From an uncultured Hormoscilla sp. (GTDB lineage: Bacteria > Cyanobacteriota > Cyanobacteriia > Cyanobacteriales > Desertifilaceae), in NCBI GenBank assembly GCA_963921275.4, contig OZ001293.3, forward strand, positions 5,088,001 to 5,152,000: a stretch of 64,000 nucleotides of DNA, given 5' to 3'. Positions 1 through 64,000 of this stretch are shown one piece after another. Below the pieces are notes generated by a model, which was not told the origin of the DNA, searched no databases, and saw only the letters and a list, made by a program, of their open reading frames with translations. A program made the translations under genes and the position numbers. Position 1 is the first letter of the stretch; each line of letters opens with the position of its first letter.

Positions 1-795
1 CTGGGGCAACCAATTTACTATTAATGATGTCTGATAACCGCATTCATGCAAAACCCTCGCCCCCCAAGCAGAAAGTTTCAAGATCGCCGGACCACTCAAC
101 CCCCAATGGGTAATTAACAATGGTCCAGTTTGTGCTAACTTGGCTATGGGCAACTGCACTCGCACATTTTCCACGGAAACCCCTGCTAAACCTTCAATCC
201 GAGGATCGGAAATCTTAAAAGTAAACAAAGAAGGAACGGGTGGGATAATTTGATGACCATTAGCTGCTGCTAGTTGATAACCCCGTCGGTTGCTACCTGT
301 GGCCAGAAGGACGCGATCGGCCTCTAACCTTTCTCCAGACTTCAACCCGACCACAAACTCATCCGGTTGCCGGGAGACAGAAACCACCGTTGCACCTGTA
401 CGCATATTCACCCCAGCCCCGATCGCCCCTTGCAGGAGACAATCTACAATAGTTTGGGAATCATCCGTAACGGGAAACATCCGTCCATCGGCCTCAGTTT
501 TCAACTGCACCCCGTGGGAGACGAACCAGTTAACAGTATCCCGGGGTTGAAAGCGGGTGAAAGGGCCCCGCAACGCTTTCCCACCTCTAGGGTAATTTTG
601 TACCAGCGTAGCGGGGTCGAAATAATCATGAGTCACGTTACAGCGTCCGCCCCCAGAGATGCGGACCTTGGATAGCAGTTGGACTCCCGCTTCCAGTAAC
701 GTAACTTCGGTGTGTCCATGGCAAGTCGCGCAGGCGATCGCCCCAAAAACGCCCGCCGCGCCACCACCGACCACCACAATTCTCTGCCAACTCAT
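1..795 (-). CDS. HI0933/BaiN-like NAD(P)/FAD-dependent oxidoreductase (3' end outside window)
   Basis: Manual translation from ATG 795: MSWQRIVVVGGGAAGVFGAI...LLSKVRISGGGRCNVTH, showing the Rossmann GxGxxG and the family SGGGRCN motif. Absent from the ORF track because it has no stop in the window. Confidence 0.9.
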   Translation of the reverse strand, partial: MSWQRIVVVGGGAAGVFGAIACATCHGHTEVTLLEAGVQLLSKVRISGGGRCNVTHDYFDPATLVQNYPRGGKALRGPFTRFQPRDTVNWFVSHGVQLKTEADGRMFPVTDDSQTIVDCLLQGAIGAGVNMRTGATVVSVSRQPDEFVVGLKSGERLEADRVLLATGSNRRGYQLAAANGHQIIPPVPSLFTFKISDPRIEGLAGVSVENVRVQLPIAKLAQTGPLLITHWGLSGPAILKLSAWGARVLHECGYQTSLIVNWLPQ

Positions 796-800
796 CAAAT

Positions 801-962
801 TTAATCTTCCGGTTCAAAATCCTCTTTTCCCACCCCGCAGACCGGACATACCCAGTCGGAGGGGATATCTTCAAAGGCCGTTCCTGGTGCTATGTCGCTA
901 TCTGGATCGCCCTCTTCCGGGTCATAGACGTGACCGCAGGCGGTGCATACATATTTCTTCAT
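801..962 (-). CDS. Rubredoxin (53 aa, soluble type)
   Basis: [53 protein letters not shown] with two CxxCG knuckles; AGGAGG Shine-Dalgarno upstream. Shorter than any ORF in the track. Confidence 0.95.
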
Positions 963-1109
963 GTTGGTGTCCTCCTCATCTTGCCTGGATCTTACCAGTT
1001 TATTACACCTGAATTATAGAAAGAAACCAGGTATATGGGAAAAACCTGGTTTCTGGGCGACTGGTGAATATGTCCGTAGCGAGAATCTCCTCCCATTTCA
1101 ATGAGTATT

Positions 1110-3513
1110 ATTAAACTAAGCCAGAGGGTCACCCCTCCGACTCGTCTCCAAAACCGGACTTGATACTTTCGCATCATCCGGCTCCTCAGTAACGCCACCC
1201 TTGTCATGGGTACGGCTGTGACTACCATCGCTGGCAGTCTTTATATCGTGGCAATGTTTGTGTAGTAACTGTAGGTTGTCGTACTGGTTTTTACCCCCTA
1301 ATGAGAGGGGCTTGATATGGTCAACTTCCCACTTGTCACCACCCATAAACGTTAATCCGCATTGTTGGCACTTTCCCTTTTGTCTCTTGAATAGCGTTGC
1401 TACCCTCTTATTTAGCTCGGGGCTTTTGCCTAATCTCGTACTCCAATATGTAAGGTTCCCGTCATATGGGCTTGCTGTACCTTTCACTTTTATGTGCCTG
1501 ATTATCTCAGTTTCGGAGTGTCTGTACAGCGTTATTTCTTCCTCTCCTATTTGGCACCGGAATCGCCATTTACCGTCCTCACTCAGGGACCAGTACTTAC
1601 GAGCTATCCAATGACTGGATTTATTGGGATGTCTCCTTTTTGCCCACTGCCAGAGAATGGTCCATAGGTAGCGGTCCATGTAGCTGTATGTTTCTTTACT
1701 TACCACTGTCCTATAATAGTTTGACCATCCCCGTATTATCGTGTTTAGCTTACTTATTAAGGCTGCTTGTGGTGCTGCTTTATGGCTGGCCACCATTTCT
1801 GATAGCCGTTCTTTATGCTTCCCTATGGACTTATTACTGGGTTTGATTAGGGTTTTGAATCCTAGGGGTGTTCCGTTGGTTGACTTGCCGGTTCTGTATT
1901 TACCTATCTCATATTGCCTTACTTTGAAACCCAGGAAGTCAAACCCCGGGCTTTCTCCTTTTAGCGTATGAGCTATTTTTGTCTTCTCGGCTTTCAATTC
2001 TAGCCCTATTCCCTTTAGCCATTCTGCCACCACTATCTGCGCTCTGTCTATCATTCCCCTATCTTCATGCATTACCACAAAGTCATCAGCATACCTGACT
2101 ACTGTCAGCTTTTGCTTTTCTTTTTGTGTCCTGGCGAGTTCTTTTACTGCCTCCTCTAGTCCATGTAGGGCTATGTTGGCTAGTAGTGGTGATATGACTC
2201 CCCCTTAGGGTGTTCCCGCTTCGGTTGCATGCCATTCTCCTTTGTCTATCACCCCGGCTTTTAACCATGCCCGTATCTGCTTACGGATTGGTGACGTAGT
2301 ATTTAATTTTTCGACTAGCGCTTTGTGGTCTATCCTGTCGAAACATTTCGCAATATCTGCATCTAATACCCATTTGGGTTTCTGTTTAATGCTGCTGAAT
2401 ATTGCTTCGATCGCGTCGTGGCATCCCCGACCCGGTCTGAATCCGTATGAGTTCCCCTCCATATATGCTTCCCATTCGGGTTCAAGCGCAATCTTGAGGA
2501 GCCCTTGATTCGCGCGGTCGTGCATCGTGGGTATTCCTAAAGGACGTTTTTCTTCTCTCCCTGGCTTAGGAATCCATACACGACGTGTAGGCTTAGCCTT
2601 GTTTGAGATTTCAATCTGACCTACCAGTTCTCGACGTTGCTTTGGGGTTAGTGATTTCACACCATCCACACCGGCTGTCTTCTTTCCCTGGTTATCTTGT
2701 GTAACCCGTCGTACCGCTAGACATTTGGCAGCCCGGGAGCTTACCAGTAACCTTTGGAGCTTGCGAACTTTTTGCTTATTGCCTTCTTGTGCCGCTCTGT
2801 AAATTCGTTTTTGCAACTTAAAGACTACCCGTTCCAGCCGAGGCCAGGGGATATCCTTCCATTCATTCATCGATTTCGACATCGTGCTCATGACGTATGT
2901 ATTGCTACTTACAACTTTACAATTGACGTTACCGTGACGGCGTCAGCCTATCCCATCCATTACAGACGGGCATTTGCTTCTCCACTCAATCTTTCCCAGT
3001 TGCGACCTGCCAAATGAAAGCAGATTTTTTTCGCCTGCGGTGGCTACTCCATCTATCGACCGGTGATGGAGAGTCTACAACCGGTTTACTTCGTTCCTAC
3101 AGATGATTGGTTGTAACTTTAGATGGGTTCTATACGCCGGGTTTATTGTCAGTGCTTACTGGTCGGGATAACATCCGCCAGTGACTTATATCCTTTCCCT
3201 TTTGGGCCAGTGTGTCAGCCTTATTACACTGGTTTAATGTAACGACGCTGCAAACCTTTGCTTTATGCTCATCATAGCTACTTGCACGCTGCGCGAAAAA
3301 TCGGCGATAACCGGTTTAGGCTCCCAGTTAGTACGCCTTTCATCCCCGCTTTACGGATTGATGCCATCTCTACCGTAGGGGAAGTGCTGTCACGAGAGCA
3401 CCTGAAAGGGGTGGACTTTCACCACCATCATCTGTAAGTTATCAGGGCAAATGAAACCCTGTTAGCAGTCCCCCACCAGTTATTACTGGCGGTTTATGCT
3501 AAACGAATCGCAC
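1110..3513 (-). mobile_element. Group II intron (IIB-type) with RT/maturase/HNH ORF
   Basis: 5' GTGCGATTCG at 3513; domain V GAGCCGGATGATGCGAAAGTATCAAGTCCGGTTT; domain VI hairpin ending ...TTAGTTTAAT at 1110; encloses the IEP. Confidence 0.92.
1116..2891 (-). pseudogene. ltrA: Group II intron-encoded RT/maturase/HNH endonuclease with one in-frame stop
   Basis: ORFs 2205..2891 and 1116..2078 are in the same frame. TAA at 2205-2207 replaces the Q of GTPQGG. YADD, RT0-7 motifs and a C-terminal HNH (CQQCG...VDHI...HKHCH) are present. Confidence 0.92.
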
Positions 3514-3870
3514 GCGATCGGCAAACTCCCAGCGACCGTATCGACTCAGGCGTGAGGCAACCGTTTTCCAGTCCGGCGCTTCCGCCTCATCGCATAATCC
3601 CTGAATCACCTGCCAAATTAGATTGTAATCATATTTGGGCAGCAGCAGATAATGCCTGCCCAAAACATATCCAGTTGACGACATCTTGTTTTCTAACCAG
3701 CGAGGACTGCATACCATAAAGTCAAAGGACTCACAACCTTGTTGTCCCTTTGGTCCCACCATTGCCTGCACCAACAACCCAAAGTATTCAGCATCTAGGG
3801 GCGTAAACAAGGGCAAGTCAACAGCATCTGGACTGTGTAGACGACGTAACTCTGCTTGGATAATTTTCAT
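3499..3870 (-). CDS. Imm8-like immunity protein, intron inserted at its 3' end
   Basis: GPKGQQGCESFDFMVCSPRWL...GRHYL...LSRYGRWEF resembles the Imm8 family. Unspliced end is DRVRFV*; spliced end is DRNTH* (stop 1098-1100). Confidence 0.75.
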   Translation of the reverse strand: MKIIQAELRRLHSPDAVDLPLFTPLDAEYFGLLVQAMVGPKGQQGCESFDFMVCSPRWLENKMSSTGYVLGRHYLLLPKYDYNLIWQVIQGLCDEAEAPDWKTVASRLSRYGRWEFADRVRFV

Positions 3871-3977
3871 TGCTAGTGGTCCTCTAATATCGGTCGAGAA
3901 ACAGGGTTTCTCTCGTCATATCATTGATATCTTGTTAATAGCGGCACCAGAAACCCTGTTTCTCGCTTCTACTTTAC

Positions 3978-4657
3978 CTATGGAAAAAAGTAATCCTTGA
4001 AGATGTAGACTATCGCCCCACAAAATGGCCTATATTGCCCTGCTGATCCGGTTGATCGTACCCAACAGCCAGTTTTTGGACTTCCTCATTTGTCAAGTCT
4101 TCGATGCCTCCCAAATTTGCAAAACCATTTCTACCTACCAATATACTATAAATCGCTTTACGGCGACTTATTCTTAGCTTATTAATATCAAGTCCCAGAC
4201 GTTCGATCGTTTCCTTAGCAGCAGCTTGCTTGTCCGGATCGTCCGTTGGCTGAATTTCTCCAGAACCCGTGTACTTAAAAAAATCCGCACAGTTAGCTTC
4301 TATTGGCGAAACCATCAGATTCTCATCATACCATTCTCCTTTCTTATGCCCACAATGCACTGGTTTCGGGGGTGGTGTTTCACTTTCCCCTTGACAGGAA
4401 GCTAGCATATTCCTATATTCCAGTGCTAGATAGGGATGGGTACTGCGAGGTTTGAGATGTTCTATATGACAAGTTTCTCTTGTAATTCGCATCCCACAGT
4501 AACAACAGATGAAACCTTGCTCTTGTAACAAGGCGTTATAAACATCTGTTTTCTCCCGTCCGCTGAGAAGATCGTAGCTAGGTGTCCAGTCTTCGTTAGC
4601 GAGTTCTTTCCATGTAGTCAAGCTTTATGGTTCTTCACCTTTCTTGATATATTTCAT
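3978..4657 (-). pseudogene. PtuB-like / TIGR02646-type HNH endonuclease, inactivated
   Basis: ATG 4657 overlaps the ATPase stop (ATGA). MKYIKKGEEP* gives a stop at 4625-4627. EQGFICCYCG...HIEHLKP...HCGHKK motifs present. 1-nt frameshift near 4035; the alternative frame reads YRPFCGAIVYIFKDYFFP*. Confidence 0.8.
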
Positions 4658-5934
4658 CGATTGAGAATTTCCCTCCTGCGGATCAGTACATCAGCGCTAA
4701 CGAATTCTGGTTCATCTGTGCCAATTTCTTTTGCCAACTGTTGGCGCAACTCTCTAGCACCATGTATATCTCCTTTGTCGATCAGTCGGAATAAATCTAG
4801 GAGACGATCTTTGATATCTTGAGGACGTTCGGGAACATCCATCAAGTCTTCCAAAATGCGATTGCTATCTCGACCAAAGGAACTTGACGGACGCTTGGCA
4901 ACAATTCCATTATCTGTTTTTTCTAGAATGTAAATTCTCTGGGGTTTAACGTGACTGACTACTTGTGGTGAATGGGTGGTGACAATAAATTGGCAGTTGG
5001 GGAACGTTCGCGTTAATGCTGGAATAATTTCCCGTTGCCATTTGGGGTGAAGGTGTAGTTCAATTTCATCAATGAGAACGACGCCTTTGCCTTCGAGTGG
5101 ATCTGATAAACCTGGGTTAGCAATTGCCAAACGCCTTGCCAAGTCTCCTACCGTTGCTAGCAAGCATTTTTCTCCATCAGAAAGTTGGTTGACGATCAAT
5201 TCTTCACTTTCTTTTTCTAAAGTCATGCGGACAGGAGAACGCCTGACACGCAAATTAGAAAATTCTGGTCTCAGTGAAGATATTGCTTTTCTAACAGCTT
5301 CCAACTGTACATCTCGGTATTTGATTATGTGATATTCTATCTCTTTTTCATTCTCTTGCTGGCGTAATAATTCTAGTTTGTTTTCATTTTCTATATCCTC
5401 TTGATTTCTAAACCATTCAAAAAATCTCCTAAAGTCTATTTCGCCGCTTTCAAGCGCACCATCATAGGCATCTTTTGGCTCAAATGAATGCTGCGTGCGA
5501 ATTCTTAACGGAATATCCAGTACCACACGATTGGTAGCATAAAAAATCACAACTGGCAATTGAGAATCGTCGTTTAACTGGCTATGTATCTTTTCGACAA
5601 ATGTTTCCAACTCTGTTAGCTTGCTGCTGGGATCTCCATTCCGAGCCTTTGTTAAAGACCAAGTTACTTTCCCATCCTCATGTAAAATATCAATCTCGTT
5701 ATGTGTCTCGCTGTCTTTATTCTTAATATCTGCGTTATTGAATGACCGTTCCGAATTGCTTTGAGTTTGAATTCCTCCTGTGAACCAAGACAGCAAAATT
5801 GAGATACAATCCAGAATACTAGATTTCCCCACGCCGTTGTTCCCGATGAGTACGGTTGGTCCGTCAGCATCGAACTCCAGGGTCATCTGGTCAATTCCGC
5901 GAAATGCTTTCATGCTCAAGCGCTTGACTTTCAT
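4654..5934 (-). CDS. PtuA-like AAA/ABC-type ATPase (Septu-like)
   Basis: MKVKRLSMKAFRGI; Walker A GNNGVGKS; signature LSDGEK; Walker B VLIDEIELHLHP; TTHSP; translationally coupled to the HNH gene. Confidence 0.85.
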   Translation of the reverse strand: MKVKRLSMKAFRGIDQMTLEFDADGPTVLIGNNGVGKSSILDCISILLSWFTGGIQTQSNSERSFNNADIKNKDSETHNEIDILHEDGKVTWSLTKARNGDPSSKLTELETFVEKIHSQLNDDSQLPVVIFYATNRVVLDIPLRIRTQHSFEPKDAYDGALESGEIDFRRFFEWFRNQEDIENENKLELLRQQENEKEIEYHIIKYRDVQLEAVRKAISSLRPEFSNLRVRRSPVRMTLEKESEELIVNQLSDGEKCLLATVGDLARRLAIANPGLSDPLEGKGVVLIDEIELHLHPKWQREIIPALTRTFPNCQFIVTTHSPQVVSHVKPQRIYILEKTDNGIVAKRPSSSFGRDSNRILEDLMDVPERPQDIKDRLLDLFRLIDKGDIHGARELRQQLAKEIGTDEPEFVSADVLIRRREILNR

Positions 5935-6070
5935 GGCGATTTGATTAGCTCGATTTATTCGGAATACAGTCTGCTGCAATGGCTCCTTAAGCGACACCTT
6001 TCTATAGCAAGCCCTTAGCAGGAGTTGCACAACTCCTGCTAAGGGCTGAAAAGCATGCCAGACAAGGGTT

Positions 6071-7805
6071 TTATCTGTCATCTCTCAGCTCATATATAGG
6101 CCATGTCTCGCCAAATTCTTTTAGTTCTGGTGTAGAACAAATCACTGTCAAATGACTGCCCTTTTCTCCCTTTTCTCGTCGCTTCAAACGGCTCAATGCC
6201 ACGTATATAGCGGCCAGTTCCTCGGGAGCGTCAGCGCGGTCAATGTTAATTACTATGTAGCTAGACTCCCACCCCTTAAAGCTGTGAATTGTCGAACATT
6301 TTAGCTTATCATCACCCGGATTAAAATACTCCTTCCTTATTTTACTCTCCTGCCAGTCTTCGCCAAACACGTGGGTCACTTCTTTTTCTTTCAGCACACC
6401 TTCTAGTTTCAGCCTTTTTACACATGCTAATCCCATTTTATGTTCGGATACTAGCAATGTCATATCCTGGTACTCAATTCCTTTTTCCATCATATCTTGC
6501 ACAGCCTGAACACAAATTGACGCTTTTTTTTCTAGAGTTGAATACTCGCTTACTTGCCGCCAGATCATTTCTACAGGCTATTTATCTAGTTCATCGCTTT
6601 TAGGCTCCGGAGAATCAGTAGAAGGATTTTCACTTTCCTTAGAATCCTTTGGCAAATACTTCTCAACATATTGCCGCAAATATTCGATTAGTTTTGGAGG
6701 CATCCGATAGCTAGTGTCAAGTTCCCCCGCCCATTTTCCGCTAAATCATGCGTCCAGCTTCCGCATACTTTCATCAGTCCAATACTTCGCACGATTGTAA
6801 AGGTCTTGCGTTTTATCTGCTACTAAAACCATTTCGATGCTTTTTATTTCGCTGCTTTTTATTTCGCTGCTTTTTTTTAGTACTGGTAGTGGTTTGCGGC
6901 GGCGTACCCGCTGGAGAGTATGCCACCAATCTATGTTAAAATCTTGACCTTCATCGACCAGAATAGCATCATAAAGATATTTTCCATATTTTCCTTCCTT
7001 TTTGTCTAGCGCTTTATTCACTAGCTCAAGCGCTTTATTCACTAGCTCAACTTCACTGTCATTGCTGCGGCGTTCTCGCTGCTGGAGAGTCTGCCACCAA
7101 TTGAGAGCCTGCCACCAATCTATGTTAAAATCTTGAACTTCACCGACCTCAAGAAGACGATCATAACGATATATGTCTTCCTTTTTCATTTCGTCTAGCC
7201 CTTTATTCGCTAGTTCAACTAAAAGATACTTGTCTTCCTTTTTCAGCTTGTCTAGCGCTTTATTCACTAGCTCAACTTGCAGATTGTCTTGCGCTTTATT
7301 CACTAGCTCAACTATCTCTGGACTCTTTCGTTCAAACGGCACATATTTTATCCGAATAATATCTAAATATTCATTTTTAAAGCCTCCTTTATAACACATA
7401 TCCTTACACCAACCATGAAAATGACACCAAGTAATCTGTTCATCAATCAAAGTCTCCACATCCGGAGGTTGGTCTTCCAAATTTTCCTCCTCCAAATTTT
7501 ATTCCTTCGATTTTTATTCCTTCAATTTTTTTTCGTCCTCCAAATATTTCAAGCGGTCGATTGCTAAACCTTTCAAGTAATTCCGCAAGGTAATGTTGAA
7601 CGTCACCACCAGGACATCTTTTTTTTTCTGTAGCTAATTGGGCAGCACGTGCAGCTAAAACTAAAGACTTGCCCGATCCTGCCCGTCCTTTTATCCGCCT
7701 TAAGCCTCTCGGAGTTCTGGTAGTTGCTAACCTTTTTTGCTCCTTACTTAAGGAGTAAAGCCCTTGTGAGGAAATGGATGTAGACTGTGGAATGGATGTA
7801 GACAT
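6071..7805 (-). pseudogene. UvrD-like SF1 helicase, fragmented
   Basis: Walker A GRAGSGKS, Walker B YDAILVDEGQDF, STIHSFKGWE and YVALSR are spread over three ORFs. Frameshifts fall in A/T runs. Internal VELVNKALD duplications. Confidence 0.8.
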
Positions 7806-8011
7806 ATTCTACCTCGATAATAACTTAACTACTGTTTGAGTTACATCCCATCGTTTACTTGGATGTAATATCGCTGGTTATTCTCCAGAATTTACGCAAA
7901 TCTGCTAGACCATACTGGTGGTAGCCTTTGACAGGGACTTTACATAAACCTGTCGTAAGTCCTGTTCTCTATATTATATGTTATAGCGACATGTCCATAA
8001 ATTTTCTATAT
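7801..8011 (-). promoter_or_regulatory. Leader copy 2 (about 210 nt) upstream of the helicase fragment
   Basis: Near-identical to the copy starting at 9137. Inverted repeats TTACATCC..GGATGTAA and ACAGGGACTT..AAGTCCTGT; TATAAT on the minus strand near 7973. Confidence 0.6.
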
Positions 8012-8719
8012 ATCCTGCCCCAGTTCTCTGATTTTTCCGGAACGGTGGTCCGGCGATCGCCCTAGCACCACTGTTAACTCCATAACTCTTATTCTATCAT
8101 ATCCTGCCCCAGTTCTCTGATTTTTCCAGAACGGTGGACTGGCGATCGCCCTAGCACTACTGTTAACTCCATAACTCTCATTCTATCATATCCTGCCCCA
8201 GTTCTCTGATTTTTCCAGAACGGTGGACTGGCGATCGCCCTAGCACCACTGTTAACTCCATGACTCTCATTCTATCATATCCTGCCCCAGTTCTCTGATT
8301 TTTCCAGAACGGTGGACTGGCGATCGCCCTAGCACCACTGTTAACTCCATAACTCTCATTCTATCATATCCTGCCCCAGTTCTCTGATTTTTCCAGAACG
8401 GTGGACTGGCGATCGCCCTAGCACTACTGTTAACTCCATAACTCTCATTCTATCATATCCTGCCCCAGTTCTCTGATTTTTCCAGAACGGTGGACTGGCG
8501 ATCGCCCTAGCACTACTGTTAACTCCATAACTCTCATTCTATCATATCCTGCCCCAGTTCTCTGATTTTTCCAGAACGGTGGACTGGCGATCGCCCTAGC
8601 ACTACTGTTAACTCCATAACTCTCATTCTATCATATCCTGCCCCAGTTCTCTGATTTTTCCAGAACGGTGGACTGGCGATCGCCTGGCACCACTGTTGAC
8701 TTCATGACTCCCATTCTAC
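8012..8719. repeat. Tandem array, 8 x 89 nt
   Basis: Unit starts at 8012, 8101, 8190, 8279, 8368, 8457, 8546 and 8635. Units are nearly identical and each contains GGCGATCGCC. No unique spacers. Confidence 0.95.
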
Positions 8720-8784
8720 CTCCCTACATAAATCAACAATACCTCTTCTCCTTGTCGCTGATGACGGGCTTAATTCAGCCACCC

Positions 8785-9141
8785 CTAAGTCGGGAGCAAG
8801 TACATTATATACTGATCGACTTTTTCAACAGGATTATTTAGCCTGAAATCTTTTCCTTCCGGTGAAGTGGCCCATAGTTCCGGGTTACCAAATTTAGATT
8901 TTTCTACTCTGTAAGACATTTTTTTAATATCCCAGTCTTTGACTTCGTATACTGCTATCCCTACTTGAGGATTTAAGAGAACGAAGTCAGGCCGCAACCC
9001 GTTAAGATGAGGCTGAATGTATATCTCCCACTCGTCGGACAAGTTTTCATCAAAAAACTCGAAAACCTTTCTTTCCCCTTCTGTCAGGGGAGTTCTTAGG
9101 GAGTCAAGCTGGTCCCGTTGTGGGGAAATGAATCTAGACAT
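8785..9141 (-). CDS. NERD nuclease-domain protein (N-terminal half of a NERD-helicase, probably truncated)
   Basis: LTEGE...WEIYIQPHLNGLRPDFVLLNPQVGIAVYEVKDW...NPVEKV matches the NERD PD-(D/E)xK pattern. Confidence 0.75.
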   Translation of the reverse strand: MSRFISPQRDQLDSLRTPLTEGERKVFEFFDENLSDEWEIYIQPHLNGLRPDFVLLNPQVGIAVYEVKDWDIKKMSYRVEKSKFGNPELWATSPEGKDFRLNNPVEKVDQYIMYLLPT

Positions 9142-9388
9142 ATTCTACCTCGATAATAACTAACTACTGTCTGAGTTACATCCCATCCTTTACTTGGATG
9201 TAATATCGCTGGCTATTCTCCAGAACTTACGCAAATCTGCTAGACCATACCGGTGATAGCCTTTGACAGGGACTATAAGCCTGTCGTAAGTCCTGTTCTC
9301 CATATTATATGTTATAGCGACATGCCCATAAATTTTCTATATATCCCGCCCCAGTTTTCCAACTGCTGGCGATCTCGCCCTGGCACCC
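9137..9388 (-). promoter_or_regulatory. Leader copy 1 upstream of the NERD gene, ending in a single partial homologue of the 89-nt unit
   Basis: Matches 7801-8011, then continues ATCCCGCCCCAGTTTTCCAACTGCTGGCGATCTCGCCCTGGCACC. Confidence 0.6.
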
Positions 9389-9563
9389 CAAATAAGCTTC
9401 ATATTGGAGTCCGCAGCCCGCGCAGGCGGGCTTGGTTATTGTAGACCCACCCTTGAGGATGGGGGTGACGAGCGATCGCCCCTGACAGAAGCCAATTACA
9501 ATAGTAATAGACCGAGACAGTCAAAGCAACCAGACCCAGTAACCAAGACAGAAGGATATACTA

Positions 9564-10087
9564 ATGGTGCAGCCTCCCCAGAGATCCCCCCAAGTCAACA
9601 TGAGACAACCAGACCGCAAGCAAGCAAGCATAGAACGTCTCCGCACCATCAGCCATCTGCTAGATAACGCAATTACCATACCAGGTACAGACTATGGAGT
9701 AGGGATAGACCCCCTGCTGGGGCTACTGCCGGTTGGTGGCGATTTGATGAGCACGATTTTCTCCGCTTATATGGTAGTAGAAGCGGCACAATTGGACCTG
9801 CCCAGAGAAAGCCTAATAAGAATGGCGATTAACCTGATTTTGGACACCCTAGCTGGTACAGTGCCAGTGGTGGGAGACCTGTTTGATGTTGCCTGGAAAG
9901 CCAATACCAGGAATATGGAACTGATAGAAACCCATATGCAGTCCCAGAAGCAATCCCCCAGTCCAGCCAAAAAGCAGACAAGTGGTTCGTGTTCCTGCTG
10001 TTGACAGGGTTAGGTCTAATGGTAGTTGGGGCAGCGACTTTGACCATCACGATTATCGCACTGGTGCTTAACATGTTGGGCCACTGA
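9564..10087 (+). CDS. DUF4112 membrane protein (1-nt frameshift in an A-run near 9970)
   Basis: LLDNAITIPGTDYGVGIDPLLGLLPVGGD...PVVGDLFDVAWKANTRN. The alternative frame continues ADKWFVFLLLTG...GH*. Confidence 0.75.
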
Positions 10088-10184
10088 TTCTCAACCTGAT
10101 GAACGGACAGGCGATCCGCCCGTCCTACTTCTCCTCCGACTGAAAATATGTGATAATGAATCAGTCATTGTCTGTGTCTCGCCG

Positions 10185-11269
10185 ATGGATCAGCCTATAA
10201 CCGACCTTGCCGAAGTCCTGAAGAACCAACCCCAACTGGATTTCCAGTTGCCATCGCCAGAAGATGAAGAGATTTCCGACCTGGAGTTTCAGCAGCAGTT
10301 GGAGTCCGCTTGGCAAGTGTGCGATCGCTTTGACTTGCAAACGGACATCTGGCGGGGGCGGATCCTGCGGACCATCCGGGACCGAGAGAAAAAAAGCGGC
10401 GAAGGACGGGGGAAAGGATTTCTCAACTGGCTCAAGCAGCGGGATATTACTAAAAGCCAAGCTTATGCCTTGATTCAATTGGCCAATAGTGCCGATACCC
10501 TCTTGAGTGAAGGAAATCTGGATCCAGAGGCCATCAACAACTTCAGCAAACGCGCTTTTGTCGAAACGGCCAAATCGGATCCGGAAGTGCAACAACTGGT
10601 CAGCGATGCCGCCCAAAGAGGCGATCGCATTACCCGCCGAGAGGTCCGGCAACTAGCTGACGAATGGACAGCCATGTCCTCAGACTTACTGCCCGCAGAA
10701 GTTAAAGAACAGGCAACTACCGGTTCATTGCCGACCCGTCACCTAGCACCCCTGGTCAAAGAATTAGAGAAACTGCCAGAGTCTCACTTGCATGCCATAA
10801 AATCAGAAGTGGCCGAGCATCCAGATGTAGATACTGTCAAGCAGATGACCTCAGAATCTCGCAACTTAGCCAAGTATCTCGACGCCGCTGCCCAAGTACA
10901 AGCATTAAATGATGGGCCCGTAGACATGGAAATGGCCTTAGAAGAAGCCCTGCGCCTGGGTTGTCTGAATACTGCTTCAGACCTGGTTAAGCAAGCCACC
11001 CAACTGGAGCAGACTATAGTCAAACTATACACCACCTGGAAACGTTTGGGAAATCTGGCTGATAGAATATATGTAGAGACAGGCGCTTCCACCCCCATCT
11101 GCGATCGCTCCTGGTCAGCTTGGGTATACTGACGGGAGAAGTGATGCAAGTACCCTTGTCCGATTTTTCCGGAACGGTAGGGGGCGATCGGTCCGCGGAC
11201 GGCCCGAAAAATCGCACCGTCCGCCTGCAAATCCTCTCCGATTTTTCCGGAACGGTGGACCGCCTGTAG
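10185..11269 (+). CDS. Conserved cyanobacterial hypothetical protein (frameshift in a C-run near 11094)
   Basis: 315-aa ORF; the alternative frame continues HLRSLLVSLGILTGEVMQVPL...VRLQILS...* to 11269. Confidence 0.65.
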
Positions 11270-11664
11270 GCGATCGGGGACTGGTGACCACTCACTCGTC
11301 GATGTCTCCTGGGTAGTGCGAGTACGATGTCCCCGGGGTAGTGTAGTTAGCGCCCCCCGGAGACATTGAGCGACCATGAGACATCGAAACAAAGAACAGA
11401 TGAGACTTATCTGGCCAACTGTAGTGATATCATACTCTAGTTGTGGGCAGGGCGGTTGTAATCGGAGTCAGGCGATCGGGTATCATATAAATAGAAAGGA
11501 TTTTCCGAACCGAGGATACCAATCCCATGGGGATAAGTTAAATTACAGTAAATCAATTAATCCCACTCAGGGGACCCTGTCTCGTGTCTCGTGGGATTAG
11601 CGCTCGCACGAAACACGGTTGACATAATATCGATGTTTATCATAATCCAGGAGAGATTATACCT

Positions 11665-12360
11665 ATGCAGCAGCTAGCAGTCAGCACGGAACTAGACTTC
11701 CAGAGCGAAATATACAAAGACGCCTACAGCCGGATCAACGCGATCGTGATCGAAGGGGAAGAGGAGGCGAAGGAAAATTACATCAACCTGGCTAAACTGC
11801 TGCCAGACTGCTCCGATGAGCTAAAGAAGCTCTCCAAGATGGAAGGTCGCCACAAGAAAGGTTTTACAGCCTGTGGCAATAATCTGGGAGTGACGCCAGA
11901 CATGGTATTCGCTAAAGAATATTTTAGCCAGTTGCACCAGAACTTCCAAGACGCCCTGGCAGCAGGGAACGTAGTAACCTGCCTTTTGATTCAAGCCCTG
12001 ATTATAGAATGCTTCGCGATCGCTGCCTACAATATCTACATCCCCGTGGCCGACCCCTTTGCTCGTAAAATCACAGAAGGCGTAGTCAAGGACGAGTATA
12101 CTCACCTTAACTTCGGGGAAGAATGGCTGAAAGCCCACTTTGCTGAAGCCAAAGCCGAACTGCAAGCAGCAAATCGCCAAAATCTTCCCCTGGTCTGGAA
12201 AATGCTAAACCAAGTCACAGAGGACGCCCGCAAGCTGGGAATGGAAAAAGAAGCCCTGATAGAGGACTTCATGATCGCTTACGGAGAAGCCTTGGCCAAT
12301 ATAGGGTTTAACACCGGTGAGATAATGCGGATGTCAGCCTACGGTTTGGCAGCAGCCTAG
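11665..12360 (+). CDS. ado: Aldehyde-deformylating oxygenase
   Basis: [20 protein letters not shown] and DEYTH di-iron motifs; adjacent to aar. Confidence 0.97.
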
Positions 12361-12485
12361 AAGCAGGGGAAAAAACAGCCGCACGGCTGCGCCACGCTGC
12401 GCGCTCGGCACAGGCCGAGCGGTGATAATGAAACAGATAGTTCGCGATCAACGCAATTACGCTTTAGAAAAGAAGCCAGCAATAC

Positions 12486-13514
12486 ATGTTTGGTCTTATC
12501 GGTCACCTTACAAGTTTGGAACATGCCCAAGAAGTCGCCAGAGACTTGGGCTACCCGGAATATGCCGACCAAGGGCTAGATTTCTGGTGCTCAGCACCGC
12601 CCCTTATAGTAGACAATATTAAAGTCACTAGCATCACGGGTCAAATCATCGAAGGTCGGTACGTGGAATCATGCTTTCTGCCAGAGATGCTAGCTTATCG
12701 CCGGATAAAGGCAGCAATGAGAAAAATCCTCAACGCGATGGCTCACACCCAAAAACAGGGCATCAAGATTACGGCTCTGGGGGGATTTTCCTCGATCGTA
12801 TTTGAAGAGTTTAACCTGCACAAGCACAGGCAAGTCCGGAATATACAGTTGGAGTTCGATCGCTTCACGACGGGAAACACCCACACGGCATACGTTATTT
12901 GCCGTCAGGTTGAACTGGCATCAGCCCAGCTAGGAAGAGAACTGTCTCAGGCAACGGTAGCGGTTTGTGGTGCCACTGGGGACATTGGTAGTGCAGTCTG
13001 TCGGTGGCTAAATACTAAGACAGATGTGGCTTCCTTACTGATGATTGCCCGCAACCAAGAACGACTGCAAGCTTTACAGTCAGACTTGGGACGAGGCAAA
13101 ATTATGGGATTAGAGGAGGCTCTACCCCAGGCTGATATTATAGTGTGGGTGGCCAGTATGCGCAAGGGCGTGGAAATTGACCCCAAGCAATTGAAGCAAC
13201 CATGCCTGCTGATAGATGGGGGCTATCCGAAAAACATGGGCAGGAAAATATCTCATCCAGGAGTACATGTGCTCAAGGGTGGCATAGTGGAGCATTCCTT
13301 GGATATAGATTGGAAGATTATGAATATCGTCAGGATGGCAGTGCCAGGACGTCAGCTGTTTGCCTGTTTTGCCGAGTCGATGCTGCTGGAGTTTGAGAAA
13401 TTGTACACCAACTTCTCTTGGGGACGCAATCAGATTACAGTAGAAAAGATGGAGCAGATTGGTAAGCTGTCAGTTAAGCATGGATTTAAACCGCTCCTAG
13501 TTGAGGAATGTTAG
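12486..13514 (+). CDS. aar: Acyl-ACP reductase
   Basis: [38 protein letters not shown]. Confidence 0.97.
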
Positions 13515-13613
13515 AGTCAATTTGGGGCTGAAGTCGAATCGCCCTGTCGGGAGACATCGAGCGACCAGGAGATATCAAACCCGTCCTACGAATATATTAT
13601 CAAAATTGCTGAC

Positions 13614-14594
13614 GTGGCAAATACAGAGCGCAAACCGTTACTCCTAGATTTTGAAAAGCCCCTGGTGGAGTTGGAGGCCAGAATTGACCAAATTAGGTCT
13701 CTGGCAGAGGAAAATGATGTCGATGTCTCCGATCAAATCCGCCAGTTGGAAGCCAGGGCCGTGCAGCTACGCACGGAAATATTTAGCAGTCTGTCACCGG
13801 CTCAGCGGCTGCAATTGGCCCGTCATCCCCGCCGTCCGAGTACCCTGGATTATATTCAGGCAATCAGTGATGAATGGATAGAATTGCATGGCGATCGGGG
13901 GGGATATGACGATCGGGCCTTGGTGGGTGGGGTCGGGCGGATGAAGGGACGGCCAGTGGTGATGTTGGGTCATCAAAAAGGTCGGGATACCAAAGATAAT
14001 GTGGCCCGGAACTTTGGCATGGCCTCCCCAGGGGGATACCGGAAGGCCATGCGATTGATGGAACATGCAAACCGCTTTGGCATGCCGATTTTGACCTTTA
14101 TTGATACTCCTGGTGCCTGGGCGGGTGTACAGGCGGAAGAGTTGGGCCAGGGAGAGGCGATCGCCTATAATCTGCGAGAAATGTTCCGTCTGGAGGTGCC
14201 GATCGTATGTACGGTGATTGGTGAAGGTGGCTCCGGTGGTGCTTTGGGGATTGGCGTGGGCGATCGGCTATTGATGTTTGAACATGCGGTGTATACGGTG
14301 GCCAGCCCGGAAGCCTGTGCGGCCATCCTCTGGAAAGACGCTGCCAAATCTGGCCAAGCGGCGGAAGCCCTGAAAATCACCGCCAGAGATCTAAAACAGC
14401 TGGGTATCCTGGACCAAATCGTGGTAGAACCCCTAGGGGGCGCTCATTCAGACCCCTTGAAAGCCAGTGGGATTCTCAAACAGGCCATATGGGAAAATTT
14501 AGAGGAACTATCAGCTATGACTGGCGAAAAACGGCGATCGCAGCGCTATCAGAAGTTTCGCAGCATCGGTGTATTTCTGGAAGCATCTGCCTAG
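13614..14594 (+). CDS. accA: Acetyl-CoA carboxylase carboxyltransferase alpha
   Basis: [31 protein letters not shown]. Confidence 0.97.
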
Positions 14595-15060
14595 AGATCT
14601 AATTTCGTCGAGCGCGCCGATCGCTGCGCGAAAAATCGAAAAAGAATGGCAGGCGCCCCCAGCGTAGCGCCATCGGACGAGTGGTATATACTAAAATTAG
14701 TACACAATTGTTTACATTACTCTCATCTACAGCAGTTATTGGGCTGCTGGCTGTCGGAGTCTGTCGATGGCCTTGGCTGCTTGCTGGTATTAAGTTAGCA
14801 GAAGTGGCAGCTGTATGGGCAGACAAGATTGGGAGTAATTTTTATTATACCCCATATATCTAGCTAATGTCAAGCCCGGAGAGATATGAGCGATCGCCCT
14901 CTCTTTGCTGTCTTGTTTTTTATGGTCTAGTCGCTTTACGAACTTCCCGAATTGTAGAGCAGATAGCGCTGGTGCCCAATGAAAGGCGGCATGGGTGCTG
15001 TCGATAAGAGTGATTGGACAAGAATGCTGCGTAGATAATTGAGTTTTGAGTTTTGAGCTT

Positions 15061-15762
15061 ATGACTATAGCTTCCTTTAACGGTTCCCAACGCCCAGACA
15101 TGACTAACAATCAAGATGCCAAAAAAGTCCTGACTCGTCCCGATCGCAATACTTCAAATGGCTTGCAACCCAGGCAGCCCGATGAAGAAATCGACGACGA
15201 GCAGATGATGGCAGCAGTAAAGACAATGCTGCTGGGGGTAGGAGAAGACCCAAACCGGGAAGGATTGTTGAAAACGCCCAAACGGGTAGCAGAAGCAATG
15301 CGATTTCTGACCAATGGCTACAATCAGTCCCTGGAAGAAATCGTCAACGGAGCCATCTTTGATGAAGGTCACAACGAGATGGTGTTAGTGCGGGATGTCA
15401 ACTTGTTTAGTCTCTGCGAACACCATATGTTACCCTTCATGGGCAGAGCCCACGTCGCATACATTCCCACACAGAAAGTTGTAGGATTGAGTAAGCTAGC
15501 CCGCATTGTCGAAATGTATGCCCGACGCTTGCAAGTGCAAGAACGACTGACGCGGCAGATAGCAGAAGCAATTCAGACCATTTTAGAACCTCAAGGGGTT
15601 GCCGTAGTGGTAGAGGCTACCCATATGTGTATGGTAATGCGGGGAGTGCAGAAACCAGGTTCTTGGACTGTCACCAGTGCGATGTTAGGAGTGTTTCAAG
15701 AAGAGCAGAAAACCAAGGAAGAGTTCCTGAATTTGATTCGCCACCAACCAGCATTCTTTTAA
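15061..15762 (+). CDS. folE: GTP cyclohydrolase I
   Basis: [42 protein letters not shown]. Confidence 0.97.
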
Positions 15763-16034
15763 GATCGAAATTATGCTTCCATTGAGTTTCCCTCGTTCCC
15801 TGGCCATTCTACGTGACGCACTTTCCTCTCGTTCCCAGGCAGAGCCTGGGAACGGGTTCTAGAGGCTCTGCCTCGAAGGACGTGGATGGTTTCTTAATTC
15901 AAGCGGATCAAGCTCCCCCATCGCCCCTTCCCTTAACTATACTACTTCTGTCGCGGATTGTGATAAGATAAACCTTGGCATGGTCTTGGTTTACGACCCA
16001 TTCTCAAGCAAATCATCATTCTCTATTCCTAGTT

Positions 16035-16262
16035 ATGGCTTTTTTGCGTCAAGTATTGGCCCCATTTTTAATCTTATTGGTTTTTTTGGTCGCACTGTTG
16101 GCTGTCAGCGCCCGCATCTTTTTACCTAATGATATGGCGGCACCAGCCCCGATATCCGAGGTTTCTCCTTCCCAAACTGATTCGCTGTCTCCTGGGAGCT
16201 ACAGATGCTGCGCGGGCGAGGACGTCCGCGCTACTACCCAGGAGACAGCGACCGTTAGTTAA
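16035..16262 (+). CDS. Small cyanobacterial membrane protein
   Basis: MAFLRQVLAPFLILLVFLVALLAVSARIFLPNDMAAPAP; its stop overlaps the next ATG. Confidence 0.6.
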   Translation: MAFLRQVLAPFLILLVFLVALLAVSARIFLPNDMAAPAPISEVSPSQTDSLSPGSYRCCAGEDVRATTQETATVS

Positions 16263-16759
16263 TGGCTACACAACAGTTGCTCATTCCAGGATATCAGTTG
16301 CGGGCTGGGTGGCAGCTTGAACAACCCCGCCTGGTTGAGTTCATGCTGCTGACTTACTCAGAACTGTTTCCAGGACGGGATTTTGCACATTTGGCCCGAT
16401 CGGTTGACCAGCATTTTTCCGAACAGACGCCTCTCTGGTGGGTGGAAGTGGCCGCTCAGCAGCAGTTTTCTGATTATTTGACACCTGTGCCTCAACCGGT
16501 GGGCTGCTTGTGGATGGGAAATGCTGTCGATCAGGTGAATGCTGCACGCCATGCTCATATCTTTTTGGTTTATGTGGTGCCAGAACATCGACGCCAGGGT
16601 ATTGGTTCGGCCCTGATGCGTTATGCTGAAGCTTGGGCGTCAGATAGGGGCGATCGGCAGTTGAGTTTGCAGGTCTTCTGTGTTAACCAACCCGCGATCG
16701 ACCTTTATCGCAAGTTGGGTTACCAAACTTTTTCCCATTGGATGGTTAAACCCCTCTAA
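16262..16759 (+). CDS. GNAT acetyltransferase
   Basis: VVPEHRRQGIGSALM and NQPAIDLYRKLGY motifs. Confidence 0.9.
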   Translation: MATQQLLIPGYQLRAGWQLEQPRLVEFMLLTYSELFPGRDFAHLARSVDQHFSEQTPLWWVEVAAQQQFSDYLTPVPQPVGCLWMGNAVDQVNAARHAHIFLVYVVPEHRRQGIGSALMRYAEAWASDRGDRQLSLQVFCVNQPAIDLYRKLGYQTFSHWMVKPL

Positions 16760-16887
16760 TAGCTCCCCCCTCCCCTTGATAACTACAGCATAAACCCTGT
16801 TTCTGGGTTCTACTTTATCGGTGCTCTCTGCTTTAAAATCAAGGCATTTGCATAAGATGAAATCGCCCGGTTTGTGGAGGATACTTT

Positions 16888-17862
16888 TCACAAATCTGGT
16901 AACTTCCTTACAGCAGCGTCTATTTTATCAGGTTCCGAACAGCATGCGATATTGAAATCGCGCAACCAACCTTCTTTGTCTGATAGCAAACCGACTCCGC
17001 GACCCATAGATATTGCCAACTTATCTGTTATCATAAACCGATCGTGCATAAATTCTTCGCCTTTCGTTTCATCCTTGACAATTAACTTAAATCGAGGGTA
17101 AAGATTTTGTAAATCTGCTTCCAACTGCTTTAGTTTTGTTTTTGCATCAGATAGTGCATCAGATAGTTTTGATGAATTTGGCGGCTTGAACCCACAGTAA
17201 ACTTCAAAAATACCTTGGCGTGAGTTAGTTGTCCTAAATACATTCAGTATATATTTTAGCATTGACTTATATTTTTTAGCATTCTTCTTCTGCAAAATAG
17301 ACCGTCCTACATAACGATCGTATATTTTGACGTGCTTTGCATACCTAAATATAGGGACAAGAATTTCCTACTCGAACTGCTTCTTTTCTGCTCCCTTAGG
17401 AAAAACGCGATCTGATTTTTCCATAACAGCGCAAAACTCATCCTCGATCGCGTACTCATCTGAATTTACGACTTTTACAGAAAAGACCCTCTGTGTCTTA
17501 GCACAAGAATAGCACTTCAGGCGAGCAAGTACGAACTCTGGTAAATGCTGCTTAGTGATGCGAATATATGACAAGCACTGTTGTTGGGGACAACTTGTCT
17601 TAATTGTATCATCTATGTCAAATTCAACAAAACGATTTTTCTTGTCTAATGTTGTCAAGATTGTTTGAATTGACTTCTTATACTTTGGCGGCCATTTCTT
17701 TACTATGGCTCGGATATGATTAAAGTGATCGCGATCTTCTATCAAAAACACGCCTTTTTTTTCTAGCTTACGGAATAATTCGATCGTCGAGTTGTAAAAA
17801 ATACCTGATTCATCAGGAGTTGCTGTTATAACAGATGGTAAGAGTACAGTCGGGACTAACAT
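16888..17862 (-). pseudogene. Hypothetical protein with C-terminal PLD-like (HDRF) motif, in-frame stop
   Basis: ORFs 17368..17940 and 16888..17295 share a frame, with TAG at 17368-17370. IYDRY and MHDRFMITD motifs. ATG 17862 abuts the ATPase stop. Confidence 0.6.
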
Positions 17863-17863
17863 A

Positions 17864-19545
17864 TCAGCCAAACATCTCGTTAAAGTCTTCTTCAAAAAAT
17901 CCATCCGGCCACTCATCGATAAAGTCGCCGTCTTCGTCAAGTCTCAATGACAAGCATTTGGAGCCTTCCGCCCCTCGATCTACATATATTACAGAGATAT
18001 CTTCCGGTTTTAGTTCTCCTTTTCTAATTAACTTCTGAAGCCTGAGCATGAGGTGTTCGCTGTGGGTTTCTATGATAAACTGATTATTGATAGGTGGCTT
18101 AATACATTCTGCCAGTAGGGAACCAGTTCCGCTTGCAAGCGGGGGTGGATGTGGATTTCTGGTTGCTCGAATAGCAGAGTTGTGTTGCGAGAGAGCATAC
18201 TCTGGACGATAATTGGCAAAACTTGACTGATGCCAAAACCGACATCTTGCAGGCTGACATTGACCCCTGTATACTCATCGACTAACTGCAAGGCAAAGAT
18301 ATCGCTGATTTCACTGGCTTCTGAGTTGGTGAATTTGGCCACCTTAAATTTGTATTTTAAGTCGAAGCGCCCGAGTTGATCGTTTACCCGCTGGAGGAGT
18401 TCGGGATTTTTGAACAAAATGTCTGGCACCATTTTTCCCGACTTGCCCACCTGTTTGCCTGTGTTACCGCTAAAAGTATAAATCCTTTCTGGGTACTCCC
18501 GCAAGGGTCCGATGTATGTCATTTCTTCAAAGATCGATCGGCATACCTCGCTAGCTAGTATAGTCAGATCGTAAATATTAGGGGGATTTTTGGGTTTGTA
18601 AACATTAGATAATTTCCATACTTCTTCTGAAGGCTTCGATTCTTCTAAATCCTGCTCATCTGCTCGGACGGGTAAAAATTCTCGGCAGTACAGATATGGA
18701 TCCGTACTTAACTGTAATAAGTCCTCCTTTGCCTTATCCCAACTATAATATTCAAAATGCTCCCACAATCTTATCAAGAATTCAATAGAAAACAATACTT
18801 TTTCTACCTCTTTTCTTTCAATCTCATCTGGATTAATTTCTACCAACTTATCTTTTAACTCTTTTTGACAATCGTATAGTTCTTCTGGCAATCTCTTTGT
18901 CCATTCTTTACGATCTTGTAATTTTAACTTGGTAAATATTCTCTTTACCTCTTCCTCTCTCCTCTTAAATATCACTTCTTTCACTTGTTCATACCATTTT
19001 AACCAAATGATATGTTCTTCATTAATTAGATATTTTTAAAAAGCTGTATTCTGAAAGCTATCACTCTCATATTGCCAGCTCTTTTTGTCTAAAAGTCTAT
19101 AGCATATCAATGAAGATGGATCGTCACCCATAAACAGCTCGATACTGGATAGCACTACCTTCGATGTCTTCTTATCATAGGCAAAAGTAACCTGCAATTC
19201 TAAAATTGGAGCCAACTCAAAATCTTTGGGAACGATCTTCCAAAAATCCTCTTGGAGTTCCGGTTCGTCCAGTTCCAGCTTTACCTTGAACGAGAAAGAC
19301 TGACTGACATCGTGCCGGCGGACGAATTCCCGATAACTGCCCAGGTTGACGAGATTGCCCTTGGGTAACAATACCGTATCGGGGTCTTCAGCTTCCTGGA
19401 GAGTCTGTTTGAGCAGCAGGAGTGATTGCAGCACCGAACTCTTGCCAGAAAAGTTGGGACCGTAGATCAGCGTGATGGGTCGAATCGGAAGTTTCTCCGG
19501 TCCGGCAAATGCTTTGAAATTGGTCAGTTGGTACTCTCGCAGCAA
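17864..19545 (-). pseudogene. AAA ATPase with DUF3696-type C-terminus, inactivated
   Basis: NFKAF, GPNFSGKS, YIGPLR, DVGFGISQVLP, EQPEIHIHP, ETHSEH, WPDGFF. In-frame TAA at 19036-19038 and a 1-nt deletion near 18123. AAGGAG precedes TTG 19545. Confidence 0.85.
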
Positions 19546-19602
19546 TATTCTACTCCTTTTCGCGGTTGCTTCATGAATTTTGGTAGGGTGGGCGGTCCCC
19601 AC

Positions 19603-19998
19603 CCTACATTCTACAATTCTATCACTCTCTGCCTGCCATCAACCCGGTTTTTTAGCTTTTTCGAGGATTGCCCGATCGCCCTGCACCGGTCAGCCACCAT
19701 TAAGTACATACATTCTACAATTATATCACTCCCTGCCTGCCATCTACCCTGTTTCTTAGCTTTTTCGAGGATTGCCCGATCGCCCTGCACCGGTCAGCCA
19801 CCATCAAGTACATACATTCTACAATTATATCACTCTCTGTCTGCCATCTACCCTGTTTCTTAGCTTTTTCGAGGATTGCCCGATCGCCCTGCACCGGTCA
19901 GCCACCATCAAGTACACACCCTACATTCTACAATTGGATCACTCCCTGTCTGCCATCAACCCTGTTTCTTAGCTTTTTCGAGGATTGCCCGATCGCCT
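19603..19998. repeat. Tandem array, about 3.7 x 104 nt
   Basis: CATTCTACAATT at 19607, 19711, 19815 and 19924; each unit has CCGATCGCC. Confidence 0.93.
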
Positions 19999-20315
19999 TC
20001 AGACCTGCCAACAGCCGACTTGTGTCCGAGAGTACCACTCTATCGCCCTACACGACTCTCGGACACGACTTCCCCAATGATTTTTCTTTTCCGACTTGGG
20101 TTGCGGGCGATGTTTTTGACAAAAGCCTCGGTACTTAGCAGCGCATTCATCCAAAGTTTTGCCCAAGGACAGAAAAGCCAGATGCCCTTGAATAATGCCA
20201 TCATCCCCCAACCTGTCATAGACGCCATAATTGCTGAAATCGTAAAAAAAACCGTACTGCATGCCAGAGCAAAAGGATTAGCATGGATGTAGCGAAGAGT
20301 ATTGAGGTCCCTCGT
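19999..20315 (-). pseudogene. IS200-like/REP-associated tyrosine transposase, C-terminal fragment
   Basis: LNTLRYIHANP followed after a frameshift by MQYGFFYDFSNYG. A GTAG-type REP hairpin lies nearby at 19583-19607. Confidence 0.65.
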
Positions 20316-20387
20316 AAAGTCAAAATTAGGAATGCTTTGCCCCTACAGAGGTTTTTATTGTCATTAGCTATTTTAACAGGCAGCTTG

Positions 20388-20550
20388 ATAATAAGCTATT
20401 GCAGGCTTACAATAAGCTATTGCAGGCGTACAACAAGCTATTGTTGACTTACAACAAAATATTGCAGGCGTACAACAAGCTATTGTTGACTTACAACAAA
20501 ATATTGCAGGCTTACAATAAGCTATTGTTGGCTTACAACAAGCTATTGTA
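20388..20550 (+). repeat. 21-nt tandem repeat (about 8 units), decayed heptad-coding
   Basis: TACAA(C/T)AAGCTATTG(CAGGC/TTGAC); reads LQQAIVD/LQQNIAG with TAA stops. Confidence 0.85.
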
Positions 20551-20648
20551 AACCTATTGGGTGTTACAATTTTCTGACGCTCGGCGCCAGCAGCACCTGG
20601 CGGAGCCTGGTAACGCGGGGGTTTGACGGCGGGCCGACAGCGAAGCTA

Positions 20649-21281
20649 TTAATTTTGCTGCACCATCCAGACTAAAAAGCCCAGAATTTGTTCTACGGGC
20701 GGTAATGAATAAACCGAGAGGTCGATGGTAGCAGTTTGACCTTCTAGTTTCAGGAATTGCCATTGAGTGCCATTGCTGACACTGCCGTATATTGTGGAAA
20801 TCTGTTGGTTATGTTCCTGGTTAAAGCGCTGTGCTGCTACCATTTCTGCTAGGCATTGCCCTAATCCTGTTTTCAGATCGGCTTGCTTTGCCTCTACAAT
20901 TATTACTACTGGGGCTTCGATCGCCAGCATTTCCGGCGATCGACTCAGCAGGAAATCGCAGCGTCCTTTTAATCCCAGACTTTCGTCTACCGTGAAATCT
21001 TCCCCTGAGAACAAACTTACTTGTCGATCGAGAACCCGTCTTACTTCAACTAAAACTGGAGTTACAATTAACTCCGATCGGGCTTTGTCACTACTTGATG
21101 CTACAGCAAGAGGAATAGTTTCTGCCAGGTATTCTCGCAGCACCGTAGAAGGTTCCACAGGAGGAACATCGAGTAAGAAGCAAACCCCGGCAACAGTCGA
21201 GAGGTGCAAAAACTCTTTGACCTCTCGAACTGTGAGGTATTCGCTATAGGATGTTGGTGCTTTACGGGTTAGGTTCGACAT
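20649..21281 (-). CDS. Restriction-endonuclease-like (PD-(D/E)xK) hypothetical protein
   Basis: GRCDFLLS...IVEAK...GLGQCLAEMVAAQRFN...YGSVSNGTQWQF. Confidence 0.7.
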   Translation of the reverse strand: MSNLTRKAPTSYSEYLTVREVKEFLHLSTVAGVCFLLDVPPVEPSTVLREYLAETIPLAVASSSDKARSELIVTPVLVEVRRVLDRQVSLFSGEDFTVDESLGLKGRCDFLLSRSPEMLAIEAPVVIIVEAKQADLKTGLGQCLAEMVAAQRFNQEHNQQISTIYGSVSNGTQWQFLKLEGQTATIDLSVYSLPPVEQILGFLVWMVQQN

Positions 21282-21305
21282 GGTTCTATTACCGCACTTA
21301 ACGCT

Positions 21306-21743
21306 TCACTCACCCCAAACCTGTACGAGAAAAGTCCTGTTTCGGGGACCGTCCAACTCAAAAAATAACACTGATTGCCAGGTGCCCAAAGCTAACTTAC
21401 TATCAATAATGGGAATCACTTCCGAAGTGCTTAACATCATTGCCATCAGGTGCGAATGGGCATTCATGGATTCGTCATCAGGAATATCTCGCAAATGCAG
21501 GTCGTTATGCAGATATTTTTCTGTATCTGGCGCTAATTTTAACAGATGCACTTTCACATCTTCTAGCAATCTTTCTTCATTTTCATTGATCGCCAAGGCA
21601 GTGGTTGTGTGTCGCGAAAACACAGTCACCTGACCGCTGTTGACGGCATTGCTGTCAATTACTTTCTGGATCTGAGGGGTAATGTTGTAGATGCAGATCC
21701 CCTTTTCTGTCTCTATGGAAATTATCTCATTGATCATCTTCAT
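21306..21743 (-). CDS. yjbQ: YjbQ/UPF0047 family protein
   Basis: HTTTALAINENE, NAHSHL, LGTWQSVLFFELDGPR. Confidence 0.9.
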   Translation of the reverse strand: MKMINEIISIETEKGICIYNITPQIQKVIDSNAVNSGQVTVFSRHTTTALAINENEERLLEDVKVHLLKLAPDTEKYLHNDLHLRDIPDDESMNAHSHLMAMMLSTSEVIPIIDSKLALGTWQSVLFFELDGPRNRTFLVQVWGE

Positions 21744-21767
21744 TTCTACTCCTCGCTTCCCCATACT

Positions 21768-22010
21768 TTATGTAGTATTTTCAATCATCCACTTGAGAAA
21801 GGCCATAATTTGCCCCACAGGCAACAGTGGATAATCTATCAGATCTATTGTCACAGTTTTGTCTTGCAATTGCAAGAAGCGCCAGGCCGTGCCATTACTC
21901 ACCGAACCGAAGATCCGAGACATTAACCGTTCATTCTGAAGATTAAACTGTTGAGCTGCTAGCATGGAAGCAATACATTGCCCTAAGCCAACGGTCAGAG
22001 TTGATTCCAA
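21768..22010 (-). pseudogene. C-terminal fragment paralogous to 20649..21281
   Basis: GLGQCIASMLAAQQFN...GSVSNGTAWRFL aligns by eye to the C-terminus of the 20649..21281 protein. Confidence 0.75.
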
Positions 22011-22257
22011 GTTTTCACCCCTGCTGCTGTCAGGATAGGGTCTTTTCGCTGCTGCATCTCTTCCTTCGTAAACCTGGGAACCACGGAATTTCCAGCCTCG
22101 ATCGTATTTGACAGTGCTGCTAGCAAATCATCTACAGTTAGATCGACTGTAAAGACAGGTTCAATGAGATAATATGGACCTCCTTCACTTTGTGAACGGG
22201 AATGTAAGTTTTACCTTTTCTGACAATGACGCAACTTCAATCATCTTTCATCTTGGA

Positions 22258-22743
22258 CTACTCGCCAGCGGACTGTAAAATGTCAGCATAAAGTCGATCG
22301 CCTACCCGGAAAGCCGCCTGGGATATCAAATCATCCATCACGGGTTTGACAGCGGGAATTATTCCTCTGCGTTTGGCGACTAGGAGAATTCCCAACAATC
22401 CAGTCAGATTGAGTCCCAAGCTAGATGCTATTATTCTACCTGGATACTCATCTATCAAAAGTAAATCTGCCGTTAACTCGATGGCAAGTGCGATCGCTTC
22501 TGATTCACCTGCATCCAATTCGTTTTGCAGTTCACCTACAAAGATACGGTTTATCACCTGTCGTGTTTCAATCCAGGGTAGGGTTTGGACTGCGATCGCC
22601 CCTGGTACTGTATAGCCTAAGCCTACCATTTCATCGTAGACTGCTTGGGGAATAACGATACTGCTGTATAGTTGTCGTAACAGGTCAAGCTGTCCTATGG
22701 CAGCAAGGCTAGTAATTGGAGAAGTATTGCTAACTACAGTCAC
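22258..22743 (-). CDS. DUF3368 PIN-domain putative toxin
   Basis: VVSNTSP, IPQAVYDE, LDAGESEAIALA, LLLIDE. Confidence 0.88.
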   Translation of the reverse strand: MTVVSNTSPITSLAAIGQLDLLRQLYSSIVIPQAVYDEMVGLGYTVPGAIAVQTLPWIETRQVINRIFVGELQNELDAGESEAIALAIELTADLLLIDEYPGRIIASSLGLNLTGLLGILLVAKRRGIIPAVKPVMDDLISQAAFRVGDRLYADILQSAGE

Positions 22744-22985
22744 AAGTCACCTAGCCTTTTGAGGGTTTTCAGGTCTGCTTGAAAATCTTCTACGTCATAA
22801 TGGACGCAAATGCCGCGACTGGCAAGTTCTCGTCGGAATTCAATTAAATTCATTCCGGCTAGGCGACGCGCTTTCCCGGTGCTGATTTTGTATTTCTCAA
22901 ACAGCACGATCGCAATTTCCAGTTTTAATTCCTCTGATGATATTCCTGCCGCTGACAGGATATCATCGGTAATGACGATGCTCAT
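22740..22985 (-). CDS. UPF0175 family putative antitoxin
   Basis: ELKLEIAIVLF..ISTGKARRLAG..YDVEDFQADL; 4-nt overlap with the PIN gene. Confidence 0.88.
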   Translation of the reverse strand: MSIVITDDILSAAGISSEELKLEIAIVLFEKYKISTGKARRLAGMNLIEFRRELASRGICVHYDVEDFQADLKTLKRLGDL

Positions 22986-23166
22986 TTTTCTTTAACCTCC
23001 TGCATCCTTATCTAACCGATCCTGTTACTTCCCGATCGCCTGCTGACTACAATCATAACCCACTTCTCTCTTGTAAATTTTTGACGTTTTCTTGTCACTC
23101 TGCCCCGTAGCCCAGAAACCCGGTAATTCACTATACCGGGTTTTTTAATCATTTCTCGGAATGCAT

Positions 23167-23367
23167 TTAACTATCGCTTCCTAGTTGGATCGTTTTTGAC
23201 GGCATAATCGCTGGTTTGGGACTGCGACGTATCAGGCGATCGCGACAATCTTCCTGCAACCGGAGGATATACTCGTAGAAAAGTTGCTCGTCATTCTGAC
23301 ATTCGGTTTCCATTTCCATCCGGATGCGGCGTATTTCCTCAATAATCGGATCTCGTAGCATCTTCAA
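23167..23367 (-). CDS. Small putative antitoxin downstream of a PIN gene
   Basis: DPIIEEIRRIR motif; overlaps the 3' end of the PIN gene. Confidence 0.55.
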   Translation of the reverse strand: MKMLRDPIIEEIRRIRMEMETECQNDEQLFYEYILRLQEDCRDRLIRRSPKPAIMPSKTIQLGSDS

Positions 23368-23695
23368 CCTCCATTAATTCTTCTGGCGTACAAATTACCG
23401 GGGTGCTGATTCCATATTCAGCATTAATACTTTCGATTTTCTTTTTGACATTGCCATTGACAATGTGGGTACAGTTCCAAGATAACAAAAAATCAATCCC
23501 TTGGCTTGATGCTAAAGCTAAGTGATAAGAATCTGCTCTGACTTTTTCTGGCAGTTGCAGCGCTGCAAAATAGGTTCTGGCAAGGCTACGCACATCCCCT
23601 GTCACCTCTAAAAGTGAAAAACCTGACACTTGAGCAAGGCGTAGCTGTGCTGCTTGAGCATCTCCTCTGGAAATCTCTCTTGACAAAAAGAACAA
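23339..23695 (-). pseudogene. VapC-like PIN toxin, 5'-truncated
   Basis: ADSYHLALA..DFLLSWNCTHI..PVICTPEEL; the N-terminal YxETS motif is missing. Confidence 0.7.
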
Positions 23696-23737
23696 GATTC
23701 GCTATCATCATAATATTTCCAAGCGGAGTTTCACCCA

Positions 23738-25222
23738 ATGCCCACTCAAACCCTGCCCAATATACCAGAAATTATTGACGGATTGCCCAATATCTGCGGT
23801 TGGGAAGCAGAAATAAATTCCGTCGTGCAAGGGTCAAAACCGGTCTTTTTACCCAGCACAAATATCCGCTTAGAACAGGTAACCTCCGCCTTTGCGATCG
23901 CCCTCCACATGCACCAACCCACCATCCCGGCAGGCGCAAATGGCGAACTAATTAGCAATCTGCAATACATGTTTGAACATCCCCAGGAAGGGGACAATCA
24001 CAATGCGGGTCCATTTGCCAATTGTTACAGCCGCATGGGTGATATTATACCGGAACTGGTAGCACGAGGTTGCAATCCCCGCGTCATGCTAGATTATTCG
24101 GGAAATCTGTTGTGGGGCTTGCGGCAAATGGGACGGGGAGATATCATAGAAAAGCTTCAGGGCATTACATGCGATCAGGCTTATCAACCCCATGTAGAAT
24201 GGTTGGGGACAATGTGGAGTCATGCAGTGGTGCCATCCACCCCCATACCGGATATCAAACTGCACATCCAAGCATGGCAACAGCAATTTGCCAGCATATT
24301 TGGGTTAGAAGCATTAGGGCGAGTCAAGGGGTTTTCGCCGCCAGAGATGGCATTACCAAACCACCCGGACACCCTGTTTGAATTTATTAAAGCCCTGAAG
24401 GCATGTGGCTATCGCTGGCTATTAGTGCAAGAACATACGGTGGAGACCCTGGAGGGCCAACCCATACCCGAAAAATACCTGCCCAACCGTCTGATCGCCC
24501 GGAATGGCAAGGGAGAAACCATCAGCATCACGGCCTTAATCAAAACCCAGGGTTTCGATACGAAACTGGTAGGTCAGATGCAGCCCTATTATGAAGCCAA
24601 AACCAGGGTAAAACAGCAGCTAGGGGATATAGAAGTCCCCTCATTAGTCACGCAAATAGGGGATGGCGAGAATGGGGGGGTGATGATGAATGAATTTCCC
24701 TCCGCCTTCCAGCAAGCGTGGCAAGAAATGGCCCAGAATGTAGTGGGAGTCAACGGCACGGAATATCTAGAACTAATAGCAGCAGCCGGTTGCCATCCCG
24801 ATCATTATCCCTCTTGTCAGGCAGTAGGTCAACAGGAAATATGGTCGCGCGTGGACCTAGAGAACTGCACCCCCGCAGCAGTAGAACAGGCGATCGCCTG
24901 CATCAAAGAAGACAATCCCAATTATCATATAGAGGGAGCATCTTGGACAAATAACATCAGTTGGGTAAAGGGGTACGAGAACGTGTTAGGGCCGATGAAT
25001 CAACTCAGCGCCAAGTTTCACGAAAAGCTGGACCCATTGGGCAGAGTCAGGGAAAATATTACTCAGTCTTCCGATTTTTCCGGAACGGTGTATCGTCAAG
25101 CACTGCTTTACAACCTGTTACTTCAGACTAGCTGTTTTCGTTACTGGGGACAAGGAACCTGGACCGACTACGCCCGGGAGATTTACCAAAGGGGCGAGTC
25201 TTACCTCAGAAATGCATTCTAA
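23738..25222 (+). CDS. Glycoside hydrolase family 57-like protein
   Basis: ALHMHQP, GFSPPEM, IGDGENGG, TSCFRYWGQG. Confidence 0.85.
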   Translation: MPTQTLPNIPEIIDGLPNICGWEAEINSVVQGSKPVFLPSTNIRLEQVTSAFAIALHMHQPTIPAGANGELISNLQYMFEHPQEGDNHNAGPFANCYSRMGDIIPELVARGCNPRVMLDYSGNLLWGLRQMGRGDIIEKLQGITCDQAYQPHVEWLGTMWSHAVVPSTPIPDIKLHIQAWQQQFASIFGLEALGRVKGFSPPEMALPNHPDTLFEFIKALKACGYRWLLVQEHTVETLEGQPIPEKYLPNRLIARNGKGETISITALIKTQGFDTKLVGQMQPYYEAKTRVKQQLGDIEVPSLVTQIGDGENGGVMMNEFPSAFQQAWQEMAQNVVGVNGTEYLELIAAAGCHPDHYPSCQAVGQQEIWSRVDLENCTPAAVEQAIACIKEDNPNYHIEGASWTNNISWVKGYENVLGPMNQLSAKFHEKLDPLGRVRENITQSSDFSGTVYRQALLYNLLLQTSCFRYWGQGTWTDYAREIYQRGESYLRNAF

Positions 25223-25280
25223 CAGATAATTCTCATCTTTTGTGTGATCTGCTGTCGGAGCAATTAGCAATTAGCAAATT

Positions 25281-26081
25281 ATGAATTACCATGCTAGAGA
25301 GAACTTAATACAAGCGATCGCCGCTGCCGGAATGGCCCTGTTGTGCGGAGGTGCGATCGCCTTTTTGCAAATCCCGCAACTCAAGCAACTTGAAGCGGAC
25401 CCAAACCTAGCAACACCAGAAAAACTGCAGAGGGAAGTTGCAGCAGAAAAAGCTAAACTAAAATTACTCCAGCAGATGCCCGGATTTGGTTTTGATAACT
25501 TAATAGCAAACTGGACAATGGTCCTGTTTTTAATCTACTTTGGAGATGAACCCGCCCGCGCCCAAACAGACTACAGTCTGAGTCCAGAATATTTTGAAGT
25601 GATAGTCGATCGCGACCCCCGCTTTCTGGATGCTTATTTGTTCCTATCTTCCAGCGTATCGCTTTATGCAGCCATGCCAGAACGATCGATCGCTATGCTT
25701 GACAAGGTATTAAGGTTACTAGATCCCCAAGTACCTCCCAAATCTTATTACATTTGGCGTTATAAAGCTATTGACGAGTTATTATTTTTGGGAGATGGTA
25801 AAGCAGCGAAAAAGTCATTTGAGATGGCCGCAGACTGGGCTAGCAATTATTCTGACCCAGAAAGCAAAGCTGTAGCAGCAGTTTCTCGTCAAACAGCGGC
25901 ATACTTAGCCGGTAACCCCGATAGTAAAACAGCTCAGATTTCCGCCTGGGTTATGGTATTAAATAATGCGGTAGACGATCGCACTCGCAAAAGGGCGATC
26001 GATCGTATCAGAACCCTAGGCGGAAGGATAGAAACCACTCCTTCGGGGGCTTTACAGATTATTACGCCACGAGAAGATTAA
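25281..26081 (+). CDS. Hypothetical membrane-anchored TPR-like protein
   Basis: N-terminal hydrophobic helix; GFDNLIANW and DPRFLDAY motifs. Confidence 0.6.
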   Translation: MNYHARENLIQAIAAAGMALLCGGAIAFLQIPQLKQLEADPNLATPEKLQREVAAEKAKLKLLQQMPGFGFDNLIANWTMVLFLIYFGDEPARAQTDYSLSPEYFEVIVDRDPRFLDAYLFLSSSVSLYAAMPERSIAMLDKVLRLLDPQVPPKSYYIWRYKAIDELLFLGDGKAAKKSFEMAADWASNYSDPESKAVAAVSRQTAAYLAGNPDSKTAQISAWVMVLNNAVDDRTRKRAIDRIRTLGGRIETTPSGALQIITPRED

Positions 26082-26188
26082 GGCATCGGGTGCATCTCAC
26101 TTTCGCAAAGGTACATTAATAATACATGCAATTTAGCCCGCGCAGGCGAACTTTGTTTGTGTAACCGGACCCTTTAGGGTTCGGGCGA

Positions 26189-29100
26189 CTAAGATGCCAA
26201 AAAACTGATATTGGGTAGATCGTTGAGTTCGCAGCAGGGGAGGTTTGTCGCCTTGACCCGGGCGATCGCCTCTTGATTTTCGTTCTCCAACCCAATGCGA
26301 GAATGGATGCGGGACAACAAAGCTGACCACTGCATTTCGCTCAACTGTCCTATTAGTGTAATTTCTGGTCCATCATCAACATCTAAATCTTCTGACATCA
26401 GCAGACTCATGACTACGCTACATATAGCTGCATCCGCATCTTCATCAGAAATGTTGCTAGTGTCTACCAAGAGAGTCATCTGGCTTTTATCTGGGTGAGT
26501 TATAACCGTCCCGAACACTCCTGCTAATTCCTCACCTAGGGACTCTTCTGGCGCAGACCAATCTGGGAAGATAATTATATTAACATCTTTCAAGTTCAAA
26601 CCTAGGAGAGTTGCATCCATCAAAGCAGAACTCACCTTTGCCGCCATTCTTGACCAAGAAAACTTTTTCGCCTGTTCCAGTCCCGCTGCGATCGACGAGT
26701 TGCGCACACCAGGCTTTTGCACCTCACAAAGCGCATTCACTAGCCCATCGACATCCTCATCATGCACGTATATTGCTGCTTCTCCTGTTACTTCAGGGAT
26801 AGATGCGTTGGGAGAAGTAATCACGGGACATCCACAAGCCATGGCCTCAAGAACAGGTAACCCGAACCCTTCATACTTGGATGGATATACTAATGCGATC
26901 GCGCCCGAATAAGCAGCACTCAGTTCTTCGTCGCTGAGTTGCAGCATATGAACCACAACCCCTGACGTATAACTTCTCAATTCAGATGCTAATAAACCTC
27001 CGCGTCCAGTACCGACTATCTCAAATCCTTGATACGTGCAAAGTTTCGAGAAAGCTTTGAAGAACAAAATCGTATTTTTATAACCCGTTTCCGGTCCGAC
27101 CAGCAGAAAGTATGGTTTGCCAATTCCGTATTTAGTTTTAAAGCCATTAATCTCCTCAGAACTAGCTGGCGTAAACGGACTTTTAACCCCGCAATGGGCG
27201 ACCGTAACAGACGGGATGTCCGGGAAAAACTTGACTAAATCACGGGCCGTATTCTCAGAAATAGTAATATAGCCAGAAGCTTCTTGGATGCTGCGATGTT
27301 TTTCTCTCCACATGGGTTCGTTTATATTCGCACCCAACCGTTCCGGTATCATGTCATAACCCATAAATACCGAGGGCGTAGACAGAGGCGTTGTATAGTA
27401 AGTTGAAATAAATAATTCCGCCCCCTCTTCATCGCATACTTGTTGTAACATTTCACGATCAGCATCCGTTCTGCTGTAGTCATAAGCTAGCACAGTCCGA
27501 TACCATATTCCCGGAATTTTCGGGGCCGTTCCCACTCGGTCGAGAACCACAATATGTTTAGCAAAATCATGCTTACTCCATTCTGACAGCAATGAACTCC
27601 AGACCCGGGCAATGCCAGTTTGATAGAGCTGGAAAAATACACCGTCAATTACAATTGTGGGAGCTTGTCTCTGTTTTTTGAATTTACCCCAATACAACTC
27701 CTCCGGTAGAGCAAACCGCCAAATGTTGCTGTTGGAATCTTTTTGGGCTATTGGCACCACGCCGCATGCAGAAGCAGTGTCTGCCCTCGTTTCGTCCTGC
27801 ACCCAGGAAAAATACTCCCGCAATAAAACTGGAAATTGAGTCTGGTTTTGCAACGCCATCCATTGCGAAACGGCATCTTGATAACCATAATATTTCTCCT
27901 TAAACTTCAACTGGTCTGGGGTGACATAAGCAAAATGCTGGAACACCAAACCCTCTTTCTCCGTTTCTTCATGTCGAAAAGGGTTGACTGCTGCCACGTT
28001 CCGCCCTTGACTATCAGGTTGCGGTTTAACTAATATCGGAGGTTCGTTAGCAGCCCAGGACATCCCCGGTTTATACTTCCAAGTACGCAACCAGTCTTGT
28101 TTGGGATTCTGAGCGTAGCAATTGCGTGTACTGATAACCATATTTTCGCCCACAAAATACCAACACCAGTAGAAAGCAGCAGTTTTGTCAGGATTGTTGA
28201 CGAACATTTTTCTGGCAGTACATATCTGTTCCAACGTCCACAGTTCATCTACATCTACTTGCCACAGCAAACATTCTTCCTGGATATTGGCTAGGGGTGC
28301 ATTCACCATTTCACGTTTTCCCTCCCAGAAAACACCCTCCGGTTTACAGTAGACCGTGATATTTTCCGGATACAGCCGCGCCAGTTCGTCTAGGTATTCT
28401 GACGTGCCGTCATTGCTACGCCCCTTCCGATGGATTTCATCGGTTATCTGTCCTCCACGCTGCAAACACCAGGCTGTATCGTGCTTCAAGTCAGCAACGC
28501 CCTCAATAATGTGCCAATGCCACGTTATAGGGAGTTGCTTGAACTGTTCTATATGGTAGCGGATAAAAGGTTGACCGTTGAGAACAATGGTAAAGAAATG
28601 GATTGGTAATGTATCAAACAGCTTAGTCAGTTTAGTAAACGGCGGCTTAAATGCTATTCCAGTTCCCGTACCATAGCTATCCTCAATAAACAGATAATCT
28701 GTAAACTTGCTCTTATATTCTTTCCACAGCCCACCTAGTTCGGGATGGGCATGGTGGGCAATGTCATCAAACACCAATGCCCCGCCAGGAGCCATATGAC
28801 TAAAGGCGATATCCAAGTCACTTTTTGCCCCAACGTAGGTGTGGTCTCCATCAATATTAATTAAGTCAAACTCTTGGGGATTGTCTGGATTCGCAAAAAA
28901 GGATGGTAGTTTTTCTTGAGAGTTTCCCTGTATCAAGCTGGGTATGTTTTTTATTTCCAGATTACGCAGTTCTGAAATCACAAACTCAGGACCAGGATTA
29001 TGCGTTCCAGCGTACTCTTGGATCCACAAATCAAAGCCATAGGCTTTAGTTTCTGGTGATTCAACCAAAACCTGAGCAAGCGATCGCTTCCGGCGCACCC

Positions 29101-31315
29101 CAACCTCCAAATAGTTTTTGGGTTGAAAATTACGTGCGTACCAATTCAAGAATGAAATTAAATCAAACCAATTGGATTGGTCTGGTGATGGATTAGCATA
29201 ACTTTTTAAATCATTAGATAACCAGTGATCTCGAGTCAGGCGGGAAATAATTGAGTAAACTCTTTGTTTAACTTCTGGATTTGCAATGGAAACAACTAAG
29301 TTATCTCCCAGTTTTTCTTTTGTGGATAACAATGAAACGATATAACGGGAGCCTTGGAACGATTGTAATTGCTAGGCGATCGCCTCTTCAACCCGATGAC
29401 TCTGGGAAATTGACTGTGAAGTTTCCCCATTGCTGATATAATAATCTTGCAGATGCACTGGCAAGTGCCATTGAACTCGTGGATCTGCCTGGTGGATAAC
29501 TGGTTCAACATTCCCGCGCCAAGCAACTCCCATGATTTGAGCTGTCTGGTATACCATTGTCTTCCAACCTTTTCCCTTCAGGTAGTTCAATCCTTGCGCT
29601 ACATCTGGTGATACTAGATCGTGGAAGAGAATTAAAGCATCTTGTTCTGCAAATTTCTCGCATGCGATCGCGTCATTCAGAGGTCCTGGTGCTTCGTGAT
29701 TACCATCAATAAAAATAATTGACCATTTGCGCTGCTGTTGCTGCCCCAACTCTTCTACTTTATTGGGACTATAGCCAGCTATTAAATTTACCTTTTCCCA
29801 CACCCCTGCTGCCCTGAGCGAACTCCTCACACTTTCATAAAACTCCGATCTGGCTAACAATGGATCTATAACATCTAGTTCAACTTCTGCTGAAGCAAAA
29901 TGACAGGCTGACCATCCTAACCAACAGCCGATCTCCAAACATCTCTTCCCCTTAAACTGGAGCGCACTATTGTAAAGAATATGAGCTTCATCTCTATTAA
30001 TAAATCCTACTGTTGGCTGTCGCTTGTCTACATATATATTATGTGGAATGCCTCTGCGCTCGTACTTCCATGACGAATAGCCAGATCCCACAGCTATCAT
30101 ATTTGGGAAGTTTTCATCAGGTCTAATAATTGACAACCCTGGTGAAACATAATCTCCCGCAGGTAATAAAGCCTGCTCTACTTCTTCCATGTACTCTTTG
30201 ACCATTTTTTCTCCCCTGAACATCTTTTCTGCTCGCTTCTTGCAAGCCTGACCAATTTCTTGAGGTAATTCTACATTCTCAGTCCAAGATTCAATAGTCC
30301 TGACTAACTCTCCTACTGTAGCTCGCGGATTAATTGTTGGAGAGGTTAGCAACTTGCCAGTATCGCCCAACTGTTCTGGGATACCGCTTACCGCTGAAGC
30401 AATAACTGGTAATCCCTTTGCCATTGCTTCCATTACTGCCAATGGCATTCCTTCAGCTTCCGAAGGCAAAACAAAAATATCGCTTGCATCTAGCCAATTT
30501 GGGATATCCCAACGCTCTCCCAAAAACTTTACTTTTTCAATTACCCCTTGCGCTTCTACTTCTTTCCTCAGTGGAGCTTCTAAACTTCCCGCACCTGCCC
30601 AGACAAAATAAATTTTATCCCATACTGGATTTTATTTTAGATGTTTAATTGCCTCTAGTTGATATTGGTAGCCTTTTACCGATACTAAGCGAGATGCTGT
30701 AAAACAAACCACTGCATCTAATGGTATACCAAACTCTTGGCGCAGACTTTCGCGAACTGATGGATCCCGGGGGATAAAATACTCCTCTGGACGTCCATAA
30801 TAGATAACTTTTCCCTTCTCTTGTGGTAATCTAAATAGCTGATGTAATAGCTTCAGGTTCTCTTGCGACACAGCAATAACCGTTTCTGCTTGATTATATT
30901 GCTCATATAGTTGTTCTAAGTAATCAGCAAAGCGTTTTGCTAGGTATGGTGCTACAAACCCTATAACTGCAATATAGGGGATTCCCATTTCCATAGCCAC
31001 CTGCTTAGCAGCAAAATTGGAAAAAGGACAACAGTCGTTAAAAATAACTAAATCAGCTTGAGCACTTGTAAAAATTATTTTAACCTCCGCGTGATTATTT
31101 AAACTTTTACCAAACTCTTGAGCAGTGTCAAATTTTAACCATATGTGTTTAATTCCCATTTCCATTTGACTCGTCACCAAAGGATTCGATGTTTTTGTTT
31201 GCACGCCAACTACCTGATAACCCTGCTTTACTAATTCATTTAAGATTAGGTGGTTAATTCGTGCCACTCCGTAAACTCCATGATCGTCTGTATATACTAT
31301 GATATTTTTGCTCAT
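26189..31315 (-). pseudogene. About 1708-codon multidomain glycosyltransferase/methyltransferase with two in-frame stops
   Basis: ORFs 30632..31315, 29372..30523 and 26189..29332 are all in one frame; stops are TAA 30632-30634 and TAG 29372-29374. Two GT4 motifs (EGMPLAVMEAM, EGFGLPVLEAM) and two class I methyltransferase-24-like domains (FIDGNH, IDGDH). Confidence 0.85.
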
Positions 31316-31352
31316 TTTATTTTTTCCTCAATTCTCAATTCTGTCCTTTCTT

Positions 31353-31733
31353 TTACGATCCTGTTTCTGCTTGACTCTCTCCCACCTGCTCTTGTAGTTC
31401 CTCTAATAATATTTTATAATTACGGCGATCGGGAAACAACTGCACTAGCTTCGACAAAGGCCCGATCGCACCTCTAGCATTCTTCCTCTGGAGCCGCACT
31501 GACACCAGTTTCTCTAATGCTACCTGATTTTGTGGCTCTCGCTGTAAAACTTTTTCATATCCTCTCTCTTGTGCTGCCAGTCTATCCTCTATTTTGGGAG
31601 CTGTCGCTTCACTGGATACCGGTTGTGTCAGAGCATCCCGGAATATTGAGGTTATAGCCAACGCTGTGGAGCCTAAGAATGCCCCTCCTCCTACTATAGC
31701 AAGAACCCGATGCCAAATCGGTTTTTTTGACAT
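31353..31733 (-). CDS. TPR-containing membrane protein
   Basis: N-terminal TM segment; GYEKVLQREPQNQVAL TPR. Confidence 0.7.
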   Translation of the reverse strand: MSKKPIWHRVLAIVGGGAFLGSTALAITSIFRDALTQPVSSEATAPKIEDRLAAQERGYEKVLQREPQNQVALEKLVSVRLQRKNARGAIGPLSKLVQLFPDRRNYKILLEELQEQVGESQAETGS

Positions 31734-31989
31734 ATCTCATCCCTCCGTCACCTGAGTACACCAGCGATATGTGATGACTCACTGCTCCGGAGCGAGCCCT
31801 TATATACCCTACCCCATCCTGCGACCATCTTTACACAAATTTTATTTTTCATTACGGATACCAGTCCCTCCACCTAATGACAGTGGTTTAATTGCGATCG
31901 TTCACCGTTCATCTGTGAGCCTCATATTTATTATACCCCTTTCTGCTGCCGCTGCGATCGACTTTGAAAGTCGATCGCTTTGTTGGGAG

Positions 31990-32237
31990 TCTAGCCCGCG
32001 CCAGCGGGCTTAGTTCATGTAGCCTCACCCGGTGAGGGCTGAGTCTAGCCCGCGCCGGCGGGCTTAGTTCATGTAGCCCCACCCTTTAGAGTGAGGCGTA
32101 GCCAGCGGGCTTAGTTCATGTAGCCCCACCTTTAGAGTGAGGCGTAGCCAGCGGGCTTAGTTCATGTAGCCCCACCCTTTAGGGTGAGGCGTAGCCAGCG
32201 GACTTAGTTCATGTAGCCCCACCCTTTAGGGTGAGGG
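31990..32237. repeat. Cluster of 5 REP-like units GCCAGCGGGCTTAGTTCATGTAGCCCCACC
   Basis: Tandem copies here; related copies at 9415, 26135, 33457-33610 (inverted) and 36454. Confidence 0.85.
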
Positions 32238-32258
32238 CATCTTGAAAAGCCCCAGCAG

Positions 32259-32867
32259 TTACAAAATCACCCGAACAACATTGCTAGCGGTTCCAGCGCC
32301 AGTTTTGTTAACAGGAATAACGCGATACCGTAAGGTTTCTTCCACAGGTTGATTCACTAACATAGTCCCGGGTTTAATCGCAGTTGCCACATTTAGCCAC
32401 ATTTGATGAACCGCATCGAACCTTTGCACTTCATAAGCAGCGACTTTACCGCCATTCCGAGACTGTTTCCAGCTCAAGCTGACAACACCAGGACTAATGC
32501 GGGTAGCTTCCAAAGTGTGAGTCGCCCCGGGAACCGCTAAAGTATTTCCTTGAGCACGTCCTCCCCAACCAAGCAGCTTCAACTTATTATCATCCCGTTT
32601 AACTATCGATTCAGCATAGCGGATATCGGTCTTCAATTGCTCAACCATCTCTTTGAGGATAGCTTTTTTTTCAGCACAAGCAAGTTCAGCAGCAGCCTTT
32701 GTAGCCACCTGCTGCTTTTGGGCCATTTTCAACTTATTAAGAGTAGTTTCGAGATCCGTTGTGGGAATTACTGGCGCAGGATATAACTCCTTGTTAGCAT
32801 TCAACCCATCGATCATATTTTGAGCTAAAGCGACTATTTCAGATTCTCTTTCTGGAAACTTAACCAT
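32259..32867 (-). CDS. Helical N-terminus + fibronectin type III domain protein
   Basis: VSLSWKQ..YEVQR..W..YRVIPVNKTGAG..SN FN3 pattern. Confidence 0.75.
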   Translation of the reverse strand: MVKFPERESEIVALAQNMIDGLNANKELYPAPVIPTTDLETTLNKLKMAQKQQVATKAAAELACAEKKAILKEMVEQLKTDIRYAESIVKRDDNKLKLLGWGGRAQGNTLAVPGATHTLEATRISPGVVSLSWKQSRNGGKVAAYEVQRFDAVHQMWLNVATAIKPGTMLVNQPVEETLRYRVIPVNKTGAGTASNVVRVIL

Positions 32868-33456
32868 GACTTTCTATATTCTAAACGACCAGGAACTGCG
32901 CGAGGGATGTCTGTGCCCTCTGGAACAATAGCAAGGCACAGAGATATCGAATCTTACATCGAGTAAAGCACCAATAGGTTCTAAGGTGGCTTCTTTATAG
33001 GCTTAGTTTGACTCATACCCGCTTCACTCATACTCGCTTCAGTTTTGCTCATACCTGCTTTAGTAGGTATAGCTTATATTTGCTTCATGTTTGCTTATAC
33101 CTGCCTTAGTTTGTTTCATACATAGTCAAGTATTTTGCTAACTAGGCTAAGTTTGTACAGAAACAGAGAGGGTATGGGCATCTTTTTGGTAGCGTCAGCA
33201 GAGAAGTTCGATATCTCTGCCAGAACTCTTATCCCAGGGCGGTGTCTGGAGCATGCCGTATCCCTTGCGGGAGCGCTGTTTGCAGCCTGGTCCTTCAGGA
33301 CAAGAGCATGCACTGGTAAATTGCAGACAGCATAAGGGCTTCAGCGATTTAACCAGAGAGCGCACGGACTTTGATGCTATAATCACACAGTCAAAAGTGA
33401 AATCGGACAGTTTGTCCAATAATTAAGTATAGCGTTTCTTAAATTGATATGATACA

Positions 33457-33610
33457 GCCGCCCGAACCCGTGCATGGTCCGGACCCTAAAGGGTCCGGCT
33501 ACAGGAACAAACCCCGCTGGCGCGGGCTAGAAGACCGCCCGGACCCGTGCATGGTCCGGACCCTAAAGGGTCCGGCTACAGGAACAAACCCCGCCTGCGC
33601 GGGCTAGAAG
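33457..33610. repeat. 2 x 77-nt repeat of the same REP-like family
   Basis: CCCGTGCATGGTCCGGACCCTAAAGGGTCCGGCTAC...GCGGGCTAGAAG occurs twice. Confidence 0.85.
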
Positions 33611-33651
33611 TGAGATGCATCCATCTCCGACAGCAGATCACACAAAGGATG

Positions 33652-33700
33652 AGAACTGCTATAAGATTTTAATAGTAAATTAAAATCTTATAGCAGTTCT
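33652..33700. repeat. Perfect 21-bp inverted repeat, 7-nt loop
   Basis: AGAACTGCTATAAGATTTTAA tagtaaa TTAAAATCTTATAGCAGTTCT. Confidence 0.85.
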
Positions 33701-33705
33701 TCAGA

Positions 33706-33960
33706 TGTTTCTCCCTTCCCAGGTATGGATCCCTATTTAGAGTATCCTGAGCTGTGGCCAGAGGTGCATAATCGTTTGATTATCGCGATCGCGGATGCTG
33801 TAGCCCCCTCTCTACCGGCTAAATATCGAGTAGCGATCCAAAAGCGCACCTAATTTGAGCGAACCGGAAGATTCCGTCTTGGTGGGTATTCCCTCGGTAT
33901 TGTCGAAAACATCAACCCATCAGTCAACAACTCTAACCTCATCAACTATAGCGGTTGCCC
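33706..33960 (+). pseudogene. DUF4058 family fragment
   Basis: PFPGMDPYLE.PELWPEVHNRLIIAIAD...KYRVAIQKRT*, then frameshifted LSEPEDSVLVGIP. Confidence 0.7.
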
Positions 33961-34085
33961 CGGCGTCTTCCGCATGCTCTTATCCTGAAGGACACGGCTG
34001 GCGCTCGCGATCCGGTGCCAAGGCTGCAAGCAGAAGACGCTGCTTGGGCTGACGCCCTGTTACGCGATCGGGAACTTCGGTAGTG

Positions 34086-36323
34086 CTACCCATTACCATT
34101 ACCAGATTCGACATATCTTTGCCACATTTGTTCGTAAGCATTCTCCATCTCGCGGGTAAACTGCTTGGCATTCCACAGGGGTGCTGTCTGTCGTGACCGG
34201 CGCAGTCGCCAGGAGATTTGCTGTCGCAGCACGGGGTCTTCCCCCAAGCGAACGCCCCACTCTACATACTCTTCATCTGTCCAAGCAATACCCTCTGTGA
34301 TGCCCGCATTCATCATCATAGTATAGCTGTTACGAGCCGCAAATTGTTCTCCCACTCGCGTCACCAAGGGCACGCACATCCATAGGGTTTCCAGCGTCGT
34401 CGTGGCTCCATTATAGGGATAAGTATCTAGCACCACATCCGCAATCCCTAGGTTAGCCCGGTGAGTTGCTTCTGATGGCGCTGCTGACAAAAAGCGCAGG
34501 CGATCGGGACTCACGCCCTCTTCTTCTGCCAACTGGATAAAAAAGGTTTTAATTGTATCTCGATCGCCCAAACCCTTGATCGCGAAATAGCTATTCGGCA
34601 CCTCTTTAATAATCCTCAGTTGCAGTCGTGCTGTATCTGGATTACGCTTATACCCCCTCTGTGAACTAAAATACAACACAACATCGCTCTCCAGATCCAA
34701 CTGTTCGCGTCGCAGCGTTGGCACCGCCACCTCAAACCCATCTACCGCTACATAGGTTTTGGGCAGTCGCCAGATGGTTTCGCTATAGTAATCCTGAGCA
34801 TCCTCGGGCAACACATAGGGATCTGCGATCGTGTAATCAACCGTTGGTATGCCCGCAGCATCCCAACCCAACCACGTTACTTGAACTGAAGCAGGTTTCA
34901 TTGCCATCACCCCACAGGAAATGTCTAGGGTAAGGCTATTAAGATCGACCAAAATATCTATTTCATCCTCATAAATTTTTTCTGCTGCTTCCTCCCATGT
35001 CAGACCTAGTTTGCGGGCATAACTCACGTGCTCGACGAACCACTCCTGCAACGGGTCTTTGATCTTCGCTCTATAGTTGATAAAATAGCCATATATATCA
35101 TATTTTTCGCGATCGTGATACTCAAATAGCCATCTAGCTAGCCAGCCAACCGAATGAGACTTTAAGCAATGAGATAAATACCCAATTCTCAACGGTTTTG
35201 TACTATTAGTTGTTAAGCTAGATAAATATCTTTGGCGGTATCGATCAACTCTCTCTTGTTCGTGGAGTTCTACATAAGTTTGGCACAACTGTGCCACGTT
35301 ATTATGAAGCTGGCGATTATTTCTTGGATCGTCTCTAAAATAGGGGGAGAAATAGGTTGTCGTGTAGATGCGAAAACATATTGCTAAATCAGCAAGGTAA
35401 GTTTTTTCCTCGCACATGGGAATTACTAATGATAATTGTTGCTCCCAGGCATCAACTGCTTCGGACCAACGTCCACCAGCACTCATTAACCCCCGAATTA
35501 GTACATATTTGGCATACAGTTTACCTGGTAATGTTTTTACGAAGGGATAGCCATTTTTCGCCATTTCTATTCCCAGATCGTACTGACCAGCATTCTGATA
35601 GTAAGTCGATATCTGCATCCATATATCTGCCTCTTCAGGAGCTATTTTTAAACATAATTTTCCCAATGTTATTGCCACGTCAATTCTGCTCAGATTCTCA
35701 GAAATCCTGACGCTGCCCTCCATCAATATCCTAATTAAAGCTAGAGGTTCGCGGATCTGAGGTAAGCAGGCTTCGACAAACTCTATTAGTAGGGGATCCA
35801 GCGGGGCTTCTTCTAAAAAAACCTGCAAGACTTGCAACAATAAATCCGAGTTAACTTCTGCTTTTGCATCTGACTTGAGCGTCTCTATTACTCCCCACTC
35901 AGTCAACTGTTCTTCAGTTAACATCTTCTGCTTAAGGGAGATTTCAATAATTCTCAAAATATTATTTATATCATTGGGGATAATTTCCCGGATATGCTGC
36001 CTTATTGCCCAGGCTACTTCATAATCTAATAAACTTTCTCTACGTTCTGCTTCTGTCTGCAAAACCTCAACTAATTCCCCTGTCCAAGAGTCAATTTCTT
36101 CTCCCTCTGCCTCTCCTATGACTAGCATCCAGGTAATTTGGGCTTCTACTTCTTCACCTTCCAGTAGCAACGCCAATCCCAAATACCAATAATTTGATCT
36201 TACTTCTGGATCTGCTTCAATTGCCTGCTGATAAAGCTTGCAGGCTTTACTATATTCCCCTTTTATTATATATTCAATGAAAGGTGGCTGCTCTTGAGCT
36301 ATAATCGTGGCAACACTCATCAC
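34086..36323 (-). CDS. SPINDLY-family O-GlcNAc transferase (TPR + GT41)
   Basis: LRIGYLS..HSVG, DILVDL, VQVTWLG, LDTYPYNGATTTLETLW. Confidence 0.92.
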   Translation of the reverse strand: MMSVATIIAQEQPPFIEYIIKGEYSKACKLYQQAIEADPEVRSNYWYLGLALLLEGEEVEAQITWMLVIGEAEGEEIDSWTGELVEVLQTEAERRESLLDYEVAWAIRQHIREIIPNDINNILRIIEISLKQKMLTEEQLTEWGVIETLKSDAKAEVNSDLLLQVLQVFLEEAPLDPLLIEFVEACLPQIREPLALIRILMEGSVRISENLSRIDVAITLGKLCLKIAPEEADIWMQISTYYQNAGQYDLGIEMAKNGYPFVKTLPGKLYAKYVLIRGLMSAGGRWSEAVDAWEQQLSLVIPMCEEKTYLADLAICFRIYTTTYFSPYFRDDPRNNRQLHNNVAQLCQTYVELHEQERVDRYRQRYLSSLTTNSTKPLRIGYLSHCLKSHSVGWLARWLFEYHDREKYDIYGYFINYRAKIKDPLQEWFVEHVSYARKLGLTWEEAAEKIYEDEIDILVDLNSLTLDISCGVMAMKPASVQVTWLGWDAAGIPTVDYTIADPYVLPEDAQDYYSETIWRLPKTYVAVDGFEVAVPTLRREQLDLESDVVLYFSSQRGYKRNPDTARLQLRIIKEVPNSYFAIKGLGDRDTIKTFFIQLAEEEGVSPDRLRFLSAAPSEATHRANLGIADVVLDTYPYNGATTTLETLWMCVPLVTRVGEQFAARNSYTMMMNAGITEGIAWTDEEYVEWGVRLGEDPVLRQQISWRLRRSRQTAPLWNAKQFTREMENAYEQMWQRYVESGNGNG

Positions 36324-36575
36324 AATCCTCTATATCCTCTATCTGTATCAATTAGTAACCAATATTTTCTTGGTTTATTCGTAGCATTTAACTTAACTGC
36401 TATAGATAAAAAGCGAGCAAAGCAATCTGGGGTGCATCCCAGTTTTGCAATATAGCCCGCGCCAGCGGGCTTTGTATCTGTAGCCGGACCCTTTAGGGCG
36501 ACAACTGCCCGCTTCTAAAAACCTTGAAAATCTATGAACTGAAACCTCAGCCTCTAGGGTTTGGCAATTAGCTAG

Positions 36576-37097
36576 TTAAAGCTGTGAATAGTTTCTAGGG
36601 CAAGTTGGAGCAGCTGTGTTATATGTTTCCGTTGGTTTAGCTTGATTATTATTGTCGCTTTCGCACAAGGCAGAAAACGTGGTTGTGTCAGCAGAAGTGC
36701 TGGATACATTTACTACTCCTACATAGGACTTCAGGTTTGCATTACCTGCACTCGTACCCCAGTTCGTTACACCAGTCGATCGGCCAAGGATTCCATACAT
36801 GTAGTTCTCAGTTTTTGTCTGAATGTTAAGACCCAAATCACCAACATTGGCGATATCGGTAACAAACTCACTCTTTTCCACGTAGTAGGCTTGCTGTCCC
36901 CGGTTCATTGAACCGACATAGGTTTTCGCCTCGGACTGCCTGGCTTTGTTTGCTTGGTTGAGGAACGAGGGCAAGGCAATGGAGGACAGAATCCCGATGA
37001 TGATGATTACCACCAGCAGTTCAATCAGCGTAAAGCCCTTGTCTTGCCTCTTATCGATCAAGTGTTGCAGGAATTTGGTCTTAAATTCAGTCTTCAT
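36576..37097 (-). CDS. Type IV pilin-like protein
   Basis: KG|FTLIELLVVIIIIGILSSIALP prepilin cleavage motif; GGAGAG Shine-Dalgarno. Confidence 0.93.
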   Translation of the reverse strand: MKTEFKTKFLQHLIDKRQDKGFTLIELLVVIIIIGILSSIALPSFLNQANKARQSEAKTYVGSMNRGQQAYYVEKSEFVTDIANVGDLGLNIQTKTENYMYGILGRSTGVTNWGTSAGNANLKSYVGVVNVSSTSADTTTFSALCESDNNNQAKPTETYNTAAPTCPRNYSQL

Positions 37098-37495
37098 GAG
37101 TAGTCTCTCCTTGAGGTGGGGGATACGTTGCTTCTAACTCCCTAATTTATCATACCAACTTTCTTCCCTGTTTAGATCACTTCCCATAAAAAAATCTCTA
37201 ACGCCCTCCCAGTCAGCGTTCCAGCAGAATATACCCTCAAGAACCGGGTGGGCGTCTTCCGCATGCTCTTGTCCTGAAGGACCAGGCTGCAAATAGCGCT
37301 CCCGCAAGGGATACGGCATGCTCCAGACACCAGTCATTTGTTGGCAGTCAAATCACTACATCTCGATCGCTACCGTCTCTTGTTCTAGACAACTACGAGT
37401 TCTCTAGAGGCATTATCGCGTCTGGAATAATGGGAACAGCAGCGTCATACCGCTTGTTTCACGCTTCCCAGACTCTATGACTGAGTCGTCCGACT

Positions 37496-37986
37496 CAGTC
37501 AGGTACTTCCCCGACTGACTGCTGCATTTCGCCCCAGCAGTCAGGTACTTCCCCGACTGAGTGCTGCATTTCACCTCAGTAGTCAGATACCTCCCCGACT
37601 GAGTGCTGCATTTCACCTCAGCAGTCAGATACCTCCCCGACTGACTGCTACATTTCACCTCAGCAGTCAGGTACTTCCCCGACTGAGTGCGGCATTTCAC
37701 CTCAGCAGTCAGATACCTCCCCGACTGACTGCTACATTTCACCTCAGCAGTCAGGTACTTCCCCGACTGAGTGCGGCATTTCACCTCAGCAGTCAGATAC
37801 CTCCCCGACTGACTGCTGCATTTCACCTCAGCAGTCAGGTACTTCCCCGACTGAGTGCGGCATTTCACCTCAGCAGTCAGATACCTCCCCGACTGACTGC
37901 TGCATTTCCCTCAGCAGTCAGATACCTCCCCGACTGAGTGCGGCCTTTCACCCCAGCAGTCAGGTACTTCCCCGACTGAGTCGGGG
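37496..37986. repeat. 42-nt tandem repeat (about 11.5 units, partial 84-nt higher-order period)
   Basis: CAGTCAG(G/A)TAC(T/C)TCCCCGACTGA(G/C)TGC(T/G)(G/A)CATTTCACCTCAG; one 1-nt deletion; ends in the palindrome CCCCGACTGAGTCGGGG. Confidence 0.95.
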
Positions 37987-38218
37987 ACTCTATTCATTCA
38001 GTTAGAGAGTCTTCCAGAAGAAATTTACACGGCCAACTTTATTTATTCTCAAGCAAAATAGATATCGCACGTGCATATAATTCTTCAAGAATGACAAACG
38101 AGGAAGATCGCGTCGTGGGTCACAAGTAGTGATTTTAGCACCAGCAAACCCTTTACGACGTGCTGTTATCAACCCTACAACTGCCACCAAGCGGTGACAA
38201 TTGTCTTTTTTCACCAAT

Positions 38219-39053
<835 letters not shown>

Positions 39054-39090
39054 TGTACTATATTAGTCGTAATGGGTTAGGATAAGTGCT

Positions 39091-40524
39091 ATGGCAAGCC
39101 CGACAGTAGAAAACTTGGTAATCATTGGTTCTGGTCCTGCTGGCTACACGGCGGCGATCTACGCTGGCCGTGCTAACCTCAAACCAGCGGTCTTTGAAGG
39201 CTACCAAATGGGTGGTATTCCTGGCGGTCAACTGATGACCACAACGGAAGTGGAGAATTTTCCTGGCTTCCCCGACGGCATTACTGGCCCGCAACTGATG
39301 GACAGAATGAAGGCTCAAGCAGTGTACTGGGGGGCCCAGCTATATACTGAAGATGTTATAGCTGTTGACTTGATCCAGCCACGTCACCGTGTCGGAAAAA
39401 TCGGAAGTAGTGCGAATAGCCCTCTCCCGAGACATCCAAGTCCCTTTACTGTCCGATCGTCCGATCGGACATTACACACCCACAGCATTATCATCGCCAC
39501 CGGAGCCACAGCAAAGCGGTTAGGACTGCCCTCTGAGGAGAAATTCTGGAATCAGGGCATCTCTGCATGTGCTATATGTGATGGTGCCAGTCCCATATTT
39601 AAGGGAGTAGAGTTGGTGGTCATTGGTGCTGGCGACACAGCAGCAGAAGAAGCAGTCTATCTAACCAAGTATAGCGCCCACGTTCATATACTAGTGCGGC
39701 GGGACCAGATGCGAGCCTCTAAGGCGCTGCAAGACAGAGTCTTGGATAACCCCAAAATCACGGTCCACTGGCATACCGAGGCCGTGGACGTATTCGGTGC
39801 CAATGGTAAGATGCAAGGGGTGAAGGTGAAAAATAATCAGACAGGCGAAATGAGGGAGTTACCTGCTGGCGGTCTGTTCTATGCTATTGGTCACACCCCC
39901 AATACTCAACTTTTCCAAGGTCAACTAGAACTGGATGAGGTGGGTTACATTGTGACTAAGCCCGGTTCGGTAGAAACTAGCGTGGAGGGGGTCTATGCTG
40001 TGGGTGACGTACAAGACCGCGAGTTTCGTCAGGCCGTGACGGCTGCTGGTAGCGGCTGTATGGGGGCAATGTTAGCAGAAAAATGGCTTTCTGCCAATGG
40101 GTTGGCCCAGGAGTACCATCAAGAAGAAAGCAATAAAGCGCTGACTACAAACAATGTTCATAGTGAGGACTTGAGTTCTCAAAAATCTGATATCTTTGAC
40201 ATAGCAGCGACGCGACATCAGGGTGGTTATGCCTTGCGCAAGCTTTTCCATGAGAGCGATCGGCTGATCATGGTAAAATACTCTGCGCCTACCTGCGGCC
40301 CTTGTCACAGTCTCAAACCCATTTTAAGCAAGGTAGTAGACGAGTTCGATAACAAGATCCACTATGTAGAAATTGACATCGAACAAGATCCCGAGATTGC
40401 TGAGAATGCGAGTGTCACCGGTACTCCCACCGTACAGTTCTTCAGGGACAAGGAATTAATCCATCAATATCAAGGCGTCAAGCCAAAGAGTCATTACCGG
40501 GAAACGATCCAAAGCAATTTGTAA
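39091..40524 (+). CDS. NADPH-thioredoxin reductase C (NTR fused to thioredoxin)
   Basis: [16 protein letters not shown] redox motif; C-terminal Trx domain with CGPC. Confidence 0.93.
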
Positions 40525-40531
40525 TTGGCGA

Positions 40532-41410
40532 ATGGCTAATGGGCAATATACAATGAATGGTCATAAACCCCGACGCCCCAGCCTCTCAATGCAACTGATG
40601 GCTGTGGGGGCTGCTATTACTCTGGCCTTTGTGGCGATCGCCCTCTTGGTCTCCCTATTTCAAGCCTGGGGATGGATACAGGATCCGACGGAGTCTTTGA
40701 TCAACCCGGTACATGAATCACCCTCATGGTCTCATTGGTTTGGCACGACGCGCCAGGGTTACGATGTTTTCTCTCGTACTATGTTTGGCACCCTTGCTGC
40801 ATGGCGGGTCGTCCTGTTGGCGACAGCCCTGAGTCTAGCTGTTGGCGTCCCCCTCGGCTTAGTCAGCGGCTATCTGGGGGGTAGATTAGACTGGCTGTTA
40901 CTATTCTTGATGGATACCATCTATACCCTACCAGGGCTGCTGCTTTCCCTGACTCTGGCCTTTGTGGTGGGACGAGGAGTGTTTAATGCCGCGATCGCCC
41001 TCAGCATTTCCTACGTCCCCCAATACTACCGCGTCATCCGCAACCACACAGTCAGCGTCAAAACCGAACTCTTTATCGAAGCGGCCCAAGCAATGGGGGC
41101 CTCCACCTGGACAGTCCTGACTCGCCACCTATTACTGAATGTAATTCAAAGCATACCAGTTTTGTATACCCTGAACGCCGCTGATGCTATTCTCACCCTG
41201 GGAGGATTGGGATTTCTGGGACTAGGACTGCCCTCAGAAGTGCCAGAATGGGGACAGGATCTACGTCTGGCCCTGGATGCCTTGCCCACCGGCATTTGGT
41301 GGACCGCCTTCTTTCCGGGCATGACCATGACATTAATGATTGTGGGCTTATCTTTGCTGGGAGAAGGTTTAAATGAGTTTGTTAATCCCAAGCTGCGACA
41401 GCATTCCTAA
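40532..41410 (+). CDS. ABC peptide transporter permease (DppC/OppC-like)
   Basis: HWFGT..G.DVFSR, EAAQAMGAS loop, LGFLGLG..PEWG. Confidence 0.9.
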   Translation: MANGQYTMNGHKPRRPSLSMQLMAVGAAITLAFVAIALLVSLFQAWGWIQDPTESLINPVHESPSWSHWFGTTRQGYDVFSRTMFGTLAAWRVVLLATALSLAVGVPLGLVSGYLGGRLDWLLLFLMDTIYTLPGLLLSLTLAFVVGRGVFNAAIALSISYVPQYYRVIRNHTVSVKTELFIEAAQAMGASTWTVLTRHLLLNVIQSIPVLYTLNAADAILTLGGLGFLGLGLPSEVPEWGQDLRLALDALPTGIWWTAFFPGMTMTLMIVGLSLLGEGLNEFVNPKLRQHS

Positions 41411-41441
41411 TTCCTAGTAATGGCTGCGCCACAAAACCAGC

Positions 41442-42395
41442 ATGGAAACAGATGTCTTATCAAACCCCGATAATCACCTAGAAGTGATTGGCATTGATAT
41501 TGGGGGAACGGCAGTTAAGCTAGGCAGATTTGGTCCGGATGGCAGTTGCCATCAGTCGATGACAGTGGCCACACCCAAACCCCAATTACCTGCCACAGTT
41601 CTGGAGGTGACAGTAGAGGCGATCGCCCAGTTGGATCCCGAACCGGAATGTTTGGCGATCGGGGTGGGCTTACCCGGTCCGGTGGATGGCCCTGGTAGAA
41701 CATCTCTGATCGCCATTAACCTAGTTTCTTGGCAGGACGTTCCTTTCGCAGACTGGCTAGAAGAAAAAACTGGACTGCCAGCAATTCTCGCCAACGATGC
41801 CAACTGTGCGGCTTTGGGAGAAGCATGGACCGGTGCCGGACGCCAGTTTCAGAATCTGATTATGCTTACCCTCGGTACGGGAGTGGGCGGTGCTATTATC
41901 CTGGATGGCAAGCTGTTTACAGGTCATAGCGGTGCCGCTGGGGAACTGGGGTTAATTACCATCGAACTTTACGGTCACAAGTGCAATAGTGGTAATCGGG
42001 GATCTTTAGAACAGCATGTTTCTGTGCCAGCGGTACGTCGGCGGACTGGCTTGACTCCTGCTGAACTCGCCCACATGGCGAAAGTGGGCAATAGGCAAGC
42101 ATTGGAATTCTGGAAAACCTACGGACATCATCTGGGTGCGGGGTTGGCTAACCTAATTTACATTCTCACCCCAGAGGCGATCGTCCTGGGCGGAGGCATT
42201 AGTGAAAGTGCCGAATATTTCTTGCCCGCGACATTATCAGAAATCAAACAGCGGGTACTGCCAATTTCTCGTGAAGGTTTGCAGGTGTTAGTCGCCCAGT
42301 TGGGCAACCGGGCGGGAATGGTAGGGGCAGCTAAGTTAGCATGGCAGATGATTTCCCAAAAATCTGCGAGTACCAGTCAGCATTTGTCCAGGTAG
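41442..42395 (+). CDS. ROK family sugar kinase
   Basis: GIDIGGT, NDANCAALGE, TLGTGVGG, CNSGNRGSLE. Confidence 0.92.
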   Translation: METDVLSNPDNHLEVIGIDIGGTAVKLGRFGPDGSCHQSMTVATPKPQLPATVLEVTVEAIAQLDPEPECLAIGVGLPGPVDGPGRTSLIAINLVSWQDVPFADWLEEKTGLPAILANDANCAALGEAWTGAGRQFQNLIMLTLGTGVGGAIILDGKLFTGHSGAAGELGLITIELYGHKCNSGNRGSLEQHVSVPAVRRRTGLTPAELAHMAKVGNRQALEFWKTYGHHLGAGLANLIYILTPEAIVLGGGISESAEYFLPATLSEIKQRVLPISREGLQVLVAQLGNRAGMVGAAKLAWQMISQKSASTSQHLSR

Positions 42396-42459
42396 AACAG
42401 AATTGTCAGACTAGCGCTAAAGCATTAACAATCAAGCCTTAGCAAGAGTTCAGAAAAAA

Positions 42460-43368
42460 ATGATAGCATATAAGTGGCTAAAGGAAATCAAGAAAGAATT
42501 TTACTTGGTGATTGCAGGGGGGATATTGGCCTCAGCATTAGGCGGGGCAACCTTATCAATTATACTGTACAAATATCCTGCACCTTCACCACCGACCATA
42601 GAACCTGCTGCCAGCAACAGGAGACCGACTGAGTCAATATCAGCACCTGAAGCTTTCGCAGAAAAACCAGCTACGGATGAAGAACAAGAATTAGGACGGA
42701 AACCAATTGACCTGTCCGATGAAGTGGAACCGGGTAGCGAGTTCGATAGTTTTCGTCAAGAACTGCGGCAAGCTGTAACAGAACGAAATGCTTATTTTAT
42801 CCGTTCGATTTTACCAGCAGATGGCATATCCTTGGGGTTCAATACTCCGCGAGGGATCGAGGATATGGGCCTGGAAAACCCCGACGGACGCTTCTGGTCT
42901 TTGCTGGAAAAGGCGATCGCGAACAGTTGTGCCGCAGAAGCTGGCGATAACTATCCCCCCGTAGATCCAGGCACCAAAGTTTGGATTTGTTCTAACGTTG
43001 CCAAAGAATTTGACCGTCAGTACCCAGCACCCCCATTCTCAGGACAGGACTGGGAATTGAATCACGTGATCGTTGTCGGTAGAGGCGTTAACGTGCGATC
43101 GCGACCATCTTTAAACAGCAAAGTGATTAGCCGCCTTTTCAACGAAGTAGTCAAGCTTGACCGCGAGACGGCGGAAAAACAATGGCAAGAAGAGGTAGAA
43201 AAAGGCAGAGAGGTTGACCCGATCTACGGTTGGACTCCAGTGATTATACCCAATGGGGAAAAAGGTTACGTCTACAATCGTTATATATATGGTCCCTTAG
43301 AAAATCGGGCAGTATTTGGTAAAGTAGCAGGAGAGTGGCATTTGCTCTCGATGCCCGGAGGAGACTAA
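42460..43368 (+). CDS. Membrane-anchored protein with bacterial SH3-like domain
   Basis: N-terminal TM segment; VNVRSRPSLNSKVI...W..V...GYV. Confidence 0.6.
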   Translation: MIAYKWLKEIKKEFYLVIAGGILASALGGATLSIILYKYPAPSPPTIEPAASNRRPTESISAPEAFAEKPATDEEQELGRKPIDLSDEVEPGSEFDSFRQELRQAVTERNAYFIRSILPADGISLGFNTPRGIEDMGLENPDGRFWSLLEKAIANSCAAEAGDNYPPVDPGTKVWICSNVAKEFDRQYPAPPFSGQDWELNHVIVVGRGVNVRSRPSLNSKVISRLFNEVVKLDRETAEKQWQEEVEKGREVDPIYGWTPVIIPNGEKGYVYNRYIYGPLENRAVFGKVAGEWHLLSMPGGD

Positions 43369-43457
43369 AATCAGTTTAAGATCTGAGATTTCGATGTTCA
43401 TAGTGGAGAAAGCATGCTCCAGACACCGCGGATATGTTTGCAAAATAAGCAAAAATC

Positions 43458-45341
<1,884 letters not shown>

Positions 45342-45448
45342 ACTCGTAGGGTGGGCACCTGATTTTAACGGATTGTTTCCCGCAAATGGTGGGCACCGCC
45401 CACCTTACTTTAACGGATTGTTTCCCGCCAAATAGACAGGAGATAAAG

Positions 45449-45570
45449 ATGCTTGTAGATCTGAGTCGTTTGACTGTTGAAGAATATCATCGCCTCGGAG
45501 AAATGGGAATTATCGATCCAGACGAAAAGGTAGAATTAATTGAAGGACAGATGCACCCTCCTTAATTCCT
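45449..45570 (+). pseudogene. Uma2 endonuclease N-terminal fragment
   Basis: MLVDLSRLTVEEYHRLGEMGII..EKVELIEGQ, then truncated; AGGAG Shine-Dalgarno. Confidence 0.7.
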
Positions 45571-45751
45571 TAACCACCAAGAGCTTGAGCAATTACGGTT
45601 TTTTATTGTTAGTTGGTATAAATTTTTGGGTATTTTAAGGGACACAGTCTAAATATTTGTTTATATTTGTGATAGTGTAAGAGTTGAGAAGACCAATGTA
45701 ATGTATATAATACATTGGTATTGCAAAATGTAGGCATTAACAGGCTCCACC

Positions 45752-47023
45752 TTAAGTGCCAGTCAGCTGTACTTGCTGCTGTTGTAATATCTGGGCATAA
45801 AGCTTTTCCAGCTGAGAGATATTGCGAGTGAGGGTATAGCGTTCCAGTACGCGGCGTCGGGCTTTTTGCCCCAATAGCATAGTCAACTCCGGGTGGTCGT
45901 GAAACAGAGGCAGAAGAGTTCGCAGCTCAGAAGTAACGCGATTAGTATTTAAGATCACACCAGCGCCCCCCTCCAAGACTTCACCATCAGCACCAGCATC
46001 TGTAGCGATGCAGGCGACACCACAAGCCATTGCTTCCAGCAGAGATAGGGAAAGCCCTTCTACAAGAGAAGGCAAAATAAATACATCTGCACCCCGCAAT
46101 ATTTCTATCCGCCTTTGTTCGTCACCAATGAAACCCAACCAGATAATCCCCTGTTCTGGGCCATAAGACATTTTTAAAGAAGCCGCCAATGGTCCATTCC
46201 CGATAATTAAGAGCTTGCAGTCATCTCCCAAATCCGATTGCTTCCAAGCTTTAAGTAAGGACTCTACATTCTTTTCTGTAGCGATTCTGCCCTGATAGAC
46301 AAACAGACGGGAAGCAGCTATTGAATGCTTCACATCGGCAGGTCCGGGGGAGTATTTCTTTTCATCTACCCCATTGGGAATCACTGCTACCTTCTGGGCT
46401 GGGACACCCAGGCGCACCAAGAGGGTCCGCTGAATCTGAGAAAAGACGATTACACAATCGTAGTTCGCCAGACAGGGGGCATATAGCTGATAAGTCAGGT
46501 GTTGAGTGCCGGAACTCAGATTGCGCATTTTGTGGTCAAAGGGCGGGTGGAACGTCGCCACTAGGGGCAAAGAAAGCTCTTGACAGATTTCCGGTAGCAG
46601 GAAATCCAGAGGAGACAAGGTCAGGGAAGCATGTACTAAATCAGGCTGCAACTGCCAGAGCGCGCGGGCCAACACTTGGCTCGATTTGAGAGTGGGAATA
46701 GTGTAAATCGTGGATTTGTACAAACAGGGAAGAGAAACCTCCACCATCCAGTTTGGCCATCCGTGAACTTCCTTTTGATCGCGGTAGGGACGACCGTTAC
46801 CCTTGTATGAGGCAGTTTTTGGCAGCTGACTGGGCACCGTTCCGGAAAAATCGGCGCGAGCATAAGCATACCTGCTTGAGGTACTCCTACTAAGGGATTC
46901 TGACTGAGAAAAATGAAGAAAGCTCACCTGATATCCCCGATCTAGCAACGCATTGGTTACCTCTCGCGAATAGGTAACATTGCCACAGAAAGGTGATTTT
47001 TTTCCAAGCCAAGCTATATGCAT
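45752..47023 (-). CDS. GT4 glycosyltransferase
   Basis: MHIAWLGKKSPFCGNVTY, EGLSLSLLEAMACG; conserved deoC-recO-MFS-GT cluster. Confidence 0.9.
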   Translation of the reverse strand: MHIAWLGKKSPFCGNVTYSREVTNALLDRGYQVSFLHFSQSESLSRSTSSRYAYARADFSGTVPSQLPKTASYKGNGRPYRDQKEVHGWPNWMVEVSLPCLYKSTIYTIPTLKSSQVLARALWQLQPDLVHASLTLSPLDFLLPEICQELSLPLVATFHPPFDHKMRNLSSGTQHLTYQLYAPCLANYDCVIVFSQIQRTLLVRLGVPAQKVAVIPNGVDEKKYSPGPADVKHSIAASRLFVYQGRIATEKNVESLLKAWKQSDLGDDCKLLIIGNGPLAASLKMSYGPEQGIIWLGFIGDEQRRIEILRGADVFILPSLVEGLSLSLLEAMACGVACIATDAGADGEVLEGGAGVILNTNRVTSELRTLLPLFHDHPELTMLLGQKARRRVLERYTLTRNISQLEKLYAQILQQQQVQLTGT

Positions 47024-47091
47024 TCAGCTCTTGCCAGTTGCGCTAATTGCTAATACGTAGTGTGCGACGATAGGAGCGCTCTTATGCTAAC

Positions 47092-48510
47092 TTAAACAGC
47101 GGACTCTGTATTAACTCCTTTGGCAATATACCAGGTTGAGAGCCCTCCTGCGAGTACCAGGGCAGCCAAAGACAAAAACACCACATTTAATCCCAACCAG
47201 GTTTCTGCCACGCCGGACAGAGCTAAGGGCAGACTCAAGGCGATATTGACAGCATTATTCTGAAGTCCGAATACTTTCCCTCGCATAGCTTCAGGGGTTT
47301 GTGCCTGGATAGTGGTTTGCATCGGCACGCCCACCATAGCAGCAAAGACTCCCAAACAGGTAATTACAAGCAAGGCAGCCCACAGCTGTTGGGTACATAG
47401 AGAGAGGATAATTAAGGATGCTACCATACCTACCGAACCAATCAGACTCAGTTGAGCTCTTAGCCCCATGCCCTGACCAAAATTACCGAGTATGGCCGCA
47501 CCGAGCGAGATCCCGATCCCAGCAGCTGCTAGCAAGAAGCCAAACTGTTCGGCTTTTATCTCCGGGATTACCTCTGCCATCCGCACTGCTAAAACTGCTA
47601 AGGCCGCAAACACTGAAAACAAAATCACCAGTTGGAGTAGGGCGTTGCGGACGCGCTGGTTTTCTCCCAAATAGCGCACGCCCTCGCGGATATCTTGCCA
47701 AACATGGGGATGTTCCTGTTCTGTTGGGGCCAGTTTTTCCCCCGTCTTCAGCAGCAACAGCAGCAGACCTGCGACACAATAAAAGCCACCCACCACCAGT
47801 TCTTTACCAATATCAATGTTACCAGTAATTTTGTCCATGACAGTATCGGCGATCGCCAGGACTGGTTCTCCCAGGGCAAAGCCAACGATCACAGAGGCCA
47901 TCATGGTTGTAGTGTACAGGGAGTTTGCTGGCAGCAAATGACGGCGTTCTACAATCAGTGGAATTGCAGACTGTTCTGCGGGTGCGAAAAACTGCGTCAG
48001 GGTGGAAACCAAAAACGTGATCGAAAGCAGAAGGTAGAATCCTACTGGCAGTCCGAAAGCCCCTGTTGCCCCCTGGGAAAACCATAGCAACAATGGCACT
48101 ATCAACACAAATATCCCTCGCAGGATATTTGTCAATACCAGCACAGCCTTTTTCGACCAGCGATCGACAAACACTCCTGCGAGGGAACCAAACAGCACCG
48201 CTGGGATGGTAAAAGCAATCATAATCGCTGATACCCAGCCGCTGATTGTCTGATTTTCGTTTTGAAAGCGGCTGGCAATCAGAGCAATCATCAGCACTAG
48301 ATACAATTTATCTGCTAGCTGGGAAAATACTTGACCACTCCAGAGTGTGAGGAAATTCCGGTTTTTCAGTGCAGTACCGAACCCAGTCGGAGGTTCTGGC
48401 TCTGGGGGATTATCATGTTTTTCATCATCAGAGTCCAATTCCAGAGTGGATAGTTGTGCTTCCCTCATATCTAGAGGTGTCAATCGTTCTTCGGTCCCAT
48501 AATTAGGCAT
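47092..48510 (-). CDS. MFS transporter
   Basis: NRNFLTLWSGQVFSQLAD, AGVFVDRWSKK; start codon uncertain. Confidence 0.88.
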   Translation of the reverse strand: MPNYGTEERLTPLDMREAQLSTLELDSDDEKHDNPPEPEPPTGFGTALKNRNFLTLWSGQVFSQLADKLYLVLMIALIASRFQNENQTISGWVSAIMIAFTIPAVLFGSLAGVFVDRWSKKAVLVLTNILRGIFVLIVPLLLWFSQGATGAFGLPVGFYLLLSITFLVSTLTQFFAPAEQSAIPLIVERRHLLPANSLYTTTMMASVIVGFALGEPVLAIADTVMDKITGNIDIGKELVVGGFYCVAGLLLLLLKTGEKLAPTEQEHPHVWQDIREGVRYLGENQRVRNALLQLVILFSVFAALAVLAVRMAEVIPEIKAEQFGFLLAAAGIGISLGAAILGNFGQGMGLRAQLSLIGSVGMVASLIILSLCTQQLWAALLVITCLGVFAAMVGVPMQTTIQAQTPEAMRGKVFGLQNNAVNIALSLPLALSGVAETWLGLNVVFLSLAALVLAGGLSTWYIAKGVNTESAV

Positions 48511-48521
48511 TATCACAAACG

Positions 48522-49406
48522 CTATATAGTAGGCGATATTGGAAAACAAGTATCTATTAAGGCCGCAGCGCGGATCTGTCGATCGAAATGATATTCGGCA
48601 TACTGGCGCAGAATTTGTTCTAACCTGCGCCATGTATTGCTGGTTACTATCTTTTGCTTAGGCAATTCCGGAGCAGCTAGCTGCTGGAGCAAGGCTAATT
48701 CGGTGGCATTGATGCACGCATGTAACGCCCTTTGGCTTGACATTTTTTGGCCACTTTGGTTACCATACTCTAACTTAGCCGCAGCTTGAGCCCCTTCCTC
48801 CTCCGATGGTAGTGCGATCGCAGCAGGAAGCCGATCTGCGATCACTGATGCCATGACAGTACCACCCGCTAGCACGTTAAAGCCAACGTACCAGTTAGGG
48901 TTAGTAAAATCTGGGGTGAGGGGCTGTTTGGTAATGCAGCACAACTGCACTTGGGGACCGATACCTGCGATCGCTAGTAGGTGAAAGACCGCCTGGGTTA
49001 AGTGGGCCATGACAGTATGTAGTGGTGCATTCTCCAAGCGTCGGAGATGTTCGCTGAGTAACTCATAGAGTTCCCCTTGGGGCTGGCCACTCAAAGCTTG
49101 AAGCAGCACCAGTTCTGCCAAGTATTGACTAGCGGTCAACTTAGTCAGATTTGCAGACAAACCTGGATAGGATTCCAGCGTTTGGGCTTGAGTAATTTTA
49201 TCGAGGTTACGTCCCTGAGCAATCAGCAGCTGATTGACCACAAATAACCCACTCCGGCCAGCGAATTGAGATTTGTGCTTCCGGGCCCCCGGTGCTACGG
49301 CCCGAATTACACCAAACTCAGGGGTTAAAATCGTTAACAGCCGGTCATACTCTCCCAGGGGCATCCCTTTGAGATTAATTCCAGTTGCTTTGTAAGTACG
49401 ACTCAT
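48522..49406 (-). CDS. recO: DNA repair protein RecO
   Basis: LGEYDRLLTILTPEFG..AVAPGARK. Confidence 0.93.
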   Translation of the reverse strand: MSRTYKATGINLKGMPLGEYDRLLTILTPEFGVIRAVAPGARKHKSQFAGRSGLFVVNQLLIAQGRNLDKITQAQTLESYPGLSANLTKLTASQYLAELVLLQALSGQPQGELYELLSEHLRRLENAPLHTVMAHLTQAVFHLLAIAGIGPQVQLCCITKQPLTPDFTNPNWYVGFNVLAGGTVMASVIADRLPAAIALPSEEEGAQAAAKLEYGNQSGQKMSSQRALHACINATELALLQQLAAPELPKQKIVTSNTWRRLEQILRQYAEYHFDRQIRAAALIDTCFPISPTI

Positions 49407-49448
49407 GTTAATTATTGCTAATGGTTCATTGTTAATCGTGCATTACTA

Positions 49449-50135
49449 TTAGCCATCAGTCTCTGAAGCGAGTCGTGAGCCCTGAGTCAGCAAATCAGGA
49501 CCGCGTGAGGTTCCCAATCGGGTAGCACCGGCCATAACTAGGTTATAGGCTTGCTCTAGATTCCGAATACCCCCCGATGCTTTAATCCCTACTTGTCCCT
49601 TAGTTAATTGCTGGAGAAGTCGCACATCTGCCACTGTGGCCCCTTTATTCCAGCCAGTGCAGGTTTTCAAGAAAGCCACGCCAGCATCTAAACAAATTTC
49701 CGCTGCCAGTCGTTTTTCCGCGTCTGTCAGCAAAGTTGTTTCCAAAATAGCCTTGACAGTTTGACCAGTTTCCTCACAGATTTGGGCAATTTCCCGGTGG
49801 ACTGCTTCAGTTTTCCCGGCTTTCAACAATCCTAGGTTGAGCATGACATCTAGCTCAACTGCCCCATGTTCTACAGCCTCCATAGCTTCGTATAGCTTGA
49901 CTGCTGCGGTAGTAGCGCCAGCGGGAAAGCCAATCACAGTACAGACTTTGGGTGCTTTACCGTGGAGGATATCGGCAGCTTGACGCACATAGGCAGGAGT
50001 TACACAGACTGTGATAAAATTCATCTGCTCTGCTTCTTCACACCACTGAACTACCTGTTGGGGGGTAGCGGTAGGATGCAGCAGCGAGTGCTCAATATAC
50101 TGGGTAATGTCAATATCGGGATAGTCTAGCTCCAT
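49449..50135 (-). CDS. deoC: Deoxyribose-phosphate aldolase
   Basis: [34 protein letters not shown]. Confidence 0.95.
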
Positions 50136-50547
50136 TACTACCTCACAAAAGTGACTGCTTATCGGGACTTTGAGAAAAAATAGGCGTGAAAGGGTTTGAT
50201 GCCATTTTACGCCTATTTTTTCTCAAAGTCCCGTTAAGTATCCTCATCTGGTCAGAACAGATCCGAAAAAAATGGCTGTTTGGGCTCTCCCGAGGCTCTG
50301 GCCACAAAAAAACCCCAGCCCGGAGGCTGAGGATAATTTTTCAGGGTGCATCTACTTTTTAACCTACATTCCGCACGACAAAATGTATTACGGAATGATT
50401 ACAAAAAACTTGTGATTTTACGAACCGAAAAGTTCATATCTGTATAAATAAATATACGTCCTGTTTACTAAATTCTCAGAGCTAGTACCGATTAAAAAAA
50501 GTAGTGCAATAGTAATCTAACCGATAAATTAATTACTTAGCATGTTA

Positions 50548-53113
50548 GAGCCTGTTTTAAAAGTTTATGAAGGTATAAATTAAGCCAAGGGCCGAAGCAT
50601 GAGTCTAATCATAGCAATATAGACCATCATTTCTGAATTTTCTCTCAGGTGCTCGTAGTCTTTACTTAGTCTGCGAAACCAATTAAGCCAGCCAAAAGTT
50701 CGTTCAACAACGAGCGCGTTTTTTCAATAAAACAAAACATGAAAGTTTGTTTCGGTCGCAACACAACCTGAATAACGAGCGCGTAATTTATCCATCGCCC
50801 ATTGCATAAAAGGATTACCACTATAGCCGCCATCCACCCAAACCAAATAAAGACGACTGACTTTTGGGCCCATAAGCTTTACTTTTTCCAATACCTGTTG
50901 TTCCCCTTCTCGCTCTGGAACACGCTTCTGCCGTCACCAATACGCGCGTAAAACCAGACGATAATTACTCAATCAGTCCCTTGACCTTTTTAGCCGCATC
51001 AAAGCCTAATGCTACTAAGAAATCAATTTACGCTCCCCAACTGTAGCTCTTATATAACTTGCTTGCGAGCCCGATCGCGTGAGCCTTTGAGAGCTGGGAA
51101 AACTTGAGGTCGTCTCCTTACTTTACGAGGTTCATGTTTTACTTTATTTGGCTGGTGAGGTAATCGGCACGATCGCTAATCTCGTTATCAGCCAATCTTC
51201 TAATTTATTTTCTGTTATCACCCATTGAGGAACACCCTGGGTCAAAATATCTCGCAATCGTCTCCAACAGCAACTAAAGCTTAATTGATTAGGTTTGATA
51301 TCTGCTTTGATTTCGGCTTTTAACATTAAAGCGCAAATCAAATTATAAGTTAATAAACCTGCTGCTAATTCCTTACGAAACATTTCTGCTGTTTTGACAT
51401 CAAACTCTTCCATCTCCAATCTCCAAGGTAGTTTTTATATAGCGGTAATCTACTTCTACTTGCCACTTCTGTCCATATAGTTCCACCAATTCATCAATTG
51501 AGTATACTTACTTATCCATCAAATTTGTAAATAAATATAAATCTATCGGTCTAAATCCCTTCTGGCGTAACTGCACGTAAATTATTCGCCCAGTTAGAGG
51601 AGATTTTGCAAGTCCAGGCTCAACTTTTGTTGTTGGCTCTGCTTTCCATATTACCTGGGACTCTTGGCCACTAGATAAGGAACCTTTCTGTGATGATGTT
51701 TTTAGTAGTTTACGAGCTGTTCGTTGTTCTAATCGTAGCAATACTTTCTTGCCATAAAAATTAGTTACCTGAACAACTCTGTAGACTCCGAATGCTCTAT
51801 CTCCCATATAGATGCTGTCAGCTTCTGGGTCTTGTTCCATAATCTGACCAACCATTGCTGGTTCACTAATTCCCTCTTCTACAAAAGCAATTACGGTTTG
51901 ACTAAATAGACAGCAGGCTATCAAAGACTTAACAACCACCCAATGACTCATTCCTTTTCCATTGCTTGCTTGGCGATAGGTTGACAGTAAATCCGGAGTG
52001 GGTTGAAGTCTAAAAGTTGTTCCATCAAGTAATCTAACTGAATGACATTTCCATAGCTTCATCATCATCAGCTTCTCTTATCCAGTTTAATATAGTCTCT
52101 ATTACCTTATTTAACGCACTCATTATTACTAATAGTAGCATTCGTAATCTTCCTTGTATATAACTAGATGTACTTTCGGATTTTAATCAGCGCGAAACAG
52201 GAAACTGGTTAGGGTCTTCTTTGTCTAAACCATCAACTGCGCCCGTGTAAATAATGACTAATGACCGCATCACAGGTCGCTGTTTAAACGTTGATATATT
52301 AATCCCCATAAAATTATTAATGGGGTTAGCACTCGCCAGTATAGCCTGACTTTAGAGTTTTTTACCCATTGTTTAATAACTGTGCGTGAAAAGATTTCGC
52401 CAAAAATGGCTAATAAGTCTTCAATTGATGCTTTGACGGTTGTAGTTTGTCGTTGTACCCAAGCGGGCTCGCGATCGCATGCCATAATAGTTGATTCCAA
52501 ACGTTCCTTTACCTATATTCTATCAGAGGTAGTTCACCAACGTCAAGTGTTTTAGTTAAAATTATTAACTGGCATAGGTTAGAGAGCTTTTTAAGTAATA
52601 ATACTCATGAGTATACCATAATTTGCTCAAAATTACCATAAAAATTGATTTCTTAGTAGCATTACATCAAAGCCCACTTCGGAATGCACTATTGTATCGG
52701 TAGCAACACTTTGGCTATCAAGAATTGCCTTAGAAGGGCTGATCTAACGACCGGCAGCAACGCGGGTCCAACTGTGTAATAGATCCCTAATAGCGTAGTG
52801 CCTAAGAGGCGCCAATGGAGAAAATAAGTGTAAACCCTTTGCCAAGCCGGAAAACCCCCAGGCAAGTCCCGCCATTTACACCCTTGAGTAACCAGATAAA
52901 AAATGGCATTAAGGACGGACAACATACAGACTTCTCGGGGACGACCTCCCGGTTTCGCCGGTGAAATCAGCGGTTTAATCAATTCATACTGGTCTTGAGT
53001 CAGATCACTGGAATATACTTTAGTCATGGCTCATATGGGACTACAGATTTCCGTATCTTTAGTATAAACCCTGTGGGCTTTTTTACTCCCCTTGTTACTT
53101 TTAAGACATCCTC
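50548..53113 (-). mobile_element. IS5-family (IS1031-like) element, decayed, interrupted by IS4
   Basis: Imperfect IRs GAGCCTGTTTTAAAAGT / ACTTTTAAGACATCCTC with TTA flanks on both sides. Transposase MTKVYSSDLT...WRDLP, WVDGGY, ERTFGWL. About 900 nt after removing the IS4. Confidence 0.85.
51007..52664 (-). mobile_element. IS4-family element, frameshifted transposase
   Basis: 23-bp TIR TAATGCTACTAAGAAATCAATTT; 10-bp TSD CATCAAAGCC (50997-51006 and 52665-52674); LLDGTT and GDRAF DDE motifs. Confidence 0.9.
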
Positions 53114-53313
53114 TTACAACTTGTCGTGCGGAAAGTGGGTTTTAAGTATCCTCATCTGGTCAGAACAGATCCGGAAAAAATGGCTGTTTGGGCTTTTTCG
53201 GGACGCTCGCAGGCAAAAAAAACCTCAGCGAGGGGTGTATAACAGTTAAAAATTTGGCGTTGCACTTCGGACGGGATGATAGACATAGTTGCAATAGTTT
53301 TAAACCTACACTA

Positions 53314-56279
<2,966 letters not shown>

Positions 56280-56344
56280 AACACACCTCCAATTCCGGAA
56301 AAGTCTCAGCCTCTCTATGATCATCTATAATTCATAGAGGGCAA

Positions 56345-56526
56345 GCCTTTGGGCTATCCTGTTCAGCGGAACCAGTGCCCAAGTGGAGTAATGGAAGGAA
56401 TTAACAATATTCTTAAGCTGATTAAGCGTCAAGGATACGGATTTACAAACTTTGAGAACTTCCGTTTACGTTTATTAGCTTGCTTCTCTGATAAGAAAAA
56501 CTTATCACCATAAGTACAGGAGACCC
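56345..56526 (+). pseudogene. ISL3-family transposase 3' remnant
   Basis: INNILKLIKRQGYGFTNFENFRLRLL; terminal GGAGACCC. Confidence 0.75.
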
Positions 56527-56724
56527 ATATGGATTGACTGAAAACATTGAAATATCCAAGGTAGGGTCGGTCTATCCGTCAGCGGACCTAACTGATTTTT
56601 TACTCCTGAACCTGTTCCTTTAAGTGTTTGCCTTATCTGTCGCTCTGCTACTTTATACACTAACAAAGATCAAGCCATAATTAAACATAAAACTTCAATT
56701 CGTTTTGGAGATTTAATAAATACA

Positions 56725-58608
56725 CTATCCGCTGGATTTATTACTGGGTTTGATAAGGGTTTTGAATCCTAGCGGTTTCCCGTGTCCGTTCTTGCCCGTG
56801 TAATATTTTCCTACCTCATATTGCCTTACATTGAACCCTAGGAAGTCAAACCCCGGGTTTTCGCCGTGTAGCGTATGAGTTATTTTTGTCTTTTCAGGCT
56901 TGAGTTCTAGTCCAATCCCTTTTAGCCACTCTGCTATAACCTCCTGCGCTTCTTCTATCTTTTCTCTTTTGTCATGCATCACCACAAAGTCATCAGCATA
57001 TCTGACTACCGCCAGCTTTTGTTTTTCTCTTTGTGTTTCTGCTAGTTTCATTACCACTTCTTCTAGCCCATGTAGGGCTACATTCGCTAGTAATGGTGAT
57101 ATGACTCCTCCCGTACCCTCTTCGGTTGCATACCATTCTTTCTTGTCTATCACCCCGGCTTTTAACCATGCCCGTATTTGTCTACGGATTGGTGATGTTG
57201 TATTCAATTTTTTCATTAGCGCTTTATGGTCAATTTTGTCGAAGCGTCGAAGCATTTCGCTATGTCAGCATCTCGGATGGGGTCGAGCCGGGAATCGCTT
57301 CCCGACCCTCCCTTGAGGAACCGGACTTGCGATTTTCACCGCATCCGGCTACTGGGTACTAGGCCCTTTTCATAGGTAGACTTAATAGGAATTACTTCCG
57401 TTAGCCCTTGCCGCCTGTCTTTTCTTCCCTTTCCTGGTTTAGCGAGTGGTTGTTCTGATAACCGTTAGTATCACCATTTTCAAGTCAGTTTTACCAGTTA
57501 TCCATACCTTATCCTCCACTTGCGTTTCGGATTAGTTCCGTGGCTTTTTAGGATTACTCATTCCAGCAGCTTCCTAGTATCACCGACCCACGTCAGCGCT
57601 GGCTACCCAGCATCATCTACATTACTGTAGATGTTATCCCAGGAATTACCCCGGGCATTCGCTTCTTGGGCCATCCCTCCCCCCGTGGCTTGCGCTTAAC
57701 ATCTAACTTGTCCTGATGGACAGCACACGAGAGGTTACTTCGTTCCCTAACAACATTTCGCGATACCTTTAGGTCCACACTATACCCCGGGAGCTATTTG
57801 AGTACTATATTAGCCAGAGTCTAAAACTAATACTAGCTACCATTTCCTTTTTAGGCCAGCGCATATAGCCTTATTTCGCTGGTTCCTTATAACGAGGCTT
57901 GCACATGTTTGCCTGCTCTAACCTTGGATATCTTTCCTAGCGGCGTCACCGGCTTAGGCTGCCAGTTATCCTACATTTGAGTCCTCGCTTAGCACCACGA
58001 TGATGTCGCTTCGTAGCACCGAGGACCGGTGTCACCCCCGTACCTGGGGGGAGGGGAATTTAACCCTCATGCGGTCAGAGTTCCCGGCTAATGAAACCGG
58101 GCTAGCGTTCCGTGTTTGACCACGTTAGGCTAGAACGAATCGCACAGACCCACTTAGGTTTTCATTTGATGCTGAGAAATATTGCTCCGATTGCATCGTG
58201 GCATCCTCTTCCCGGTCTGAACCCCTAGGAGTTTCCTTCCATATACGCTTCCCATTCAGGATAACTGCGCAATCTTTAGTAACCCCTGTGTCGCACGGTC
58301 GTACATCGTCGGTATCCCCCAATGGACGCTTTTCGTCTCTTCCAGGCTTCGGTATCCACACTCGTCGTGCTGGTTTGGCCTTGTTTGAGATTTCTATCCG
58401 TCCTACCAGTTCTGTCCTTTGCTTTGGTGTCAGTGATTTCACACCATCCACTCCGGCAGTTTTCTTTCCCTGGTTGTCTTGTGTTACCTGTCTTACCGCT
58501 AGACTTTTGGCTGCCCGGGATTTTCACCAGTAACCTCTGGAGTCTGCGAACTGTCCGCTTATCACCAAGTTGTGCCGCTCTGTAAATTCTCAGAAGCAAC
58601 TTAAAGAC
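56725..58608 (-). pseudogene. ltrA: Second group II intron RT ORF, decayed, with a nested ORF-less intron
   Basis: Paralogue of 1116..2891: VFKL..RIYRAAQ, VTQDNQGKKTAGVDG, YADD. Has stops and frameshifts, lacks PQ of GTPQGG, and its 5' end is cut by IS982. Confidence 0.88.
57275..58145 (-). mobile_element. ORF-less group II intron variant (871 nt) forming a twintron
   Basis: GTGCGATTCGTTCTAG at 58145; domain V TAGCCGGATGCGGTGAAAATCGCAAGTCCGGTTC; inserted in KPKWV^xDADI of the RT. Confidence 0.9.
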
Positions 58609-59625
58609 ACGTGAGTTCGACGGACTGGACAAAAAAAAAAGGCGGAGACTGGGTTTGAACCATTCCACCCCAGTCTGAACCCACCATGAGTCAAATTGTA
58701 TCGCGCCTGGATGTCACCCGCATCTTCTGTGAACTAGACGACTTCTGCCAAATGTTCGATTTTTCCGGAACGGTGCGCCACTGGGAAGAACAACCGCAAC
58801 TGCCCTCCATGCCTGGGGAACGATGCTGTCGTTCGCGCATGAGCCTCTCAGAAATTATGACGATTGCCATCGCTTTTCATGGCTCGGGCTTCCGTACGTT
58901 CAAAGAGTTTTACACCCTGTGTGTTCTCCCCCATTGGCGCGGAGCCTTTCCCAACTTGGTCAGCTATAATCGCTTTGTGGAATTGATGCCGTGGTGTCTA
59001 ATGCTATGAAGTTGTTTTCTTCATACTCGAAAAGGAGAAGTTACAGGCATTTCCTTTGTTGATTCTACACCCATAGAAGTTTGTCACCCTCGTCGTGCTC
59101 ATAACCATAAGGTGTTCAAAGGGCTAGTCCACTGGGGGAAAAGCTCAACTGGCTGGCATTTCGGATTTAAATTGCATTTGATTATCAACGAGCGCGGAGA
59201 GTTACTAGCCTTCAAGCTCACGCCAGCCAACACTGACGACCGTAAACCTGTACCAGAGATGGCTCAAGACTTGTTTGGAAAACTGTTTGGAGACCGGGGA
59301 TATGTCTTGAGAGACCTATTCGAGAAATTATACGAACAAGGTCTCAAATTGCTAAATCGAAGCGAAATATGAAAAATCGCTTGATGAAAACGAGCGATAA
59401 AATCCAGCTCCGAAAGCGGGCCGTCATTGAATCAGTCAACGACCAACTCAAGAACATCTGTCAAATCGAGCATTCTCGCCACCGGAGTGTCTTCAACTTC
59501 TTGGTCAACCTGCTGGCCGGCTTGGTGGCCTACACCGACGCCGATAAAAAACCTCGCCTCGATCTGGAGGTCAAAGGCTTACCAGCACTACCTCCTGCCA
59601 TTTTATAGTTTCGTCGAATTCACGT
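58609..59625 (+). mobile_element. IS982-family copy B (1017 nt), defective
   Basis: Same IRs and same lesions as copy A (TGA 59007-59009, frameshift near 59365); inverted relative to A. Confidence 0.93.
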
Positions 59626-59761
59626 GATTTTAAGGCGATCGCCTGACTTAATCCACCAGTGAGAACCCGAAAGCTGACATTCCTGGCGCCATCGTCTTCA
59701 CCAATTTATCCCACCATTACCTGACCTGCAAGTAATTAGGGACACAAAAGCCAGAAATCTT

Positions 59762-60889
59762 TCAGGCTGCTAATAGCTGCTGCCCCATTATCCCTTGATA
59801 GTACCGGCGCAACTGCCTAGTCGCGGCATCCCAACCCCAGCGTTCTGCTTCGGATCGGGCATTGCGCCGCAGGGTTTCTCGTTGTTCCCCATTTTCTAGG
59901 AGACGCACTGTGGCGGCGATCGCCCCTTGTGCGTCCGTTGGATCGAATAGATAACTGTTCACCCCATCGGTGACAATATCGATTATCCCACCAGTACCGG
60001 CGGCCACCACGGGACACCCAGCGGCCATTGCTTCTAATAGCACTAATCCTAAGGTTTCCGTGCGGGAGGGAAAGATAAAGGCGTCTGCTGAGGCAAAGGC
60101 TGAGGCCAGTTCCACACCGTGGAGATAACCGACGAAATGAGTGGGCGTATCGGCAAAATGGGCTTCCAGGGCCAGGCGATGGGGGCCATCTCCGACTAAT
60201 GCCAGTCTGGCCTGAGGAATTGCTTCTAAGACTGGTTTGATCCGATCGATTTCTTTTTCCGCACCCAGACGTCCCACATATAGTAGCAAGGGACTTTCGG
60301 GATGTCCTTGGCTGAGGCGCGATCGCATTTCCTTTGATGCCAGTTCCGGATCGAACAATTCTGTATCCACGCCCCGCTGCCATAGGTCTACTCGTTCTAT
60401 CCCGTGCGATCGCAGTTCTGATACCATTGCCATTGAGGTACATAAATTCAGGTCAGCTTGATTATGGGCCCTTTTGAGCATTTCCCATAGCACTGATTCT
60501 AGCATTCCTAAACCATAATGCTGTAAATATTTTGGTAGATGGGTATGGTAGGATGCTACCAGGGGAATATTCAGGGTCTTGGCATAATATATCCCGCCTA
60601 ATCCCAATATTGCTGGGTTGGCTACATGCACGATATCTGGCTGAAACTTCTCCAGGACTTCGCCAATTTCTGGGCGCGGAAACGCCATTTTTAACTCCGG
60701 ATACCAGGGTAGGGGCCTCCAGGATAATCCATGAACTTGGGCCCCTTTGTATTCCGTCAGCCCTCCTTCGGGACAGAATATCAGTACCCGATCACCGTTA
60801 CGTTGTAAGTGGTCTACTGTATGACGCAGGCGCGTCACTATGCCGTCTACTTTGGGCAGAAATGTTTCAGTAAAAAGAGCGATGCGCAT
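59762..60889 (-). CDS. sqdX: Sulfoquinovosyltransferase
   Basis: MRIALFTETFLPKVDGIVTRL, ETLGLVLLEAMA; adjacent to sqdB. Confidence 0.93.
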   Translation of the reverse strand: MRIALFTETFLPKVDGIVTRLRHTVDHLQRNGDRVLIFCPEGGLTEYKGAQVHGLSWRPLPWYPELKMAFPRPEIGEVLEKFQPDIVHVANPAILGLGGIYYAKTLNIPLVASYHTHLPKYLQHYGLGMLESVLWEMLKRAHNQADLNLCTSMAMVSELRSHGIERVDLWQRGVDTELFDPELASKEMRSRLSQGHPESPLLLYVGRLGAEKEIDRIKPVLEAIPQARLALVGDGPHRLALEAHFADTPTHFVGYLHGVELASAFASADAFIFPSRTETLGLVLLEAMAAGCPVVAAGTGGIIDIVTDGVNSYLFDPTDAQGAIAATVRLLENGEQRETLRRNARSEAERWGWDAATRQLRRYYQGIMGQQLLAA

Positions 60890-60958
60890 AATTGGTTATA
60901 GGTCATTTTCGGTTGGTCATTTGTCAGTTAACCAGGACAAATGACCAAATACAAAGGA

Positions 60959-62146
<1,188 letters not shown>

Positions 62147-62510
62147 TTAATGTTGCTTGCCAATCTTCGGTCAATTTAGCAGGTTTGGGTCACCTTTGGC
62201 AAAACTTGCTTTTCCTTTTATAGCATAAATGCCTATAAATTTAGCAGCTTCTCTTTTCTGCAACTGCTTCAGTATGACCGGCGTCCTTTTGGGTCTGCTT
62301 CTACCGGTGACATATTTAATTTATACCAGTGATATATGGATTAACTACCGGCAGTAGCATGATTAAGACTGTCGGTGGGATTATTCCTACTGTCGGGTTT
62401 GGTGGGAACAAAAGGCGGACGATAGCATTTATTCGGTGCGGGCAAATTACCCTGACGATCGCATTGTACTGCTTTCAATAGTTAGATTACATCAGTATAA
62501 TTGACCTTAA

Positions 62511-63421
62511 CGGGACTTAGACAAAATCTAAGCCCACACATCGCGCCCGACTCGCGCAAGTGAGCAGCAAATACATCAACATTGTTACCTAGCCAACCCA
62601 CAAACCGCGCTTGAGACGGCTGTACGAAAGGATCTTGACGCTCCAACAAATGTTTTTAATGGTCCCGCCGCCTATTGTCGCGCTAGACCACCGGTTAACC
62701 AATGCCACAGAATAAAAGTATAAGCACAAAAAACGCTCGTTTTCATGACGCTCAATACTTTTTTTACCTCTAAGTTGGCATTCTCAAAAAAACAACCAGC
62801 CTTTTACCGTTCCGTAAAAAACTTCAACCCAATTACCTTGTGAATAGGTGGTAACTATCCATTCTGCCGTAGCTTTTTCTATGGGAGCATTGGTTATTAA
62901 ATAATCAATTTCCGTTGCCAAGTCAACAGTTTTGGCATTCATTACGATAGCTATTGTTCCTTGACTTGACATCTGTATCACTTGAAGTGATACAAAAAAT
63001 CTCTACTTTTATTGTTGCTACCCAAACTGGACGAGGTTTTGGTAAATCTAGCTGGACTGAAAGCTTCTTCTGGTAATATAGCTGTCAGTTAATCTAATCT
63101 CCGGAACTGATGAGAGGCCCTGTCTTTATTTCAACTTCTACCTTTCTCTTCTTAGGACATCCAATATAAATTAATCCTCTTTTTTCTAATTCTTTTAACA
63201 AAGGACCGTTATTACCATAACCTCCATCTAATCTATCAAGGTTACTTCCGGAGGATAACCTCGAGTTAAACACTTATCAATTAGTTCTAAGGTCGGGTTT
63301 TTTCTTGAATTCTGGATCTTATGCATCCTTCTTATAAAGAACTTGCCGGTAAATATTGGGCAAAATCTAACGGTAAACTTCTTACTCCGCGTTGTTACCA
63401 TTACAAGACCGTTATCAGTTT
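62511..63421 (-). pseudogene. IS701-family transposase remnant
   Basis: TDNGLVMVT, DGGYGNNGP, DYLITN, WVEVFY..KGWL; end TTAA|CGGGACTT. Confidence 0.75.
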
Positions 63422-64000
63422 AGTCGGGGTCGAGCCTATTGTCGCCTCCCGACCCTCCCTTTCGGAACCGTGCATGCGACTGGAGCCGCACACGGCTACT
63501 GGGTAGATAGCCCTTGTCCTGGGTAGAATTACTCAGGATTACTCCCTTTGTTCCTTTCCTCATGCAATGGAACCCCTTATGGTTAGTCTCAGACTAGATA
63601 AATGCCTAACTCCGGAAGGTTCGCGGAGGCTAACAAGAAAACCCTTCATTATCCGCTCTTTACTCACGTTCACCTACTTAGCTAGGCTTCTCGACGTTTT
63701 TACCCGGTTAGGTCTTTAGTCCAACATTATCTACCTTGGATTTCTCCTGGTTTAGAACATTAAGGCTACTTTTTCCCAAAGATTCTATCTATCACCGACC
63801 CACGTCAGCATATCCATAGGAGTTACCCTAGGCATTGGCTTCTTGGGCCATCTCTCCCCTCGTGGCTTACGCCTTACATCTAACTTGTCCAAATGAGGAC
63901 AGCACACGAGAGGTTACTTCGTTCCCTGATATCATTTCATGCGAGGCTTTTAGGTCTCCCCTATACACCGGCAGTCATTTCGGGTACGATATCAGTGAGT
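63422..64000 (-). mobile_element. ORF-less group II intron, 3' part (5' end outside window), inside the IS701 transposase
   Basis: Domain V TAGCCGTGTGCGGCTCCAGTCGCATGCACGGTTC; end CTCGACCCCGACT; domain I blocks shared with the other copies. Confidence 0.88.

Follow-up and report, generated by a model that had tools for sequence, protein, structure and literature searches.

Copies of a 15-nt cassette in the window

The window analysed here comprises 64,000 nucleotides from the genome of an uncultured Hormoscilla sp. Among its features are an ORF for a group II intron-type reverse transcriptase (RT; 2205-2891, minus strand; by domain matches), an 89-nt tandem array, a gene for an NTRC-like thioredoxin reductase, a gene for a GT4 glycosyltransferase, an ORF of 494 amino acids and two copies of an IS982-like ORF, all of which contain or adjoin copies of a cassette of 15 nt. 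The cassette consists of a run of five T (T5) followed by C, a 3-bp stem with a GNA loop and a final T. It occurs as form A, TTTTTCCGGAACGGT, and as its sister form B, TTTTTCGCGCAGCGT. Seven exact copies of form A were present in the window, on the plus strand at 8032, 11164, 11242, 25075 and 58760 and on the minus strand at 46836 and 55000, with positions and strands exactly as listed in a preliminary description of this DNA, while none was expected. The count is far above chance, as 0 of 100 dinucleotide shuffles of the window matched form A exactly. When up to three mismatches were allowed, there were 19 matches in the window, whereas shuffles gave 2.03 on average and 7 at most. These 19 take in seven CCAG variants from the tandem array, a variant at 39386 (minus strand) and a match at 62806 (minus strand) that has no CGA flank.

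The tandem array (8004-8718, plus strand) has 8.1 units with one A-type element per unit; the copy at 8032 is consensus, and those at 8121, 8210, 8299, 8388, 8477, 8566 and 8655 are the CCAG variant. A solo homologue of the array unit (about 9335-9400) lacks the 15 nt, as previously proposed, but also has a further 1-nt indel elsewhere. Between ORFs, an exact A copy occupies 11164-11178 on the plus strand. It is filled in the genome of the window (G000) and in two of four Hormoscilla relatives (G002 and G004), and the copy in a third (G003) has a 9-nt internal deletion. The looser copy described at 11197 turned out to be part of a distinct C-type element of 24 nt (11188-11211, minus strand; TTTTTC... 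ending in CGA) in a HIP1-like GCGA|TCGC, and exactly these 24 nt are absent from G002, G003 and G004. A segment two bases off this element (11186-11209, minus strand) folds into a hairpin of -8 kcal/mol (z -2.4). At 11242-11256 (plus strand) G000 has an A element, while G002, G003 and G004 have a different 15-mer, identical at 9 of the 15 positions.

In the 494-aa ORF (23738-25222) the A copy at 25075-25089 (plus strand) replaces E by DFSGTV. It is filled in G003 and empty by exactly 15 nt (TCCGA|ATATCG) in G001, G002 and G004. The GH57 label formerly given to this ORF is not supported, as no match was found in Pfam, NCBIfam or among PDB sequences. In the GT4 glycosyltransferase gene (45752-47023, minus strand) the copy at 46836-46850 (minus strand) is read as DFSGTV at residues 58-63; it is filled in G002, G003 and G004, and the outgroup G001 is 15 nt shorter there. 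One copy of the IS982-like ORF carries an exact A element at 55000-55014 (minus strand), and the second (58686-59009) carries one at 58760-58774 (plus strand). Five copies in this family are filled, and one paralogue of 76% identity is empty by exactly 15 nt. The IS982 label is used with reserve, its match to NF033520 (E 1.6e-8) being below the curated cut-off. DFSGTV is read in four ORFs of the window, as had been claimed, but one IS982-like ORF is counted there twice, as two copies, and the 'four unrelated proteins' are three distinct ones.

The NTRC-like gene (39091-40524, plus strand) contains a 60-nt in-frame insertion (39380-39439, minus strand) that is absent from G002 and G003. The A variant noticed earlier at this place was found again (39386-39400), but it is nested at the CCGA of a 45-nt hairpin element, and the two together make up the 60 nt. 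The insertion folds at -10 kcal/mol (z -2.6). Residues 95-116 of the protein, of which 97-116 are the 20 inserted ones, fall between two stretches aligned to the solved chain 7p9d_A, and an essential-looking enzyme tolerates these 20 extra residues. Form B is located at 3286-3300 (minus strand) in a multicopy repeat upstream of the RT ORF; with this locus as the query, 51 paralogues were empty by exactly 15 nt and 19, itself included, were filled. A B'-type element ending in ...GCGA lies at 14621-14635 (minus strand) in a hotspot between genes at which small insertions are nested; there the relatives have other combinations (a C element; a larger nested insert in G004), and this messy site is not a clean example. 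The variants recorded earlier at 3286 and 14621 are B-type copies on the minus strand, the plus strand reading ...GCGCGAAAAA.

Copy number, target site and distribution

The 7.03-Mb genome of the window contains 180 exact copies of form A (among 274 A copies) and 80 occurrences of form B. The copies are full length, mostly identical and found on either chromosome strand. Variant subfamilies with many copies are CCGGCACGGT (19), ...GCGA (19) and a GTA loop (13), and a variant ending in CGA rebuilds its own target and was found as a six-copy tandem. Some copies hitch-hike in larger repeats, namely the IS982-like element, an intron-like repeat and the tandem array. No longer parent element and no half-sites were detected: GATTTTTC stands directly before 177 of 211 CGGAACGGT, and occurrences of CGATTTTTCC are mostly full elements or point variants. 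End-truncated copies formed no clear class. The same genomes hold longer relatives of the cassette, of 22-24 and 45 nt, that use the CGA target. Family C (24 nt) has the T5 run, while D (22-23 nt) and E (24 nt) do not, and CGA^TTTTTC is common to all T5 families. An unbiased collection of indels between G000 and G002 (667,632 aligned columns) peaked at 15 nt with 31 indels; by a reading of the indel list the A element makes up about half of them, and it was the commonest single inserted sequence.

Forms A and B both adjoin (C/T)GA, directly 3' of it on the T-rich strand. The target logo of form A was made from 229 copies with distinct flanks and had C at -4 (88%), C or T at -3 (78% and 13%), G at -2 (91%) and A at -1 (93%); the base after the element was G (47%), A (41%), T (10%) or C (1%). 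The preference at -4 is family-specific, form A favouring C and form B T or G. Empty paralogues and orthologues lack exactly 15 bases and keep CGA, and target bases are neither duplicated nor lost. At 55 of 512 query loci the gap in the paralogue corresponded exactly to element positions 1-15, and clean orthologous empty sites were obtained from G000 for copies of G002, from the four relatives for copies of G000 and from G000 for copies of G001. The cassette is inserted whole, 3' of (C/T)GA, without target duplication. The core of the preliminary description, that scattered units of exactly 15 nt were inserted behind CGA, was supported by these sites; filled and empty alleles exist among paralogues and also among orthologues of sister species. 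Of the hallmarks of MITEs, neither terminal inverted repeats nor a target-site duplication is present in A or B. Hairpin apexes at the reconstructed empty sites were not clearly enriched (19% against 14.5% at 2,000 control CCGA^R sites), and stems of at least 4 bp occurred at 6.1% of them and at 4.9% of the controls. By 500-kb bin the copies had no chromosomal orientation bias, which is a weak test because the GC skew is near zero and replication arms are undefined.

Of the 229 A copies that have distinct flanks, 141 are located in ORFs of 150 codons or more, and with 71 sense and 70 antisense copies there was no bias. They are frequently in frame and the host ORFs stay open, in agreement with what had been noticed before. 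The cassette is free of stop codons in all six frames, a stop at the junction still being possible. Because its length is a multiple of three and it lacks stops, copies survive in genes as five-residue additions.

Form A was present in all five Hormoscilla genomes (177, 25, 140, 148 and 127 copies), as was form B (97, 21, 28, 51 and 47 copies), while both were absent from 36 other relatives. Hormoscilla is a sponge-associated cyanobacterial genus. In a sample of 400 other genomes of the phylum none had more than three matches at up to one mismatch, and among the matches listed from outside Hormoscilla there were single copies in unrelated MAGs and a small Methanoregula repeat context. A phage vector was considered and rejected: one viral contig had form A and six had form B, which is chance level or a single locus, as five of the six share one context and four of these five came from one metagenome. 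In the main text of two Hormoscilla genome papers no passage on small repeats was found. As the copies differ between species, insertion continued after the Hormoscilla species had diverged. No single tree accommodates the presence patterns over the five genomes. The matrices of local distances are mosaic, and precise excision is not claimed because recombination can explain the conflict.

Hairpin and covariation

Forms A and B differ at exactly two inner stem pairs, and both differences are compensatory swaps, as the preliminary description had proposed. At stem pairs 7-13 and 8-12, form A has CG/GC (207 and 212 copies) where form B has GC/CG (110 and 110 copies). All three stem pairs were kept in 86% of 341 copies; in a control with all three partners slid by one column, 0-1% of the distinct variants kept them. 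The loop centre (position 10) is the most variable position of form A, with 24 changes in 229 copies, and the second most variable of form B, with 14 changes in 112 copies, where only the last base has more (21). Changes are fewest in the T5 run, at 1-5 per position.

Folded as DNA, both strands of A and B had energies between -1.5 and -2.0 kcal/mol, a level reached by 69-102 of 200 shuffles. As the energy is marginal and no better than that of shuffles, the term 'structure-defined' holds for the cassette by covariation and not by energy. According to Hirao and co-workers the extra-stable DNA mini-hairpin is reportedly a GNA triloop closed by a C-G pair, C(GNA)G. Of the two forms, B has this closing pair, reading C-GCA-G or C-GTA-G, and A has the opposite one, G(GAA)C; nearest-neighbour energies omit the bonus of such hairpins.

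Possible mechanisms and comparison with known systems

In its behaviour the cassette resembles mobile DNA, of the smallest kind known. We tentatively favour the reading that A and B are non-autonomous mini insertion elements of the small dispersed repeat (SDR) kind, moved in trans by a CGA-cleaving strand-transferase. Such a sequence- and structure-specific enzyme would cleave DNA after CGA and would recognise the T5 leader and the small hairpin; by analogy with the HUH/Y1 enzymes of the IS200/IS605-REP world, its likeliest substrate would be single-stranded DNA. Families C, D and E probably use the same machinery, because they have the same CGA^ target. No enzyme linked to A or B was found, and the RT or HUH/RAYT enzymes put forward in the preliminary description are speculative candidates. 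A role of the single Y1/RAYT-like gene of G000 (C1:241639-242256) is not supported: the repeats beside it are not A or B but a separate GTAG-REP family (maximum 14-mer count 113), and relatives devoid of A and B also have Y1 genes of similar score. REPs depend on far larger hairpins than this one, as do IS200/IS605 elements, which require one at each end. The marginal computed energy of the hairpin, the lack of apex enrichment at the empty sites and, weakly, the lack of orientation bias also speak against this reading.

It is conceivable, although unlikely, that an undiscovered 'short-patch DNA writer' belonging to no transposase family known today adds the defined 15 nt at CGA; it might resemble an RT or primase and work from a fixed template, or be a strand-transferase of minimal demands, needing only T5 and the 3-bp hairpin. 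Template-directed writing in particular, to which we also give a low probability, would extend the 3'-OH of a nick after CGA by exactly 15 nt and then ligate it, with a fixed stretch of RNA (or DNA) ending ...AAAAAUCG as the short template and a telomerase- or TPRT-like reverse transcriptase or primase-polymerase as the enzyme; the A, B and C templates would share the 3' tail and differ in the rest. A target defined on the 5' side only, the sequence CGA^TTTTTC shared by the T5 families with its highly conserved T5 run, and the lack of a parent element are in line with this, the fixed length and the identity of 180 of 274 copies are what a master template predicts, and RT genes are present in the genome, such as the group II intron-type RT at 2205-2891. 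To account for the multi-copy variant subfamilies, however, more than one master would be required, or copies would have to be copied in turn; the target is also used by D and E, which lack the T5 run, and stem covariation would serve no evident purpose in a pure template. No candidate template RNA or dedicated RT came up incidentally. Break repair with short-patch conversion, in which a nuclease would cut at CGA^ and repair would copy a patch from an existing copy, appears distinctly improbable. The A copies mostly avoid HIP1 (of 274, 184 have CCGA and 11 GCGA on their left side, and about 10 lie in CGA|TCGC), and a one-sided microhomology of 3-4 nt alone cannot fix the right-hand boundary so exactly. 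CGA is, on the other hand, the left half of CGATCG, the HIP1 core, with 4,738 HIP1 and 13,621 CGATCG sites in the genome, B and C copies are often in CGA|TCG, and the available text of PMC4390886 suggests that directed HIP1 cutting could explain SDR5 insertion.

Two further observations speak for break repair. At 11242 three species have a different 15-mer and G000 the consensus, and nine A-type copies common to G000 and G002 (eight consensus, one variant) were identical over all 135 nt, while their flanks differed by about 4.5% in a tally of listed rows; the latter is only a hint of slower evolution, because the copies were chosen as near-consensus. The replaced 15-mer and the non-tree-like patterns fit conversion or recombination as well as transposition. 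That the motif is not mobile at all, and is favoured by selection or mutation bias as in uptake sequences and HIP1, or by local slippage, is very hard to maintain. The element is short, and HIP1 is thought to spread without insertion in the available text of PMC5861425, but exact 15-nt indels of identical content at unrelated loci, with no run of point changes, already contradict this explanation, and the flanks show no slippage template. An assembly, adapter or sequencing artefact can for practical purposes be dismissed. Nothing was found in its favour, the copies occur in five assemblies of different species at partly orthologous sites and keep reading frames open, and contigs of two public runs, possibly from the source sample, matched the window without differences or gaps over 10500-11211, 11439-16182 and 24556-30000.

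Should a writer be at work, these would rank as the smallest known mobile genetic elements and would offer a natural means of site-specific five-codon insertion and a route to the mechanism of SDRs, open since 2008; a new enzyme might also be of practical interest for short site-specific insertions. The anatomy is simple (target triplet, T5 run, covarying 3-bp hairpin), and five genomes with hundreds of copies, many of them polymorphic, are favourable for phylogenetic profiling of the mobiliser. The data set is also suited to studying the remodelling of proteins by small insertions. To our knowledge every other repeat with documented precise insertion is longer than 15 nt, SDRs, REPs and MITEs included.

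The cassette is best filed as a new, shorter SDR variant, likened by description to SDR1-8, which Elhai et al. reportedly described in 2008 from Nostoc punctiforme and other Nostocaceae. SDRs are said to be 21-27 nt long, in contrast to the 15 nt of A and B, and the host here is Hormoscilla (Gomontiellaceae; Gomontiellales in the NCBI lineage). Common to both are homologous loci with and without the element and precise boundaries, and nesting, seen here as an A variant in the 45-nt element and, in relatives, as C or other inserts inside A or beside B. Both are also very short dispersed repeats with interrupted and uninterrupted loci, intragenic copies and a hairpin with compensatory changes (for SDRs, in part by the available text of PMC5861425 and PMC4390886). 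SDR5, according to the available text of PMC4390886, occurs nowhere but in HIP1 (GCGATCGC), where it sits between the third and fourth base. The 24-nt C element and part of B resemble it in their precise insertion into HIP1, whereas A has a CCGA^R target and largely ignores HIP1; the cut here is after the fourth HIP1 base and not between the third and fourth, which is the same for variants ending in A. The statement in the available text of PMC5861425 that there is no SDR-like repeat outside Nostocaceae is contradicted by this SDR-like behaviour beyond the family.

REP/REPIN sequences with RAYT are, like A and B, short high-copy hairpin repeats, presumably handled as single-stranded DNA, without target duplication (available text of PMC6006769, PMC3116915 and PMC3733652). 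REPs are described there as 20-40 nt long, extragenic and carrying a GTAG or CGTC tag, whereas A and B have no tag and a 3-bp stem, 141 of 229 A copies are in long ORFs, and the sole Y1-like gene of G000 is not flanked by them. IS200/IS605 elements and their miniature derivatives (described in the available text of PMC6006769) share with the cassette insertion 3' of a short one-strand target, absence of duplication and hairpin recognition. Their two ends each carry a sizeable hairpin, and they either encode TnpA or need it, whereas the cassette has one 9-nt hairpin, G000 has no IS200-type TnpA beyond the single RAYT-like gene, and no orientation bias was detected with its flat GC skew. Rickettsia palindromic elements, although about 150 bp and thus ten times longer, from another phylum and without sequence relation to A and B, resemble the cassette as selfish in-frame inserts that add a peptide to unrelated genes (available text of PMC10969869).

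Copy number and distribution

Form A, a 15-nt element consisting of a T5 run followed by a mini-hairpin with a 3-bp stem (TTTTTCCGGAACGGT), had been placed at seven positions of the window by the preliminary description. All seven were confirmed, and matches occurred in none of 100 shuffled sequences. The elements at 3286, 14621 and 11197, which had been listed as variants, were on the minus strand. With up to three mismatches form A had 19 matches in the window, compared to a shuffle mean of 2.03. The source genome (G000; 7.03 Mb, 47% G+C), in which the window occupies positions 5088001-5152000 of contig C1, had 180 exact copies of form A and 274 with at most two mismatches. The corresponding numbers were 80 and 136 for form B (TTTTTCGCGCAGCGT), the second 15-nt form, and 66 and 102 for family C, a 24-nt element with a T5 run. 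The heptamer GATTTTT was present 2,937 times in G000 and continued as form A in 177 cases, as form B in 77 and as family C in 65. No copies were present in the six small contigs of G000, where about 11 were expected for A, B and C jointly. Contig C3 (31,420 bases) had a G+C content of 17.6%, compared to 42-49% in all other contigs, and may be foreign to the cyanobacterium, derived from another organism, an organelle or a phage.

In the comparison between genomes, 177 copies of form A were counted in G000 and 25, 140, 148 and 127 in four other Hormoscilla genomes (G001 to G004, in this order). The numbers for form B were 97 in G000 and 21, 28, 51 and 47 in the others. Both forms were absent from 36 other relatives, nine of the same family and 27 of the same order. 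Besides G000, no genome in a phylum sample of 401, to which G001 to G004 did not belong, had more than three matches at up to one mismatch. Among the matches listed from a species-representative collection, most were from Hormoscilla sp., and the others were single, chance-level matches in unrelated MAGs. The 15-nt family is confined to one genus, which the NCBI lineage assigns to the Gomontiellales and not to the Nostocales.

Other dispersed repeats were very abundant in G000; many 15-mers occurred 170 to 355 times and appear to be parts of a few longer repeat families. Three Methanoregula MAGs (contigs L097, L117, L128 and L141) also contained the 18-mer of CGA plus form A, within a repeated and nearly palindromic context; this is probably an unrelated repeat coinciding in sequence.

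Hairpin, target site and boundaries

Forms A and B have positions 1-6, 9, 11, 14 and 15 in common. They differ at positions 7, 8, 12 and 13, which are the two inner stem pairs, and at position 10, where form A has A and form B has C; a variant of form A with C at this position (19 copies) has the same base as form B. Stem pair 7-13 was CG in form A (207 copies) and GC in form B (110 copies), and pair 8-12 was GC in form A (212 copies) and CG in form B (110 copies). Thus the reported covariation of the stem was borne out, with both inner pairs swapped between the forms and all three pairs kept in 86% of 341 copies. Among the 229 copies of form A the loop centre was changed most often (24 changes); in form B it ranked second (14 changes in 112 copies), behind the last base (21). 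All four GNA loops were found among the A copies. The T5 run showed only 1-5 changes per position. The computed hairpin was weak (-1.5 to -2.0 kcal/mol), no better than that of shuffles. In the element, the T5 leader is strongly conserved and the mini-hairpin covaries.

In 229 copies of form A with distinct flanks, the bases from -4 to -1 were C (88%), C (78%, with 13% T), G (91%) and A (93%), and the base on the 3' side was G in 47%, A in 41%, T in 10% and C in 1%. The left-flank preference differs between the two forms. Form A followed CCGA in 160 and CTGA in 25 of these copies, and form B followed TCGA in 37, GCGA in 36 and CCGA in 17 of 112 distinct-flank copies.

For a comparison with paralogues, 315-nt stretches around all 512 copies were searched against the G000 genome with BLAST. 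At 55 of the 512 loci at least one paralogue lacked exactly positions 1-15, in agreement with the claimed 15-nt insertion without target duplication. The empty paralogues read CGA followed directly by G or A, and target bases were neither duplicated nor lost. Insertion is precise and target-specific. Since some host repeats were mostly empty (e.g. 269 empty and 6 filled), insertion is favoured over deletion. No target enrichment was found at hairpin apexes, and no chromosomal orientation bias of the copies was seen in G000, in a comparison weakened by the flat GC skew. The B variant ending in CGA was followed by T in 19 of 19 cases, and it formed six head-to-tail 15-nt copies, one with T for C, at positions 4116584-4116673 of G000 contig C1, inside a sequence starting GCGATCGCTCGA. 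Both the following T and the tandem are expected if every copy recreates its target.

Polymorphism, related families and copies inside genes

The four relatives are syntenic with G000, with about 90% or more identity in aligned DNA, and the alignment of orthologues suggested earlier revealed precise 15-nt indels. At window position 25075 both G000 and G003 carried form A, and G001, G002 and G004 lacked exactly its 15 nt. At 46836 it was present in G000 and G002 to G004, and G001 was 15 nt shorter; at 11164 the element was present in G000, G002 and G004, and G003 had lost part of it. A 24-nt C element at 11188-11211, which splits GCGA/TCGC, was present only in G000. At 11242-11256, G000 had consensus A and G002, G003 and G004 had a different 15-mer (9 of 15 bases identical) at the same CTCCGA target, with the surrounding DNA 93-99% identical in the four genomes.

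The comparison with G002 covered 1.2 Mb of that genome. Among 35 G002 copies with a spanning G000 match, nine had an empty counterpart in G000 that lacked exactly positions 1-15, and 12 were present in both genomes, eight as the consensus; at a few further G002 copies the gap in G000 was shifted or slightly longer. Of the 25 G001 copies, two were common to G000, three were cleanly empty there and 14 had no spanning match. When all indels of 6 nt or more between G000 and G002 were listed without bias (531 in 667,632 aligned columns), their lengths had local peaks at 15 nt (31), 22-24 nt (51) and 45 nt (9), and on manual reading form A made up about half of the 31. The element has been recently active and moved after speciation.

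Some presence patterns, namely {G000,G003}, {G000,G004}, {G000,G001}, {G000,G002,G003} and {G002,G003,G004}, are at odds with one tree. Mean distances put G001 as the outgroup (about 9.5%) and G000 (4.6%) as sister to the trio of G002, G003 and G004 (3.5%). Local distance matrices of the five genomes were mosaic between segments, and in one 1.6-kb segment G002 was nearest to the outgroup G001, which suggests recombination between lineages. Because of this mosaic, recombination, excision and recurrent insertion all fit the conflicting patterns.

Other families among the G000/G002 indels also start right after CCGA, namely C, D (22/23 nt), E (24 nt) and a hairpin family of 44-45 nt. D and E have two hairpins apiece with GCA/GTA loops, the first one in E being the B hairpin. 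They were often located directly after CCGA, where their TCGC start gives a left junction of CGATCGC, and each had about 140-180 copies genome-wide at up to two mismatches. The 44-45-nt family is polymorphic between G000 and G002; its loop is conserved (GTAGTGCGA[AGT]TAGCG...), and its stems vary between copies, still complementary. A 60-nt in-frame insertion in an NTRC-like gene (39380-39439) is made up of a 45-nt element and, nested at its CCGA, an A variant. The protein gains 20 residues (97-116), and query residues 95-116 lie between two stretches aligned to a solved homologue. In the intergenic region near 14621 nested combinations differed from species to species. In the stretch 2205-3300 there is a copy of a multicopy repeat in which form B always occupies one position, in about 19-20 of the roughly 70 copies, and thus hitch-hikes on a larger mobile repeat. 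The same stretch includes, downstream of the B-carrying repeat, an ORF fragment of a group II intron-type RT (RVT_N and RVT_1).

The claim that copies often lie in frame within genes agreed with 141 of 229 A copies being intragenic by the crude criterion of a stop-to-stop ORF of at least 150 codons open across the copy. Sense copies numbered 71 and antisense copies 70. Over the six phases the A copies were spread like 3,000 control sites of CCGA followed by G or A, apart from a modest deficit in two sense phases, which held 7 and 8 copies where about 15 were expected in each (chi-square 14.3, 6 df). The sense phase encoding DFSGTV had 56 A copies; within the window, DFSGTV is encoded in a 494-aa ORF, a GT4 gene and two copies of one IS982-like ORF. 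The label GH57 given to the 494-aa ORF was not supported by any Pfam, NCBIfam or PDB sequence match. Insertion is compatible with open reading frames.

Possible mobilization and comparison with known systems

We tentatively propose that a strand-transferase specific for site and structure acts in trans, after CGA, to mobilize the element. Neither a longer parent element nor a class of truncated copies was found. The single Y1/RAYT-like gene of G000 (contig C1, 241639-242256) was flanked by a canonical GTAG-REP family (GTAGCCCGCGCAGGCGGGC..., maximum 14-mer count 113), and forms A and B were absent from these flanks. One REP-like copy was present in the window (9412-9436). Next to the proposed strand-transferase, an RT-like process writing the element from a template appears unlikely, and break repair or conversion tied to a half-site of HIP1, the cyanobacterial repeat with the core CGATCG, somewhat less likely still. 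Non-mobile and artefact explanations, even taken jointly, are very improbable.

The 15-nt family is a real, well-documented and new form of a rare kind of mobile DNA. Keyword searches of the Hormoscilla genome papers found no passage on small repeats. The family lacks defining features of REP/RAYT systems, of IS200/IS605 and of MITEs, and has only the in-frame habit in common with the Rickettsia palindromic elements. The nearest described elements are the small dispersed repeats (SDR) of the Nostocaceae. PMC4390886 places the SDR5 insertion point within HIP1 between bases 3 and 4, and PMC5861425 states that no SDR-like repeats were found outside the Nostocaceae. The Hormoscilla family differs from the SDR elements in length, in host and in not being exclusive to HIP1, but like them it shows filled and empty loci, nesting, a covarying hairpin and intragenic copies.
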